From: Perkinsela sp. CCAP 1560/9
Lineage: Eukaryota; Protista; Euglenozoa: Kinetoplastea
Length of the DNA: 64,000 nucleotides
Assembly (NCBI GenBank): GCA_965644495.1
Contig: CBFFSA010000009.1
Location: 248,001 to 312,000, forward strand
Direction of reading: 5' to 3'
The position numbers and the translations under genes were made by a program. Shown here piece after piece: positions 1 through 64,000 of this stretch. Under the pieces are notes generated by a model that worked only from the letters and a program-made list of their open reading frames with translations, was not told where the DNA came from and ran no database searches. Positions within the stretch are counted from its first letter, which is position 1. Every line of letters begins with the position of its first letter.

Positions 1-570
1 CAGTGGGCGTGATTTGAGTCAAAGTCGTTCGTACGAACGAAAAGCAAACAGTGACTATTTTTCTTGCCGCCTTATTTTCCGTCAAGGAAAAGGGGGTGTA
101 TCCTCGTCGAATCCTGCAGAAATTCAATTCCTGAAAATTGATTCCTGAAAATTCGAGTTACTGAATTTAATGCACTTTAAAGATTCTTTTTTAGGTATTT
201 TTCAGGGGTCTGAAAATCTACAAAATCTATAATTATAGTACTATATAGTATTATAATTTTTCAATTACTATGTATAAAAAAATAAATTTTTTTGATTGAT
301 TTTCGTCGGGTTTGGACACGTTTCTCCTTCAAAAGAGAGTCCTTGTAACTTCTTTTTTCTCCCGTGGCGGAAGACGCACAAGCAAAAAACTGAAAACTAA
401 GTTTTCTGCCGCGAAACATAAAAAGCTTGATTAAGCCTGTCATAAATTGACTTTGTACATGGTGTCTCTGGTGCTAAAAGAGAGCATCAAAACGTTTTTG
501 ATCACTTTTTTCTGTTATAGATTTTTATAGATTTATAGTACTATGATGCTGCGGTTTACCCGTAGTGAAC
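1..570. repeat. Dispersed repeat, near-identical to ~21423-22027 (distal part of the degenerate pogo-like block)
   Basis: cagtgggcgtgatttgagtcaaagtcgttcg...gatgctgcggtttacccgtagtgaaccg recurs at 21423-22027, partially at ~3605-3730, ~34900-35165 and ~42265-42530. Confidence 0.85.
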
Positions 571-1810
571 CGCAGTGATTCACTACGAGTAAACTCCAGG
601 GTATGTACAAGTACATACCCTGGAGGAACATATTGGAAAACCGACTTAAGGAAGCCTTGCAGATGCCCTTTTATCTAAATGAAGAATTGAAATTTCCTTA
701 GGAATTATTGAAGCAATGGATGCGAGCAAGAGCAGATCGCCAGAATCAAATTGATGATTCTGAAAAGCATTTTGAAGTTGGACAATTGACACTTGATCGT
801 TTGCGCATTAAACTGGGATCCTTAAAAAGGCTCCGATACTAGCTACGTGCAATCTCATCATAATCCCATTACTATCTTTATACTTATAATGCTTATACTA
901 CTTAGTATAATAAGCGGTAGTTAATTTTACTCGCTCTCGCAGACGCAGTGTCCGATTCACCGTGCACCTCTTCTCTGCAATTCGATGTGTTATTCTACAA
1001 AAATCCACCTGCCTGGCTCTCGCACAATGCATGATATTCAATATCATGTATTTTACCGTGTTGGCCACATGTTGTACAACTGTGCAATGATATAATTTGC
1101 GAGACGCAGCGTCCGTGTTCGCAAAGGACCTCATTAATACCTGAGTGGATTACATGTCTTGCGCTTAGCGACTGATACAAAGGAAGCACGGGAAATACTC
1201 TTCCTAAAAAGAATGAGACGCGCTGGCGGTCAGGGTATGAGCAGATTCGAGCTGCGCTCAAAGCAAGCAACTCCTCGGAAATAGCAGCTTCGTTAACAAT
1301 GTGAGACCAGGAGAATATGATGAAAATATTTTATTTACTTATTCCACTTCGTGCACTCGGCAATTTGTGTGAAACATCCGACACGACTGATCTTCAATGC
1401 GTGAATGGTTTCTTTACCATTTTCGAACAGTGGTATACTGCCACGGGAGGCAGCTCAAATCTTGCACAGTATCTTCGGATGCGTTATCACTAGCAGCTAT
1501 ACTCGGATTTTTGTACGCGGAATTTTCTACGGATAAAGCTATCAATCAGATGAAGCGTATTGTCGTTGAAGCGATGTTAGTATACTTCGGGATAAAGAGT
1601 AGGGTGCGACGACTTTTTGCAAATAATGGAACACGAGAGATTCTTGAAGCGGAATTCGATCTCATGTTGGACGATTATGCAACGTCAAGTTGTGAAAGAT
1701 TATTGGAAAAGCACTGGTTCTCAAAAATATAAACACATTCGAGTCTTCCGACAAACAACCAATCGGATCTACTCCGAAACGCATACGGAACGAGAGTTTG
1801 GGCACATGCT
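550..1810 (+). pseudogene. Decayed hAT-superfamily transposase fragment (copy 1 of 3)
   Basis: Manual translation gives PCWPH/CVGH-like CxxH and KNETRWRSG (TRW) motifs typical of hAT transposases, broken by stops and frameshifts; near-identical copies at 4565-5480 and 27047-28345. Confidence 0.6.
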
Positions 1811-2028
1811 CCCATACCTAGTTGTTCAGTGAACCCTATTTCTTGGTTCATTGAACCCACTGAACCCACTGAACCCAAATATTTATCTACTCCTTCTCCA
1901 TGTAATATGTTTATTACTCCTATAAACGTTTGAATCCAACTTTTTATGCATAGTTTTTTTTATAGTATTTCTTCTGATTCCTATATCACTATACGCTTTT
2001 ATAGTTTCTTCCACATCATCGGAAATAT

Positions 2029-3444
2029 ATGCCCAAAGAGAAGCCACGAGCACGCCGCTCTGTACCGGATTCAGATTCCCCAGCGCCACCTCCATCGAAT
2101 ACCGCTCCAACGAATTTAGTGAGAAACGAGGGGATCATTTTGCCTGGAGTGGATGATGCAACACCTCCTAGAACACTTGCTTCGGCTAGAGACCGCCGAG
2201 AAGCAGCTGCCACAATGTCACAAAGAATCTCGGAAGCTCCCTCCCAGTCTTCCCTCGATGCTCAAGCCACTCCGAACCGGGCCAAGAAAAGGACACGTAC
2301 ACGGGGAAGTATAAATCTTCTCAAGAAAGCCAGCATTCAGGCTCATTTTCTTGACGAGGTGTGTAGCAATGATTCAGTATGTAAAGCTGCCGAGGTACGC
2401 AACCAATATGAAGAACAGGCACTGAAGGACGCCTCGGGACACTCACTTCATCTTCGGTGTCGATACTGCAAAGAGGTGTTTCATTCACATTGCGAATCCA
2501 CATACAACATGCACCTTAACCACCATTGTTCAGGAATCAGTCGTGACGTTCAGACTCCCAAAGCGAAGGAAATCAGTCCTCATGAGTTTTGGCACAAGGT
2601 GTTTCCAACTGCGATAGCAAGTACGAACATTCCTCTTTCCGTGGCCGTTCGTTTGTTTCGTCAATTGGAAGAAGTTCGTCCTGATGCCCCAAGTGAAGTA
2701 ATGCGAAGGGAAATCCCGAAAACTGTGAGGTCATTCGAAAATGATATCGTTGAAATATCTCACGTGTTGTGGGAGAAAATATTGGGCTCGATTGACGAAT
2801 ATGATATCTTTGGCGTTGCCATAGATGGGGGTACGGATCAAGTACTAAGCGAACACATCATGGTTGTGGTATTGTACGTTGGCCCTTTTGAGTGGATCCT
2901 CCCCCCCATGTATCACCCTAGAAGAGGCTCGTTTAATGGTGCAGAAATTGGCATGCTTATCGTCAACGATCTACGTCGGCATTTAGGTGCTGCACGGTTG
3001 GCCAAATGGGCGTACATTATTGCTGACGGGGCAGCGGTAAATCATGTCGCACGTGATGAAGCTGAAAGTGAGCTTGCAGACTTCTTTCATCGTTTGTCTA
3101 GACTAGGCACTCAAGATTGGACAGATGTAAGCAACTCCGTTCGTAGTGCGATTCATCCATTAGAAAACAACACTCAGACTCCATTTCCAAAGCTCGTACT
3201 TATTCCATGTGTCGGACAATTTCTAAACAACGTGGCGAAAAGTGCACTGACCTCTTGGACTGAAACCCCTATTTTCAAGCTTAGAAAAGGTTACATGAAC
3301 TCATTTCACAGTGGTGCCAAGCTTTCAGGGAGAAAGGGAGTCAGCACGGTTTCGCGCGGTTTCGCCGCGGTTTCGTGCGGTTTCAGAGAGATCCGAATTA
3401 TTTATGAATTATTTATGAACGCAATATTATTATTGCGGCAATAA
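2029..3444 (+). CDS. hAT-like transposase, C-terminally truncated
   Basis: BED-like CRYC...HLNHHC finger, AIDGGTD and IIADGAAVN catalytic-Asp motifs, PCVGQ (degenerate CxxH); sequence becomes unrelated and AT-rich after ~3340. Confidence 0.65.
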   Translation: MPKEKPRARRSVPDSDSPAPPPSNTAPTNLVRNEGIILPGVDDATPPRTLASARDRREAAATMSQRISEAPSQSSLDAQATPNRAKKRTRTRGSINLLKKASIQAHFLDEVCSNDSVCKAAEVRNQYEEQALKDASGHSLHLRCRYCKEVFHSHCESTYNMHLNHHCSGISRDVQTPKAKEISPHEFWHKVFPTAIASTNIPLSVAVRLFRQLEEVRPDAPSEVMRREIPKTVRSFENDIVEISHVLWEKILGSIDEYDIFGVAIDGGTDQVLSEHIMVVVLYVGPFEWILPPMYHPRRGSFNGAEIGMLIVNDLRRHLGAARLAKWAYIIADGAAVNHVARDEAESELADFFHRLSRLGTQDWTDVSNSVRSAIHPLENNTQTPFPKLVLIPCVGQFLNNVAKSALTSWTETPIFKLRKGYMNSFHSGAKLSGRKGVSTVSRGFAAVSCGFREIRIIYELFMNAILLLRQ

Positions 3445-4564
3445 GGGGAGATCAGAAATAAACATACATCTGTGTAGTATGATTCTTTGTCTACGAAGGG
3501 AAAAAACAAGACAAGATTCAAATGTTTTTGATAATTTTTGAGTAATTTTCACATCCCGAGGTAAAAATATTTTTTCAATTATCATTATTAATTAAAGGGA
3601 GTGTATGTTATTTTCGGAGATGAAACTAGCGTTAGCGTCGACGGCGAACTGAAGGGGAAAACTTTAGCGCCAGTGGGAGTGATTTCAGTCAAAGTCGTTC
3701 GTACGAAAGAAAAGCAAACAATGACTATTTCCAACGGGAAGGAGTATATTGTAGAATATAATGATGAGCTGGTTGCTGAGTGCCGGCGCAATATGACCGT
3801 TAAGGCTCTGAGTGGGAGCTTCATACTAGCACTATGACATAGTGCATCAACACCGCAACGACAAAAATCGGATGCAGGAGAACGTTCTTAGTGCCGCTGA
3901 ATAGAAACAGGTGACAAAAACGCGTTTTGTGCGCGTCTTCACCTTATAAATCTCTGCAGACTTACCTGTATGATTCTACACTGTGTATTTTCCTATGCTC
4001 TGTCACATAAGGCCAAACTGTGAGCGTAGCCCACGACAGTAACACTTAGTTTACGTGTCTGGAGGCCAGGCCCAACTGTGAGCGAAGCCCACGTCTGGAG
4101 GCCAAAGCCCCCGTTTGCGAACAAAGTGTATCGGCACCCGGTGGGTATGATCTCGCGGCTCATAATCTCCCCCAGGAAAAACCTTCCCGCCCGAAAGAAT
4201 GGGAATACCGTCATTTCTGCAGTGAGCTGTACCGAAGCAACTTGATTGGACGGTTAGAACATGAAATTCGGAAACACTTCGGGAACTCGAAAGATCCTGG
4301 TGCGGTTGCGGGAGACGCCACAAGGGTCAAATCCTTGTTACGGGGGGGGTCTATTACTGGGGCGGGTCCAACGGTAGTTGGTAAATTCATTGTTAGGCGC
4401 TTTATTAACTTGTATTACATACCGAAACACTCGTTTAAGTCCTACAGAATAAGAATTCCAGTAACATGATTTCTGTATCGTCCGATTGAAGCAAAAATAA
4501 TAAAAAACTAAGGAAGAAATTTTTGACGAAAGATATCCTAGACACTCCCACCCAGAGTCACCCC

Positions 4565-5480
4565 TCTCAATATCATGCATTTATTTTACCGTGTTGGTGT
4601 ACCACATGTTGTACAACTTCTATGCAAATGATATTATTTGCGAGGCGCAGCGTCCGTGTTGGCAAAGGACCTCATTAATACCTGAGTGGATTACATGTCT
4701 TGCGCTTAGCGACTGATACAAAGGAAGCACGGGAAATACTCTTCCTAAAAAGAATGAGACGCGCTGGTGGTCAGGGTATGAGCAGATTCGAGCTGCGCTC
4801 AAAGCAAGCAACTCCTCGGAAACAGCAGCTTCGTTAACAATGTGAGACCAGGAGAATATGATGAAAATATTTCATTTACTTATTCCACTTCGTGCACTCG
4901 GCAATTTGTGTGAAACATCCGACACGACTGATCTTCAATGCGTGAATGGTTTCTTTACCATTTTCGAACAGTGGTATACTGCCACGGGAGGCAGCTCAAA
5001 TCTTGCACAGTATCTTCGGATGCGCTATCACAAGCAGCTACGGTCACCTGTTTTTATACTCTGTGCTCTCTTTCTCCTTAAAATAAGTCTCTTAGCCAAT
5101 TAAAAATTAATTGAAAAAAGTCTCTTAGCCAAATACACGGATGTTTCTACGGACAAAGCTGTCAATCAGATGAAGCGTATTGTCGTTGAAGCAATGTTAG
5201 TATACTTCGGGATAAAGAGTAGGGTGCGACGACTTTTGCAAATAATGGAACACGAGAGATTCTTGAAGCGGAATTCGATCTCATGTTGGACGATTATGCA
5301 ACGTCAAGTTGTGGAAGATTATTGGAAAAGCACTGGTTCTCAAAAATAATCACATTTATAAACACATTCGAGTCTTCCGACAAGCAACCAATCGGAACTA
5401 CTCAGAAACACATACGAAACGAGAATTTGGGCACACGCTCCACATTGAGAACAAAAAACGGCATCTATCCGATGAGTCCA
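4565..5480 (+). pseudogene. Decayed hAT transposase fragment (copy 2)
   Basis: Near-identical to ~1035-1810. Confidence 0.6.
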
Positions 5481-5599
5481 ATACCCCAGAAAATTGGTTA
5501 GAAGTCAGATGAAGACCGACCATTTGTCGAGGAAGAAGTTCTAACGGGAGGGAGCCGTTCTATGTATGGATTTTTTTCCATCGTACTCGTCTCCGACGG

Positions 5600-6240
5600 C
5601 GAATCATTGGGTATAACAATCTACCAAATGGGGGTATCCTTGAGAAATCGGATCGAGAAATTCGAACGCTCCAATCGAGAGATAAAAGGTGTTACGTGTG
5701 TAAAGTGAAGTCTCACAACGGGAACATTTACAACGAGAAGGCAGACACCTTGGCGCTTGCAGGGTCGAGAAAAATAGTCCCAGCCTCAGAAATAAGGAGG
5801 AGAAGGACTTCGACAAGTGCTTCAGAAGCTCAAAGGGTTAGCCCGGAAACCATTCAAACCATGAATCTCCCTTGGAAACACATTGGCCAAATACCTAAGC
5901 CATTAGGGAAAAGACGGGATTACTACAAGATTACAGACGGTGATCCTCTCTCGATGGTACCTCGCCATCTGTAGGGGCTGGAGTGGATTCTCCTGAAAAG
6001 GAGCGTTTGCCTGGGGAATGTGATGCCAAAAATACAGAGTTGCATGAGAGACGTACCAAGCGTTCAGCGGACAAGGAGCATGAAAGGGCGAATTCACCTG
6101 AGAGAAAGACGTCGAAGCGACGACAAAAACGGATGTAATACTTCACTAGCACCTGCTCAGGGCAGTGAAGTGCACTTCTGCAACCGGCATAGGTCGGACG
6201 CCTACCCTGGCATTGCAGCGCAGATGTGGAAAATTATATC
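5600..6240 (+). pseudogene. Retroelement RNase H fragment
   Basis: CKVKSHNGNIYNEKADTLA matches the RNase HI C-terminal motif KVKxHxGxxxNExADxLA; in-frame TAG at ~5972. Confidence 0.65.
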
Positions 6241-6540
6241 ATAGAGAATACCCACTTAGGAGCAGTTTAGTTCGCCGTAGGGCGTTTTGAGTCGTTGACT
6301 CTATCATCGAATATAGTCACGTAACAACACTTTTAAAGTGTTTAGTTACTTAGGAACAGTTTATTTCGCCATAGGGCGTTTTTGAGTCGTTGACTCTATC
6401 ATAGAAAATTCTCACTTGGGAGCAGTTTAGTTCGCCATAGGGCGTTTTTAGTTGTTGAATCTCCTAGAGAGAGCATTCAGTTAAGGAATAGTTCAGCTCG
6501 CCGTAAGGTGTCTCAAGTCATTCACTATCTCATAGAGACT
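6241..6540. repeat. Degenerate ~65-bp tandem repeat (about 4 units)
   Basis: acttaggagcagtttagttcgccRtagggcgttttgagtcgttgactctatcat repeated with decay. Confidence 0.8.
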
Positions 6541-7193
6541 ATTTAAGTAGGGATTTAGTTCCGGTCCCGATTTTCTTTTAATCTTTGAAAGGGATACCAA
6601 CGCAAGTAAGGTTTTTCTCATAACTTGTTTTCTCGCAGTGATATTCGCAGTTTTCTATTCGCAGTTTTCTCGCTGTTTTCTCGCAGTGATATTGAGCACA
6701 GAAAAGTGAGGCTCGCGACACGACCTTTAAACGATCAGGGACATTAATAGACTTGTCCCACGCAACGCCAGTCAGCGCTGGAGCGTACACGGTGAACATT
6801 GCTGAGCACGTAGATAGTTCGAGACGCCTTCAACAGGTGTATCAGGACATCGATTAAAGAAGTTTTATACTTGCTTTATTGAATTATTGCACTAGTTGCT
6901 ATAGCATTGTACTGCCGATCCTAAATACATACTTGCAATCCCTTACATCGTGGCATTGCAGACAGGAAAACACCTCGTGCTCTAAGGTGGAACATCCAGG
7001 CATTTGAATCAACGGCCAAAAAATTTCAAGTCCTGAAAAAGTGCACTAGATCTTATATCTAGAATAAAATTAGTGAGATACAGATATAAAGACACGAAAG
7101 ATTATCTATCATATTGCACTCAGGATTCCAAAACAAACGTATCTTACAGCATGCGTCCTAATCTCAATAAATTATCAATACCTCCTTAAATTT

Positions 7194-7868
7194 ATGCCCG
7201 ACGCCTTACCTAACCTTGTCCCAGAAAGCTACACAACAGAAAGTCCAAAAAGTGCTTTCTTTGAGTTATGTTCCCTTAAACGATTGGGTGTAACTGTACG
7301 GGATGAATTAGTTGCGAGTCTCCCAAAAGCGATTCAGTACGTAAAGGAGAAAAAGGCTATCACGCCCATTCTCGAAAGCGCTGCTGTCACATCTGCAAAG
7401 GGAAACACCGTGAATGGAGCCCGCATCGTCCGCCGCACACTTGAAGCTATGTTGCGCGGAGATTTCACCTCGGAACACGTTGCCCAAACTGTTCTTGTGG
7501 CACTACGTGATGCGATTTGCGCACTCGAGTCAGAGTTGGAGGAAAATGAAAGCAATCTGGTCGTCCAAGAGGCTAGCACTCCCCTCCGAGACGAGCGCAA
7601 CAGCAAGGATCTTCGCACTGCATTTCGCACGCTTATCGGAACGCGCGAAGATCCTCGGTGCGGTAACCAACTGCACCAAAGCCTCACGGACACCGGTTTC
7701 ACCACAGAACCTTGGTTTGTTCAACAAGTAAAAAGGGCTGTGAAGGAATCAGTGGGGAACCGACCTGACACTTTGCATTACGCAAAGCTCTTGGCAGACT
7801 CCCCTCCGGATTCACCGATAGCCAACGGCGAACCAGAAGGTATTCGGCTCGGTGTTTGGTCCCTGTAA
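7194..7868 (+). CDS. Putative gag-like ORF1 of a YR (VIPER/DIRS-like) retroelement
   Basis: 224-aa ORF overlapping the start of the YR ORF; assigned by position only. Confidence 0.45.
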   Translation: MPDALPNLVPESYTTESPKSAFFELCSLKRLGVTVRDELVASLPKAIQYVKEKKAITPILESAAVTSAKGNTVNGARIVRRTLEAMLRGDFTSEHVAQTVLVALRDAICALESELEENESNLVVQEASTPLRDERNSKDLRTAFRTLIGTREDPRCGNQLHQSLTDTGFTTEPWFVQQVKRAVKESVGNRPDTLHYAKLLADSPPDSPIANGEPEGIRLGVWSL

Positions 7869-8812
7869 CATCGACCTACAGTCATACCAAGTTAGTTCAA
7901 GAGTTATTTGAACAGATATTCACTATTTCTCTTGAAGACTCAATTATGCCACAACTTAGACGTCACCGTATAAGTGATCAAATAGTACAAGATGAAACAC
8001 AACGTTTGCTTCAAGCAAACGTCCACTCACAGCTCGCCCAACTTGCTGTAGCCCCAGAAACTGCTCGAAGGCGATCCCTTAACTTCTCAAGTATCGAGCA
8101 TTTCTTGGGAGTACACGGCGTATGCAACATTACCGAAGAAGCCTTTTTGGCTCTTTGTGTATGCCTATCTCGATTTTATCGAGCATCAAGGCTAGAGGCT
8201 TTACGCGCTGCCCTAGTATGGCGGCAACTTGAAGAGACACCTATAGAGCGATGCTTGGCACAAACGACCCGTTTTCGACGGCGGTTCAAAGGAGCCACTC
8301 GTTTGTGCCTGGATCCCCAACCCAGGGGCTCGATTACCTTTGACCAACTAACACAACTGACAGAGTATTGCCGTGAGGCTGAGGAATTAGAATACGCTCG
8401 GGGCTTTGCTATAGCGTATTTCGGCCTCTTGCGGCATAGTGAAATGGCGTTATTACGCAGAGACGATGTCGAGACAGAAACTGCGACTCTACGGGTTCGT
8501 GGTGGAAAAGGACGCCTCCACTATGAGGTTGACATCGTACTCGTACCAGAAGTTCAGCATCTATTAACTTACCTAAAAAACGTCGGTACTACCGTTCTAC
8601 TACTTCCGTACTGGAACAAAGTCAAGGCTAACGCCTTGATATGTGCAGCAGCTGCACATTTTAAATGGAATAAGCGCCAGAGTTGGTCGTTCCACTGTCT
8701 CCGTCATGGGGGTGCCGGTCACCTCACCCGCCAAGGCAGTGAGCTCTCTACACGACTTTTACGAGGTCGATGGATGTCCGCATTCAGCGCGGAAGCATAT
8801 TCTATAGTGTAA
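7856..8812 (+). CDS. Tyrosine recombinase (phage integrase family) of a YR retroelement
   Basis: YFGLLRHSE (R), GGKGR (K), HCLRHGG (H-x-x-R), GRW, terminal AEAY (Tyr): complete catalytic set. Confidence 0.9.
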   Translation: MVPVTSTYSHTKLVQELFEQIFTISLEDSIMPQLRRHRISDQIVQDETQRLLQANVHSQLAQLAVAPETARRRSLNFSSIEHFLGVHGVCNITEEAFLALCVCLSRFYRASRLEALRAALVWRQLEETPIERCLAQTTRFRRRFKGATRLCLDPQPRGSITFDQLTQLTEYCREAEELEYARGFAIAYFGLLRHSEMALLRRDDVETETATLRVRGGKGRLHYEVDIVLVPEVQHLLTYLKNVGTTVLLLPYWNKVKANALICAAAAHFKWNKRQSWSFHCLRHGGAGHLTRQGSELSTRLLRGRWMSAFSAEAYSIV

Positions 8813-8973
8813 TCTTTTGCTTTCCCTTTCGTTTACGTACGCCAATGTAAAACCACAATCCGCTGACCACTTTTTCTTCGTTTATTGCACAGCATATCTG
8901 TTGCAGACTGGATAGCGTATGTAATGTACATACAGCACCATATACTAGATAGCGGCTCGCATACCGCAAGATA

Positions 8974-10554
8974 CCGTTACCCCCCCTTACTTCACCTCCC
9001 CCCTTACTTCACCACATTTCAGAAATTCAGTCAGAAATTGTAAAATTTCATTGATTTCAATATTTATTCAATACACGATGGCCCCACCACTTCTATTCTT
9101 TAACGCGAGCCAAGTGACTCAATCCTCACCGTTGCCACACGAAACTGTTGCCGTACTGCTCTTCCCCGATGATACTTCAACTACCCCATCCACCGCATTA
9201 ATGTTGAATGCATCTAACCAGCTTGCTGAGCAGCCGCGGAAGGTTCGGATGGATCTTACCATACAACAAAAAAACAACCTATGTGCTAGTATAGATGCCG
9301 GCAAGTCTATAAGCGTCGCCGCCCGAGATTACAAGGTCGAGGTAAGCACGGTACATAGAGTTTATCGGAAAAAAGAAGATTGGCATAAATTTACTCAACT
9401 TGGCTTTGGGAAATTGTTTCAGTACCACCCCCCTCGAGCAAATAAAGAATTATATGAAAAAGGGTTGTCGCAACTGCTTTTGCTACGCGAGTCTCTTTCG
9501 GCACGAAACCGACAATGTTGGGGTACTTTGCTGAAATTTCAGAGCACTTCTGTTCCCTTACCGACAAAGGAAAAGAAAATTTTTGGATTCGTTTTTGCAT
9601 CTTCGCCAATATTTCGCGACGAAGAGTCAATGGAGCAACCCAAATGGTCCCAAAAGACATGGACGAGCGTATAGAAGCCTTTTTGAATATGATAGCTCTG
9701 CGAAATTGTGATCGCGGGGGATACGCTGTAATCGTCACGGGACGAGACCTGTGTTGTGTGGGAGCCCGTCAATGAAATCACATACGACACTAAAGGGACA
9801 AAGCGCGTAAAGGTTTTAACTACAGGGAAGGAGAAGAAGAAGCGAAAGTCATGAAGTCCGCCATAGAGTCAGCGCGTAACAGGAATCCAGCGCTTAACGC
9901 AACCCCAGTACAGGAGTGTTGTTATTGCACGCGAGTGAATTTAACTCTACGGGAGTGTAGTGAACCTGGGTGTTTAACGAAATTTCATCACATGTGTGCA
10001 ATTGAAGAAAAGGGGGAAGAGAATGACAATTTCTGCGCAAAGCACTAACGATGGCCGCAGGTCAGGGACACTGCATATATTTTCGGCAGTGTTGGGGCTT
10101 AGCGCACCTCACCTTCCCCAGCTTTTTACGTCCACAGCACCGTTTTTAATATTCGTCGTATCTAAGTTTTTCTGTGGTTTTACTTAGTGTCTTGCAAAGC
10201 CTCTATAGGTATCATATTTTCTTTCTTCATTTTATATATTTAAGCCGGCACATTAGAAACTAAATTCGGGCGTAGCGTATTTTCATGATGTTAGTTACTT
10301 TCTGTAGAAGTCAATGATCTTTTAATTCATTTTATGAAGTCAATGATCTTTCCGAACTATGGCAAGCGTGAAACAGAAAATTTCATTCAACCCTGAAGTG
10401 AGCATGACGGGCGATAAGGATTTTACTGGAGGAACTTGACAACTTAATAATCCCCCCCTTACTTCACCACCCCCCTTACTTCACCACAAAGTATGTTTTA
10501 GGGCCAAAAAGTTTTGGGCCAAAAAGTGGGGGCTAAGTAAGGGGGGGGTAACAG
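8974..10554 (+). mobile_element. pogo/Tigger-like DNA transposon, internally deleted, inserted in the YR retroelement
   Basis: TIRs ccgttacccccccttactt / aagtaaggggggggtaacag flanked by TA; CENP-B-like HTH (LTIQQKNNL...VSTVHRVYRKKE), DET...TKGTKRVKVLTTGKEK DDE_1 start, C-terminal Cys/His finger (9851-10048). Confidence 0.85.
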
Positions 10555-10556
10555 TA

Positions 10557-12190
10557 TATGCACGCTCTTAAGATTATTTATTATACTAAGTATATTGGGA
10601 TTTATAAATTATACAGCAACCCGGAAACATAACTCGAGCGTATACTCGTGCTTCAGACACTATACAAGTGGTCAGGCTTTGAGATTGTAGAGTACACTTT
10701 AGTGTTGACGCCCAGATTAGATGGGCATCAGCTCACGAATGTGTAGCATCACCCCTGACGACTTGACGACAGTATTTTATGGTTCTATTGGTATGGGCTT
10801 TCACGTATTATTCACGACCAATGAGAAACGATTACCCTCGTGACAAAATTTACGGGATAGAACGAATATACGATGCCCTGCCACCACCGGAAAGCAAATC
10901 GCGAGGGGCATGGGCCTCCGACGATGACCCACTTTGCACAATAGATAACGTCGGGGGTTTCAAAGTTGACTTACTATCGGTCTCATGTGCTCGTTTCACG
11001 AAAAGTGCAATCTCACTTTTGAAACTATGTCTCATCGATAGGGACACAATAGTGCCGACTTTAGAGAGCTCCCCGAACTCTGAACGCTTTAGAAAGCATA
11101 TATTGCGGTGGTTGTATAACTACCGCTGTACCCTCGATTATTGAAAAAAAAGTGAACAAAAACAGTGAAAATATAAAGAGGAACACAGTAATATAATAGA
11201 AGAAAAAAATATAAAAGGGGGCTCCGGTGGTCCAAAACTGAAAAAAAAAATTGAAAAAAATGGGGGGTCTAGGGGGGGTCCATGGGGGGGGTATACGTCG
11301 CGATTTTTTTTCAAATTTTTTGCTTTTCAAAATCGAGCGCGCGGAAGTGGTAGAGTATGCCGCGGCGATGATTTTCCACCCCCACACCTGGGGGTGACAC
11401 CCCCTGGTACACGTAGGAGGGGTCCGACAAGGTCGAAATTTCCGAAATTTTTGGGGGGACCCAAAAAAAAATATTTTTGACCAAAAAAAAGTAAAAACAA
11501 TATTTTTCCAAAATCGACCCCTAAAACGTATTTTGAGAGTTTGGGACCTCAGCTACCATTCTACGATGTTTTTTCCGTCAGATGCGCCTCCTACCCCTAC
11601 TGGTAAGGCTTCAAAAACGGCCCAAATTCGGGTTAAAATTTCGCATTTTTGGCCCAAAAATCGGGCATTTTCACTGAAAAAAATAGTTTATCCATGATCT
11701 TTCGGCGATTTTTCTTTTTTAGTCGCTTCGTTAAACGCGGTGGTAGTTTTTAACGCGAAGCGCGCAGCATGACTGACTTCCAAGTGCCAAATACGCTCGA
11801 GCTATCTTCAACTTGAGATGGGCAAACGACAATTGTCTCGACTACAAAGTTAACTTTAGTCTACCAAGCACCCAGGACCTTATTATATCACTTATTAAGC
11901 TGGGGATTGTACAACAAAAAAAATAAGATTTTTGCACCTAAACATAAAGAACATGTATTATCAAGTGCCTACTTCTGATACCTTCGGTCAAGTATGTTGC
12001 GTCCGACTCGGGCGAAAAATCTTGAAACCAAGTGTGCTTCCAATAGGGTGTAAACACGCCTGTGGCATTGCTCAAGCAATTACATGGGGGGTCATACTAC
12101 ACGAGAAAAATGGCGATCACATATTAAGCGTCGAAGATAACATACGCGAGCGTAGTGACGTGCCAGGGAGCATGCAGTTACCCACAGGAG
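10557..12190 (+). pseudogene. Decayed reverse transcriptase of the YR retroelement, interrupted by a hairpin-ended element
   Basis: IKNMYYQVP...LPIGCKHACGIAQAITWG resembles DIRS/VIPER-type RT motifs; lies downstream of YR, giving gag-YR-RT order. Confidence 0.6.
11103..11785 (+). mobile_element. Hairpin-ended non-autonomous element (family H), right end truncated
   Basis: Starts ttgcggtggttgtataactaccgc; homologous to 24822-25704 and 46253-47115. Confidence 0.8.
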
Positions 12191-12650
12191 GTTTGACTAA
12201 TAAACTTATAAATGATGCAGCTCACCACTTGAACACTCGAACATGGACTATGCATTCATTGCGGCATGGGAAGGCCACTGAGCTTCGAGTCCGTGGTGTT
12301 CCTATTTCAGAGAGGCAATTAATGGGACGATGGCGGTCTCACTCGTCAGAACAATCCAATGTCACAGCCTACCAGCGCCAAGGGAGTCCAACTCCCCGTA
12401 ACTAACCAGCATGTGACATCCAATGTTACAGCCTACCAGCGGGAACATGAGAGTGTTGCGGTACTTCACCATGTCTAACTGCCCTGCAGCATGCTAAGTC
12501 CAGCCCTATACGGTTCGAATGTCATCGGCAAGACTGACACATCCAATTCAAGGCGTACAACTCGACCGAATGATCGCTCCCCCCTCCTCTCCCGGTCTTT
12601 GAGCGACCTGCTCCAGGCTTGGGACTGGAAACTGCGGAGTTTCCAAGAAG
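12191..12650 (+). pseudogene. YR C-terminal fragment plus downstream repeat, linked to an LRR-A gene
   Basis: WTMHSLRHGKATELRVRGVPISERQLMGRWRS homologous to the 7856 YR C-terminus; copies at ~15778, 32100, 39855, 49040. Confidence 0.8.
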
Positions 12651-12988
12651 CCACATGCGACGTAGATAAAGTAAACAATACGTTTTTGTAAGACAACTTC
12701 TATCAAATCACAGTTCTCAGATATTGCTTTTAGACTGTTATACACGTTGTGGATGTGTTGTCTGTTATGCACATTGCATTGGTGTTGAGCGACAGAAATT
12801 AATCAAGGGGGTACGGTAGGTCGTACACTTTTTTGAGGTAAGAAAGTTTATAAGATCTTCCAAAAACAATAAAATTTATTGAATGAATGAAGCTCCCCCT
12901 AAATCCCCCGCCCACACATTTTTATTCCCTTTATCATGCTCTTTATTCTCTTTAAATTCTCTTTATTCTCTCTATCTTTTTATCTGAT

Positions 12989-14034
12989 TCAATGATTCTC
13001 CAGCTTTATCTGTGTGTTATATACGCACAAACCGAACTCTTGCACATCTTCAGGGAATGGCGATTTTGTTATGTTGCTACGCAAGTTCACATTATACGAT
13101 AGTTGATGTTCATGCGCTCGCTGGCGCAGAGATACAGCCCTTGATGCGACGGCCGATATCATCAGCGCAATCCGCAATGGCGGATGTCGCACCGAGGGGC
13201 ATTCGACACGGACTCTGTCGGTAGAGGGGGTCTAGGCAACTCGCCCTCTCTTTACGCAGCCGGAGGGGCGCACTGCAACCGACTCGGTCCCAGTCGGTAG
13301 AGGTGGTCCAGGCAACTCACTACCTCTTTACGCAGCCGGAGGGGCGCACTGCAACCGACCGCTGCCTCGCGATAATACAAGGCAGAGTCACGCCCAGTGA
13401 TCCTCAAGGGAAGCCACCATGGCGCATGGCTCCCCGGGAAGGAAAAGGCGCGAAAGGAAGAAAGCCGGGGAGGGAAGAAAACTCACTAAAAGAGTGAGCC
13501 GGGGAGGGGTGATGGGGTGGAAGCGCGTCCCCTGCTTCACCGAGGAAGAGGGACAGTTTCGGCCTTAGTGCCGGCCGGCAACGGGCATATAAACAGTAAG
13601 ACTATGCCCGTTGCCGGGGAAAGAAAAGATGAACTAAAGGAAAATCAACAAGGTACAGAAACTGTATCTTTATCGTACAGACTATGTGGGAGATGAATCA
13701 AGTTCATAGTGCCTGTCAAATCTAGTTGACCCCAGTCCACGTGGCTGACTTCTTCCCGCTCGTTACAACTCACACCTTCCCACTCACATGCTGGCGTGTG
13801 ATGACGCCACGATTCTTCCAAGTTGTGGACTTCAGCGAGGAGACGAACAAGGTGATACTCGTGAGGTAAATTCGCAGCGCTCACTTTGGCAATACGCGAT
13901 CTCGTCTTTGCAGTTTGTTCAGCAGAATGAGTGTTGGAAGGTATTGGGCTTTCGACTTTACGTCGTTTAGTCGATGGTCGCTGAGTATCCGAACATGTGA
14001 CCCGCACGATCGTGCGTAGGGTTAAGCGCAGCAT
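12989..14034 (-). pseudogene. LRR-A gene whose central repeats are replaced by an SL-capped element
   Basis: N-terminal part 13674-14034 (to ...LPHSLYD) and C-terminal part 12989-13101 (LSYNVNL...ENH) match intact paralogues; the intervening repeats are missing. Confidence 0.9.
13102..13673 (-). mobile_element. Short non-autonomous RLE-retroelement derivative with SL-like 5' end
   Basis: SL-like 28-mer at 13646-13673; hairpin 13563-13640; 3' end motif tcatgcgc..gcgcagagat shared with RLE elements at 14777 and 63111. Confidence 0.8.
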
Positions 14035-14099
14035 GTAAAGTAAGATGGCAATTTATATTATGAAAGTGAATTTATTTTTAGACATTGTTTTTAGTGTTT

Positions 14100-14403
14100 T
14101 ATACAGCGGTGTTCGGAGACTGTTCTCAGACAAAGTACCTTTTTTTTTGAACTACATGGAACTTTTGAAATTGTTGCACAATAAATAATGGTCCTCGCCA
14201 CAGACAACATCGCGGCAAAAAGTAAAATTACGAAAGGATATATCGCAGTGTCTCATGTTTGCTCGATCGTAAGATTTATTTCGAAATGGAAGCTAGAAAA
14301 GAAGTTACACCTCAGCATAAGATGGATACCTGGACATCAAAATGCTGCAGAAACACTGTCTCGTAACAGCGACATTACATCAAGTCGCAATACGGCAACA
14401 TGA
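14100..14403 (+). pseudogene. DIRS/VIPER-type RNase H C-terminal fragment
   Basis: VLATDN...ITKG...IRWIPGHQNAAETLSR matches the YR-retroelement RNase H motif TDN...WIPGxxNxADxLSR; second copy at ~50880-51180. Confidence 0.75.
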
Positions 14404-14663
14404 GAAATAGTTTGAACAGAAATAGATTTGCGACGCTGTCATTTTAAACCAGATTCCGACCCCAGTGAAATATTAGACACCAGGTTCATATACTGTACTC
14501 CCCCTTTTGAGGTAAGAAAGTTTATAAGATCTTCCAAAAACAATAACATTTGTTGAATGAATGAAGCTCCCCCTAAATCCCCCGCCCACACATTTTTATT
14601 CCCTTTATCATGCTCTTTATTCCCTTTAAATTCTCTTTATTCTCTCTATCTCTTTTATTCGGT

Positions 14664-14776
14664 TCAATGATTCTCCAGCTTTATCTGTGTGTTATATACG
14701 CACAAACCGAACTCTTGCACATCTTCAGGGAATGGCGATTTTGTTATGTTGCTACGCAAGTTCACATTATACGATA
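14664..14776 (-). pseudogene. LRR-A C-terminal fragment, truncated at an RLE element insertion
   Basis: Identical to 12989-13101 and ends at the same nucleotide (attatacgata). Confidence 0.9.
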
Positions 14777-15767
14777 CAATATGATATTCATGCAGTTTAT
14801 CTGCAGAGATTGATACCCAGAAGACGCATGACACTGAAGGGAGTTCAGTGCCCGAGTTGAGCTGTTGAGCTTTCCCCTGGCACCTACTTCAATGGCCAGG
14901 AGAAATGTGGCTGGATTCGACATTTTCCTTTGTAGATACATAAGGATGCCCATACTTCTGCATCTTCCGTTCGTGTGAGGAGATAAAGTTTTCCTCCCAC
15001 GGAGATGTCAGTTCGAGTATGAACTCAGAACCGTTCTTAAGTTTGATCCATCCATCAGGTCGGAGGGACGTTTCCTGCCCGCTCAGCCAGGTTGGCGGAT
15101 TCTGATAGTGAGCGAGGTCAAAGTGACACTGTGCGGTTTCGGGGGATTGTCGTATAGCATCTGCAAGGGCGTGTAGGATGAGGTTATGACGGAAGGTATA
15201 CCGCCCCTGTTGCAGAGCGACCTTGTAGCCTGTGAGAACGTGGCTCACAGTTTGTACGTCTTCTTTGCAAATGGGGCATTTAAGGTTCGAGTGGGACTGA
15301 GGCCCCAGCGGTGTAAGGCGGATCGGGTCGGAAGCGGTGTCTGTGTCAGAACACATGAAGAAAATCTGGAGAGCGACGTACTTTTTATATTGCACAGAGC
15401 AGCAGCGAAGTCTTTCGCGAGGTCGTCTTCTGTAGCCATGCGAAACCACTGCCCCGCGATTGGTGCTCGACGCTGCACAGCTTCTGAAAGATGTCTTTCA
15501 TATTCATGTTCAATGTACTGCCGTGTCGATGCGTGATTTTCACTGCGGTCGTACAACTCGACGACTTGTCGCACTTGTCCGGAAGAGCGTTTGTCGAGCT
15601 CACGACGGATGCGATATCTCAGCGCTTGTTGCACTGCTGGATCACGAGATTTTTTCATCTGTTCAACTGCTGTGCCTGTGCAGAGTAACCAAAGCTTAGA
15701 CAGGCTGGTGAGAGCCCAGCCGCGTTCAGAGTACAGAACTTCGCTCGTGGTCAAAAGGGCATATTTT
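14777..15767 (-). mobile_element. 3' part of an RLE non-LTR retrotransposon (HERO/NeSL/R4-like), frameshifted
   Basis: CPIC...HVLTG zinc knuckle, GRYTFRHN, RPDG, LELTSPWEEN, K..KY, IEVGARG. Confidence 0.85.
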
Positions 15768-15777
15768 GATAGTACAG

Positions 15778-16310
15778 TATATGGAAGGCCCTCGCGAAGG
15801 GCAATCCAGGTTCCTTATTGTTCCCGAGGTGGAATCGACGTTTGACTAATAAACTTATAAATGATGCAGCTCACCACTTGAACACTCGAACATGGACAAC
15901 ACTCGAACATGGACTATGCATTCATTGCGGCATGGGAAGGCCACTGAGCTTCGAGTCCGTGGTGTTCCTATTTCAGAGAGGCAATTAATGGGACGATGGC
16001 GGTCTCACTCGTCAGAACAATCCAATGTCACAGCCTACCAGCGCCAAGGGAGTCCAACTCTCCGTAACTAACCAGCATGTGACATCCAATGTTACAGCCT
16101 ACCAGCGGGAACATGAGAGTGTTGCGGTACTTCACCATGTCTAACTGCCCTGCAGCATGCTAAGTCCAGCCCTATACGGTTCGAATGTCATCGGCAAGAC
16201 TGACACATCCAATTCAAGGCGTACAACTCGACCGAATGATCGCTCCCCCCTCCTCTCCCGGTCTTTGAGCGACCTGCTCCAGGCTTGGGACTGGAAATTG
16301 CGGAGTTAAG
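15778..16310 (+). pseudogene. YR C-terminal fragment plus downstream repeat
   Basis: FLIVPEV...MHSLRHG...GRWRS; near-identical to the 12191 block. Confidence 0.8.
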
Positions 16311-16655
16311 AAGCCACATGCGACGTACATAAAGTAAACAATACGTTTTTGTAAGACAACTTCAATCAAATCACAGTTCTCAGACATTGCTTTTAGACTG
16401 TTATACACGTTGTGGATGTGTTGTCTGTTGTGCACATTTTTTGCAATGGTGTTGAGCGACAGAAATTAATCAAGGGGGTACGGCAGGTCGTACACTTTTT
16501 TACGGTAAGAAAGTTTATAAGATCTTCCAAAAACAATAGAATTTATTGAATGAATGAAGCTCCCCCCAAATCCCCCGCCCACACATTTTTATTCCCTTTA
16601 TCATGCTCTTTATTCTCTTTAAATTCTCTTTATTTTCTCTATCTTTTTATCTGAT

Positions 16656-18295
16656 TCAATGATTCTCCAGGTTTATCTGTGTGTTATATACGCACAAACC
16701 GAACTCTTGCACATCTTCAGGGAATGGCGATTTTGTTATGTTGCTACGCAAGTTCACATTATACGATAAATCCAAAGTCATCAATGAAGATGGGAGCTTC
16801 GCCAAGTTGACATCACCAGAAAACATATTGCGCGACAAATCAAGGTGCCAAATCCTCGAAGGAAGTTGCCGAAGATCGAGTTCGCCGGACAATTGATTTC
16901 CAGAGAGATTTACTTGCCGAATGTTAGGCGGAAGCAAAGTCAAATCAAGTGGCCCGGTAAGACGATTTTCGCGAAGGTTCACACTTTGCATATTAACCGG
17001 CAGACTCGTCAAACATACAGTTCCATTGAATCTGTTGCTATGCAAAGTTAAATGATGGAAGCAGTAGGGAAGAGAAGTCAAGTCCAACTCGCCTTCAAAC
17101 CGATTTTCGCACAGAATAGTGTTTTGTCATGCAGGGCAAGACCTGCAGAGATAATTAGGGCCCAGCAGGGGTAGGCGCAATCAACACTCCCTGCTGGACC
17201 CTTTCGGCCTCCGCGGCGACACAGGGGAAAGCTCGGGATATCATCCCCAGGAAAGCGAAAAGAAACGGCCTCATCGGGATAAGATATCCCGCGATACTCA
17301 GTGAGCGCAATGCACCAGGAAAGATATACGGATTTGTGGGACGCAGATGGTATTCCCGTCGTACATGCTACAAATGACCTCCATGGTTCATGATACAACA
17401 TGGTCAGGGCCATGGATGCATGCTGGCAAATGGAGTCATGGTTCATGATACATCTTGGGCATCGGGGTCCCACATAATCCGCCACGGCTGGTGAGCAAGA
17501 GAGGTGCATAGGACATCCTCTAGAACACGCATACAACGTGTTTGCTCGCCGTGTGGGAGACTTCAAGCGTTTGGAAGCCTCCTCCGCGAAGTACCGGTGT
17601 CGCGTGATGGTGAAGGCACGTCGCGTAGTCCCGTAGAAGGGTCCTGCAGCGCATGGGGACTCGGAACCGTGTTCGAGCGGGGTGGTGGGAGATGAAGGAA
17701 GGGAGGCGCACCCCTGCTTTACGACAAGAGGGACAGTTCCTTTCCTAGCGCCATCCGGAAACGGGCATGCGCATAGTAAAAATATGCCTGTTTCCGGGAG
17801 AGAAAAGATGAGCTAGGAAAAAAACAACAAGGTACAGAAACTGTATCTTTATAGCTAGCGATCGCAGTTCCGAAGGCAAGCGCGTGAGCGGTACTGCACC
17901 TTCTAGAGCGTTCTGACGCGCATCAAAATCATACAGACTATGTGGGAGATAAATCAGGTTCATAGCACCTGACAAATCTAGTTGACCCCATTCCATGCGG
18001 CTGACTTCTTCCCGCTCGTTACAACCCACACCTTCCCACTCACATGCTGGCGTGTCAAGACTCCACGATTCGTCCAAGTTGTGGACTTCGGCGAGGAGAC
18101 GAACAAGGTGATACTCTTGCGGTAAATTCGCAGCGCTCACTTTGGCAATACGCGATCTCATATTTGTAATTTGTTCATCGGAATGGGTGTTCGAAGATAC
18201 TGGAGTTTCGACTTTACGACGTTTAGTCGATGGCTCCTGAATATCCGAACATACAGCATGAGCCGTACGATCATGTGTAGCGTCAAGCGCAGCCT
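16656..18295 (-). pseudogene. LRR-A pseudogene interrupted by a 738-bp SL-capped insertion
   Basis: Removing 17116-17853 rejoins ...LRSLA|LCENRFEGELDL; start codon is AGG and there is a small indel near 18250. Confidence 0.9.
17116..17852 (-). mobile_element. Short non-autonomous element with SL-like 5' end; clean insertion with at most a 1-bp duplication
   Basis: SL-like 28-mer 17825-17852; hairpin 17741-17820; 3' motif tcatgcagg..cctgcagagat. Confidence 0.85.
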
Positions 18296-19276
18296 GGAAA
18301 GTAAGAAGGCAAATTACCGGTGAAACGGTTATTAAGGATAAAAGTAATTAAGGCAGAACGAATTTAAAAATTAATTATTGCTTTAATTAAAGTTGCGCCA
18401 ATCTTAATTAAAAATAACCGTAATATAATCCACTCATATTTGAATACTTCACTGTATTTATATAATTAAATTAACTAATTAGCTAGGGGGGACCTTCGAT
18501 GAGTCTTCATCGAAGGTGATTTTTAATTTTTTGCCTTTGAACGATTTCTTATATCGGCTGTTACATGAAACTTATAATTTCATTTTAAGTTTAATAATTT
18601 ATTTTCTTTCTCTGAATTCTGACTTTCCGCATTCTCTGACATTCTTTTATAATGACCAACCAACGAGATTCGATTAATCACAACCCGGACGCTATGCTTC
18701 TAGAAGCTTAGAACCTTGGAGGGTGCCACCTACCGAGAGCATAGGCGTGGCCCACTGGGGGACGCCCCAGCCACCGTACAAGATCCCCGCCTCCTTAATC
18801 CTGCGCTCTAGTGTGATGCTCCCTTGCGCCCAATTTCACTCATTGTCCAGCGCTAAACTGCGTGAAGCGTTGGCGCAGTACCCTGGTCTCTGAGAGACCT
18901 GCTCCAGGCTTGGGTCTGGAAACTGCGGAGTTAAGAAGCCATAGGAATTAAGAAGTCAAAAGCAAACAACACTTTTTTTAAGACAAATTATATTAAATCA
19001 CAGTTCTCGGACATTGCTTTTAGTCTGTTATACACATTGTAGATGTGTTGTCTGTTATGCACATTACAATGGTGTTGAGCGACAGCAATTAATCAAGGGG
19101 GTACGGCACGTCGTACACTTTTTTGAGATAAGAAATTATACGTATAAAAGTTTCAAAAACAATAGAATTTATTGAATAAGTGAAGCTCCCCCTAACCCCG
19201 CCGCCCATATATTTCTCTCTATCTTTCTCTCTATTCTCCTTGAATTCTCTTTATTCTCTCTATCATTTTATTTGAT

Positions 19277-20173
19277 TCAATGATTCTCGAGCTTTATCTG
19301 TGTGTTATGCACGCACAAACCGAACTCTTGCACATCTTCAGAGAATGGCGATCTTGTTATATTGCTACGCAAGTTCACATTATCTGATAAATCCAAACCA
19401 ATCAATGAAGATGAAAGCTTCGCCAAGTTGACATAAACAGAAAACATATTGCGCGACAAATCAAGGTAAGAAATCCTCGAAGGAAGTTGCCGAAGATCGA
19501 GTTCGCCGGACATCTGATTTCCAGCGAGACTTACTTGCCAAATGTTAGGCGGAAGCAAAGTCAAATCAAGTGACCCGGTAAGACGATTTCCGCTAAGGTT
19601 CACATTTTGCATATAGAACGGCAGACTCGTCAAACATACAGTTCCATTGAACCTGTTGTCATTCAAAGTCAAATCTACGAAACAGTGCGGAAGGGAAGTC
19701 AAGTCCAACTCGCCTTCAAACCGATTTTCGTACAGAGTTAGTGATCGCAGTTCCGAAGGCAAGCGCGTGAGCGGCACCGCACCTTCTAGAGCGTTCTGAC
19801 CCGCATTAAAATGGTACAGACTATGTGGGAGATGAATCAGGTTCATAGTGCCTGCCAAATGTAGTAGACCCCATTCTATGCGGGTGACTTCTTGCCGCAC
19901 CAAACAACTCACACCTTTCCACTCACATGCTGGCGTGTCAAGACTCCACGATTCGTCCAAGTTGTGGACTTCCGCGAGGAGACGAACAAGGTGATACTCT
20001 TGGGGTAAATTAGCAGCACTCACTTTGGCAATACGCGATCTCATATTTGTAATTTGTTTATCGGAATGGGTGTTCGAAGATACTGGAGTTTCGACTTTAC
20101 GACGTTTAGTCGATGGCTCCTGAATATCCGAACATGTGAGCCGCACGATCGTCTGTAGCGTTAAGTGTGGCAT
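19277..20173 (-). CDS. LRR-A protein, 298 aa, intact
   Basis: Cys cap (ACEWKGVSC) and 23-aa LxxLxLxxNxFxGxLDLxxLP repeats. Confidence 0.92.
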   Translation of the reverse strand: MPHLTLQTIVRLTCSDIQEPSTKRRKVETPVSSNTHSDKQITNMRSRIAKVSAANLPQEYHLVRLLAEVHNLDESWSLDTPACEWKGVSCLVRQEVTRIEWGLLHLAGTMNLIHLPHSLYHFNAGQNALEGAVPLTRLPSELRSLTLYENRFEGELDLTSLPHCFVDLTLNDNRFNGTVCLTSLPFYMQNVNLSGNRLTGSLDLTLLPPNIWQVSLAGNQMSGELDLRQLPSRISYLDLSRNMFSVYVNLAKLSSSLIGLDLSDNVNLRSNITRSPFSEDVQEFGLCVHNTQIKLENH

Positions 20174-20231
20174 GTAAAGTTAGAATGTAAATTATTGTTT
20201 TTTTAAAAATTAAAAATAATTTTATGAATGT

Positions 20232-21400
20232 AGTGTACCCCCCCCGTAGTTATCAGTCACTACTTTTCGTGGAAAAGTGACGTATAACTAGGGGGAGTAG
20301 GGGTGTGACATACACCCCAACTAGGGGTATGTGTATACACCCCCTGTATAACTAGGGGGGGATCTGTTACATAAAAAAGTCAGAGCATGTAATTACAGAA
20401 ACGGCCCTATTTAATAGGGCTACGCGTGTCCCCCCTTTGATAGGGCTAGTTTGTCTAAAAGGCCAAATATTTGTTTAGGGGGGGCATGTTTTTTTTATGA
20501 AATCCCCCGATGAAAGAAGCAGCGGCTTTTTTCCGGGGCATAGCTATCCGAGTGTAAAAAAGTGTATAAAAAAGCTGCAAGACCTTGTTTAGGAACTATA
20601 GAAAACTTCTCCTGAAAATTATTGTCCTATGAATTCTCGGGAGGGTCTGGTGCCGCGTGGACCGTTAACTGGATCATTTCGCGAACTCCAGTGGCTCGTA
20701 TATCACGTGTAGTCGGATCTTTTGCTTCCGGACAAGAACCTGGTATCTCGCTCTCCCAAAATTCTCTTTCAGCATGTCCCACTCCCCCTCCCTTTGTTCC
20801 CCCATCAACATACCGCAGAAAGAACTTGTCGGTGCAAGACAAGTTGTCCGTGTGTCGTTCTTCGTCTTCCGTATCAAAACTTGCGAAGTCGTATAAATAT
20901 AGTTTATCATACATATAATATATTATATTCCTTCTTCCTTTATATTATATTGTAAATATATAATATATATAATATATATAATTTATATCGTTTAAAATAA
21001 AGCGAGTCGGAGAAAAAGAATATCAATCAAGAATAAATCATGGAGGTCGCGGCCGGAAGTGTGAGCGAGCTTTCAATAGCTCGCGACAAGATTCAATAAC
21101 AAAGGTTCATGAATCCCTTCTCGGTCTGTTGAATGGTCATATCCTTATCACTCGAGATAGGGTGCTCCAGTTGATGAGTCATCATGGAACATTACATGAA
21201 GGACTGGGTGAAAAAGCAAAAGAAAGAGCGTATAAGCACTATCGTTACGTGTTTTGATGGACTCAAGCATCAGATATTGGTCAACGTATAAGACGACAGT
21301 CGCATCATTTGTACTCGCAGCACGATGTTCGTCAGTACAGCTCTGTTATTTTCGGAGATAAAAGTTTTGTCATGAGACTAGCGTTAGCGTCGACGGCGAA
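20232..21400 (+). mobile_element. Degenerate pogo-like transposon, starting ~60 bp upstream of the LRR start codon
   Basis: Left TIR gtacccccccgtagttatcagtcac; HTH remnant YRRKNLSVQDKLSVC...VSKLAK; copies at 33958 and 41628; right end not identified. Confidence 0.6.
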
Positions 21401-22034
21401 CTGAAGGGGAAAACTTTAGCGCCAGTGGGCGTGATTTGAGTCAAAGTCGTTCGTACGAACGAAAAGCAAACAGTGACTATTTTTCTTGCCGCCTTATTTT
21501 CCGTCAAGGAAAAGGGGGTGTATCCTCGTCGAATCCAGCAGAACTTTAATTCCTGAAGATTGATTCCTGAAAATTTGAGTTACTGAATTTAATGCACTTT
21601 AAAGATTCTTTTTTAGGTATTTTTCAGGGGTCTGAAAATCTACAAAATCTATAATTATAGTACTATATAGTATTATAATTTTTCAATTACTATGTATAAA
21701 AATATATATATAATTTTTTTGATTGATTTTCGTCGGGCTTGGACACGTTTCTCCTTCAAAAGAGAGTCCTTGTAACTTCTTTTTTCTCCCGTGGCGGAAG
21801 AAGCACAAGCAAAAAACTGAAAACTAAGTTTTCTGCCGCGAAACATAAAAAACTTGATTAAACTGTCATAAATTGACTATTATTAAACTGCCTGTCATAA
21901 ATTGACTTTGTACATGGTGTCTTTGGTGCTAAAAGAGAGCATCAAAACGTTTTTGATCACTTTTTTCTGTTATAGATTTTTATAGATTTATAGTACTATG
22001 ATGCTGCGGTTTACCCGTAGTGAACCGTAGCCCG

Positions 22035-23152
22035 TAGGGGGGGCGGCACGAAAACTGACAAGGTCCGCATTTTGCCGTCCTGAGGCCGTTTGAGCTGATT
22101 TTTATTGCAAACGAGAGATCTCGTTCTGATCGTGTCTACGCTATTTGGAGCCCGTTTCTGGTAATAAAAGTTAGAGTTTGAAAAGGATGGGATACGTCAT
22201 TAAGACGATGTCGCACAAGCCTTTTTTTAACAGGTGAGCACAAGGCTGCTAGACTACAACTTGCTGATTACTTTGAGGGATTCAGCCCATATCAGATGTC
22301 TCGTATTGTGTGGTGCGACGAAAAAATCTTTCGATGCGGATCACGCGGTAAAAAAATTACGTACCTTGCAAAAATGACTGACCCCCCCAAGGAAACACCA
22401 GTACGAATAGATAGGTGGTATGGGGGGAAAGGAGTTCATGTATTCATGGCCACCAGTCTCCGTTGGGAAGTGCCTGATGCGTGTTTCCATGAGTTCGCAC
22501 AAAATGAAACTGTTACAAATGAGGTCTTTTTGAATGCAATGAAAAAACGAAATGGGTTTTTCAACTGGATGCATCGCCGCCCCGGGGCTACAGTTGTCCT
22601 TGACAACGCGCCAGGGCATGGGGAAGCCAGGAGAATAGGTAAGTTGGAAAACATCAAAATTATTGATTGACCTTCGAAATCTCCTGATCTCAATTTGATT
22701 GAGAATTTGTGGAGCATGATGGATAAATACATCCACAGCCATCTTCGTCCACATAATCGAAAAGAATTACAAGCTGCTATTCCAAAGGCCAAGGAATATT
22801 TGTTGAACGAATGTCACGAGGCGTATGTGAACACGCTAAAGAGTCTTCCCACGCGCCTCGCTATACTACGTGAGCGTGAAGGTGGGAATACTGGCTATTA
22901 AGACCTACTTTCTGGGTACTTTTTGGGCCGTGGTACTAAAAATTACGAATTTTAGACCCGTTTTTCAATTTGCAAAATCTTTAAAATTTCACTTTTGTAA
23001 CTCATTGGAAATGTTTTCCGGTGAACGTTTTTGTATTTTAAATAGCGTAGACACGATATTCAGAACGAGATCTCTCGTTTGCAACAAAAATCAGCTCAAA
23101 CGGCCTCAGGATGCTAAAATGCGGACCTTGTCAGTTTTCATGGCCCCCCCTG
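22035..23152 (+). mobile_element. Tc1/IS630-like transposon, internally deleted
   Basis: ~110-bp TIRs; WCDEK, VLDNAPGH, D*PSKSPDLNLIENLW (stop at the conserved Trp). Confidence 0.9.
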
Positions 23153-23557
23153 TATAGTACTACATAGTACTATAATTTTTTTTAAATATTATAAATACAT
23201 GTACTGTCACCCCCCCTTTATACTTCCGCCGGTTTCAGTACTTTTGGAAGTATAAAGGGGGGAACCTGACTTTTGGTTGTATAAAGGGGGGGCTGATTTT
23301 GTTTTTGAAAAAAGGACAAAAAAAATTGTACCGTGCGAGCTTTTGACCTAATTTCTTGGGCATTCAACAGATCTCGAATTTTTAAGACTACTGGCACCAT
23401 TGTTGCCTCCCCTGAAGCTGATGTGACGTCATAAGCATATTTTACTGAACCTTTTCCCCGAAAATTCTGCAAAAGATCAGACTTTTATCATTTTTTATCA
23501 TTTTAGCGCATCAAACTATGAATAAAATACCATTTAACTCTTTCTAACCCATCATTT

Positions 23558-24157
23558 ATGCCGAAAACACTTCGCCGCCAGAGACGCACCCTCTCGACGC
23601 AACAAATCACTTATGAAACACGTATAATTTGCGTGCATGAGGTACAAAACCAGGGACGTTCGATTACAGACACTGCTGCTTTTATGAAATGCAGTGAAGC
23701 TACTGTCTCTCGATGGGTTAAACGCCACCGGGAGACAGGAGGGTTAGAACGTGTCGCCCTAAAAAAATTTTCTGATATGATAGGGCAGCCTATGGCAGCG
23801 CACGTTGCTCAGACATTAGAGCTACTCTTCGAGTACGCTTCATCTCGAGATGCACCTCCGGGTTTCCTAGAAGCACTAAACCATCACAAGCATCGACTGG
23901 AAAAGAACCATAATATGAAATTTTGGAAGGAGGTTATGTGGTTCAGACCAAGTTGGATAGTGCAATGCGCTCGACCATCAAACACTCCCCCAATTTCTTG
24001 GGAACGCGCCAACAATCTCTTTCCCGGATCTCTGTACCGTCCAGAAAATAGTAACGAGCCTCCAATTTTTTGCATTACCGAGGAGGAGTGGAAGGAATAC
24101 ATGTATGTAGCATATGAGGACTACAGATGGGATCCGCTCGCACGCCAACGAATATGA
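23558..24157 (+). CDS. HTH protein of a Tc1/IS630-like element
   Basis: GRSITDTAAFMKCSEATVSRWVKRHRETG; TIR-like tactgtcaccccccc at ~23202. Confidence 0.55.
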   Translation: MPKTLRRQRRTLSTQQITYETRIICVHEVQNQGRSITDTAAFMKCSEATVSRWVKRHRETGGLERVALKKFSDMIGQPMAAHVAQTLELLFEYASSRDAPPGFLEALNHHKHRLEKNHNMKFWKEVMWFRPSWIVQCARPSNTPPISWERANNLFPGSLYRPENSNEPPIFCITEEEWKEYMYVAYEDYRWDPLARQRI

Positions 24158-24821
24158 GTGGTGGTGTGAGTCGTCACTATTTCCCGAATGTTTTTACTGC
24201 TGCAAGACATTACTTATGGACGCCGCCGCTGGTCACCTAATGTGATCCATGGTTATCGATATTGTCGTACATGTTCAATTCACGACAACCTTCAATTACA
24301 CCTCATGTGATCGCTAATCAAATATTTATCCGTGGCAACAGCGAGAAGCTTGGCTACTTAACCGAGCATGTGAATGAAGTGGCGGGTGAGGATGAGACAG
24401 ACGATGACGATGAAATATCGAATGGCGACCTCAGTGGGGAAGAGTAGTTCTACAGAAGTAGAACTTCTAAGTAGAACTTCTATAGAAGTAGTCCTGTATT
24501 GCATTCAGGAATCATTTTTGGGAATGTTTTGAAAAGATTATTTTATGGCCGAATAATGTAAGTGAAATATTCAAAATTTTGTTTTCTCATTTTACGTGGT
24601 TTTTTTTCCGTCTTTCCTTATCATTCGCTTTGTTTTTTCCCATTGCAAAAAATATTTGCATTTTGTATTCTGACATTCGATTTATATTATGTACGAAACA
24701 AATACGATGTATCTACGATATTTTTTATATTACGTACGTATATTTGATAGGTACGTACATTTGATACGTACGTATGTTTGATAGAAGCACAAGAGCTCAT
24801 TGTGCACCTATAATATAAAGA

Positions 24822-25704
24822 TTGCGGTGGTTGTATAACTACCGCTCTACCCTCGATTATTGAAAAAAAAGTGAACAAAAACAGTGAAAATACAAAGAGG
24901 AACACAGTAATATAATAAAGGAAAAAAATATAAAATGGGGCTCCGGTGGTCCAAAACTGAACAAAAAAATTAAAAAAATGGGGGGTCTAGGGGGGGGTCT
25001 AGGGGGGGGGGGCATACCGCACGGAATTTTTTTTGAAAAAATTATTTTTCGAAAAAAACCGCAGAAGGGGTAGCCGGGGTCTTGGCGCGCATTTTCCACC
25101 CCCCTACCCGGGGGTGACCCCCCTCGTATGCGCAGGACGGGTCTGCCAAGTTCGTATTTTTTCGGAAAAAATTTTTTGAAAAAAAATTCAACTTGGCGAA
25201 AAAAATGGTAAAAAAAATATTTTTTCAAAATTGTTTCCCCTATTGTATTTTAATAGTTTGGGACCTATACTATCTTTCAACGACGTTGTTTTCGCAAGGT
25301 ACGCCTTTTTGGAGCCGTGGTACGCCTCACAAAATGACCCATTTTTGGCCAGAAAACGCGAAAAAGTAATTTTCGGACTCAGAGAGGTCTTTCTGTGACG
25401 GAAGAATGGTGTGATTGGAGTCGGATTCTCTACCCATTACGTTCTGCAGCCTTGAATTCTTGCCTACGAGTGATTTCCCACACGTAAATGTCGGATTTAG
25501 CGCTCTCCGAGCAAAACTACGCAAAAATGCCCCCATTTTTACCTAAAAATCGCCAATTTTTGGCTCAAATCCTTCCGGTCTCTTCGGCTTTCGTAACCAA
25601 TTTTTCTTTTTTAGGCTCTTCGTTAAACGCGGAGGTAGTTTTCAACGCGAAGCGCGCAGCATGAGTGACTTCTAAGTTGAAAACAACCACCGCGTTTAAC
25701 GAAG
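24822..25704 (+). mobile_element. Hairpin-ended non-autonomous element (family H), complete copy
   Basis: Left hairpin gcggtggtt-gtat-aactaccgc; right ~29-bp inverted repeat cttcgttaaacgcgg...ccgcgtttaacgaag. Confidence 0.8.
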
Positions 25705-26015
25705 ATTTTTATAAGTAATCGCTGCGTATATACACTGGCGAGAAAAGTAGGAAAACTACTCAAACGATAAACATAATTGGCAGTCTATGTAGAATTCTAC
25801 ACGTTCTAAATTGGGATGTAGCCTGAAAATTATGTTTCTAAATTAAAGTACACTACAGTTACCTCACTTTCACGACTCTACTTTTCCCTATGCAGTCAAA
25901 GACACAACCTTCCCCGGAAAGACAAATCTCCCCTGAGGCATCTTCCCTTACGGAGGGTCCGTTACGCTCTTTCTATGAAGGCAGCTTCCCCCGAAACTTT
26001 TTGACACCCTGAACC

Positions 26016-26088
26016 AGGGAAGCAAGGTCGGGACCTCCTCGCGGTCTTCCCTGGCACTACCATCTCACTAATGGTACAGACGCCGAGC
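26016..26088 (+). ncRNA. HDV-like self-cleaving ribozyme (predicted)
   Basis: P1 AGGGAAG/CTTCCCT, P3 ACC/GGT, L3 TCCTCGC, P1.1 CC/GG, P4 TACCAT/ATGGTA, J4/2 CAGA, P2 GGTCGG/CCGAGC (one mismatch). Confidence 0.7.
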
Positions 26089-26124
26089 AGCTAGTTCTAC
26101 GAAACCCTTTGACACCCTCAACAT

Positions 26125-26190
26125 GGGGAAGCAAGGTCGGTACCTACTCACGGTCATCCCTGACAGACACTGCCACCTCACTCATGGTAC
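26125..26190 (+). ncRNA. Degenerate tandem HDV-like ribozyme copy
   Basis: GGGGAAG caaggtcggt ACC tactcac GGT catccct. Confidence 0.45.
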
Positions 26191-26304
26191 TCTGTGTATC
26201 CCAGCGGGTAAGTGTGGGTGAGTGCGGGTAAGTGGGTACACTTACCCGGGTAATTACCCGCACTTACCCGCTAGGTGGGTAATTACCCGACTTACCCTTT
26301 TGGC

Positions 26305-27030
26305 TATGATTAAAGTGCTATATGGATATTAAAGTGCAAAAGTTTCTATTTGGATATTAAAGTGCAAGCATCTTAATATCCAAATAGGCTGAACCAGGAT
26401 CCAGTGCAGACGCTAAATTGCGAGTTGCCTACGCAAAGGAGGCTTGAGACATAGCCTGCACGATGGAACGGGTTTGAAAGCCCGTCCTGGTAGCTACGGT
26501 CGGGTAGACGTGCTCGGGGCGCAAGGCGTCGAGTGCCGCCTGGTAAGGGGATAGCAAGACAATGAGGGTCTTTCACGTTGTCTTTTAACTTTATGTTTCA
26601 ACTTTTCCTTTCAACAACTTTTCACTTGCTTCTTGGATCTTAAACGTCAATTTCATCTTTCCACTTGATCACTACTTGAAATTACAGTTCTTCAATGGCT
26701 TGCGTGTTGCTTTCTTGACGCGTTGATGTCGACTGCATCGTAAAAAAGGAATCTAGAGGCCCGGTTCTATTTCCCGACTTTGCGCCGCGTTGAAACTGCT
26801 TCCGAATGGCCCTTCAAGCATTCGGGTGCGACAGTTTCCATGATGTGACTCAGAACTTATTTGACTGAAAACCTTGTTTTGGACAAGTGAAAAAACCTAT
26901 TTGGATATTAAAGTGCTATTTGGATATTAAAGTGTCTATTTGGATATTAAAGTGCCTATTTGGATATTAAAGTGTTTATTTGGATATTAAAGCGCATTTG
27001 GATATTAAAGCGCATTTAGATATTAAACTG
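26305..27030. repeat. Element with arrays of ~18-20-bp tttggatattaaagtgc repeats near both ends
   Basis: About 3 copies at 26305-26370 plus one inverted at ~26372, and about 7 copies at 26900-27030. Confidence 0.75.
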
Positions 27031-27046
27031 CGCCCCGGGTTAGTGA

Positions 27047-28345
27047 GTTTACCCGTAGTGAACCGCAGTGATTCACTACGAGTAAACTCCAGGGTATGTA
27101 CAAGTACATACCCTGGAGGAACATATTGGAAAAGCGACTTAAGGAAGCCTTGCAGATGCCCTTTTATCTAAATGAAGAATTGAAATTTCCTTAGGAATTA
27201 TTGAAGCAATGGAGACGAGCAAGAGCAGATCGCCAGAATCAAATTGATGATTCTGAAAAGCATTTTGAAGTTGGACAATTGACACTTGATCGTTTGCGCA
27301 TTAAACTGGGATCCTTAAAAAGGCTCCGATACTAGCTACGTGCAATCTCATCATAATCCCATTACTATCTTTATACTTATAATGCTTATACTACTTAGTA
27401 TAATAAGCGGTAGTTAATTTTACTCGCTCTCGCAGACGCAGTGTCCGATTCACCGTGCACCTCTTCTCTGCAATTCGATGTGTTATTCTACAAAAATCCA
27501 CCTGCCTGGCTCTCGCACAATGCATGATATTCAATATCATGTATTTATTTTACCGTGTTGGCCACATGTTGTACAACTGTGCAATGATATAATTTGCGAG
27601 ACGCAGCGTCCGTGTTCACAAAGGACCTCATTAATACCTGAGTGGATTACATGTCTTGCGCTTAGCGACTGATACAAAGGAAGCACGGGAAATACTCTTC
27701 CTAAAAAGAATGAGAAGCGCTGGCAGTCAGGGTATGAGCAGATTCGAGCTGCGCTCAAAGCAAGCAACTCCTCGGAAATAGCAACTTCGTTAACAATGTG
27801 AGACCAGGAGAATATGATGAAAATATTTCATTTACTTATTCCACTCCGTGTACTCGGCAATTTGTGTGAAACATCCGACACGACTGATCTTCAATGCGTG
27901 AATGGTTTCTTTACACTTTTCGAACAGTGGTATACTGCCACGGGAGGCAGCTCAAATCTTGCACAGTATCTTCGGATGTGTTATCACTAGCAGCTATACT
28001 CGGATTTTTGTACACGGAATTTTCTACGGACAAAGCTATCAATCAGATGAAGCGTATTGTCGTTGAAGCAATGTTAGTATACTTCGGGATAAAGAGTAGG
28101 GTGCGACGACTTTTGCAAATAATGGAACACGAGAGATTCTTGAAGCGGAATTCGATCTCATGTTGGACGATTATGCAACGTCAAGTTGTGGAAGATTATT
28201 GGAAAAGCACTGGTTCTCAAAAATATAAACACATTCGAGTCTTCCGACAAACAACCAATCGGATCTACTCCGAAACACATATGGAACGAGAATTTGGGCA
28301 CATGCTCTACATTGAGAACAAAAAACAGCATCTATCCGATGAGCC
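27047..28345 (+). pseudogene. Decayed hAT transposase fragment (copy 3)
   Basis: Near-identical to 550-1810. Confidence 0.6.
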
Positions 28346-28397
28346 CCTTCAAGGAATGGTTCGAAACTTCTTTAATGATCCTTAAATGAATCTTTAT

Positions 28398-28560
28398 GGA
28401 CCTCCACGTGGTCTTCCCAGGCACTGCTATCCCACTGATGGTACAGACACCGACCTACCGATACTTACCTACGTTTCTGTACTAATTTCATCCCATACTT
28501 GACACACACTCAGCATGGGGAAGTATGGTCAGGACCTCCACGCGGTCTTCCCTGACACTG
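28398..28560 (+). ncRNA. Two partial HDV-like ribozyme copies
   Basis: ACC TCCACGT GGT CTTCCCA GG...ATGGTA CAGA CACCGACC (5'-truncated) and GGGGAAG...ACC TCCACGC GGT CTTCCCT (3'-degenerate). Confidence 0.55.
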
Positions 28561-28752
28561 ATAGTACATCACCTACCGATACTCTTATCAGTATTATTAA
28601 CAATTCTTAGTAATTGTTATAGCAGTTTGTTATGGTGTTTGGTGATATTCTTCATCTATGACAATTTTGTACAAAACACGTTTGTAAGTTTTCAACAAAA
28701 ACATATCCCACGTGACCCAGTGTTGCCCGTTTGGGGGTCATAAGCCAACCGG

Positions 28753-29460
28753 TCAAACAATTCGGCACTCATCCATGTGAACGAAGACACACTCTGGAAT
28801 GAGAGGACTCGTGCATGAGAGCACGCTTGGTCCACCCTGCGCTTGATCAGCCAGAAGAGTGCTGTCTGTGAAAAAGGTCTGATCCAACACAAGACCGCTC
28901 GGAAGCGTTGTGAGGTCATACGTCCCGCGTAGATAGAAATTGTACTTCAAGGAGAGCGTCTTAAGACCCTGTGGGAGAGCGTCAAAGTGTAGGGCCTGTT
29001 TGAAACGGTTTAGAGCAAGTCCCATGTGTTGCATCGTGTGTGGTACGCAACTCAAGTCCAATGTCCCGGAAAATTGATTAGTAGTCAGGTGAAGACCGAC
29101 CATTTGTTGAGGAAGACATTCTAATGGGAGAGAGCCGCTTAGTTCATCGTTTCTGTACAAACTCAGGGATAAGAGGGTTGGGGGCAATCGTTCCCATCGT
29201 AAAGTCTCATCCTTCACTTTGTTTTTCATCCCGATATGAGACCAATCAATGTTGGTGACGCGCTGATCCGCGTCGCATTGCACTCCATACCATTGACATG
29301 CTGCTGTCGAGGTGGTGTTGAATTCCCATCCCATAGGGATGAGATATAAGGGTTCCAGAAATTGTGCAAGAAGATATTCGGGGGGAAAGCGGGGGTTGAC
29401 GCGTCCAAGACGGCACGCGAATTCTTCCGAGCTCTTTGCTTCGTGTAGGGAATCTGACAT
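28753..29460 (-). CDS. LRR protein (divergent subfamily), 235 aa
   Basis: ACQWYGVQC cap; LxxLxLxxN..GxLxLxxLP repeats. Confidence 0.88.
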   Translation of the reverse strand: MSDSLHEAKSSEEFACRLGRVNPRFPPEYLLAQFLEPLYLIPMGWEFNTTSTAACQWYGVQCDADQRVTNIDWSHIGMKNKVKDETLRWERLPPTLLSLSLYRNDELSGSLPLECLPQQMVGLHLTTNQFSGTLDLSCVPHTMQHMGLALNRFKQALHFDALPQGLKTLSLKYNFYLRGTYDLTTLPSGLVLDQTFFTDSTLLADQAQGGPSVLSCTSPLIPECVFVHMDECRIV

Positions 29461-29878
29461 ACGGACCGAATTGAGAAATAGAAGGGTATTGAGATAAGTG
29501 TAGATTAGTTTGTGGTTAGTGTAAATTAGTCCAGTAGTGGTGTGCAGGCAAAAGTAGTTGTGAATGAATGCTGAAAATACAGTACTGAAAATAGTTCGAA
29601 TAACTCCGAGTTACATTTAGAGACATATAACATAATATTGAGGATAAATCATCATGCACTTATGATACGCTTATCTTATATTCGTCCGTCCATGTAAAGT
29701 AGAAGCCCAGCTCATCGGCATGGTAACTGATCTTCTGACTCGCCGGTACAGTCCTCAAGTCAGCGTCACTTTGTTCAAGGAGTATGGAATAAAGGTATCC
29801 CGAAAGGCGATTTTATAAAGCGAGACGAGAATATGTAATATCATATTGTGTGCCGATCATATGTACTAGCAAAGAATC

Positions 29879-30538
29879 CTATTTGTACTGATACAGTATT
29901 TGCGCACCCTGTCCCTTTTGTATCAGTCGCTGCACCATTCCATTCCAACCTACTATCTGTGTTCGTGCAAAATTGTACTCTGCTTTCCTTGGCATCACAT
30001 TTTCTTCTAATATGCCAGTAAGATCCGGATTTTTCTGCAGCATGAGCATCCGCAAATTTGGTGGCAGGGCGTGAAACTCCACTTCCCCGCTCAACAAATT
30101 GCAGTCCAATGCGATACAATCTAAACTTCGAGGCATACCCGCGAGGTCCACCTTTCCGGTAAAACCATTTTCGCTCAAATAAAAATGTTGCAAATGTAGG
30201 GAAAGCTGTGAAAATTCAACTTCTCCGTGTATTTCATTGGATTGCACGCCGAAATACACCAAACCGGGGGGCAACGCCCACGAGAGCGTGCCTCTTAACT
30301 GTCGCCAATCCCACCGGATCCAGGTCACTTTTTGCGCCCCATCACACTTGATCCCCTCCCAGGAACAGAGCGCAACGGAGGGGCGCCATGTGGGATGGCC
30401 CGGGGAGAGGTTGCGTACCACGCGCTCCATAAGGTATTCCTCGGGCAGACCCGTCCCGGAGAGTTTGCCTCCGAACTCGGCACGCTGGGGAGAGGGGGAA
30501 GACTCCGATGCGGCCCACCAGTTCGGCAAGAGGTTCAT
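29879..30538 (-). CDS. LRR protein (divergent subfamily), 219 aa
   Basis: LCSWEGIKC cap; LRR repeats. Confidence 0.88.
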   Translation of the reverse strand: MNLLPNWWAASESSPSPQRAEFGGKLSGTGLPEEYLMERVVRNLSPGHPTWRPSVALCSWEGIKCDGAQKVTWIRWDWRQLRGTLSWALPPGLVYFGVQSNEIHGEVEFSQLSLHLQHFYLSENGFTGKVDLAGMPRSLDCIALDCNLLSGEVEFHALPPNLRMLMLQKNPDLTGILEENVMPRKAEYNFARTQIVGWNGMVQRLIQKGQGAQILYQYK

Positions 30539-32099
30539 GTGCAGGTTTTAGTGTACAAACGAAAAACAAGGGGAAACAAGCTCCTTTTTTGTGGCCAATA
30601 GCAGGAAAATGAAACCCTGCAGCGGGATAATTTTGTGTTACACACTCATCTGAGACGTATATTTTTTGTATAGTTTCTATACCTTGCTGCTTTATTTTTC
30701 TTACCTTTTACTGTATCTTAATGGCCTCACAAGCAACAAGACCGTATGCGTCGCAGGACCCTAATACGGGACCACGTGACGTGACCGAACCTACGTTGTC
30801 CGTTCCCTTGCAACAACACCCTACATGCATAAATGATACACATCATTTATGAATACGGGAATGTGGTAAGCAGCTTAGCTGAGGTATTTTTCTCCGTGTT
30901 GGTTGGGTAGTTGTTGGTCCACCTCGCCTCGGTAGAAAAACAGATCTACTGCATTGTAAACGAGAGTTAACATCTTGCGAACATCTTTCGACGTGCGTCA
31001 AGAAGGCTGGGATACGGAACCAGGGTGTGCAAATACGTGCTGTACCCGCACGTTTAATAAGCTCTTTTTTTCTTTCCTTTTTTTTACAGATTTCAAAAAT
31101 TTGTTAGCACTGATCACAAAGATCACGAAGGCCACAAACGGTGGGTCACAAAGATCCCAAACGAGATAACAAATAATGGGTCATTAAGATTTCAAGTGAA
31201 CCGATCACAAAGATAACAAACAAACAAACCAATCAGGTAATATACACATCCGATGACAAAGATCCCGCGCAATGAGTCATAAGGACTTCATAGATATCAA
31301 ACAAACGATCACAAATATCCTAAGTAAGGGGTCGAAAAGATCACAAAAAACCAGAATGGTCGTGACATTTACGATACATGTCACATCGGAAAAGACATCG
31401 CTCAGAAAAGACTCGCGTAACCTGTTGATGTGCTATTCCGTGCATCAATAAAAGGTGAATGAAAACTAATAAAAGGTATATGAATCTTTTTTTTGTAATA
31501 TGAATCAATAAATTTACAATCAATTTATAGATAACCTTTGTCGAGGTTACCAATCTCATGCCTGCTATTCCTCAGCATACAGGATATGCTTACGTATGAC
31601 GCTTACGTATACGTTGTATACAGGGCACAAACCGCACCACCAAATACAAAAAAAAATGAACTTGAATATTGAAATTTAGACCTTCAACCGGCTATAAAAG
31701 ACAAACAAACCGCTGTTTCGCGGTGTTTCACAATTCTAACCCGCAGCCCCTCGAATAAGGTGCGGTACAGATTGTTTATCACGTGAATTGCGCAGCTGTT
31801 TTCACCAGAACGTTGCTGCGGAAAACTTATTCATGGGATGGCCATGATGATAATGAAGGGGAAGGTGAAGGGGATGGCGAAGATGATAGTGAAGGGGACG
31901 AAGCGCACAAAGAACGGAATGATTAAATCAGCGAGCTCCGACTCCTGTTCTCCAATTTCGTGACAACAACACCTTTCGTGACCACACGCACGATCATTCA
32001 CTTAAAACACAAAAAGAAAAAATGCAAGTTTCATTTTCAGATTTTATTTGAAAAAAATAAGGGAACAAGGTGAAGGATAACTAAGGGGGGCATACAGTA

Positions 32100-32650
32100 T
32101 ATGGATGGCCCTCGCGAAGGGCAATTCGTATTCCTTATTGTTCCCGAAGTAGGATCAACGTTTGACTAATAAATTTATAAATGATGCAGCTCATCACTTT
32201 AATCGGAATAACACTCGAACATGGACTATGCATTCATTGCGGCATGGGAAGGTCACTGAGCTTCGAGTCCGTGGCGTTCCTATTTCAGAGAGGCAATTAA
32301 TGGGACGATGGCGCTCTCACTCGTCAGAATGTCACAGCGTACCAGCGCCAACCAAGGGAGTCCAACTCTCCGTAGCTAACCAGCATGTGACATCCAATGT
32401 CACAGCCTACCAGCGGGAACCAAGGGGGTCCAACTGGCGTCAATTAACCAGTGGCAACATGAGAGTGTTGCGGTACTTCACCATGTCTAACTGCCCTGCA
32501 GCATGCCAAGTCCAGCTCTATACGGTTCGAATGTCATCGGGAAGACCGAGACATCCAATTCAAGGTGTACAACTCGATCGAATGATCGCTTCCCCCTCCT
32601 ACCCGGTCTTTGAGAGGCCTGCCCCAGGCTTGGGACTGGAAACTGCGGAG
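32100..32650 (+). pseudogene. YR C-terminal fragment plus downstream repeat
   Basis: MHSLRHGKVTELRVRG...GRWRS. Confidence 0.8.
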
Positions 32651-33004
32651 CTAAGAAGCCATAGGAGTTAAGAAATCAAATGTAAACAACACTTTTTTTA
32701 AGACAAATTATACTAAATCACAGTTCTCAGACATTGCGTTCAGTCTGTCATACACATTTTAGATGTGTTCTCTGTTACGCACATTACAAAGGGGTTGAGC
32801 GACAGCAATTAATCAAGGGGGTACGTCACGTCGTACACTTTTTTGAGATAAGAAAGTTTATAAAAGTTTCCAAAACAATAGAATTTATTGAACAATTGAA
32901 GATCTCCCTAATCCCCCCGCCCACATATTTTCTCTCCATCTTTCTCTTTATTCTCTTTAAATTCTCTTTATTCTCTTTAAATTCTCTTTATCATTTTATT
33001 TGAT

Positions 33005-33901
33005 TCAATGATTCTCGAGCCTTATCTGTGTGTTATATACGCACAAACCGTACTCTTGCACATTTTCAGGTAATGGCGATCTTGTTATATTGCTACGCAA
33101 GTTCACATTATCTGATAAATCCAAACCCATCAATGAAAATGGAAGGTTCGTCAAGTCCACATCACCAGAAAACATATTGCGCGACAAATCAAGGTGCCGA
33201 ATCCCCGAAGGAAGTTGTCGGAGATCGAGTTCGCCGGACAACTGATTTCCAGAGAGATATACTTGACATATGTTAGGCGGAAACAAAGTCAAATCAAGTG
33301 AGCCGGTGAGACGATTTCCGCTAAGGTTCACATTTTGCATATTGACCGGCAGACTCGTCAAACATACAGTTCCATTGAATCTATTGTCATTCAAAGTCAA
33401 ATCTTCGAAACAGAGCGGAAGGGAAGTCAAGTCCAACTCGCCTTCAAACCGATTTTCGTACAGAGTTAGTGATCGCAGTTCCGAAGGCAAGCGCGTGAGC
33501 GGTACTGTCCCTTCTAGAGCGTTCTGACACACATCAAAATCGTACAAACTATGTGGGAGATAAATCAAGTTCATAGTACCTGACAAATCTCGTTGGGTCC
33601 ATCTCACGTGGCTGACTTCTTCCCGCTCGTTACAACCCACACCTTCCCACTCGCATGCTGGCGTGTGAAGACTCCACGATTCGTCCAAGTTGTTGACTTC
33701 CGCGAGGAGACGAACGAGTAGATACTCCTGAGGTAAATTCGCAGCGCTCACTTTGGCAATACGCGATCTCGTCTTTGTAGTTTCTTCAGCAGAATGAGTG
33801 TTGGAAGGTATTGGGCTTTCGACTTTACGTCGTTTAGTCGACGGTTCCTGAATATCCGAACATGTGAGCCGCACGATCGTTTGTAGCGTTAAGTGTAGCA
33901 T
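33005..33901 (-). CDS. LRR-A protein, 298 aa, intact
   Basis: Paralogue of 19277. Confidence 0.92.
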   Translation of the reverse strand: MLHLTLQTIVRLTCSDIQEPSTKRRKVESPIPSNTHSAEETTKTRSRIAKVSAANLPQEYLLVRLLAEVNNLDESWSLHTPACEWEGVGCNEREEVSHVRWTQRDLSGTMNLIYLPHSLYDFDVCQNALEGTVPLTRLPSELRSLTLYENRFEGELDLTSLPLCFEDLTLNDNRFNGTVCLTSLPVNMQNVNLSGNRLTGSLDLTLFPPNICQVYLSGNQLSGELDLRQLPSGIRHLDLSRNMFSGDVDLTNLPFSLMGLDLSDNVNLRSNITRSPLPENVQEYGLCVYNTQIRLENH

Positions 33902-33957
33902 GTAAAGTTAGAATGTATATTATTGTTTTTTAAAAATTAAAAAATAATTCTATGAAT

Positions 33958-35165
33958 GTACTGTACCCCGTAGTTATCAGTCACTACGTTTCGTGGAAAA
34001 GAGACATAAACTTTAATAGGGCTACGCGTGCCCGCCCCCCCTTTGTTAGGTCTATTTTGTCTAAAAGGCCAAAGATTTGTTTAGGGGGGGGCATTTTTTT
34101 ATGAAATCCGCCGATGAAAGAAACAGCGGCGTTTTTCCGGTGCATAGCTATCCGAGTGTAAAATAGTGTATAAAAAAGCTGCAAGACCTTGTTTAGGAAC
34201 TATAGAAAACTTCTCCTGAAAATTATTGTCCTATGAATTTTCGGGAGGATCTGGTGCCGCATGGAGCGTTAAGCAACTGGATCATTTCGCGAACTCCAGT
34301 GGCTCGTGTATCACATGTGGTCGGACCTCTTGTTTCCGGACAAGAACCTGGTATCTCTCTTCCCCAAAATTCTCTTTCAGCACGTCCCTCTCTCCCTCCC
34401 TTTGTTCCTCCATCAATATACCGCAGAAAACACTTGTCGGTGCAAGACAAGTTGTGCGTGTGTCGTTCTTCGTCTTCCGTATCAAAACTTGCGAAGTCAT
34501 AATATTGCCGAGGAGACCATACGGAAAATAAAGCGAGTCGGAGAAAAAGATTATCAATCAAGAATGAATCGTGGAGGTCGCGACCGGAAGCGTGAGCGAG
34601 CGTTCAATAGCTCGCGACAAGATTTTATGGCAAAGGTTCATGAAACCCTTCTCGGTCTATTGAATGGTCATATCCCTATCACTCGATAGGGTGCTCCAGT
34701 TGATGAGTCATCATGGAGCATTTCGGGAAGGTCTGATTGAAAAAGCAAAAGAAAGAGCGTATAAGCACTATCGTTACGTGTTTTGATGGACTTGACGAAC
34801 GTTTGGAAAAACTCAAGCTATCACGCCGGCAGATATTGATCAACGAATAAGACGATGGTCGCATCATCTGTACTCGCAACACGATGTTCGTCAGTACAGC
34901 TATGTTATTTTCGGAGATAAAACTAGCGTTAGCGTCGACGGCGAACTGAAGGGGAAAAATTTAGCGCCAGTGGGCGTGATTTCAGTCAAAGTCGTTCGGA
35001 CGAATGAAAAGCAAACAGTGACTATTTTTCTTGCCGCCCTATTTTCCGTCAAGGAAAAGGGGGTGTATCCTCGTCTAATCCTGCAGAAATTCAATTCCTG
35101 AAAATTGATTCCTGGAAATTCGAGTTACTGAATTTAATGCACTTAAAATATTCTTTTTTAGGTAT
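33958..35165 (+). mobile_element. Degenerate pogo-like transposon
   Basis: Homologous to the 20232 block. Confidence 0.6.
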
Positions 35166-35464
35166 TTGTTTTGTGATTTTGTACTTTCGCTTTATTTGTG
35201 CGCGTTATAAATTCGTGTGCGTTGTCTATTTTGAGAACGACGACGACTACCTACAAATTGTTCTTGTGTGTATTATGATGACCTACAAGTTGTTCTATTC
35301 ATCAATCTTCGGGTCCAGTTTTTCCAGCTGACCAGGCGATAGCTCTAACGGAACGTTGCCTGAGAAACTACTACGTTCTAGATTCAAGGAAAGAAGCGTG
35401 GAAAGTAAATCCTTTTTTTTTCCAACTTACTACGCTTAAAGCTTCACACATATTTCCATTATTT

Positions 35465-37550
35465 TCACGTCCTCACGTGCGCAACGAAGGACGCAAGTTC
35501 TCTGCGGGCATCCGACTTACCAGCATGCGCGCCTGGGCTCGCATTAGAGTCACATTCATTTCCGTGAGGAGGCGTTGGAAGGCCTTTCCTCTCGAAAGAG
35601 TGCCCTGCGAAGCGGCTGAGCGACGCTCGGAGAACCTCACGGAGAATGGCCTGCGCGCTGTCGGACCACGATCCGAAGGATTCCACTGCCATAGCGGTGA
35701 ATCTGTACCCTTGGGATTCAGCCTCGAGGCGCTCCGTTTGTGCTCCGTAGCGTACCGCTCGGCAAAGGATCCCGCTTTCCACACGTTAGCACCTCGGACT
35801 CAGTCCGTATAATATACCTATGTGTTCTATGAACACTTTTTTTTTCCATTGAACACATAGAACGCATTGAACACTTTCTGGGGAGGTACACATCCCACGA
35901 ACATGTTGATTATTTTTCATAAACCTTCTTTGTTTTGCGCATATCCAAGTGATTACACATGCCCGAGCATACATATACCCGAGCATACATATACTATATG
36001 TATGTGGGTTACTGAACGTGGGTAACGCAGAAGTCCAATACCAAGCCGGTAGCTAGGCCAAAGTTCGGGAGGAATACGTCTCCTGGTCGGGTGGGGCCAC
36101 CGCCAGGGCCGTAGGCTAACCTCTCGTTGTGGGGCGAAGTGCGCCTTGGTACACACGTCGTAGAAGTGGTCGACCAGGGCGTTGTGCCGAGAAAGTAGAC
36201 CGTAGCCACTTTTGCAAGCTAGGGCGTGCCTGCCATCTGGTTCGGCCTAGCGGTTGGCTACACTTGTCCATAGGGTAAGGGCGGGGGGCATTGTGGACGT
36301 CTGCCCCGAGCCACCAACGGGCCAGGGCGCGGAACGCCGTAGGGATAAGGGCGTACCCCAGCTCTTTGGATGGGAGAGCAAAGGCCCAGTTTGCGGCCCC
36401 ATCCCCACTTTGAGAAAGCCATCTTTCTTTAGTTGGTGTTTTCTTTAGTTGGTCTTTAGGTGGTGCTGGATTTGCCGGGGGGACTCAGGATCCTCTGGTA
36501 AGAGGTACCCTGTATGGACGTTGATGAGAGGTCTTCCGGATAGTTCGTTTACGTGGGTCATTGCCTCCCGGAATCCTTCTGCATCCAGTGCATCCCATCC
36601 GTCTTGGCTGGCTGCGAAGGAGACTGAGGAAGCGTACCCCGCTGAGTAGAAAAGAGAAGAGGAAGTCCAAAACCGCCATATTTTTTTCTGCGCTGAGCGC
36701 TGAGCGCATCCGGAAGGATCGAGTGAGCAAAGTGCGTCCTCTAAAACTTGTAGCACCGCGGTGTCGAGACGCAAACATAGATCTAATAGGGGTTTAGGGG
36801 CTATGGTGCGGAGGGAGAAGACGAGCTGACAAAAGCCAGAGCACTGGCGGATGAGGGTTAACGCCACTTGGGGATCGGCGATTTTCTTTATAGCGCTAAG
36901 TGTGGACAATGCTGGGGCCAAGGCGTGTTCGCGGAGGTAATCACTACAGTATTGCGCGGATCCCAGCTGGCTGCCTAGGATGCTGAAATTGCCATCGAAG
37001 AGAATTCTTTGTTATGGGATCTCAGGGATCAATAAAGTCACGAGGTGTGCGGACGGGGGGTGTAGGGTCACTTCACACTTCTGAGTGTTAAGAAGGAGTC
37101 CGAGCTGTCGACCTTCCTGCTCAATGACTTCGAGGGCTTGCTTGACGAGCGCCGCCTTGCCGGCAAGTACCCCGTCGTCAAGGTACCAGACATGGAGGAA
37201 AAGTTCTTCAGGAAACTCAGCGTTAATAATTTGCGCGAGATGATGGATTACGAGGGAGAAAAGGAGCGGTCCCAAGGGATCGCCTTGTTGAACGCCTTCT
37301 GCGGAGTGCAGAATGTGTTGCCCAAAGGTGACGTAGCTGTCCGTTTCGTAACACCATTCTACCCATTTAGAGAGGGGGTTAGGAAAGTGCTTCTGAGTCA
37401 AGGAGGGAAAGGCGGATCTTGAGACGTCATTAAACGCGTTTGAGAGATCAATTTTGCACAGGACGAAATCTGGGTCGTCAGCATGCTTGGTCACCGTCTG
37501 ACGACAGAGATGAATCATGCGTTCGGCGCCAGCGGCGGTGGCGACACCAT
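35465..37550 (-). pseudogene. Decayed CRE-clade non-LTR retrotransposon (RT + RLE)
   Basis: KIDLSNAFN, GVQQGDPLGPLLF, YLDDG, RPGDV...LDFCVTH, AVESFG; many frameshifts. Confidence 0.85.
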
Positions 37551-38086
37551 ACTCTTCCTCTCATTAATTTTTATAAATTATAAATTATAACAAAAAATGA
37601 GATATACCGTGGAAACATTAATTAAGAATTACACTAATTAAGGGAAAATGGTTTTCAAAAAAAATTATTCCCTTAATTAGTGTTCCCTTATTTTATGTAG
37701 AAGGAGGTCAAGGAGGCCTTCAGAAACCTCCTAATCCACTACGGGTTTAATCCAAAGGTTCTCATCCAAACTATGGATCTACCAACACGCCGTCCTATCC
37801 AAATTGCGCTTTCATTCGTTGTTCATGCCAGCCTTACTCATTCATTGAGAGGCTACAAAAGAGAACCACCCACCATATCAAGAAGTGGATGAACTTTGCC
37901 TCTGCCACCAGTATTGAAACCTTATACAGGGGGGATCGCCAATATCAGGACACCTCCTGTTTTTGTCCTTGGGTCCGTTTCACCTGAGTTTTGTTGCAAA
38001 GGAGAGTTCTCGACGCGAATATGGTCCATACTTTTCGGCATTAGGATGTACTTTAATAATTATTAATAATTCTTTAATAATAATTA

Positions 38087-38193
38087 CTGTCCCCCCCGTT
38101 TAAGCGCACCTAGTTTTCCTCACCTAGTAGTTAGAAAAGTGCGCTTAAACGGGGGGGGGTCTGACCGTGTGCGCTTAAGGGGAGGGAGGACAG
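38087..38193. mobile_element. Tc1/mariner-type MITE
   Basis: TA|ctgtccccccc..taagcgcac ... gtgcgcttaagggg..ggacag|TA; copy at ~47285. Confidence 0.7.
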
Positions 38194-38375
38194 TATTATT
38201 AGAAGGAAAAATTATTAATAATTTTACAGGTGTGGGTGTGACACATAATTACGGGGGTCAAAATGCGACAGATATCTAGCGGGGTCCATCGCCAAAAAAA
38301 GCAAGGGAACGAAAAGTTACAGAAACTTTTTCTTTATTGCCTAGGAAGGTTCCTTTGCACCCCAATGGGGTACTA

Positions 38376-38804
38376 CCGTACAACCCCCCAGTAAGAGTGG
38401 GTTTTGACCAAATCTCTCTTACTGGGGGGTTCTGCTTTTTAGGCCAGTTTTCTTTTTTCTCCAAACTTTTTTGACAACCTTTTTTTTAGAGTTTTTCTCT
38501 TTTTCGAATAGTTCTGTCTAAAAGAAATTGTCATTCTGTCATTGATTTCATTTCATCTACTTTTTTTAAGTTATGACAACGGACATTCGCATACAACTTG
38601 CGTTAGAAAGCGTTGTCCAAGACTCCAGCCCAACTATATTTGATTTTCATATGCTTCATATAAAATATTGATTCTTTGTTTTTGATTGTGCGTTTTCTTC
38701 TCTGTGCTTCAACCTCATTTGATTGCCCAGAATAAGGGCTAAATCTCTCTTACTGGGGGCCAGCCCAAAAAGAGCCAAATCTCTCTTCCTGGGGGGGTAT
38801 ACGG
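38376..38804. mobile_element. Tc1/mariner-type MITE
   Basis: TA|ccgtacaaccccccagtaagag ... ctcttcctgggggggtatacgg|TA; copy at ~47573. Confidence 0.7.
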
Positions 38805-39166
38805 TATAAGCTGAAGACATGCGTCTACGGGGTAAAAAGAATCCCAGAGAGTGAAGCGAATGATGAAGGAGATGATGGGGATAATGAGGGGAATGATAAA
38901 GGGGATGGAGGGTATGACGAAGGGAACGATGATGGGGATGATGAAGGGGACGCTGGTGGAGACGTTGAAGCTAACGAGCTCCGAATCCTGCTTTCCAATT
39001 TCTTCCGTAGAACTCTACGATCCCAACATTACATACTCCCATCATATCCCATCATTGTTCATAATCCCATCATTGTTTACCAATAAAAAACACGAGCTTT
39101 CTTTGATTGAAATTCATAGTCAAGGTCCCGCTTCATCACAAAACGTTTTTCAAAATGTATGAAGTA

Positions 39167-39840
39167 CCGTACTATCCGTACTAGGGAGATGTATGGGTAT
39201 ACTAAATTTTGTCTAAAAAGCAAAAAATAATTTATAATTATATTTAATTTATCAGTAGTTGCTAGAAAAATGTTGCCTTGACCTTAAAATGCGATTTCTT
39301 GCCGTGTGATGGCTAGAAAATGGATCTGTCGCTTCTAAAAAAGGGATGTCTCCCGCTCCTGTTGCTGGGAGGGGGGGGGGTAGGTATACTAAGTGGGCAC
39401 GGGTATACTATCCTGGAACATAGTTTAGTATTAAACAAGTTTAGATAGTAGATTTTTTTACAAATTCTTTTGATTACGATTTCTCTTTCCATCACCTTTC
39501 CACCGTACCGTCGAACTGGTACGTGGCTCCGGGCTTTGGGCCGGTATAGCAGGCTTAAAGGAGACCGAGGTTACCGAAAGGAAGTGGATGTTGTCACGGG
39601 GGGTATTACAGTCCATGCTGTGCATTCATCGTCAGTTAGCCCCTAGGACACACTTCATTTGCCTCGGCCTGCTATTCTCGTGAATATGAAAGTCCCGATC
39701 CAGCCACTAGTTGTTTTTCCAACGGCGGCCACTGCGCCTCCCCCCCACTAAGAAACGCGGAAAACCGGAATCATGGGATGATCATGGCGATAATGAAGGG
39801 TAAAATGAAGGGGATGGCGAAGGCAATAGTGATAGTACGG
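39167..39840. mobile_element. Short-TIR non-autonomous DNA transposon
   Basis: TA|ccgtactatc ... gatagtacgg|TA; copy at ~48357-49027. Confidence 0.6.
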
Positions 39841-39854
39841 TATACAGTGGTTAA

Positions 39855-40470
39855 TGGAAGGCCCTCGCGAAGGGCAATCCAGGTTCCTTATTGTTCTCGA
39901 AGTGGGATCGACGTTTGACTAATAAACTATAAATGATGCAACCCACCACTTTAATTGGAATAACACTCGAACATGGACTATGCGTTCATTGCGGCATGGG
40001 AAGGCCACTGAGCTTCGAGTCCGTGGTATTCCTATTTCAGAGAGGCAATTATTGGGACGATGGCGGTCTCACTCGTCAGAACAATCGAATGTCACAGCCT
40101 ACCAGCGCCAACCACGGGAGTCCAACTCCCCGTAAATAGCCAGCATGTGACATCCAATCATTAGCAATGTCACATTGTCACATAGGCAATGTCACCGCCG
40201 ACTTGCCACAACCCAAGGGAGGCCAATTCCCCATAACTAACCAGCATGTGACATCCAATGTTACTGCCTACCAGCGGGAACATGAGAGTGTTGCGGTACT
40301 TCACCATGTCTAACTGCCCTGCAGCATGCCAAGTCCAGCCCTATACGGTTCGAATGTCATCAACAAGACTGACACATCCAATTCAAGGCGTACAACTCGA
40401 CCGTATAAGCACTCCCCCATCCTCCCCCGGTCTTTGAGAGACCTACTCCAGGCTCGGGACTGGAAATTGC
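39855..40470 (+). pseudogene. YR C-terminal fragment plus downstream repeat
   Basis: Homologous to the 15778 block. Confidence 0.8.
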
Positions 40471-40673
40471 GGAGTTAAGAAGCCACATGCGACGTACATA
40501 AAGTAAACAATACGTTTTTGTAAGACAACTTCTATTAAATCACAGAAGACAAAATTTATTGAATAAATGAAGCCCCTCCTAAGCCCCCGCCCATACATTT
40601 TGATTCCATACATTTTGATCATGCTCTTTATTCCCCTTAAATTCTCTTTACTCTCTCTATCTTTTAATTTGAA

Positions 40674-41570
40674 TCAATGATCCCCTACATTTATCTGTGT
40701 GTTATATACGCACAAACCGTACTCTTGCACATTTTCAGGCAATGGCGATCTTGTTATATTGCTACGCAAGTTCACATTATCTGATAAATCCAAACCCATC
40801 AATGAAAATGGAAGGTTCGTCAAGTCCACATCACCAGAAAACATATTGCGCGACAAATCAAGGTGCCGAATCCCCGAAGGAAGTTGTCGGAGATCGAGTT
40901 CGCCGGACAACTGATTTCCAGAGAGATTTACTTGACATATGTTAGGCGGAAACAAAGTCAAATCAAGTGGCCCGGTAAGACGATTTTCGCGAAGGTTCAC
41001 ACTTTGCATACTAGCCGGAAGACTCGTCAAACATACAGTTCCATTGAATCTGTTGCTATGCAAGGTTAAATCTTCGAAACAGAGCGGAAGGGAAGTCAAG
41101 TCCAACTCGCCTTCAAACCGATTTTCGTACAGAGTTAGTGATCGCAGTTCCGAAGGCAAGCGCGTGAGCGGTACTGTCCCTTCTAGAGCGTTCTGACACA
41201 CATCAAAATCGTACAAACTATGTGGGAGATAAATCAAGTTCATAGTACCTGACAAATCTCGTTGGGTCCATCTCACGTAGCTGACTCCTTCCCGCTCGTT
41301 ACAACTCACACCTTTCCACTCGCATGCTGGCGTGTGAAGACTCCACGATTCGTCCAAGTTGTGGACTTCCGCGAGGAGACGAACGAGTAGATACTCCTGA
41401 GGTAAATTCGCAGCGCTCACTTTGGCAATACGCGATCTCGTATTTGTAGTTTCTTCAGCAGAATGAGTGTTGGAAGGTATTGGGCTTTCGACTTTACGTC
41501 GTTTAGTCGACGGTTCCTGAATATCCGAACATGTGAGCCGCACGATCGTTTGTAGCGTTAAGTGTAGCAT
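40674..41570 (-). CDS. LRR-A protein, 298 aa, intact, mosaic
   Basis: Nearly identical to 33005, with patches matching other paralogues. Confidence 0.92.
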   Translation of the reverse strand: MLHLTLQTIVRLTCSDIQEPSTKRRKVESPIPSNTHSAEETTNTRSRIAKVSAANLPQEYLLVRLLAEVHNLDESWSLHTPACEWKGVSCNEREGVSYVRWTQRDLSGTMNLIYLPHSLYDFDVCQNALEGTVPLTRLPSELRSLTLYENRFEGELDLTSLPLCFEDLTLHSNRFNGTVCLTSLPASMQSVNLRENRLTGPLDLTLFPPNICQVNLSGNQLSGELDLRQLPSGIRHLDLSRNMFSGDVDLTNLPFSLMGLDLSDNVNLRSNITRSPLPENVQEYGLCVYNTQINVGDH

Positions 41571-42953
41571 GTAAAGTTAGAATGTATATTATTGTTTTCT
41601 AAAAAATAAAAAATAATTCTATGAATGTACTGTACCCCGTAGTTATCAGTCACTACGTTTCGTGGAAAAGAGACATAAACTTTAATAGGGCTACGCGTGC
41701 CCGCCCCCCCTTTGATAGGGCTATTTTGTCTAAAAGGCCAAAGATTTGTTTAGGGGGGGGGCATTTTTTTATGAAATCCGCCGATGAAAGAAGCAGCGGC
41801 GTTTTTCCGGTGCATAGCTATCCGAGTGTAAAATAGTGTATAAAAAAGCTGCAAGACCTTGTTTAGGAACTATAGAAAACTTCTCCTGAAAATTATTTCG
41901 TCTTCCGTATCAAAACTTGCGAAGTCATAATATTGCCGAGGAGACCATATGGAAAATAAAGCGAGTCGGAGAAAAAGATTATCAATCAAGAATGAATCGT
42001 GGAGGTCGCGACCGGAAGCGTGAGCGAGCCTTCAATAGCTCGCGACAAGATTTTATGGTAAAGTTTCATGAAACCCTTCTCGGTCTGTGGAATGGTCATA
42101 TCCCTATCACTCGAAATAGGGTGCTCCAGTTGATGAGTCGTTACGTGTTTTGATGGACTTGACGAACTTTTGGAAAAACTCAAGCTATCACGCCGGCAGA
42201 TATTGATCAACGAATAAGACGATGGTCGCATCATCTGTACTCGCAGCACGATGTTCGTCAGAACAGCTATGTTATTTTCGGAGATAAAACTAGCGCTAGC
42301 GTCGACGGCGAACTGAAGGGGAAAAATTTAGCGCCAGTGGGCGTGATTTCAGTCAAAGTCGTTCGGACGAATGAAAAGCAAACACTGACTATTTTTCTTG
42401 CCGCCTTATTTTCCGTCAAGGATAAGGGGGTGTATCCTCGTCTAATCCTGCAGAAATTCAATTCCTGAAAATTAATTCCTGAAAATTCGAGTTACTGAAT
42501 TTAATGCACTTTAAATAGTCTTTTTTAGGTATTTGTTTTGTGATTTTATACTTTCGCTTTATTCGTGCGCGTTATAAATTCGTGTGCGTTATCTATTTTG
42601 AGAACGACGACGACGACCTACAAATTGTTCTTGTGTGTATTATGATGACCTACAAGTTGTTCTATTCATCACTCTCAGAACGTCATCCATCCGCTTTGAT
42701 CACAAGATCTTTGCAAACTGATTGCGGGAGACACTCAGTTTGACCACGGTTTTCGGCACGGTCCCGAAATCTAGCATCACGAAAAAGTATTCGGGTCCAG
42801 TTTTTCCAGCTGACCAGGCAATAGTTCTAACGGAACGTTGCCTGAGAAACTACTACGTTCTAGATTCAAGGAAAGAAGCGTGGAAAGTAAATCCTTTTTT
42901 TTCCAACTTACTACGCTTAAAGCTTCACACATATTTCCATTATTTTCACGTCC

Positions 42954-45030
42954 TCACGTGCGCAACGAAGGACGCAAGTTCTCTGCGGGCATCCGACTTA
43001 CCAGCATGCGCGCTTGGGCTCGCATTAGAGTCACATTCATTTCCGTGAGGAGGCGTTGGAAGGCCTTTCCTCTCGAAAGAGTGCCCTGTGAAGCGGCTGA
43101 GCGACGCTCGGCGACCTCACGGAGAATGGCCTGCGCGCTGTCGGACCACGATCCGAAGGATTCCACTGCCATAGCGGTGAATCTGTACCCTTGGGATTCA
43201 GCCTCGAGGCGCTCCGTTTGTGCTCCGTAGCGTACCGCTCGGCAAAGGATCCCGCTTTCCACACGTTAGCACCTCGGACTCAGTCCGTATAATATACCTA
43301 TGTGTTCTATGAACACTTTTTTTTTCCATTGAACACATAGAACGCATTGAACACTTTCTGGGGAGGTACACATCCCACGAACATGTTGATTATTTTTCAT
43401 AAACCTTCTTTGTTTTGCGCATATCCAAGTGATTACACATGCCCGAGCATACATATACCCGAGCATACATATACTATATGTATGTGGGTTACTGAACGTG
43501 GGTAACGCAGAAGTCCAATACCAAGCCGGTAGCTAGGCCAAAGTTCGGGAGGAATACGTCTCCTGGTCGGGTGGGGCAACCGCCAGGGCCGTAGGCTAAC
43601 CTCTCGTTGTGGGGCGAAGTGCGCCTTGGTACACACGTCGTAGAAGTGGTCGACCAGGGCGTTGTGCCGAGAAAGTAGACCGTAGCCACTTTTGCAAGCT
43701 AGGGCGTGCCTGCCATCTGGTTCGGCCTAGCGGTTGGCTACACTTGTCCATAGGGCAAGGGCGGGGGGCATTGTGGACGTCTGCCCCGAGCCACCAACGG
43801 GCCAGGGCGCGGAACTCCGTAGGGATAAGGGCGTACCCCAGCTCTTTGGATGGGAGAGCAAAGGCCCAGTTTGCGGCCCCATCCCCACTTTGAGAAAGCC
43901 ATCTTTCTTTAGTTGGTGTTTTCTTTAGTTGGTCTTTAGGTGGTGTTGGATTTGCCGGGGGGACTCAGGATCCTCTGGTAAGAGGTACCCTGTATGGACG
44001 TTGATGAGAGGTCTTCCGGATAGTTCGTTTACGTGGGTCATTGCCTCCCGGAATTCTTCTGCATCCAGTGCATCCCATCCGTCTTGGCTGGCTGCGAAGG
44101 AGACTGAGGAAGCGTACCCCGCTGAGTAGAAAAGAGAAGAGGAAGTCCAAAACCGCCATATTTTTTTCTGCGCTGAGCGCTGAGCGCATCCGGAAGGATC
44201 GAGTGAGCAAAGTGCGTCCTCTAAAACTTGTAGCACCGCGGTGTCGAGACGCAAACATAGATCTAATAGGGGTTTAGGGGCTGTGGTGCGGAGGGAGAAG
44301 ACGAGCTGACAAAAGCCAGAGCACTGGCGGATGAGGGTTAACGCCACTTGGGGATCGGCGATTTTCTTTATAGCGCTAAGTGTGGACAATGCTGGGGCCA
44401 AGGCGTGTTCGCGGAGGTAATCACTACAGTATTGCGCGGATCCCACCTGGCTGCCTAGGATGCTGAAATTGCCATCGAAGAGAATTCTTTGTTATGGGAT
44501 CTCAGGGATCAATAAAGTCACGAGGTGTGCGGACGGGGGGTGTAGGGTCACTTCACACTTCTGAGTGTTAAGAAGGAGTCCGAGCTGTCGACCTTCCTGC
44601 TCAATGACTTCGAGGGCTTGCTTGACGAGCGCCGCCTTGCCGGCAAGTACCCCGTCGTCAAGGTACCAGACATGGAGGAAAAGTTCTTCAGGAAACTCAG
44701 CGTTAATAATTTGCGCGAGATGATGGATTACGAGGGAGAAAAGGAGCGGTCCCAAGGGATCGCCTTGTTGAACGCCTTCTGCGGAGTGCAGAATGTGTTG
44801 CCCAAAGGTGACGTAGCTGTCCGTTTCGTAACACCATTCTACCCATTTAGAGAGGGGGTTAGGAAAGTGCTTCTGAGTCAAGGAGGGAAAGGCGGATCTT
44901 GAGACGTCATTAAACGCGTTTGAGAGATCAATTTTGCACAGGACGAAATCTGGGTCGTCAGCATGCTTGGTCACCGTCTGACGACAGAGATGAATCATGC
45001 GTTCGGCGCCAGCGGCGGTGGCGACACCAT
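42954..45030 (-). pseudogene. Decayed CRE-clade retrotransposon (duplicate copy)
   Basis: RT ORF 44492-44998 identical in protein to 37012-37518. Confidence 0.85.
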
Positions 45031-45404
45031 ACTCTTCCTCTCATTAATTTTTATAAATTATAAATTATAACAAAAAATGAGATATACCGTGGAAACATTA
45101 ATTAAGAATTACACTAATTAAGGGAAAATGGTTTTCAAAAAAAATTATTCCCTTAATTAGTGTTCCCTTATTTTATGTAGAAGGAGGTCAAGGAGGCCTT
45201 CAGAAACCTCCTAATCCACTACGGGTTTAATCCAAAGGTTCTCATCCAAACTATGGATCTACCAACACGCCGTCCTATCCAAATTGCGCTTTCATTCGTT
45301 GTTCATGCCAGCCTTACTCATTCATTGAGAGGCTACAAAAGAGAACCACCCACCATATCAAGAAGTGGATGAACTTTGCCTCTGCCACCAGTATTGAAAC
45401 CTTA

Positions 45405-47122
45405 TTGCGGTGGTTGTAAAACTACCGCTCTACACTCGATTATTGAAAAAAAAGTGAACAAAAACAGTGAAAATATAAAGAGGAACACAGTAATATAATA
45501 GAAGAAAAAAATATAAAAGGGGGCTCCGGTGGTCCAAAACTGAGAAAAAAATTTGAAAAAAATGGGGGGTCCATAGGGGGGGTCCAGGGGGGGGGGGCAT
45601 GGTCGAGCAATTTTTTTCGAAAACATTAATTTTCGAAAAAAAACCGCAGAAAGGGTAGCCGGGGTCTTGGCGCGCATTTTCCACCCCCCTTCTCTTTGTT
45701 TCGTCGCTTCTTCCTCACGTATCCTGACTAGCTTTCGACATTCTTTGATTTGTGCTCGTAATTCGTCTCGTTCCGTCCTACTTCTCGTATAGCGTAGCGA
45801 AGTTTTCAAGGTTGTGAGATGGTGTTTCAGTTCTTGTGCGACTCTCTCCGTGGCGAGTGGTCGATACCTTCGTCGGGCGTGTCCGGTGCTAGCTCTGATG
45901 AGGAAGCCCCTTGTCGGATTCGCTTCCGTCGCTATTTCGCAAGCAGATACGGCTAGGGCGGCGCTAAGAAGTTCCGCGTTACGTATAGCTGTCTTCCTGT
46001 CCGTTGTATCGCTTAGAAGTTCGTTGCAACGTGCACTTGCTCTCGCTTCAACCTGTCGCCATTGCTCTTCGCTGAGTCGTATGGTAACCTTCCCGCCAAG
46101 TATTGCATTGTGCTTTTGCAGGAGTTCTACTGCTTTTTGCATACGCAAAAACAGTTTGTGGCAGCTGTCTCAACTACAACATACAGGGCAATACTTATGG
46201 TTATAAATTATACATACATTATATATACATACATAGATGTATTATACATACATTGCGGTGGTTGTAAAACTACCGCTCTACACTCGATTATTGAAAAAAA
46301 AGTGAACAAAAACAGTGAAAATATAAAGGGGAACACAGTAATATAATAGAAGAAAAAAATATAAAAGGGGGCTCCGGTGGTCCAAAACTGAGAAAAAAAT
46401 TTGAAAAAAATGGGGGGTCCATGGGGGGGTCCAGGGGGGGGGGGCATGGTCGAGCAATTTTTTTCGAAAACATTAATTTTCGAAAAAAAACCGCAGAAAG
46501 GGTAGCCGGGGTCTTGGCGCGCATTTTCCACCCCCCTACCCGGGGGTGACCCCCCCGCGTATCCGCAGGACGGGTCCGCCAAGTTCGGATTTTTTCGGAA
46601 AAAAAATTTTGAAAAAAATTTTAACTTGGCGAAAAAAATGACAAAAAAAATATTTTTCCAAAATCGTTTCCCCTATTGTATTTTGACAGTTTGGGACCTA
46701 CACTAGCTTTCTACGCAGTTGTTTTCGCAAGGTATCACTTCTTCGAACTGTGGTGCGCCCCCCAAAATGACCCTTTTTTGACTAAAAAAGGTGAAAAAGT
46801 ATTTTTCGGACCTAAAGGGGCATTTTTGTGTCGAAAGAATGGTATGGTTGGAGTCGTATTCTCTACCCAATACGTTCGGTAGGCTTTCATTTATGCCTGC
46901 GAGTGATTTCCCACGTGCAAATGTCGGATTTAGTGCTCTGAGAGCAAAAATATGCGAAAATGACCCCATTTGTACCCGAAATTCGGCTATTTTTGGCTAT
47001 AATCTTTCCGTTTTCCAGGCTAAATTTTCTTCGTTAAACGCGGCGGGATTTTTCAACGCGAAGCGCGCAGCATGAGTGACTTCTAAGTTGAAAGCAACCA
47101 CCGCGTTTAACGAAGAGCCTAA
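45405..47122 (+). mobile_element. Composite family-H insertion: partial H + captured coding fragment + complete H
   Basis: Absent from the sister unit (empty site aaacctta^tacagg at 37924/37925); H left end 45405-45690, minus-strand coding fragment ~45690-46200, full H 46253-47115. Confidence 0.85.
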
Positions 47123-49039
47123 TACAGGGGGGATCGCCAATATCAGGACACCTCCTGTTTTTGTCCTTGGGTCCGTTTCACCTGAGTTTTGTTGCAAAGG
47201 AGAGTTCTCGACGCGAATATGGTCCATACTTTTCGGCATTAGGATGTACTTTAATAATTATTAATAATTCTTTAATAATAATTACTGTCCCCCCCGTTTA
47301 AGCGCACCTAGTTTTCCTCACCTAGTAGTTAGAAAAGTGCGCTTAAACGGGGGGGGTCTGACCGTGTGCGCTTAAGGGGAGGGAGGACAGTATTATTAGA
47401 AGGAAAAATTATTAATAATTTTACAGGTGTGGGTGTGACACATAATTACGGGGGTCAAAATGCGACAGATATCTAGCGGGGTCCATCGCCAAAAAAAGCA
47501 AGGGAACGAAAAGTTACAGAAACTTTTTCTTTATTGCCTAGGAAGGTTCCTTTGCACCCCAATGGGGTACTACCGTACAACCCCCCAGTAAGAGTGGGTT
47601 TTGACCAAATCTCTCTTACTGGGGGGTTCTGCTTTTTAGGCCAGTTTTCTTTTTTCTCCAAACTTTTTTGACAACCTTTTTTTTAGAGTTTTTCTCTTTT
47701 TCGAATAGTTCTGTCTAAAAGAAATTGTCATTCTGTCATTGATTTCATTTCATCTACTTTTTTTAAGTTATGACAACGGACATTCGCATACAACTTGCGT
47801 TAGAAAGCGTTGTCCAAGACTCCAGCCCAACTATATTTGATTTTCATATGCTTCATATAAAATATTGACTCTTTGTTTTTGATTGTGCGTTTTCTTCTCT
47901 GTGCTTCAACCTCATTTGATTGCCCAGAATAAGGGCTAAATCTCTCTTACTGGGGGTCAGCCCAAAAAGAGCCAAATCTCTCTTCCTGGGGGGGTATACG
48001 GTATAAGCTGAAGACATGCGTCTACGGGGTAAAAAGAATCCCAGAGAGTGAAGCGGATGATGGGGATAATGAGGGGAATGATAAAGGGGATGGAGGGTAT
48101 GACGAAGGGAACGATGATGGGGATGATGAAGGGGACGCTGGTGGAGACGTTGAAGCTAACGAGCTCCGAATCCTGCTTTCCAATTTCTTCCGTAGAACTC
48201 TACGATCCCAACATTACATACTCCCATCATATCCCATCATTGTTCATAATCCCATCATTGTTTACCAATAAAAAAGACGAGCTTTCTTTGATTGAAATTC
48301 ATAGTCAAGGTCCCGCTTCATCACAAAACATTTATGAAGTACCGTATTATGAAGTACCGTACTATCCGTACTAGGGAGATGTATGGGTATACTAAATTTT
48401 GTCTAAAAAGCAAAAAATAATTTATAATTATATTTAATTTATCTGTAGTTGCTAGAAAAATGTTGCCTTGACCTTAAAATGCGATTTCTTGCCGTGTGAT
48501 GGCTAGAAAGTGGATCTGTCGCTTCTAAAAAAGGTATGTCTCCCGCTCCTGTTGCTGGGAGGGGGGGCTAGGTATACTAAGTGGGCATGGGTATACTATC
48601 CTGGAACATAGTTTAGTATTAAACAAGTTTAGATAGTAGATTTTTTTACAAATTCTTTTGATTACGATTTCTCTTTCCACCACCTTTCCACCGCACCGTC
48701 GAACTGGTACGTGGCTCCGGGCTTTGGGCCGGTATAGCAGGCTTAAAGGAGACCGAGGTTACCGAAAGGAAGTGGATGTTGTCACGGGGTATTACAGTCC
48801 ATGCTGTGCATTCATCGTCAGTTAGCCCCTAGGACACACTTCATTTGCCTCGGCCTGCTATTCTCGTGAATATGAAAGTCCCGATCCAGCCACTAGTTGT
48901 TTTTCAAACGGCGGCCACTGCGCCTCCCCCCCACTAAGAAACGCGGAAAACCGGAATCATGGGATGACCATGGCGATAATGAAGGGTAAAATGAAGGGGA
49001 TGGCGAAGGCGATAGTGATAGTACGGTATACAGTGGTTA

Positions 49040-49660
49040 ATGGAAGGTCCTTGCGAAGGGCAATCCAGGTTCATTATTGTTCTCGAAGTGGGATCGACGT
49101 TTGACTAATAAACTATAAATGATGCAACCCACCACTTTAATTGGAATAACACTCGAACATGGACTATGCGTTCATTGCGGCATGGGAAGGCCACTGAGTT
49201 TCGAGTCCGTGGTATGCCTATTTCAGAGAGGCAATTATTGGGACGATGGCGGTCTCACTCGTCAGAACAATCGAATGTCACAGCCTACCAGCGCCAACCA
49301 CGGGAGTCCAACTCCCCGTAAATAGCCAGCATGTGACATCCAATCATTAGCAATGTCACATTGTCACATAGGCAATGTCACCGCCGACTTGCCACAACCC
49401 AAGGGAGGCCAATTCCCCATAACTAACCAGCATGTGACATCCAATGTTACTGCCTACCAGCGGGAACATGAGAGTGTTGCGGTACTTCACCATGTCTAAC
49501 TGCCCTGCAGCATGCCAAGTCCAGCCCTATACGGTTCGAATGTCATCAACAAGACTGACACATCCAATTCAAGGCGTACAACTCGACCGAATAAGCACTC
49601 CCCCATCCTACCCCAGTCATTGAGAGACCTGCCCCAAGCTTGGGACTGGAAATTGCGGAG
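49040..49660 (+). pseudogene. YR C-terminal fragment plus downstream repeat
   Basis: Copy of the 39855 block. Confidence 0.8.
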
Positions 49661-49853
49661 TTAAGAAGCCACATGCGACGTACATAAAGTAAACAATACG
49701 TTTTTGTAAGACAACTTCTATTAAATCACAGAAGACAAAATTTATTGAATAAATGAAGCCCCCCCTAAACCCCTGCCCATACATTTTGATTCCCTTCATC
49801 ATGCTCTTTATTCCCCTTAAATTCTCTTTACTCTCTCTATCTTTTAATTTGAA

Positions 49854-50819
49854 TCAATAATCCCCTACATTTATCTGTGTGTTATATACGCCCAAACCGA
49901 ACTCTTGCATATCTTCAGGAAATGGCGATCTTGTTATGTTGCCACACAAGTCCACATTATCTGATAAGTCCAAAGTCATCAAGAAAGATGGAAGGTTCGT
50001 CAAGTCCACATCACCAGAAAACTTATTCTGCGACAAATCAAGTCGAAAAATACTTGCAGGAAGTTGTCGGAGATCGAGTTCGCCGGACAGCTGATTTCCA
50101 GAGAGATATACTTGCGATATGTTAGGCGGAAGCAAAGTCAAATCAAGTGGCCCGGTAAGACAATTTTCGCTAAGGTTTACACTTTGCATATTAGCGGGCA
50201 GGCTCGTCAAATCAAGTGAGCCGGTAAGACGATTTCCGCCAAGGTCTACATTTTGCATATTGACCGGCAGACTCGTCAAACACACAATTCCATTGAACCT
50301 GTTGTGATTTAACGCCAAATCTTCGAAGCAGTGCGGAAGAGAAGTCAAGTCCAACTCGCCTTCAAACCGATTTACGTACAGAGCTAGCGATCGCAGTTCC
50401 GAAGGCAAGCGCGTGAGCGGCACTGTCCCTTCTAGCGCGTTCCCAGGCACAGCAAAATCGTACAGACTATGTGGGAGATGAACCAAGTTCATAGTACCTG
50501 ACAAATGTAGTCGACCCCATTCCACGCGGCTGACTTCTTCCCGCTCGTTACAACTCACACCTTCCCACTTGCATGCTGGCGTGTGAAGACTCCACGATTC
50601 GTCCAAGTTGTGGACTTCCGCGAGGAGACGAACGAGTTGATACTCTTGAGGTAAATTCGCAGCGCTCACTTTAGCAATACGCGATCTCGTCTTTGTAGTT
50701 TCTTCAGCAGAATGAGTGTTGGAAGGTATTGGGCTTTCGACTTCACGTCGTTTAGTCGACGGTTCCTGAATATCCGAACATGTGAGCTGCACGATAGTGC
50801 GTAGGGCTAAGCGCCGCAT
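49854..50819 (-). CDS. LRR-A protein, 321 aa (one extra 23-aa repeat), intact
   Basis: 321-298 = 23 aa; two adjacent MQxVxLxxN repeats. Confidence 0.92.
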   Translation of the reverse strand: MRRLALRTIVQLTCSDIQEPSTKRREVESPIPSNTHSAEETTKTRSRIAKVSAANLPQEYQLVRLLAEVHNLDESWSLHTPACKWEGVSCNEREEVSRVEWGRLHLSGTMNLVHLPHSLYDFAVPGNALEGTVPLTRLPSELRSLALYVNRFEGELDLTSLPHCFEDLALNHNRFNGIVCLTSLPVNMQNVDLGGNRLTGSLDLTSLPANMQSVNLSENCLTGPLDLTLLPPNISQVYLSGNQLSGELDLRQLPASIFRLDLSQNKFSGDVDLTNLPSFLMTLDLSDNVDLCGNITRSPFPEDMQEFGLGVYNTQINVGDY

Positions 50820-50879
50820 GTAAAGTGAGAAGGCAATTTATATAATGAAAGTTAATTATTTTTAGACATTGTTTTTAGT

Positions 50880-51180
50880 GGTTTATACCGCGTTGTTCGG
50901 AAACATTTCTCAGACAAAGTACCTTTTTTTGAACTACACGGAACTTTCGAAATTGTTGCACAATAAAGAATGGCTCTCGCCACAGACAAGATCGCCACAA
51001 AAATCGAAATTGCGAAAAGATATCGCAGTGTCTCGCTTTTTCTCGATCGTAAGATTTATTTCGAAATGGAAGGTAGAAAAGAAGTTACACCTCAGCATAA
51101 GATGGATACCTGGACATCGAAATGCTGCAGAACCACAGTCTCGTAACAGCGACATTGCATCAAGTCGTAATACGAGTAAC
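50880..51180 (+). pseudogene. DIRS/VIPER-type RNase H fragment
   Basis: IRWIPGHRNAAEPQSR; homologous to 14100-14403. Confidence 0.7.
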
Positions 51181-51273
51181 ATGAGAAATAGTTCGAACAG
51201 AAATGGATTAACGACGCTGTCTTAATAAACCAGATTCCGACCCCAGTGAAATATTAGACACCAGGTTCATATA

Positions 51274-51603
51274 CTGTACCCCCCCGTTATTTGTCACACG
51301 TCACCTCACTAGATCTCACTTTTTGGCTCTTCAAAAAAAATCCGTCGACTACCCCCCCTAGTTATGTTTCACTTTCTCAGTTATTTTTTTCCAAAATAAT
51401 CTTAAAACGAAACTTAGATTTTTTCTTTTTGCATTTTTTGAGCGAATGGTAGTGCGGGGTGCTATTATATCGCTTATTTCTTCCTCTTTCTTCCTAGTGA
51501 TCTGTCGCACGCTGATCCGCCTAGTTATCGGTCACACCCTACCCCCCTACTTATCTGTCACCTTTTCACCCAAAGTAGTGACAAATAACTAGGGGGGGTA
51601 CAG
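51274..51603. mobile_element. pogo-type MITE
   Basis: TIRs ctgtacccccccgttatttgtcac / gtgacaaataactagggggggtacag. Confidence 0.8.
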
Positions 51604-51976
51604 CAGTAAGCAGCTAAATGACCAACAGCAAGGCCAGAGAAATTAACACAATTTAGACATTGCTCGCTAATCTATTCATTTTATAGTGTTGGTCTAGATA
51701 CAACCTAGATAGGCGTTAGTCTACTGGAACAGTAGCGGAGGTATGCCGCCGTGATGTCGGCCTTTAGACCGAGACACCCGCTAGTAAGACATGCCAATTT
51801 GTCCAAAAAAAATGCACAGTGACTGGAAGGAAGTAATAGGAACAGTGGAGCACAAGGAAGAATATCTTGCTATAAAAGATAATATGTATGGTCATGTAGA
51901 CAAGATGAAACGTTAACATCTGGGAGAATCAGGGCATTAATATTGTCATAACGCATCCAACAAGCAAGGTGTGACG

Positions 51977-53197
51977 GGCAATGGGAACTTATATTGTACC
52001 CAAATTTTTGTTTTTCATTTTGTTTGTATTTTGTCGCACTTTTTTGCTAATGTTAATTTTTTGGCTCTGTACATCTATCCTACGTATTTTTGTCCAATAT
52101 GTGCTCTTCGGTGCATTCTCCGATGGAAGCATGATGGAGATATTCCAAATAATTTTGTGTCGTTCCTGATATCTCATGGAATAGTGCGACAAGAAAAATG
52201 CCCTACACATAAATTGCCTGGCACTCCTCACAAGGCGAATCCCTCATTGTCCATTTGGTGGCGCAGAAATTGTGGTGCTAAATGCAGGAAACGCCTCACT
52301 AGGCTCGCAACTTTTCTTTCTTCGAAACAAAAAAAGCCAGAAATGAAATTCATGTTTTGGACCAAACTTTGCCAACGGCTCGAAATGGCAAGTCTGGCCT
52401 CACAGTGTATGGTAGCCCGACGTACTGTTTTCAAATGGTAAAAACAACTTCTGCTATGGATTCATAACGCCGTATTGAAACGCAACGAGAAAATCAAGTT
52501 CTCTAGGTGCGCAGTTGATGAAACCTATCTCTTTCCACGGAAATATCATCGGGGATGCCGAGTGAGAAAAAGATCTTTTTACATGGCTAGAATTACTGGG
52601 ATCGAAAGAGATGGTAGTTGTGGCCGCACTATATGGAAGCGCGTTGAAACAAGTGACAGGACTACTTTACAAAATTTTGTGAAGAAGCATACAGTGGATA
52701 GCTACCGCATGATCGTAAACACACATGCTTGGCGGGCGTACCGTGGATTAAATGCCGTAAGAGATCATCGAGTCGTGAACCACAGCACAAAAGGTAATTA
52801 TCGTTTTGTTACAAAGGAGGGAATACATACGAACAATGCCGAGTCGTGCCACTCTTCTGTAAAGAGGGGAATACGAAAGCAAGGAAGACTCTCAATGCAT
52901 CCGCATAAGGCCGATGAAGTTGTTTCATTACACACGCTGTTTTTTAAGAGCACAAGCTGACAAGAACGCTTCCGCGCTCTTTTGTTGGCTCTGAAGTCCG
53001 TAAAAGATGAAGTGGAAAGGGAAGAAGTAGAAACGACGAAGATAACGACAATGAAGAGATAGAAGATGACTCTGAAGAAGAGAGTGAAGATTGGGGTGTG
53101 ATTCAAGGTTTGTTGATTTGATTTGAATGTTAAAATAGACGAAAAATAGGTAAAAAGTGGAAAAAGTAGTAAAAAGTTCATATGGGTACAATATAAG
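51977..53197 (+). mobile_element. Merlin (IS1016/ISXO2-like) DNA transposon, decayed
   Basis: AVDET, RKYHRG, VVNHS, FVTKEGIHTNNAES motifs; in-frame TAA at 52439; inverted repeat acttatattgtaccca / tgggtacaatataagt. Confidence 0.85.
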
Positions 53198-53239
53198 TAG
53201 TCTGTAACCAAATTGTCTATTAAAGAATACAATTCTCTT

Positions 53240-53586
53240 TTATTAAGCTCAAAATGGGAAAACGGCACAGATTAAGCTTCCGTCAGGCCTAAACATTATT
53301 GATGGGTCCTCAAAGTCACCTGACTTAAATTTGATAGAAAACTTGTTGTCTATCATGGATGACTACATTCATAGTTCTTTGCGTCCGAAACACATTTTCA
53401 AATGTGCAAATTTTGAGAAAAATCGTTTTTGTCGTGCACAACCTACTTTTTAGGTATGTTTAAATAGGCGCAAAATGTCGTTTCGATGATATTCGCGTCG
53501 AGATCTCTCTTTTGCAAAAAAAATCAGATGAAACGGACACATGGCACAAAAATGGCGGGTGTACCGATATTGGTGATCCCCCCTGT
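53240..53586 (+). pseudogene. Tc1-like 3' fragment with right TIR
   Basis: SKSPDLNLIEN; ends gatccccccctg|TA; related to the 22035 element. Confidence 0.7.
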
Positions 53587-53589
53587 ATA

Positions 53590-53858
53590 CCTCACACGGA
53601 TGGAATCTTACAAGCATATCGCAATTATGGCACCTTTGCACCGGGGAAGCTCTTTGCCATATGCAAAGTTCTCGTGACCCGAATGTGCTACAAGCCCTCC
53701 CATCCCGAATAGACGAAGAGAAGAATCTACGCCGCCGAGGCTTGATAAGACCAGCAACTTATACTCTTGATGATCTTGCAGATATCAACCGAGTCAAGGA
53801 GATCCTACGCAAACAGTATGAAACTAACACGTCAGAGAAACTGAGAAAACGGGCCCCA
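53590..53858 (+). pseudogene. Fragment of an RLE retrotransposon related to 14777/63111
   Basis: MQSSRDPNVLQAL...EKLRKRAP aligns with MKKSRDPAVQQAL...EAVQRRAP (ORF 15245). Confidence 0.65.
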
Positions 53859-53883
53859 TTTTTTTTGTCATCCCCCGAGTCCA

Positions 53884-55782
53884 TTAGCGCACGCCTCTGC
53901 GGTACCAGTTTTGTACCGCGGCATGCGCTATCTGGGCGTTCCCATTTTGGATGGCTACCCCGATTGCCATGATAAAATGGCTGAGGCAACCATTCTTCTT
54001 GCCGGTGGCCTTCCGAGCGACCAGATTTAGAAACTGAAGGGTCTCGGGGCCGGGGACACTGTACGTGGTGAAGGCCAAAGGGAAGAAATCCATCTCCCTG
54101 GCCCCCGCCATTTCCTCGTGAGTGCGCCTTTTGACACGCTCTGCCTGCCTTACGGTGAAGGAGGGCTCAGCTGCCTCCTTATCCACGTTGGATGGGGCCA
54201 GTGGGTTTACCACCGTCACGTCCACTAGGACTAGCTCCCGCCCCAAAAGGAAACAAATGTCCGGTCCCCGACCGTTATCGAATCTAGGTTCGACGAGGTC
54301 TGGGGAGAATCCGTACTGGATTAATAGGTTGCGGAAAGTTTCCTTGACCCCCTTGTGGCGAGAGGCTTGTGTCTTTCCCCGAACCTTTTTACAATCCATG
54401 GCGTGGACGCAGAACTCCTCATTTTTGAGGGCCGCGCCACAAACACATTGGATTTCTGGTTCGGAGGTGGGGGCCACCATGTACCGGAGTCTAGCGGCGG
54501 TCTCCCATTCGGGATCCCGCATGTAGTACTCCGGCCTGTTCGGCCACGCATTCATCCACTTGGTCGAGTGGATGTTCTGGATCTGTCGCATACAGACCAG
54601 ATGCGTGGCCGACGGTGCCTTGTCCAAAGCAGCCGCCCCATAGGCGCGTCTTTGCTCCCTGGCGGGGGTGCCGGGGGGCTGGCCTTGTAAGGCCTTGACT
54701 GCTTTGGCCTGCATGTCCTCCGCTTTGTCTTCGAAGGGGATGGTGCCCAGGAAGTCCGCCGTAAAAAGTTTGTTTACGAACGGCGTCGTTCCCATTGCAC
54801 CCATCCCTCCGATAAGAGCTTCGGAGCATGCGGTGATGGCCGCGTCCACCTGCAGGTTCGCCTTTTTGGTCACCCCCGGTTCGTACGTGCGAACTATGTA
54901 GTTCCACCGGGGGCTCCCGCATAGGCGGAGGAGAGGGAGGGCGCACTGTCTGGGTAAATCCTTGAGTTTACCCAAGAAATTAGTGACCTTGGGGACCTTG
55001 GAGAGGACCCATTCCTCTTCCCGCGCTTCCGAGGCGCCAATGTACGCCCCCAGAAGTTTCAGTCCCCCCGGACCGTGTTGCATCCGGCTCCCCGAGAAAG
55101 CCGAGTACAGGTCCGGGTGGCGGGTAGCCACCTTGCACTTGGCCATGTTGAGCTTTAAGCCCATAAACTTGATCTCCTTTTCCAAGGAGCCAAGGGCCTT
55201 AACGCACACCTCGGATTCCGCGGCTATGGTTATATCGTCGATATATGCCCGTAGCTTAAGGCAACCCGAGTATTTGGCTGCCACGGCCGAGATGGCCCCC
55301 TGAAACCCTAAGGCGAACAGGATGGGCGCCATCGGGTCCCCTTGTTTGACCCCCCGGGGGCTAGGGATATGTATCCCCTCCCCCAGGTGGAGTTTACTAG
55401 GGGTCCCGTACCCGAAAAGGGAGATCCCTATCATTGGGGATAGGTTAGGGTACCTTTTTAGGGCGCGGAATATGACCGCGCGTGAAATGCTATTGAACGC
55501 ATTTTCCAAATCGGCCGCCACGACCAACTCGTCGGGCCTGTCACGAAAGTGATCTCTCACCTCGTATATGACATGCTCACAGCCTTGGGTGTATTGGGCT
55601 CCAAATTGAAGGCCCTGAAACACTGCTGGGAGATGGTCCCTGACCTGTTCGAGGGCCAGTAGCCCCGCGAGCTTCAGTAGGACCTCCACCATGGCTATGG
55701 GCCTGTAGGATGAGTGATGTCCCACCGGGGCCCCAGGCTTATTGAAAAGCTTGAGGTTTGCTCCGGTGAGAAAATCCCTCAT
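53884..55782 (-). CDS. Reverse transcriptase + zinc knuckle + RLE endonuclease (CRE clade)
   Basis: YRPIA, DLENAFN, GVKQGDP, YIDD, LLG, CVC...HAMDC, RH, GPD...VDV. Confidence 0.92.
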   Translation of the reverse strand: MRDFLTGANLKLFNKPGAPVGHHSSYRPIAMVEVLLKLAGLLALEQVRDHLPAVFQGLQFGAQYTQGCEHVIYEVRDHFRDRPDELVVAADLENAFNSISRAVIFRALKRYPNLSPMIGISLFGYGTPSKLHLGEGIHIPSPRGVKQGDPMAPILFALGFQGAISAVAAKYSGCLKLRAYIDDITIAAESEVCVKALGSLEKEIKFMGLKLNMAKCKVATRHPDLYSAFSGSRMQHGPGGLKLLGAYIGASEAREEEWVLSKVPKVTNFLGKLKDLPRQCALPLLRLCGSPRWNYIVRTYEPGVTKKANLQVDAAITACSEALIGGMGAMGTTPFVNKLFTADFLGTIPFEDKAEDMQAKAVKALQGQPPGTPAREQRRAYGAAALDKAPSATHLVCMRQIQNIHSTKWMNAWPNRPEYYMRDPEWETAARLRYMVAPTSEPEIQCVCGAALKNEEFCVHAMDCKKVRGKTQASRHKGVKETFRNLLIQYGFSPDLVEPRFDNGRGPDICFLLGRELVLVDVTVVNPLAPSNVDKEAAEPSFTVRQAERVKRRTHEEMAGAREMDFFPLAFTTYSVPGPETLQFLNLVARKATGKKNGCLSHFIMAIGVAIQNGNAQIAHAAVQNWYRRGVR

Positions 55783-56470
55783 CGTGGGGGGGAGGGAGTT
55801 GATTAGGACAGCTGTTGGTGGGGAGGGGGATCGGAGCTATGGTTTCCGACCCCTCGAGGTGATCCCGTTTGCGAAGCTCCCTAGCCAGCTGCCTTTGGGA
55901 CACTTTGTCCTCGGGGAAAAACAGAAACCGTTTAACCCCGAGGAGTAGATCCCAGGCGATCTTAATTTTGCCTTCATACGACTTCCCCAGGAAGTTGCTA
56001 CACACAGACTTAGTGTAGTCCTTCCAGGCAGGGCATTGAACTGCGTATAGGGTACGCAGCGAGCCCCTTTCAAGGAGCTGTGCCAGGCTGTCCGGGGAGG
56101 GCGTGATGTCACCCGGCTCCGTCACCGCGCCTTGGGTATTGGGGGGCGTGACACTGGGGGCCTTGTAGGGAGGGTCCGTCCCAGCTAGATGGGGGTAAGG
56201 CGGCGGAGGAGAGGTGGGGCACTCGCATTCCTGACGGGAGGGCCTACGAGGAGATGTAGAGGCCGCGATTCCCTCCATAATAGTACCTTCCCCACCCGGG
56301 GTAGGGGTTGTAGCGCCGGGGGTAAGGACATTTTGGGTCTCCCTCCGGGCCTGCCACGTCTTAGAACGAGGACCTGGGTTTGCCTCGATACAGCCTCTGC
56401 GGAGGTTGCATTGAACAACACGGGTGGTCCAGCCCGTTTCGCTTACCAGGGTTTCTGTGGGAAGGAAACA

Positions 56471-58030
56471 TCAAAGGAGCCCTTCTTCGTATTTGCGGGG
56501 CTCCCAGGCACCGGTCATGATCCGGGGGATACCCAAGACCTCGTTCAGACCGGCGGGGATGTCGTGCGCCGCACTCACCCCTGGGGCGGAGATCATGCCG
56601 TGGTGTGTCCCGTCATACACCCTGACTGTGGCCCCATCGCTAGGCCCTGGGGGAAAGGGGGGAAGGGAGAGGCTGACCGCGACTCTTTGCGCTCTGTCCA
56701 GCCCTTCAGAGTCGGTGATGGGGGTGGCTTCGCTGGAAATGTCCTTCAGCAGCAGGCTCTCTCCGGGGACCCCTAAAGTGTTGCCCACAATGCTGATTGT
56801 AGCTTGAAACGAGCGTTCGGGCGGGCAGGGGATGACTATATGACCCAAGCGCTCGGGGCCAATGTCGAGGAGGATTTTGAGGACCTCTTCCCCTATCGGC
56901 TCGTATGGTTTATCCGGGACATCCCCACAGGGTGCTCTCGCCTGTATCGGGTACGCGCCCGACCTGTCCGCCGGTAGAGATGGGGGGAAAGGAGAGGGGG
57001 GAGGAGGGGAGTTGGGAATGGGGAGAGGGAAGGAGCGTAGGGGGGGCACGAGCCATGGAGGTCCTTTAGCCACTGTGTTGACCTGGGCCATGCGCAGGCG
57101 GGCTTCCTCAGCGCAGAACCCCTCATAGTACGCCAGCATGGAGGCGTACCGCTCTGTTTTGATCCGGAGGGCTTCAGGGGCATGCTCCTTTAACAGGGCA
57201 ATAGAAGCTTTCCTTAGACGCTTGGGACCGTGCACCTTTACTAGGCGCGCCTGTAGAGCTACATGGTGGGGTTGGGCTACCCCACATTCGATGCAGACCA
57301 AATGGCCCGCATTGATCAGTAGAAAGCGATCCTCGATGGCTTTCTGGGCCGCGTGCAGACCACTGACAGCCTCCAGGGTCAGCTCACGGTGTGCCCGGGC
57401 CTCCATTTCCTCAAGGGAGATCCTCTCGTGCTTCGAGTGTAGGGTCGAGAGGAGACGCAGAGAGACAGAGCATCTTCCAGTTTGGGCTAGAGGGAGCCCC
57501 GAGCTAGAAGGGGAGGGGAGGAGTTTGAAGCGCACAGCGTCCATCGCCTTGAACTGTTGCCCTAGCGTGGGGAGTTTCAACGAACGCTCCGACGGGGCGG
57601 GGGCGTCGCTGTCCATCGCGTCCGACGTGATCGGGGGGCGGTCGCCAGGCCAGGCGTCGAGATGCGGACGTATGACGTGCTCCGACTGTCGGAGGTGGGG
57701 AGGGGAGCGAAGGAAACGTTGGCAGCTTTCCTCAAGATGGGGGTGGGGGCGACCGTAGTCAAAGCTCCGGGATCTGCCCCGAGAGGAAGAAGAACGTGGG
57801 ATCCTGCGGGCTGTGAAGTTGGCTCGGGAGGATCGAGAGGAAGACGTGGGACGGGATGGAGGGGTCCCTGAGGCTTGCGTCGAGGCACGCACTCTAACGT
57901 CGTTCCTGTGCCGAGAGCGCAGAGTAACGCACTCCTCACACAGGCGGTTGTCCCGCCTGGTTGGCACGAAAGGGAGGCCACAGAAGTCGCAGGCACATGA
58001 CTTGTGCTGCTCCTTGACACGGACGACCAA
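56471..58030 (-). CDS. N-terminal region of the CRE element (Cys/His fingers, low-complexity)
   Basis: CDFC...CEEC and CIEC...H motifs; frame is open upstream to ~58108 and continues past the TGA into ORF 55739-56278. Confidence 0.65.
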   Translation of the reverse strand: MVVRVKEQHKSCACDFCGLPFVPTRRDNRLCEECVTLRSRHRNDVRVRASTQASGTPPSRPTSSSRSSRANFTARRIPRSSSSRGRSRSFDYGRPHPHLEESCQRFLRSPPHLRQSEHVIRPHLDAWPGDRPPITSDAMDSDAPAPSERSLKLPTLGQQFKAMDAVRFKLLPSPSSSGLPLAQTGRCSVSLRLLSTLHSKHERISLEEMEARAHRELTLEAVSGLHAAQKAIEDRFLLINAGHLVCIECGVAQPHHVALQARLVKVHGPKRLRKASIALLKEHAPEALRIKTERYASMLAYYEGFCAEEARLRMAQVNTVAKGPPWLVPPLRSFPLPIPNSPPPPSPFPPSLPADRSGAYPIQARAPCGDVPDKPYEPIGEEVLKILLDIGPERLGHIVIPCPPERSFQATISIVGNTLGVPGESLLLKDISSEATPITDSEGLDRAQRVAVSLSLPPFPPGPSDGATVRVYDGTHHGMISAPGVSAAHDIPAGLNEVLGIPRIMTGAWEPRKYEEGLL

Positions 58031-58454
58031 GTCCGGCCTCGCCTTCTTCAGCTCCTCGATGGAGAGCTGGGGCAGCCCCTTGACCCCTACGGAGGGGTGG
58101 GGGCTGGTTATATTTTCACTCTTTATAATTAGTATAATTAGTATAATTAGTATAATTACTAATTACTATATTATTTATTATAGTATACTATATTATACTA
58201 ATTACTAATTAGTATAATTAGTATTTTCACTCTCTATATTTTCAATCTTTTTTTCACTTGTTTTCAATCATCGAGTGTAGAGCGGAAGTTATACATAAAA
58301 TATAAAATACATAAAAACACAAAAAATTATACATAAATTTACATGTAGAATGTCTTATTTTATAAAAACTGTTCAGTAATGTCTGTCAGTGAAACTCGTG
58401 GCAGTCAAGGCAGTCAGAAACGATAGAAAATGCCAATCTTGCACGATGTGTCCA

Positions 58455-59111
58455 TTAGTAGTATTTTGACTGAGAACCTACCACAACAAGATCAGGAATA
58501 GATTCCGGAATATCGAAATAATTGTCAGAAAGTCTGAGGACAATTAGCGCTTCAGTAAGTTTCGCAAGATCAAGTTTTCCGTGCAACCTATTGTTATGAA
58601 GGTCCAAATTTTGAAGTGATGCGGGGAGGCGTGTGAGGTCAATTTCTCCGACGAACTTATTTGAATTCAATGTAAGGTTCTTTAAGTCACATGGCAAAAG
58701 AGTCAGGTCTAGCGTTCCGTCACATAAATTTAGATTAATAACGAAAATGCGTAACTGAGGTGGTAATAGGGAAAGTTTCACAGGCCCCGTTAAGCCTTGC
58801 CGGCAGGCTCGAAAGACACGCAATGTGTTGGGGATAAATTCCCATAACACTTGCCCTTGTACGGACGGGTAGTCAGAAAACGCTGAATCAAGAAACGTGT
58901 TGCTCCACTCAAGAGAAACGACTTGCTTATCAGGATTGCATTCAACGTACTTCCACTCACACGCGGGTGTTTCCTCACTCCATGTTAACTCCTTGTCCGT
59001 TAAATTACTCACAAATTGAGCCAATGTGTACTCCTGTGGTAAAGCAGTGCCACGTACTTTGCTTGGCCGAGATGACCCATCAACTGCACTTAGCCGAATT
59101 AGGACAAACAT
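58455..59111 (-). CDS. LRR protein (divergent subfamily); start probably 59111 or 59132 rather than 59495
   Basis: SRPSKVRGTALPQEY, PACEWKYVEC cap, LRR repeats; the upstream part of the computed ORF runs through a Tc1-like element. Confidence 0.85.
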   Translation of the reverse strand: MFVLIRLSAVDGSSRPSKVRGTALPQEYTLAQFVSNLTDKELTWSEETPACEWKYVECNPDKQVVSLEWSNTFLDSAFSDYPSVQGQVLWEFIPNTLRVFRACRQGLTGPVKLSLLPPQLRIFVINLNLCDGTLDLTLLPCDLKNLTLNSNKFVGEIDLTRLPASLQNLDLHNNRLHGKLDLAKLTEALIVLRLSDNYFDIPESIPDLVVVGSQSKYY

Positions 59112-59333
59112 ACCACAATATATCGTCGTCATGTACAGGGGTGCGGGTCTAAAGGTGGGGGGGGGTCTAAAATTCGTAAAAGTTGTCCAATTTTGGAAAA
59201 TAATAGCGCATTGGATAGCTCTCATAGAGTTGTATGTTTTAGGCGCATTAAAATCCTGTGATTTTAACGTACATATTTTTTGATACAACATTTCGCATTT
59301 TTCCCTCGCAGGAATTACATTTTTTACTAGAAA

Positions 59334-59861
59334 ATGCCCCAAAAGCGCGCTCGCTCGAGGACTTCCCGTGGAGTACTGAGCGATAGATCGTATTCTTCCC
59401 CCGCCCCCGTCAAAGAGAGTCACCGCATGCTTTTGGTGGCGGAATACGAGCGCACAGGATCGTACTCCGCTACGGCGCAGCACTTTGGTGTTCATGAGAA
59501 CACTGTAAAACGTTGGGTTGAACGTTTTACCCTTACGGGTGACGTGTTAACGGCATCCCGAGAGCGTGTCTCGACGGTGGCTACCCCTGCGTTCCTGGAT
59601 GTGGCTCTCAAGCTTGCCGACGAGGGGTATCGCGACCTTGTTTACGGCGTAGAGAGCTGGAGCGATCTTCTGCGAGAGATCCGTAGCCAAGGATTCACTT
59701 GCAGTCGACGGACCCTAGTCGACACATTGAAGAAGCAAGGCGTTGTGCTCCGCACTCTTCGGCGACGACCACCACTCACACTCGAACACAAGGAGAAACG
59801 GTTGCAATTTTGTAAGGCGATGCTCGAGAAGAGCGACGCTCAACTCCTTCATTTTGTTTGA
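59334..59861 (+). CDS. Tc1/IS630-like transposase N-terminal HTH domains (truncated)
   Basis: SYSATAQHFGVHENTVKRWVERF; CSRRTL...RRPPLTLEHKEKRLQFCK; TIR-like TA|caggggtgc at 59134. Confidence 0.8.
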   Translation: MPQKRARSRTSRGVLSDRSYSSPAPVKESHRMLLVAEYERTGSYSATAQHFGVHENTVKRWVERFTLTGDVLTASRERVSTVATPAFLDVALKLADEGYRDLVYGVESWSDLLREIRSQGFTCSRRTLVDTLKKQGVVLRTLRRRPPLTLEHKEKRLQFCKAMLEKSDAQLLHFV

Positions 59862-60337
59862 TGTGCTGGCGTAAATGATATGAGATGCTGTAGGAGATTC
59901 GTAGTAATACGTATTGACATACTCTACATTCAATCTGTAGTAAACCCTGTTCCGGGTTATTGTGCCCCCCCTGCACAATAACTGGCTCTAGGCACAATAA
60001 CTAAATATTGGAAAAACCCAAAAAAAAGGTAAAAAAAAATTGGCGCCGCTTCGCGGCGCCTTTTTTGTGCACAAACACGTTCATGTGCAGAATGAGTTCA
60101 ATTTAACGAGTGCGTTGCTGAACAAACACAGTTATGTTCGAGAAAATGGGAGTAAAATATTTTAGAGGGAGGGCACAATAATAGTGGTCGTTTCCACTTA
60201 TTGTGCCCCCCCTGCACAATAAGTAGCTCTAGGCACAACAACCCGGAACAGGGTTTAAGTTTACTACAAACTGATACAAGCTGATACAAATTACATTATT
60301 ATTTTCCCGATACATGTTCATCGGAAAAATGTTCATC

Positions 60338-60430
60338 GGGCATTGACATAGTAGAAATATGCCTGTGTCCGGGAGAGAAATGATGAGCTAGGAAAAAAAG
60401 TACAACAAGGTACAGAAACTGTATCTTTAT
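60338..60430 (-). mobile_element. 5' end of an SL-capped element inserted in an LRR gene
   Basis: SL-like 28-mer 60403-60430 plus half of the conserved hairpin; the rest is lost. Confidence 0.8.
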
Positions 60431-61050
60431 CGTTAAAGAGCCCAGCGTGGGTGGGAGAGAGGTAAGCACTAAAGGGCCCGTAAAGCCGTTCTCAGAGGCC
60501 CAAACCGTTTGAAGGGTACGGGGAAGTCGAGTGAGGTCAAATTCCCCGGTTAATAAATTATTTGAAATGGAAAACACTTTGAGTTTTTGAGATAACGCCT
60601 CTAGTTCTATAGGACCTGAAAAAGGTTCTCGTTGAGCTTAAGTGTGGAGACACTCTCGGGAAGCTGATTCAGCCGTGTGGTAAGAGCACCAGAGAATTTA
60701 CAGTGTTGTAACTCAAGACAAGTCAGAGCCCGTGGCAGTGAGCTCCATGGAATCGTTCCGATCAGCTCCGTCCCGTAAAGAATACAAGTGTTGACCGTGT
60801 CGAGGAGAAACTTCCAGCTCAGTTCGCCTTTTAGTCGTTGGTTCGTGAACTCAATATATTCGGGTCTTCCGTCTTCATCTAAATCTACGCCCTCCCATTC
60901 GGTTAATGAGACGGATTGTTTCCATGTAGAATGCGGATTCGTCACGTGCTTTAAGAAACAAAGAAGTTGCACATGAGGGGGCAACAAGGTGTTCTTTAGC
61001 TTAGCTCCGCGTGAGACGTCCGCGCAAACAGTTTTCTGGAACTTTAAAAG
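60431..61050 (-). pseudogene. LRR pseudogene (divergent subfamily), frameshifted and truncated by the SL-capped element
   Basis: ORFs 60607-60987 and 60299-60577; reads ...LPPTLGSLT directly into the element. Confidence 0.82.
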
Positions 61051-61390
61051 GACAATCCTAAAACTCTAGGAATTGTAATTATCCCCTTTCTTATACTTCT
61101 GCCGTTATCAGGACTTTTAGAAGAACACTTTTAGAAGGTCTTGAAGGGGCAACCTGAACTTTTGAAATTCTTTACGTATAAAGGGGGTTCACAAAACAGT
61201 ACTAACAGTAATAATTTATTTACGGGAAATCCATATTTTCCATACGGGTATGTAGCTAGGGGACTATCGAGCTAAGGGACAAAACATAAAAATGTTTATG
61301 AATCACATAATTTATGAATTATTTTCTAATACTTTATTTCATGAAAGGGATCTGAATTCATAAATTCATAGTGCGTATTAAATTATTATC

Positions 61391-62104
61391 TTAATCTAAG
61401 ATCACAAGCTTGGTATTCGATACATCAATGTGATTCCTTAACCGCCGATGGAGTTTACTCGCGAATATTGTACCTTCGAGGAGCTCATTGTTTTCTAATG
61501 AAATGGCATCTAGCTTCTCCGGTACGAGCGATAAATCTATAATCCCTTCGAATTTGTTTCCAGACAAGTACAATGATTCAAGAGTGCGTGGGAGTGCCCC
61601 CAAATCTAGTTTTCCCGTTAACAAGTTATCGCTAGCGTCAAGATATGCCAGATCGATGGGCAACTGTGTAAGGCATATATCACCAGACAATTCATTTCTT
61701 TCCATCCACGCTGCAGTAGAAAGCTTCGGAAGTCTGGTAAGATCCGGATTGCCTGTAAATTTGTTCTCCCCTAGATAGAAAGCAGTAAAATTTACTAAAG
61801 GGAAAAGGTCACTTAGGACAAGTTCACCACGTATATAGTTGTGTTCAATGTCGAGCGTCTCAACGGATATTGGAATATACTCAAATTTCATGGATCCACT
61901 CAGGTTTTAATGGTTCCACTTTATGTTTGTAACTTTCTCCTCAGAGTTGCACTTGATGCCTTTCCATTTGCAAGCGGAAACATCTGAACTCCAGCTCTCA
62001 TGATGAGTGTACAAACTGCTGGTGAGCCGCTCAAGATCCATTTCTTGTGGTACACTCACTGCACGAACTTTCGAAGGGCGCGTGGATGGAGCTTGGGAAT
62101 CCAT
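61391..62104 (-). pseudogene. LRR gene with a single in-frame TAA (61907-61909)
   Basis: ORFs 61907-62104 and 61391-61891 are in the same frame; ACKWKGIKC cap and LRR repeats. Confidence 0.82.
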
Positions 62105-63011
62105 TACACGTAAGTTAGATAAAATATTAAGGGTATTTAAAAAATACTACTATTTTTTTCCGGCAATGCCTGTCGACTATGTTGCAATGTCATTCTTACA
62201 TGCATCATTAGCGGACACCCGCCTTCCTCCACTCTTTTACCGCGGAGGATAGTATAGCGGCGTTGCCTTTTTGTACAGCCACATTAATGGCTTGTAGTGC
62301 ATGACGCAGGAAACCTTTTCTGTCATACGTATATACCTTGCGATCTCCTTTTAGGAGGAGTACTATTTTTTTTACTTGTGCAGAGGCTCTTCAATTCTTT
62401 TGCGCATCAATTCAAAAAGAATTCTACCATTCATTACCGACAAAGCATTTATTAAAGGATAAATGAATAAAAATACCCCTAAAAACCCCTGGCCACCAAT
62501 AAGGCGCCCCGCCTTATTTTTTGCATTAGGGGTCATGGTAGGGTTATGATACCATATTTTCGTTTTGAGATCTTTAATTTATATTAATTTATCCGTTAAT
62601 AAATAAATTTAATACGCCTAAAACGTACGGCTAGGGGGGACCTTCGATGAGTACTCATGGTAAGTTGTAGACTTTCGATGAGTAATCATCGAAGGTGTTT
62701 TTGACATTTTCATTTTTTTGCAATTTAGCAAATTGAATGGCCTAGTCTTCCCCTCCGGAGGCAAGACCGAACTGTGAGCGAAACCCACTTCTGGAGGCAA
62801 AAGCCCCCGTTTGCCAAGTCCCAACTGTGAGCGTAGCCCTGGGACAGTAATATATTTTTCGATGGCGGTCCTTGAGAAACCTGCTCCAGGCTTCGGGCTG
62901 GAAACTGCGGAGTTAAATAAGTTAAGTGACGTAGTTAAAGTAAAAAATACGCTTTTGTAAGAAAACTTCAATCAAATCACAGTTCTCAGACAATGCTTTT
63001 AGTGTGTTATC

Positions 63012-63110
63012 AAGTGTCCCGACAAAACGATTTTCGCTAAGGTTCACACTTTGCATATTCACCGGCAGACTCGTCAAACATACAGTTCCATTGAATCTGT
63101 TGTCAGTTAA
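63012..63110 (-). pseudogene. LRR-A internal fragment abutting an RLE element 3' end
   Basis: LTDNRFNGTVCLTSLPVNMQSVNLSENRF; an LRR-A 3' flank lies at 62870-63010. Confidence 0.82.
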
Positions 63111-64000
63111 GTTTAATTTATCATACCTTTATAAGGCAGAGAATATGCGGATAGGCCTGGGGGGCGCATATGACGCTGCCCAGACCTATCTTTTACAGAC
63201 GTTATACCCGTCCTTCTGTCCAAACGGCAGACTCACGGTTCTGCCAGATAATGAAACTGCCTCGAAGGGCGGTCTGCATTAGACTTTCTCGACATTTTTC
63301 CGCAAGCTTTGTGTCCTCGTCAAAGAGGAGGTTGAGGTTTCGACAAGATGTGAGTAACGAGCCGCGGGCTCCCACTTCGAATACAACAAGGGTCGTCCTA
63401 GGGTGATTAATGCGTCGTTCATGGAAGAGAGCATTATATTTACGGGATTTGCCCTCGTGCGCCTGAGACTGGTTCTCTTCCCAGGGCACAGTGAGCTCAA
63501 TGATGAACTCACTTCCATCCTTAAGTGTAATCAAACCGTCGGGGCGAAGAAGGTCCTCACTGGTGCCGAGCCATGCCGGGGCATTCCTAAATCCGGGGAT
63601 ATCTAGGTGTACGCTCTCGGTATACGGCGAACGCAGCAAGTGTTTTCCGAGCTCTTCAAGTAACATGTCATGACGGAGGGTGTATCTCCCTTGCTGAAGG
63701 GACTCTTTGCACCCCGAGAGCACGTGCCTTGTTGTTTGAGGTTCGAGTTTACATATGGGACATGTTACACTCGCACGCCGGAGACCCCAAAGCCGAAGAT
63801 TGGTTCTGGATGGTAGGGGTGAAAGCGTTAGTACTGAAGCTGCGAAGCGAGAAAGTTTTTCACTGTTGAGGTTGTTCAGGGCCGCTGAGAACTCTTTCGC
63901 GAGATCAGCCTCGGAGGGGAGGCTCCACCATTTTGCTGCTGTCGGTGCCCGTCTCTGAAGCTGATTTATGACGTAAGATTCATGGTTATCACGGGCTATC
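63111..64000 (-). mobile_element. 3' part of an RLE non-LTR retrotransposon (continues beyond the window)
   Basis: CPIC...HVLSGC, GRYTLRHD, RPDG, IELTVPWEEN, KSRKY, FEVGARG; homologous to 14777. Confidence 0.88.

What the first reader, a model, noticed from the sequence alone, without database searches (positions are those of the whole stretch)
13102..63723. RLE retrotransposon family that appears to target LRR genes at a fixed register of the LRR repeat
Seen: five related insertions (13102, 14777, 17116, 60338, 63111) lie in LRR coding sequence, all co-oriented with the gene. Of the seven visible junctions, six fall within about 3 nt of the start of the codon for the third Leu of LxxLxLxxN: LRSLA|LCEN (both ends of 17116-17853), LGSLT| (60430), |LTDN (63110), and L|SYN twice (13101 and 14776, two different elements at apparently the same base). 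The seventh (13674) is about 2 codons upstream. Different repeats and two LRR subfamilies are hit. All four visible 3' ends share tcat-[stem-loop]-agaga about 8-11 nt from the junction, linking the short elements to the RLE-coding ones. Established: RLE clades (R2, R4, NeSL, CRE) are usually site-specific for rDNA, SL or snRNA genes or microsatellites. Inference: this family uses a protein-coding repeat motif of a multigene family as its target, which I do not know to be described.
Basis: partly seen in the sequence, partly recalled or inferred. Interest (0 to 1): 0.92.

Follow-up and report, generated by a model that had tools for sequence, protein, structure and literature searches.

The report
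Retrotransposon family that targets LRR codons
A diverse family of R2-like retrotransposons in this spliced-leader-using protist inserts, always in the gene's own direction, just before the codon for the third leucine of leucine-rich-repeat units of a gene family with roughly a thousand or more members; a protein-coding repeat is a target class I found no report of for site-specific retrotransposons.

Summary
The window has five related minus-strand insertions in LRR genes. All four 3' junctions lie within 1 nt of the start of LRR codon 6, the third Leu of LxxLxLxxN. Two different elements sit at the same base of duplicated gene tails.

The 60430 junction really lies at 60438/60439, because 8 nt read as codons are spliced-leader (SL) sequence.

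I sampled 84 independent 3' junctions genome-wide:
- 21 carry a strict LRR motif with codon 6 starting -1 to +3 nt from the junction.
- Only 4 strict hits fall at the other 64 offsets, and 1 is antisense.
- Counting degenerate repeats, about one third are in register, as are 8 of 15 intact full-length copies.
- These insertions occur in at least 11 of 16 subfamilies and in unrelated LRR genes.

The element has one ORF with RT, a CCHC knuckle and a PD-(D/E)xK endonuclease, collinear with R2. Its N-terminus carries 2-6 Cys/His motifs that match no known family. It also has:
- a covarying 3' hairpin that it shares with short non-autonomous partners;
- a 5' end that starts inside the SL exon.

This is a strong preference, not strict specificity, since about 60% of the flanks are not LRR. 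I class it as a new variant of a known kind. The clade and the recognition mechanism remain unresolved.

The parts
13102..13673 (-). e13: short (about 570 nt) non-autonomous element. Its 5' end is the SL fragment, and 13672-13673 could be either SL nt 9-10 or target. Its 3' end is the hairpin motif plus an 8-nt tail. It replaces 421 nt (six repeats) of the LRR gene.
14777..15780 (-). e14: 5'-truncated autonomous copy with a CCHC knuckle and PD..E..K endonuclease, frameshifted. Its 3' junction is at the same base of the paralogous gene tail as e13. Its 5' end is joined to intergenic DNA.
17115..17855 (-). e17: short (about 740 nt) non-autonomous element. It is a clean insertion between LRR codons 5 and 6, with a 0-1 nt target duplication.
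60337..60438 (-). e60: only the first 100 nt or so of a short element. Here the SL fragment starts at SL nt 3. The 5' flank is an LRR gene of a second subfamily, and the junction falls at codon 2+1 nt.
   Evidence: read directly from the sequence
63111..64000 (-). e63: 3' part of an autonomous copy that runs off the window (open frame of 726 aa in the genome). It has the CCHC knuckle, the PD..E..K endonuclease and the 3' hairpin motif. LRR codon 6 follows at 63110-63108.
13110..13132 (-). 3' terminal motif of e13 (CTCT, hairpin, ATGA in the sense orientation).
14788..14810 (-). 3' terminal motif of e14.
17127..17152 (-). 3' terminal motif of e17.
63121..63143 (-). 3' terminal motif of e63.
16538..18316 (-). 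Target gene d16: an LRR gene split by e17 into 16538-17114 and 17856-18316.
12873..14045 (-). Target gene d13: gene tail at 12873-13101 and 5' part at 13674-14045, on either side of e13.
14548..14776 (-). Gene tail d14, 3' of e14. It is 97.5% identical to the d13 tail.
63027..63110 (-). LRR gene fragment 3' of e63. The insertion site lies one repeat downstream of the e17 site in the paralog.
33005..33901 (-). Intact 298-aa LRR paralog used as the empty-site reference. Further intact copies lie at 19277-20173, 40674-41570 and 49854-50819.

Best explanation
This is a family of non-LTR retrotransposons built like R2. Each autonomous copy has one ORF of 1350-1860 aa carrying a reverse transcriptase, a CCHC knuckle and a C-terminal PD-(D/E)xK restriction-like endonuclease. 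Shorter elements of 490-740 nt carry the same 3' terminal hairpin, so they are presumably mobilised in trans by the autonomous copies.

Shown by sequence:
- The junction positions, the orientation and the register.
- The cleanness of the insertions. The upstream end is usually joined at the same codon 5|6 boundary, with a 0-4 bp duplication, and sometimes at an upstream repeat, which deletes whole repeats.
- The protein domain architecture.
- The covarying 3' hairpin.
- The SL fragment at the 5' ends.

Inferred:
- The element protein recognises DNA of the 23-codon LRR unit of a very large gene family.
- It nicks the antisense strand at the boundary between codons 5 and 6, just before the third Leu of LxxLxLxxN.
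- It primes reverse transcription on its RNA's 3' hairpin and short A/T-rich tail (target-primed reverse transcription), which puts the element in the sense orientation.
- Sense insertion into genes of polycistronic units would let the element be co-transcribed. Its RNA carries the spliced leader, since copies begin inside the SL exon.
- The LRR family therefore serves as a multicopy safe harbour, as rDNA does for R2.
- The N-terminal Cys/His motif array is the likely DNA reader.

Specificity is relaxed: about one third of all sampled copies, and about half of the intact ones, sit at this site.
For: - Window junctions.
- Genome-wide sample of 84 independent 3' junctions: 21 strict LRR hits at offsets -1 to +3, 4 at the other 64 offsets, 1 antisense. 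HMM registers extrapolated from downstream repeats agree.
- The flanks are diverse genes.
- The behaviour is spread over at least 11 of 16 subfamilies, which form one clade (SH-aLRT 99, quick tree).
- Both junctions reconstitute a continuous LRR in e17, L063, L083, L088, L103/L023, L102/L018 and L110/L027.
- Two elements occupy successive repeats of one gene (L115/L110).
- The LRR family gives 152 scored matches out of 1407 first-look candidates, roughly 0.5-6% of the 21 Mb. About 0.1 in-register hits would therefore be expected by chance in 84 junctions.
- Architecture: RVT_1; a collinear alignment from RT to RLE with solved R2 proteins at E 1e-32, including the CCHC and the PD/E/K positions; the CCHC knuckle in all 14 full-length ORFs.
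- 3' hairpin: 31 distinct hairpins, with A-T/C-G/G-C/T-A at pair 3 and G-C/T-A/C-G/A-T at pair 4. Short elements share only this terminal stretch of about 28 nt.
- SL: the 38-nt exon is read from tandem 297-bp SL RNA genes (L062:1798-1835:-). Family 5' ends start at SL nt 9-12 in most copies and at nt 3, 6 or 8 in a few.
Against: - About 60% of sampled 3' flanks are not recognisably LRR and share no motif. One copy lies antisense in an LRR gene (L026).
- At the DNA level, the only conserved target positions I can see are those the LRR consensus itself imposes. What the protein actually reads is therefore unknown.
- There is no biochemical evidence and no usable RNA data. All the runs are contigs and none is on record as RNA.
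- The sample is 84 junctions out of at least 145 RLE matches and 123 short-element candidates, not the whole genome.
- Junction positions carry an uncertainty of 1-3 nt.
- Copies have no AG in front of the point where the SL fragment meets the 5' UTR. How progeny RNA regains an SL at exactly that point is unexplained.
Confidence: 0.85

Rival explanations
1. The protein recognises a short, degenerate DNA or structural feature, for example spaced T, AA, TT and GG at 6-nt intervals. LRR repeats merely supply this feature by the thousand. The enrichment would then be a by-product of target abundance rather than specificity evolved for LRR genes.
For: The only conserved positions in the in-register flanks are the LRR consensus positions. 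About 60% of insertions lie elsewhere. The LRR family is very large.
Against: The non-LRR flanks show no trace of the same spaced motif. The sense orientation and the 5-nt register hold across many subfamilies. In practice this rival differs from the main explanation only in emphasis.
Confidence: 0.1
2. Integration is random and the elements are retained by selection. Insertions are tolerated only in dispensable LRR genes, so those are the ones that survive.
For: The LRR genes are a redundant multigene family. Many non-LRR insertions also exist.
Against: Selection for tolerance cannot produce a 5-nt register or exclusive sense orientation inside a 69-nt repeat. It also cannot place two different elements at the same base.
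Confidence: 0.02
3. A few ancestral insertions were spread by gene duplication or gene conversion within the LRR arrays.
For: The window shows recent segmental duplication of gene tails (12831-13101, 14505-14776 and 16498-16768 are 97-99% identical). L003/L004 and L055/L056 are duplicated loci.
Against: With duplicates removed, the in-register flanks do not resemble one another. They carry elements from at least 11 subfamilies with different 3' tails. The duplicated tails of d13 and d14 hold different elements.
Confidence: 0.02

Closest known systems
R2 (28S rDNA-specific RLE LINE of animals)
   Same: One ORF running RT, linker, CCHC, PD-(D/E)xK endonuclease. It aligns collinearly with solved R2 proteins at E 1e-32. 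Both have a structured 3' end and no poly(A). Both make near-blunt insertions with tiny or no target duplications. Both insert in the sense orientation into a transcribed multicopy gene.
   Different: The target is a protein-coding repeat rather than rDNA. The N-terminus has no C2H2 or Myb domain but 2-6 copies of a CxHxC-x5-CxHxCC motif with no Pfam match. The 5' end is an SL fragment, and no HDV-like ribozyme was detected with Rfam. Specificity is relaxed.
CRE clade: SLACS, CZAR, CRE1/2 of trypanosomatids
   Same: RLE LINEs of Euglenozoa that are tied to the spliced leader. SLACS and CZAR insert between nt 11 and 12 of the mini-exon (PMC5814959). Relative to the conserved SL core, the usual 5' boundary of this family falls at that same position, 8 nt before the core.
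   Different: Those elements sit inside SL RNA genes, with SL sequence on both sides. Here the two tandem SL RNA gene copies examined are uninterrupted (L062). The SL fragment is the element's own 5' end, and the flanks are LRR codons. Clade membership was not testable because no named reference sequences were available.
NeSL-1 / Utopia / R4-Dong / HERO (other RLE clades)
   Same: RLE LINEs that mostly target multicopy sequences. [quoted passage not shown] Some Utopia and HERO families show only a weak preference, as this family does.
   Different: None of the listed targets is a protein-coding repeat motif. No protease or RNase H domain was found here.
TcTREZO of Trypanosoma cruzi
   Same: A site-specific repeated element in a kinetoplastid, mostly inserted into genes or pseudogenes of a surface multigene family, MASP (PMC5814959).
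   Different: [quoted passage not shown] It is not described as targeting a fixed codon register of a repeat unit. Here the autonomous enzyme-coding partners are identified.
Stringent LINE/SINE pairs that share a 3' stem-loop (from general knowledge, not tested here)
   Same: The short elements share only the terminal 3' hairpin and tail with the autonomous elements.
   Different: The heads of the short elements are an SL fragment plus a non-coding body, not a tRNA, 5S or 7SL head.
SL-relic retrogenes of dinoflagellates
   Same: Retrocopies keep a DNA-encoded remnant of the spliced leader at their 5' end (PMC12014239).
   Different: Those are retrocopies of host genes. Here the SL-tagged RNAs belong to a retrotransposon family with a fixed start inside the SL.

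Membership tests
RLE-type non-LTR retrotransposon (R2-like architecture) | Reverse transcriptase domain of the LINE type | tested here: met
   RVT_1 at E 2e-31, residues 836-1073 of the 1528-aa ORF. R2 and L1 RT structures match.
RLE-type non-LTR retrotransposon (R2-like architecture) | C-terminal CCHC knuckle followed by a PD-(D/E)xK endonuclease, downstream of the RT in the same ORF | tested here: met
   The CCHC knuckle is present in all 14 full-length ORFs. The alignment to R2 covers the CCHC, PD, E/D and K positions. The motifs are also visible in e63 and e14.
RLE-type non-LTR retrotransposon (R2-like architecture) | Insertion signature of target-primed reverse transcription: defined 3' end, variable or truncated 5' end, small or no target duplication | tested here: met
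   3' ends are sharp to within a few nt in each subfamily. Copies include 5'-truncated ones such as e14. Duplications are 0-4 bp, and some 5' junctions carry deletions.
R2 clade proper | N-terminal C2H2 zinc finger(s) and a Myb motif | tested here: not met
   No C2H2 pattern was found in any of the 14 ORFs. The N-terminal 700-900 aa give no Pfam hit at E up to 5. Instead there are 2-6 CxHxC-x5-CxHxCC motifs.
R2 clade proper | Insertion at the specific 28S rDNA site | tested here: not met
   The flanks are LRR genes or other DNA. None of the 84 flanks was rDNA, judging by eye and by the motif scans.
CRE clade (SLACS/CZAR/CRE) | Insertion inside SL RNA genes between nt 11 and 12, with SL sequence on both sides | tested here: not met
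   The SL fragment occurs only at the element's own 5' end. The tandem SL RNA genes in L062 are intact. The upstream flanks are LRR codons.
CRE clade (SLACS/CZAR/CRE) | RT phylogeny groups the family with the named CRE references | not testable with these tools
   No named CRE, NeSL, R4 or HERO sequences could be obtained. The nearest relatives are unnamed metagenomic and animal proteins.
Target-specific LINE | Most copies occupy one defined sequence position | tested here: inconclusive
   21-31 of 84 sampled 3' junctions and 8 of 15 intact copies are at the LRR codon 5|6 site. The rest are elsewhere. This is a strong preference, not strict specificity.
Non-autonomous partner (SINE-like) of the family | Shares the 3' recognition module with the autonomous element and inserts at the same target | tested here: met
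   The terminal hairpin and tail are shared. Short elements e17, L063, L083, L087, L088 and L098 sit in the same LRR register.

The most novel reading that the evidence does not exclude
The family combines two specificities. An N-terminal array of unclassified Cys/His motifs has redirected integration to a codon-periodic DNA pattern of LRR genes. The endonuclease, or the 5'-joining step, still acts at the SL position used by SLACS and CZAR, and it trims the element's own SL-capped cDNA so that copies begin at SL nt 10-12. On this reading the family would be a CRE-like lineage caught after a switch from the SL RNA gene to a protein-coding multigene family. Its deletions between repeats would also reshape LRR repeat number.
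Probability: 0.15. Interest if true: 0.9.

Novelty: new variant of a known kind. Interest (0 to 1): 0.8.

Why it matters
Site-specific non-LTR retrotransposons are known to target rRNA, SL, tRNA and snRNA genes, transposons, microsatellites and telomeres (PMC4640811). A family that picks a fixed codon register of a protein-coding repeat extends the 'multicopy safe harbour' strategy to a gene family.

It also poses a concrete recognition problem: how does a protein read a target defined mainly at the amino-acid level, across synonymous variation?

The family links transposition to polycistronic transcription and trans-splicing. It provides a natural set of diverged R2-like enzymes with a new DNA-reading module, at a time when R2 enzymes are being developed for targeted insertion (PMC13580325).

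Finally, it may be a mutational driver of repeat-number change and pseudogenisation in what is probably a surface-protein family. In e13, for example, six repeats were deleted.

Tried and rejected
- Rfam scan of ten full-length copies at E up to 1: no hit, so no HDV-like ribozyme or known 3' element was detectable.
- Pfam on the N-terminal 700-900 aa at E up to 5: nothing. ESM Atlas feature search of the motif region: nothing usable.
- Naming the clade: the word-index search, the exhaustive representative search and two cluster look-ups returned only unnamed or 'hypothetical' proteins from metagenomes, Artemia, a pseudoscorpion, a sponge and Trichogramma. A labelled phylogeny with CRE, NeSL, R4 and HERO could therefore not be built.
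- Tree of this genome's subfamilies and the unnamed relatives: the careful search did not finish, so only the quick tree is reported.
I used internal controls instead: the other 64 offsets, the antisense strand, and the 43.6 kb of non-LRR flanks.
- Sequencing runs: only contigs, none on record as RNA. They cannot show the 5' ends or the expression of the element RNA. The one useful result was a contig of a paralogous gene copy that lacks e17.
- One script that held typed repeat sequences was not run. I rebuilt the LRR profile from window coordinates instead.
- Hypothesis that the short elements start with SL RNA gene sequence (exon plus intron): rejected. The true SL RNA intron in L062 differs from what follows the SL in the elements.
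- Hypothesis that the family targets SL RNA genes, raised by L009, L042, L119 and L098: rejected. There the SL belongs to the 5' end of another element of the family. These are tandem arrangements, most simply explained by template jumps or by insertion at a resident copy's SL fragment.
- Relatives in another SL-using organism (ENA metagenome contigs L135 and L136): they carry an SL fragment at the 5' end (seen in L135) but end in a 5-nt microsatellite and are not flanked by LRR. LRR targeting is therefore not shown outside this genome.


Full report
CONTEXT

The window is G000:C9:248001-312000 of a 21-Mb, 110-contig assembly. The organism uses a kinetoplastid/diplonemid-type spliced leader. 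Two copies of the SL RNA gene, 297 bp apart in tandem in L062, give a 38-nt SL exon (L062:1798-1835:-) followed by a GT intron.

The minus strand of the window carries a tandem family of 298-aa proteins with an LRRNT_2-like cap and 23-residue LRR units of the form LxxLxLxxNxFxGxLDLxxLP. Intact copies lie at 19277-20173, 33005-33901, 40674-41570 and 49854-50819. The family is very large: a search of the genome with one member found 152 scored matches out of 1407 first-look candidates, nearly all open frames of 250-350 aa. That corresponds to roughly 0.5-6% of the genome.

THE OBSERVATION IN THE WINDOW

I aligned the disrupted copies with the intact paralog at 33005-33901, which fixes the junctions.

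- e17 (17115-17855) is a clean insertion. The upstream flank ends with LRR codon 5 and the downstream flank starts with codon 6. Any duplication is 0-1 nt. A contig in run X5, matching at about 90% and so probably from a paralogous copy, runs straight across the site, skipping 17115-17856; X5 is only guessed to be an RNA run.
- e13 (13102-13673) and e14 (14777 to about 15780) have their 3' junction at exactly the same nucleotide, one base into codon 6 of the last, degenerate repeat. The two gene tails are 97.5% identical. The elements themselves differ right up to the junction: one is a short non-coding element and the other a truncated coding copy. These are therefore two separate events.
- e63 (63111 to beyond the window) ends 0-1 nt before codon 6 of a different repeat, one unit downstream of the e17 site in the paralog.

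All four 3' junctions are thus within 1 nt of the same register.

The 5' junctions vary more:
- e17 is in register.
- e13 is joined six repeats upstream, with loss of 421 nt.
- e14 is 5'-truncated and joined to intergenic DNA.
The 8 nt upstream of the supposed start match SL nt 3-10, so the element starts at 60438 and the flank ends at LRR codon 2 plus 1 nt.

All five elements are on the gene strand.

WHAT THE ELEMENTS ARE

e63 and e14 encode a CCHC knuckle followed by a PD...E...K block.

A genome search with the e63 C-terminus found 145 matches, many inside open frames of 1350-1860 aa. I fetched fourteen full-length copies. Each has a single ORF with RVT_1. The ORF aligns collinearly, from the RT through the CCHC to the endonuclease, with solved R2 proteins at E 1e-32. 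L1 ORF2p matches only in the RT, at E 1e-19.

The N-terminal 700-900 residues have no C2H2 finger and no Pfam match. They do contain 2-6 copies of a conserved CxHxC-x5-CxHxCC motif.

The subfamilies are only 32-66% identical in protein. They nevertheless form one clade (SH-aLRT 99 in a quick tree; the careful search did not finish). Its sister group (support 83) is a pair of unnamed metagenomic elements; for one of them (P0052) the contig L135 shows a kinetoplastid-type SL fragment at the element's 5' end. The GC-rich RT element elsewhere in the window (53884-58030) is unrelated, at 21% identity.

ENDS OF THE ELEMENTS

3' ends. The sense strand reads CTCT, a 4-6 bp hairpin, ATGA, then a 6-12 nt A/T-rich tail. 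A strict pattern finds this in 62 of 84 sampled elements, as 31 distinct hairpins. Covariation is clear: stem pair 3 occurs as A-T, C-G, G-C and T-A, and pair 4 as G-C, T-A, C-G and A-T.

The short elements (490-740 nt) share only this terminal stretch of about 28 nt with the autonomous copies; one group shares about 78 nt. They insert at the same kind of site. They therefore behave as non-autonomous partners recognised through the 3' module.

5' ends. Full-length autonomous copies and short elements alike begin with the 3' part of the SL exon. The start is usually SL nt 10-12, and in a few copies nt 3, 6, 8 or 9. What follows the SL is not the SL RNA intron. The fragment therefore comes from trans-spliced RNA, not from an SL gene. 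Other SL-tagged retrocopies in the same genome mostly start at SL nt 3, so the nt 10-12 start is a property of this family.

GENOME-WIDE TEST OF THE TARGET CLAIM

I fetched the 3' ends of 80 RLE matches and 26 short-element loci. Junctions were placed where copies of the same subfamily stop aligning.

With duplicated loci removed (L004, L056) and the window copies added, there are 84 independent 3' junctions. A strict codon test required Asn at position 9 plus at least four of the positions 6, 11, 13, 15 and 17. It was applied at every offset from -12 to +56 nt:
- 21 junctions have codon 6 starting at -1 to +3.
- 4 hits fall at all the other offsets. One of these is displaced by an expanded TA tail.
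- 1 hit appears on the antisense strand.
- If offsets were uniform, 21 of 25 hits within 5 of 69 offsets would have a probability of about 1e-20.

An independent profile HMM of the 23-residue unit, built from the window genes, gives the same register. For L001, L002, L005, L013, L018 and L116 this comes from repeats one to three units further downstream.

Adding degenerate first repeats and indirect cases brings the in-register share to about 27-31 of 84. These cases are e13, e14, L001, L002, L116, L130 and L119 (the last reached through a tandem short element), with L020, L045 and L051 weaker.

Among intact full-length copies, 8 of 15 are in register. Two abut the SL of another element and five lie elsewhere.

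From the size of the LRR family, about 0.1 such hits would be expected by chance in 84 junctions.

The in-register flanks are unrelated genes. In-register insertions are found in at least 11 of the 16 multi-member DNA-level subfamilies.

Where both flanks are available, they reconstitute a continuous LRR unit with a 0-4 bp duplication or a few extra bases. This is the case for e17, L063, L083, L088, L103/L023, L102/L018 and L110/L027. In one gene, two elements occupy successive repeats in the same register (L115 and L110).

WHAT DOES NOT FIT

About 60% of the 3' flanks are not recognisably LRR and share no motif. In their 43.6 kb of flank, only 4 loci have any LRR hit: 1 sense (L119, explained above) and 3 antisense.

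Some of these flanks have identifiable causes:
- Some are the SL 5' end of another family member (L009, L042, L049, L119, and the 5' side of L098). These are most simply template-jump tandems.
- Some are secondary insertions of another repeat into the TA-rich tail (L021, L043, L053).
- Some are low-complexity sequence.

The rest are unexplained. The family therefore has a strong preference, not the near-absolute specificity of R2.

At the DNA level, the conserved target positions are only those the LRR consensus imposes: T at +2, AA at +10/+11, TT at +16/+17 and GG at +22/+23. What the protein reads is unknown.

UNEXPLAINED: THE SL BOUNDARY

The usual start of the SL fragment lies 8 nt before the conserved SL core. 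Relative to that core, this is the position between nt 11 and 12 at which SLACS and CZAR insert into SL RNA genes (PMC5814959).

Copies have no AG in front of the point where the SL meets the 5' UTR. A resident copy therefore offers no obvious acceptor for regaining the SL at that exact point. The few copies that reach SL nt 3-9 nevertheless argue that the template RNA carries a full SL.

Autonomous copies keep a TACTAAC box in the 5' UTR. No ribozyme was detected with Rfam.

I leave open whether the boundary reflects a reverse-transcription stop, a family-specific 5'-joining step, or a retained SL-directed cleavage.

MECHANISM

The most likely mechanism is R2-like target-primed reverse transcription.

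- Shown: sequence-defined 3' ends, truncated or variable 5' ends, near-blunt sites, a complete RT-CCHC-RLE enzyme, and a covarying 3' RNA hairpin shared with the non-autonomous partners.
- Inferred: a nick on the antisense strand at the codon 5|6 boundary; recognition of the LRR unit by the N-terminal Cys/His array; co-transcription with the host gene and trans-splicing of the element RNA; and occasional second-strand joining at another repeat of the same gene, which deletes whole repeats, as in e13.

COMPARISON AND NOVELTY

The nearest precedent for a protein-coding multigene family as target is TcTREZO in MASP (pseudo)genes of T. cruzi (PMC5814959). The review I read says its elements are made of sequences from different genome regions, and does not describe it as targeting a fixed codon register of a repeat.

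Six full-text searches found no report of an LRR-targeting retrotransposon.

I therefore file this as a new variant of a known kind: an RLE LINE with a new target class, a new N-terminal module and an SL-tagged 5' end. The clade (CRE, R2, R4, NeSL, HERO or new) could not be named with the tools at hand.

An earlier first-reader note of this scan on the adjacent window (s1-682852) had already flagged that full-length copies start with an SL fragment outside SL genes. I reached and verified the same point independently.

Noticed in passing
window 53884-58030 (-): A GC-rich element (57-62% GC against about 44% background) with RVT_1 and a C-terminal Cys/His plus PD..D..K-like block, in three ORF pieces. 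It is only 21% identical to the LRR-targeting family and sits on a very long branch in the tree. It looks like a second, unrelated RLE-type LINE.
   Followed up: partly
L062:1798-1835:- (G000:C1, about 661.3-661.6 kb): SL RNA genes, two copies 297 bp apart in tandem, define a 38-nt SL exon. The genome has 452 exact matches to the SL core. In my sample of 29 sites only two were SL RNA genes; the rest were DNA-encoded 5' ends of retrocopies or retroelements. Families other than this one start at about SL nt 3, and some carry nested partial SLs (L070-L074).
   Followed up: partly
L009, L042, L049/L114, L119, L098 (5' side): The 3' tail of one family member directly abuts the SL fragment (from about nt 11-15) of another member. 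These are tandem chimeras, as expected from RT template jumping. In L119 the composite is followed by an LRR in register.
   Followed up: partly
N-terminal 80-800 aa of the ORFs in L101-L114: There are 2-6 copies per protein of a conserved CxHxC-x5-CxHxCC motif with no match in Pfam or the ESM Atlas. A distant metagenomic relative (P0052) instead has precomputed zf-CCCH hits.
   Followed up: partly
5' UTRs in L102-L110, just after the SL fragment: A conserved TACTAAC box, which resembles a branch point, lies 10-30 nt after the SL fragment and shortly before the start codon. Its role is unknown.
   Followed up: no
L021, L043, L053 (3' flanks): A different repeat, beginning with a G-run, then TGAAAAC, then a long G-run, is inserted right at the TA-rich tails of three family members. 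This suggests another element with a preference for TA-rich sequence.
   Followed up: no
window about 59937-60268: A MITE-like element of about 330 bp with terminal inverted repeats of at least 17 nt and internal direct repeats. It lies about 70 nt from the point where e60 breaks off.
   Followed up: no
L115 / L110 (G000:C15, about 188-193 kb): Two autonomous copies from different subfamilies are inserted in successive repeats of one LRR gene, 21 codons apart, in the same register.
   Followed up: partly
L135, L136 (ENA metagenome contigs ERZ27265265 and ERZ27265271): The nearest outside relatives (33% identity) come from an organism with a kinetoplastid-type SL. In L135 the element also starts with a partial SL. 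Both copies end in a 5-nt microsatellite rather than the hairpin tail, and neither is flanked by LRR.
   Followed up: partly
window 12198-16770: Recent segmental duplications (97-100% identity) of gene tails and downstream intergenic DNA surround e13, e14 and e17. The arrangement is consistent with rearrangement associated with the insertions.
   Followed up: partly

What the first reader, a model, noticed from the sequence alone, without database searches (positions are those of the whole stretch)
17825..17852. Invariant spliced-leader-like 28-mer caps the 5' end of the LRR-inserted elements
Seen: ATAAAGATACAGTTTCTGTACCTTGTTG (minus strand) is identical at 13646-13673, 17825-17852 and 60403-60430. 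It directly abuts LRR coding sequence, and the bases right after it differ between copies. Established: kinetoplastid SL exons contain the core CAGTTTCTGTAC and end in TTG, and CRE/SLACS elements insert near nt 11 of the SL exon. Inference: either the element RNA is released from the LRR polycistron by trans-splicing and gains a fresh SL each cycle (possibly at the non-canonical TG ending the relic SL), or the sequence is a relic of an ancestral SL-gene target. The upstream flanks (TTAACG|, GTACG|, TAGCT|) resemble the missing SL 5' end (AACG/GCT), hinting at microhomology-guided 5' joining.
Basis: partly seen in the sequence, partly recalled or inferred. Interest (0 to 1): 0.85.

Follow-up and report, generated by a model that had tools for sequence, protein, structure and literature searches.

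The report
Retroposons recapped by host spliced leader
In this protist the short leader that the cell splices onto every messenger RNA is also spliced onto jumping-gene RNA and copied back into the genome, so each new copy carries its own splice signal and gets a fresh front end every cycle; parts of this were known in relatives, but the repeated re-splicing had not been shown for such elements in the papers I could search.

Summary
Confirmed. The 28-mer is nt 11-38 of this organism's 38-nt spliced-leader (SL) exon; the SL RNA gene lies on contig C1 beside 5S rRNA. The organism is a Perkinsela-like kinetoplastid. The 28-mer occurs 504 times genome-wide and heads many unrelated retroelement families. 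The three window copies head a 550-710 nt non-coding retroposon (at least 137 copies) that shares its 3' hairpin with a ~4.9 kb SL-headed RT-RLE LINE; both prefer one codon of LRR repeats. Fresh SL addition is supported: 72 places carry an SL followed by a cut-down older SL, 40 of 55 clean cases starting after TG or AG, some three deep. An SL-gene target relic (CRE/SLACS) is not supported: no target duplication, no promoter flank. Further: the short element holds a conserved antisense copy of the SL, the family's heads stop at nt 10-12, and the SL's 5' hairpin primes cDNA snap-back. RNA evidence is indirect. SL fragments near retrotransposons were reported in Perkinsela (2017), stacked relics in dinoflagellates; this scan noted SL-headed elements and LRR targeting before, on other DNA of this genome. 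New variant of a known kind.

The parts
17825..17852 (-). SL exon nt 11-38, head of short retroposon copy 2
   Evidence: identical to SL gene exon in L002
17115..17824 (-). Body of short retroposon copy 2 (710 nt, no conserved ORF), blunt insertion before the Leu codon of LxxN, no target duplication
   Evidence: empty-site paralogue at 49854-50819
17755..17798 (-). Conserved long hairpin of the short element (one compensatory pair in 4 of 8 copies)
17717..17740 (-). Degenerate antisense copy of SL nt 2-26 in copy 2
   Evidence: duplex -20.6 kcal/mol, shuffles -9.0 +/- 2.0, 0 of 300
17127..17152 (-). 3' terminal hairpin shared with the LINE, followed by a short A/C tail
17853..18254 (-). 5' part of the interrupted LRR gene
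16659..17114 (-). 3' part of the interrupted LRR gene
13646..13673 (-). SL nt 11-38, head of copy 1 (13674-13676 match SL nt 8-10 and LRR alike); junction lacks the GTAC that sister copies have
13102..13645 (-). Body of short retroposon copy 1 (544 nt; 94% identical to L016, L021, L022); antisense-SL at 13535-13560, 3' hairpin at 13110-13133; about 420 bp of LRR missing between its two junctions
60403..60430 (-). SL nt 11-38, head of copy 3; 60431-60439 ambiguous between SL nt 2-10 and LRR codons
60337..60402 (-). First 66 nt of the short element (copy 3, broken off; an inverted-repeat element follows)
14777..15748 (-). 5'-truncated, frameshifted 3' end of the partner LINE (CCHC finger, PD..E endonuclease, shared 3' hairpin 14788-14810), joined to the same LRR codon as copy 1
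   Evidence: 95.6% identical to the full element in L039

Best explanation
The 28-mer is the 3' part of the host SL exon, carried into the genome on retroelement RNA. Cycle: (1) a copy is transcribed by read-through from a host polycistron, often an LRR gene in the same orientation (inferred); (2) the relaxed Perkinsela-type spliceosome adds a new SL at an acceptor in or just behind the old SL relic, which is followed by a U-rich tract: usually the terminal TG, which restores the same junction (inferred), sometimes an inner TG, AG or AC, which leaves a stacked relic, or a site a few bases into the body, which erodes it (products shown in DNA); (3) the ~4.9 kb RT-RLE LINE recognises the 3' hairpin it shares with the short element and inserts it by target-primed reverse transcription without target duplication, often just before the Leu codon of LxxN in LRR genes (junctions shown, enzyme step inferred); (4) copying by this family ends at SL nt 10-12, giving the 28-mer (shown; cause unknown). 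The element thus needs no promoter or ribozyme of its own: the relic is a portable splice acceptor that renews the 5' end.
For: SL RNA gene with exon + GT donor, tandem 297-bp unit, next to 5S, fold z -6.6. Same SL heads unrelated families in sense orientation 29-51 nt before an ATG. SL identical while first 150 nt of short-element subfamilies are only 66-78% identical. 72 stacked relics, control 0; 30 after TG, 10 after AG, 11 after AC, 3 after TA, 1 after CA; four triple stacks. Matched control anchored at nt 25 finds 15 places, none a short suffix duplication, 3 clean restarts near the SL 5' end. Staggered downstream junctions within families. Dispersed copies lack the gene's promoter flank and mostly end at nt 3 or later. 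Run X5 (RNA is a guess) has SL contigs running into U-rich leaders and ATG with no short-element body, not matching held loci. Perkinsela uses AG 27%, TG 26%, AT 15% (PMC5601477).
Against: No run on record as RNA; no short-element transcript seen. The three AG/TG start points are also the only G positions in range, so polymerase slippage at a 1-2 nt match to the terminal TG could give the same starts; only the 14 AC/TA cases and the control argue against it. Many of the 72 are duplicates of one event (at least about 8 distinct contexts). Splicing at the terminal TG leaves no trace and is inferred. AC is not among the three acceptors named for Perkinsela.
Confidence: 0.8

Rival explanations
1. 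Relic of an SL-gene target (CRE/SLACS type): the 28-mer is a target-site duplication inherited from an ancestor that inserted at nt 11-12 of SL genes.
For: The family's heads start at nt 10-12, close to the SLACS/CZAR site between nt 11 and 12 (PMC5814959). A few 3' ends run into SL pieces.
Against: In CRE elements nt 11 marks the 3' junction; here it is the 5' junction. Only 2 of about 59 short-element 3' ends meet an SL. No target duplication. No intact SL gene interrupted, no promoter flank. An inherited relic would diverge with the body and would not stack.
Confidence: 0.05
2. The SL is an inherited, selected part of the element (SL-RNA-derived head); the RNA is released by another cut, for example self-cleavage or a nuclease acting at nt 9-11 guided by the antisense-SL duplex, and stacks come from reverse-transcriptase slippage or template jumps onto free SL RNA.
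For: Commonest short-element junction reads TTG|GTAC, like the gene's TTG|GTAT donor. Antisense-SL pairs 64 of 64 cells over nt 19-26 and 47 of 56 over nt 11-17. Stutters of nt 11-18 suggest the template ends at nt 11. Template jumps are evident (LINE-SINE chains, L039).
Against: The LINE has no antisense-SL yet stops at the same place, so the stop is not caused by the duplex. No ribozyme match in Rfam; no conserved HDV-type core by inspection. Does not explain SL heads on unrelated families or AC/TA stacks.
Confidence: 0.12
3. Assembly or library artefact (cDNA contamination, adapter-like sequence).
For: Window junctions themselves are not spanned by a listed contig.
Against: DNA runs X1, X2, X4 cover SL, short-element body and LINE; copies carry mutations, interrupt genes at a fixed codon and recur in a public assembly.
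Confidence: 0.02

Closest known systems
Dispersed SL fragments in Perkinsela sp. CCAP1560/4 (Tanifuji et al. 2017, PMC5601477, Suppl. Notes 1.2-1.4)
   Same: 38-nt exon, one intact gene, more than 500 SL-matching places, 24 near retrotransposons, an SL on an element transcript by RT-PCR, hundreds of LRR genes, non-AG acceptors.
   Different: Different SL sequence; their elements are ingi-like and many matches are SL introns; they left the link open and report no SL-headed copies, stacked relics, short partner element or LRR targeting.
Dinoflagellate relict SLs (Slamovits and Keeling 2008, as reviewed in PMC6050394)
   Same: Stacked, shortened SL relics record repeated rounds of splicing and retroposition.
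   Different: There they mark host retrogenes and the mobilising element is unknown; here they mark the retroelements themselves, in a kinetoplastid, with several acceptor types.
CRE clade: SLACS, CZAR, CRE1, CRE2 (PMC12278014, PMC5814959); NeSL
   Same: RT plus restriction-like endonuclease, association with the SL.
   Different: They insert into SL genes with target duplications and poly(A) tails; this family carries the SL at its 5' end, inserts elsewhere, has no duplication and ends in a hairpin plus short A/C tail.
R2 HDV-like ribozyme and ingi/L1Tc Pr77 (PMC3774820, PMC5814959)
   Same: Solve the same problem: freeing the element's 5' end from a host co-transcript.
   Different: They use an element-encoded ribozyme or promoter and give unspliced RNA; here host trans-splicing does it.
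cDNA snap-back at R2 5' junctions (PMC11371274)
   Same: cDNA 3' end primes on itself before joining the target.
   Different: Here the fold-back is set by the 5' hairpin of the host SL and is preserved in natural insertions.

Membership tests
Kinetoplastid SL exon | Gene with short exon, GT donor and structured intron, in tandem units | tested here: met
   L002: two 297-bp units, exon + GTATGAG, three or four stem-loops, z -6.6; 5S rRNA adjacent
Kinetoplastid SL exon | Conserved core CAGTTTCTGTAC and terminal TTG | tested here: met
   Shared with the Perkinsela SL primer in PMC5601477
Kinetoplastid SL exon | Present at 5' ends of host mRNAs | tested here: inconclusive
   X5 contigs fit, but the run is only guessed to be RNA
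Kinetoplastid SL exon | Cap-4 methylation | not testable with these tools
   Copies mostly stop at nt 3, compatible with a block at nt 1-2
CRE clade (SLACS/CZAR/CRE1/CRE2) | Insertion into SL RNA genes between nt 11 and 12 | tested here: not met
   2 of about 59 3' ends meet an SL piece, none an SL gene
CRE clade (SLACS/CZAR/CRE1/CRE2) | Target-site duplication and poly(A) tail | tested here: not met
   Blunt or small deletion at copy 2, L022, L041; hairpin plus A/C tail
R2-group (RLE) non-LTR retrotransposon (partner LINE) | RT followed by CCHC finger and PD-(D/E)xK endonuclease | tested here: met
   RVT_1 E 1.3e-31, zf-RVT below cut-off, R2 structures E 1e-28 to 1e-24; motifs read in translation
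R2-group (RLE) non-LTR retrotransposon (partner LINE) | Clade placement (HERO, NeSL, other) by RT tree | not tested
   No named references held; HERO-like motif is from memory only
Non-autonomous SINE-like partner | Short, non-coding, dispersed, 3' end shared with a LINE | tested here: met
   At least 137 copies; shared 3' hairpin
Classical SINE | tRNA-, 7SL- or 5S-derived Pol III head | tested here: not met
   No ARAGORN or Rfam match
ingi/RIME/NARTc | APE endonuclease partner and Pr77 HDV-like ribozyme head | tested here: not met
   Partner has RLE; head is the SL; no Rfam ribozyme
Dinoflagellate-type relict SL recycling | Stacked relics cut at an acceptor inside the older SL | tested here: met
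Dinoflagellate-type relict SL recycling | Host protein genes carry the relics | tested here: inconclusive
   Most heads examined belong to mobile elements; L009 ORF unidentified

The most novel reading that the evidence does not exclude
The short element is a trans-splicing parasite that steers its own processing: its conserved antisense-SL segment pairs with the SL (the incoming SL RNA or its own head), masking inner acceptors or holding the leader away from ribosomes, so the host leader is a working structural part of the element's RNA.
Probability: 0.2. Interest if true: 0.85.

Novelty: new variant of a known kind. Interest (0 to 1): 0.63.

Why it matters
It offers a third solution, after internal promoters and ribozymes, to how non-LTR elements renew their 5' end, and answers a link left open for Perkinsela in 2017. 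Several hundred SL heads form a DNA record of acceptor choice by a reduced, non-AG spliceosome, of where reverse transcriptase stops on a capped leader, and of second-strand priming, readable without RNA data. Insertion at a fixed LRR codon may help drive turnover of the large LRR family.

Tried and rejected
Cap-misreading as the cause of T at nt 2 (65 of 100 listed copies): set aside as the sole cause because the SL's nt 3-7/12-16 hairpin predicts exactly T, AT, TAT by cDNA fold-back, and four copies show perfect fold-backs of 8, 9, 18 and at least 20 nt; non-templated A remains possible. A second SL gene type with T at nt 2: none among 7 exon+intron copies. HDV-like ribozyme in the short element: catalytic C and P3 not conserved by inspection, no Rfam hit. 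Window RT element 53884-58070 as partner: different 3' end; its relative L038 has no SL. Malik and Eickbush 2000 (NeSL) was not held.

Full report
Observation. The 28-mer is exact at all three stated places, minus strand, with none expected by chance. Each copy directly follows LRR coding sequence in the same orientation. It is far more common than the window suggests: 504 copies with up to 2 mismatches, 398 exact, in a 21 Mb genome, and at least 606 places hold the last 15 nt.

It is the real spliced leader. On contig C1 two tandem 297-bp units read AACTTTAACG + 28-mer + GTATGAG. The 107-nt RNA folds into stem-loops (z -6.6) and 5S rRNA lies about 400 bp away. The exon is therefore 38 nt and the 28-mer is nt 11-38; the start at nt 1 is inferred from the usual AAC start and the 38-nt exon of Perkinsela. 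Five further exon+intron copies have foreign 5' flanks and simple-repeat tails, i.e. retrocopies of the SL RNA. Tanifuji et al. 2017 (PMC5601477) describe for Perkinsela sp. a 38-nt exon, one intact gene, over 500 SL matches, 24 near retrotransposons, hundreds of LRR genes and acceptors AG 27%, TG 26%, AT 15%. Their SL differs from this one, so this is a relative. The only run that may be RNA (X5) has SL contigs that continue into U-rich leaders and ATG codons, an intact LRR paralogue, and no short-element or LINE sequence, whereas DNA runs cover all of these; the continuations are not in any held locus. This fits trans-spliced mRNA but the run type is a guess.

What the SL heads. Among 37 loci the SL sits in sense orientation 29-51 nt before ORFs of several unrelated elements: CRE-like proteins with an LsmAD-like N-terminus, one with RNase H, a zinc-finger ORF of a probable tyrosine-recombinase element, and others. 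The window copies head a non-coding element of 544 nt (copy 1), 710 nt (copy 2) and a 66-nt stump (copy 3), with at least 137 copies. It has no tRNA or Rfam match. Its 3' hairpin is shared with a LINE whose 3' end lies at 14777-15748. Relatives of that fragment lie about 5 kb behind SL heads at C1:2073390 and C1:235280, and a full copy (L039) shows SL nt 11-38, a 35-nt leader, RT, CCHC finger and PD..E endonuclease. A 45% relative is in the EukProt set PhF_6.

Insertion sites. Copy 2 is blunt against paralogue 49854, with no duplication, just before the Leu codon of LxxN. Copy 1, the LINE fragment, L021, L022, L041 and L042 meet the same codon. By eye, 13 of about 59 short-element 3' flanks fit this frame strictly, about 2 expected (Poisson 4e-7); tail boundaries were judged by hand. 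Only 2 run into an SL piece, as head-to-tail dimers. An earlier agent reported this LRR preference on other DNA (s1-682826); I had noted it before reading that.

The SL is renewed. First, heads are identical across subfamilies whose first 150 nt are 66-78% identical, although heads do mutate after insertion. Second, 72 places show an SL end followed by a shorter SL end (reversed-pattern control 0). Of 55 clean cases 30 start after TG (nt 27-28), 8 after AG (21-22), 2 after AG (15-16), 11 after AC, 3 after TA, 1 after CA; four places are three deep. The binomial value overstates the case because many are duplicates of one event. The AG/TG starts are also the only G positions, so slippage at the terminal TG is a real alternative; against it, 14 cases have no microhomology, and the same search anchored at nt 25 finds no short duplication. 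Third, junctions are also staggered downstream: sister copies start GTAC, TAC, ATTTT (copy 1), TTTT (copy 2) or after an AG 13 nt in (L040). Together these are what re-splicing near the relic's end would leave. Use of the terminal TG itself is invisible and inferred.

Not an SL-gene target relic. CRE elements insert between nt 11 and 12 of SL genes with duplications and poly(A) (PMC12278014, PMC5814959). None of that holds for this family, and no dispersed copy listed carries the gene's upstream flank.

Why 28 nt. Of 36 exact short-element heads reaching nt 11, only 4 reach nt 8; 6 more stop at nt 12. The LINE stops there too, sometimes with stutters of nt 11-18. Other families often reach nt 3 (284 places). 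Nt 8-11 is the loop of the SL's 5' hairpin. Whether the RNA is cut there, a cap-bound protein blocks the enzyme, or a DNA hairpin is opened there is unknown. In heads that reach nt 3 the preceding base is T in 65 of 100 where the gene has A; four copies carry perfect fold-backs of 8 to at least 20 nt, so cDNA snap-back on that hairpin occurs, as known for R2 in cells (PMC11371274).

Antisense SL. About 85-115 nt into the short element lies a degenerate reverse complement of SL nt 2-26. Duplex energies are -19.8 to -26.8 kcal/mol against about -9 +/- 2 for shuffles, 0 of 300, in nine copies and in none of seven other families or the LINE. Over nt 19-26 all 64 cells pair, with changes kept by G-U; over nt 11-17, 47 of 56. 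The changes are transitions, so this is modest evidence of selection, and a competing local hairpin exists. It may have begun as an inverted SL copy. Its role is open.

Verdict. Observation confirmed; the renewal model is the best reading (0.8). It works like dinoflagellate relict-SL recycling (PMC6050394) and fills the role of the R2 and ingi ribozymes (PMC3774820), but the family is not CRE and not ingi. New variant of a known kind; interest 0.63. Limits: no confirmed RNA, genome fetches closed, and L038-L042 are from the same or a very near genome.

Noticed in passing
window 53860-58070 (-): Separate RT + RLE retroelement (RVT_1 E 3.7e-21) without SL head, ending in an A-rich tail; its 5' ORF 56471-58030 has a CxxC finger like the SL-headed ORF in L017.
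   Followed up: partly
L006, L018, L026, L027, L028: SL-headed CRE-like elements whose ORF starts with an LsmAD-like (ataxin-2/Pbp1) domain (Pfam E 9e-5 in L028, below cut-off); L006 also has RNase H (E 3e-13).
   Followed up: partly
window 7856-8812 (+), 11932-12405 (+): Tyrosine recombinase ORFs (Phage_integrase E 2e-8; weak for the second).
   Followed up: no
window 52475-52960 (+), 23558-24157 (+), 9051-9674 (+): DNA-transposon-like ORFs: ISXO2/IS1595-like DDE (E 4e-10), HTH and CENP-B domains, with many inverted-repeat elements; DNA transposons are reported absent from trypanosomatids (PMC12278014).
   Followed up: no
L033, L034, L035, L037: Retrocopies of the whole SL RNA ending after 67-70 intron nt with simple tandem-repeat tails; they mark the SL RNA's 3' end.
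   Followed up: partly
L002 1690-1710 and 1990-2008 (read on - strand): tRNA B-box-like motif on the opposite strand upstream of each SL gene; ARAGORN finds no tRNA.
   Followed up: no
C1:2.27-2.36 Mb, C16:159-237 kb: Chains of poly(A)-tailed elements joined tail-to-SL-head; 15 of 100 listed heads share one upstream flank, some in 3.4-3.8 kb tandem units.
   Followed up: partly
window 12190-13100 and 15850-16770: Segmental duplication (3666 bp apart) of LRR 3' end and downstream DNA.
   Followed up: no
window 37012-37518 (-), 44492-44998 (-): RT fragments (RVT_1 E 3e-16 for the first) in a 7.4 kb-spaced duplication.
   Followed up: no
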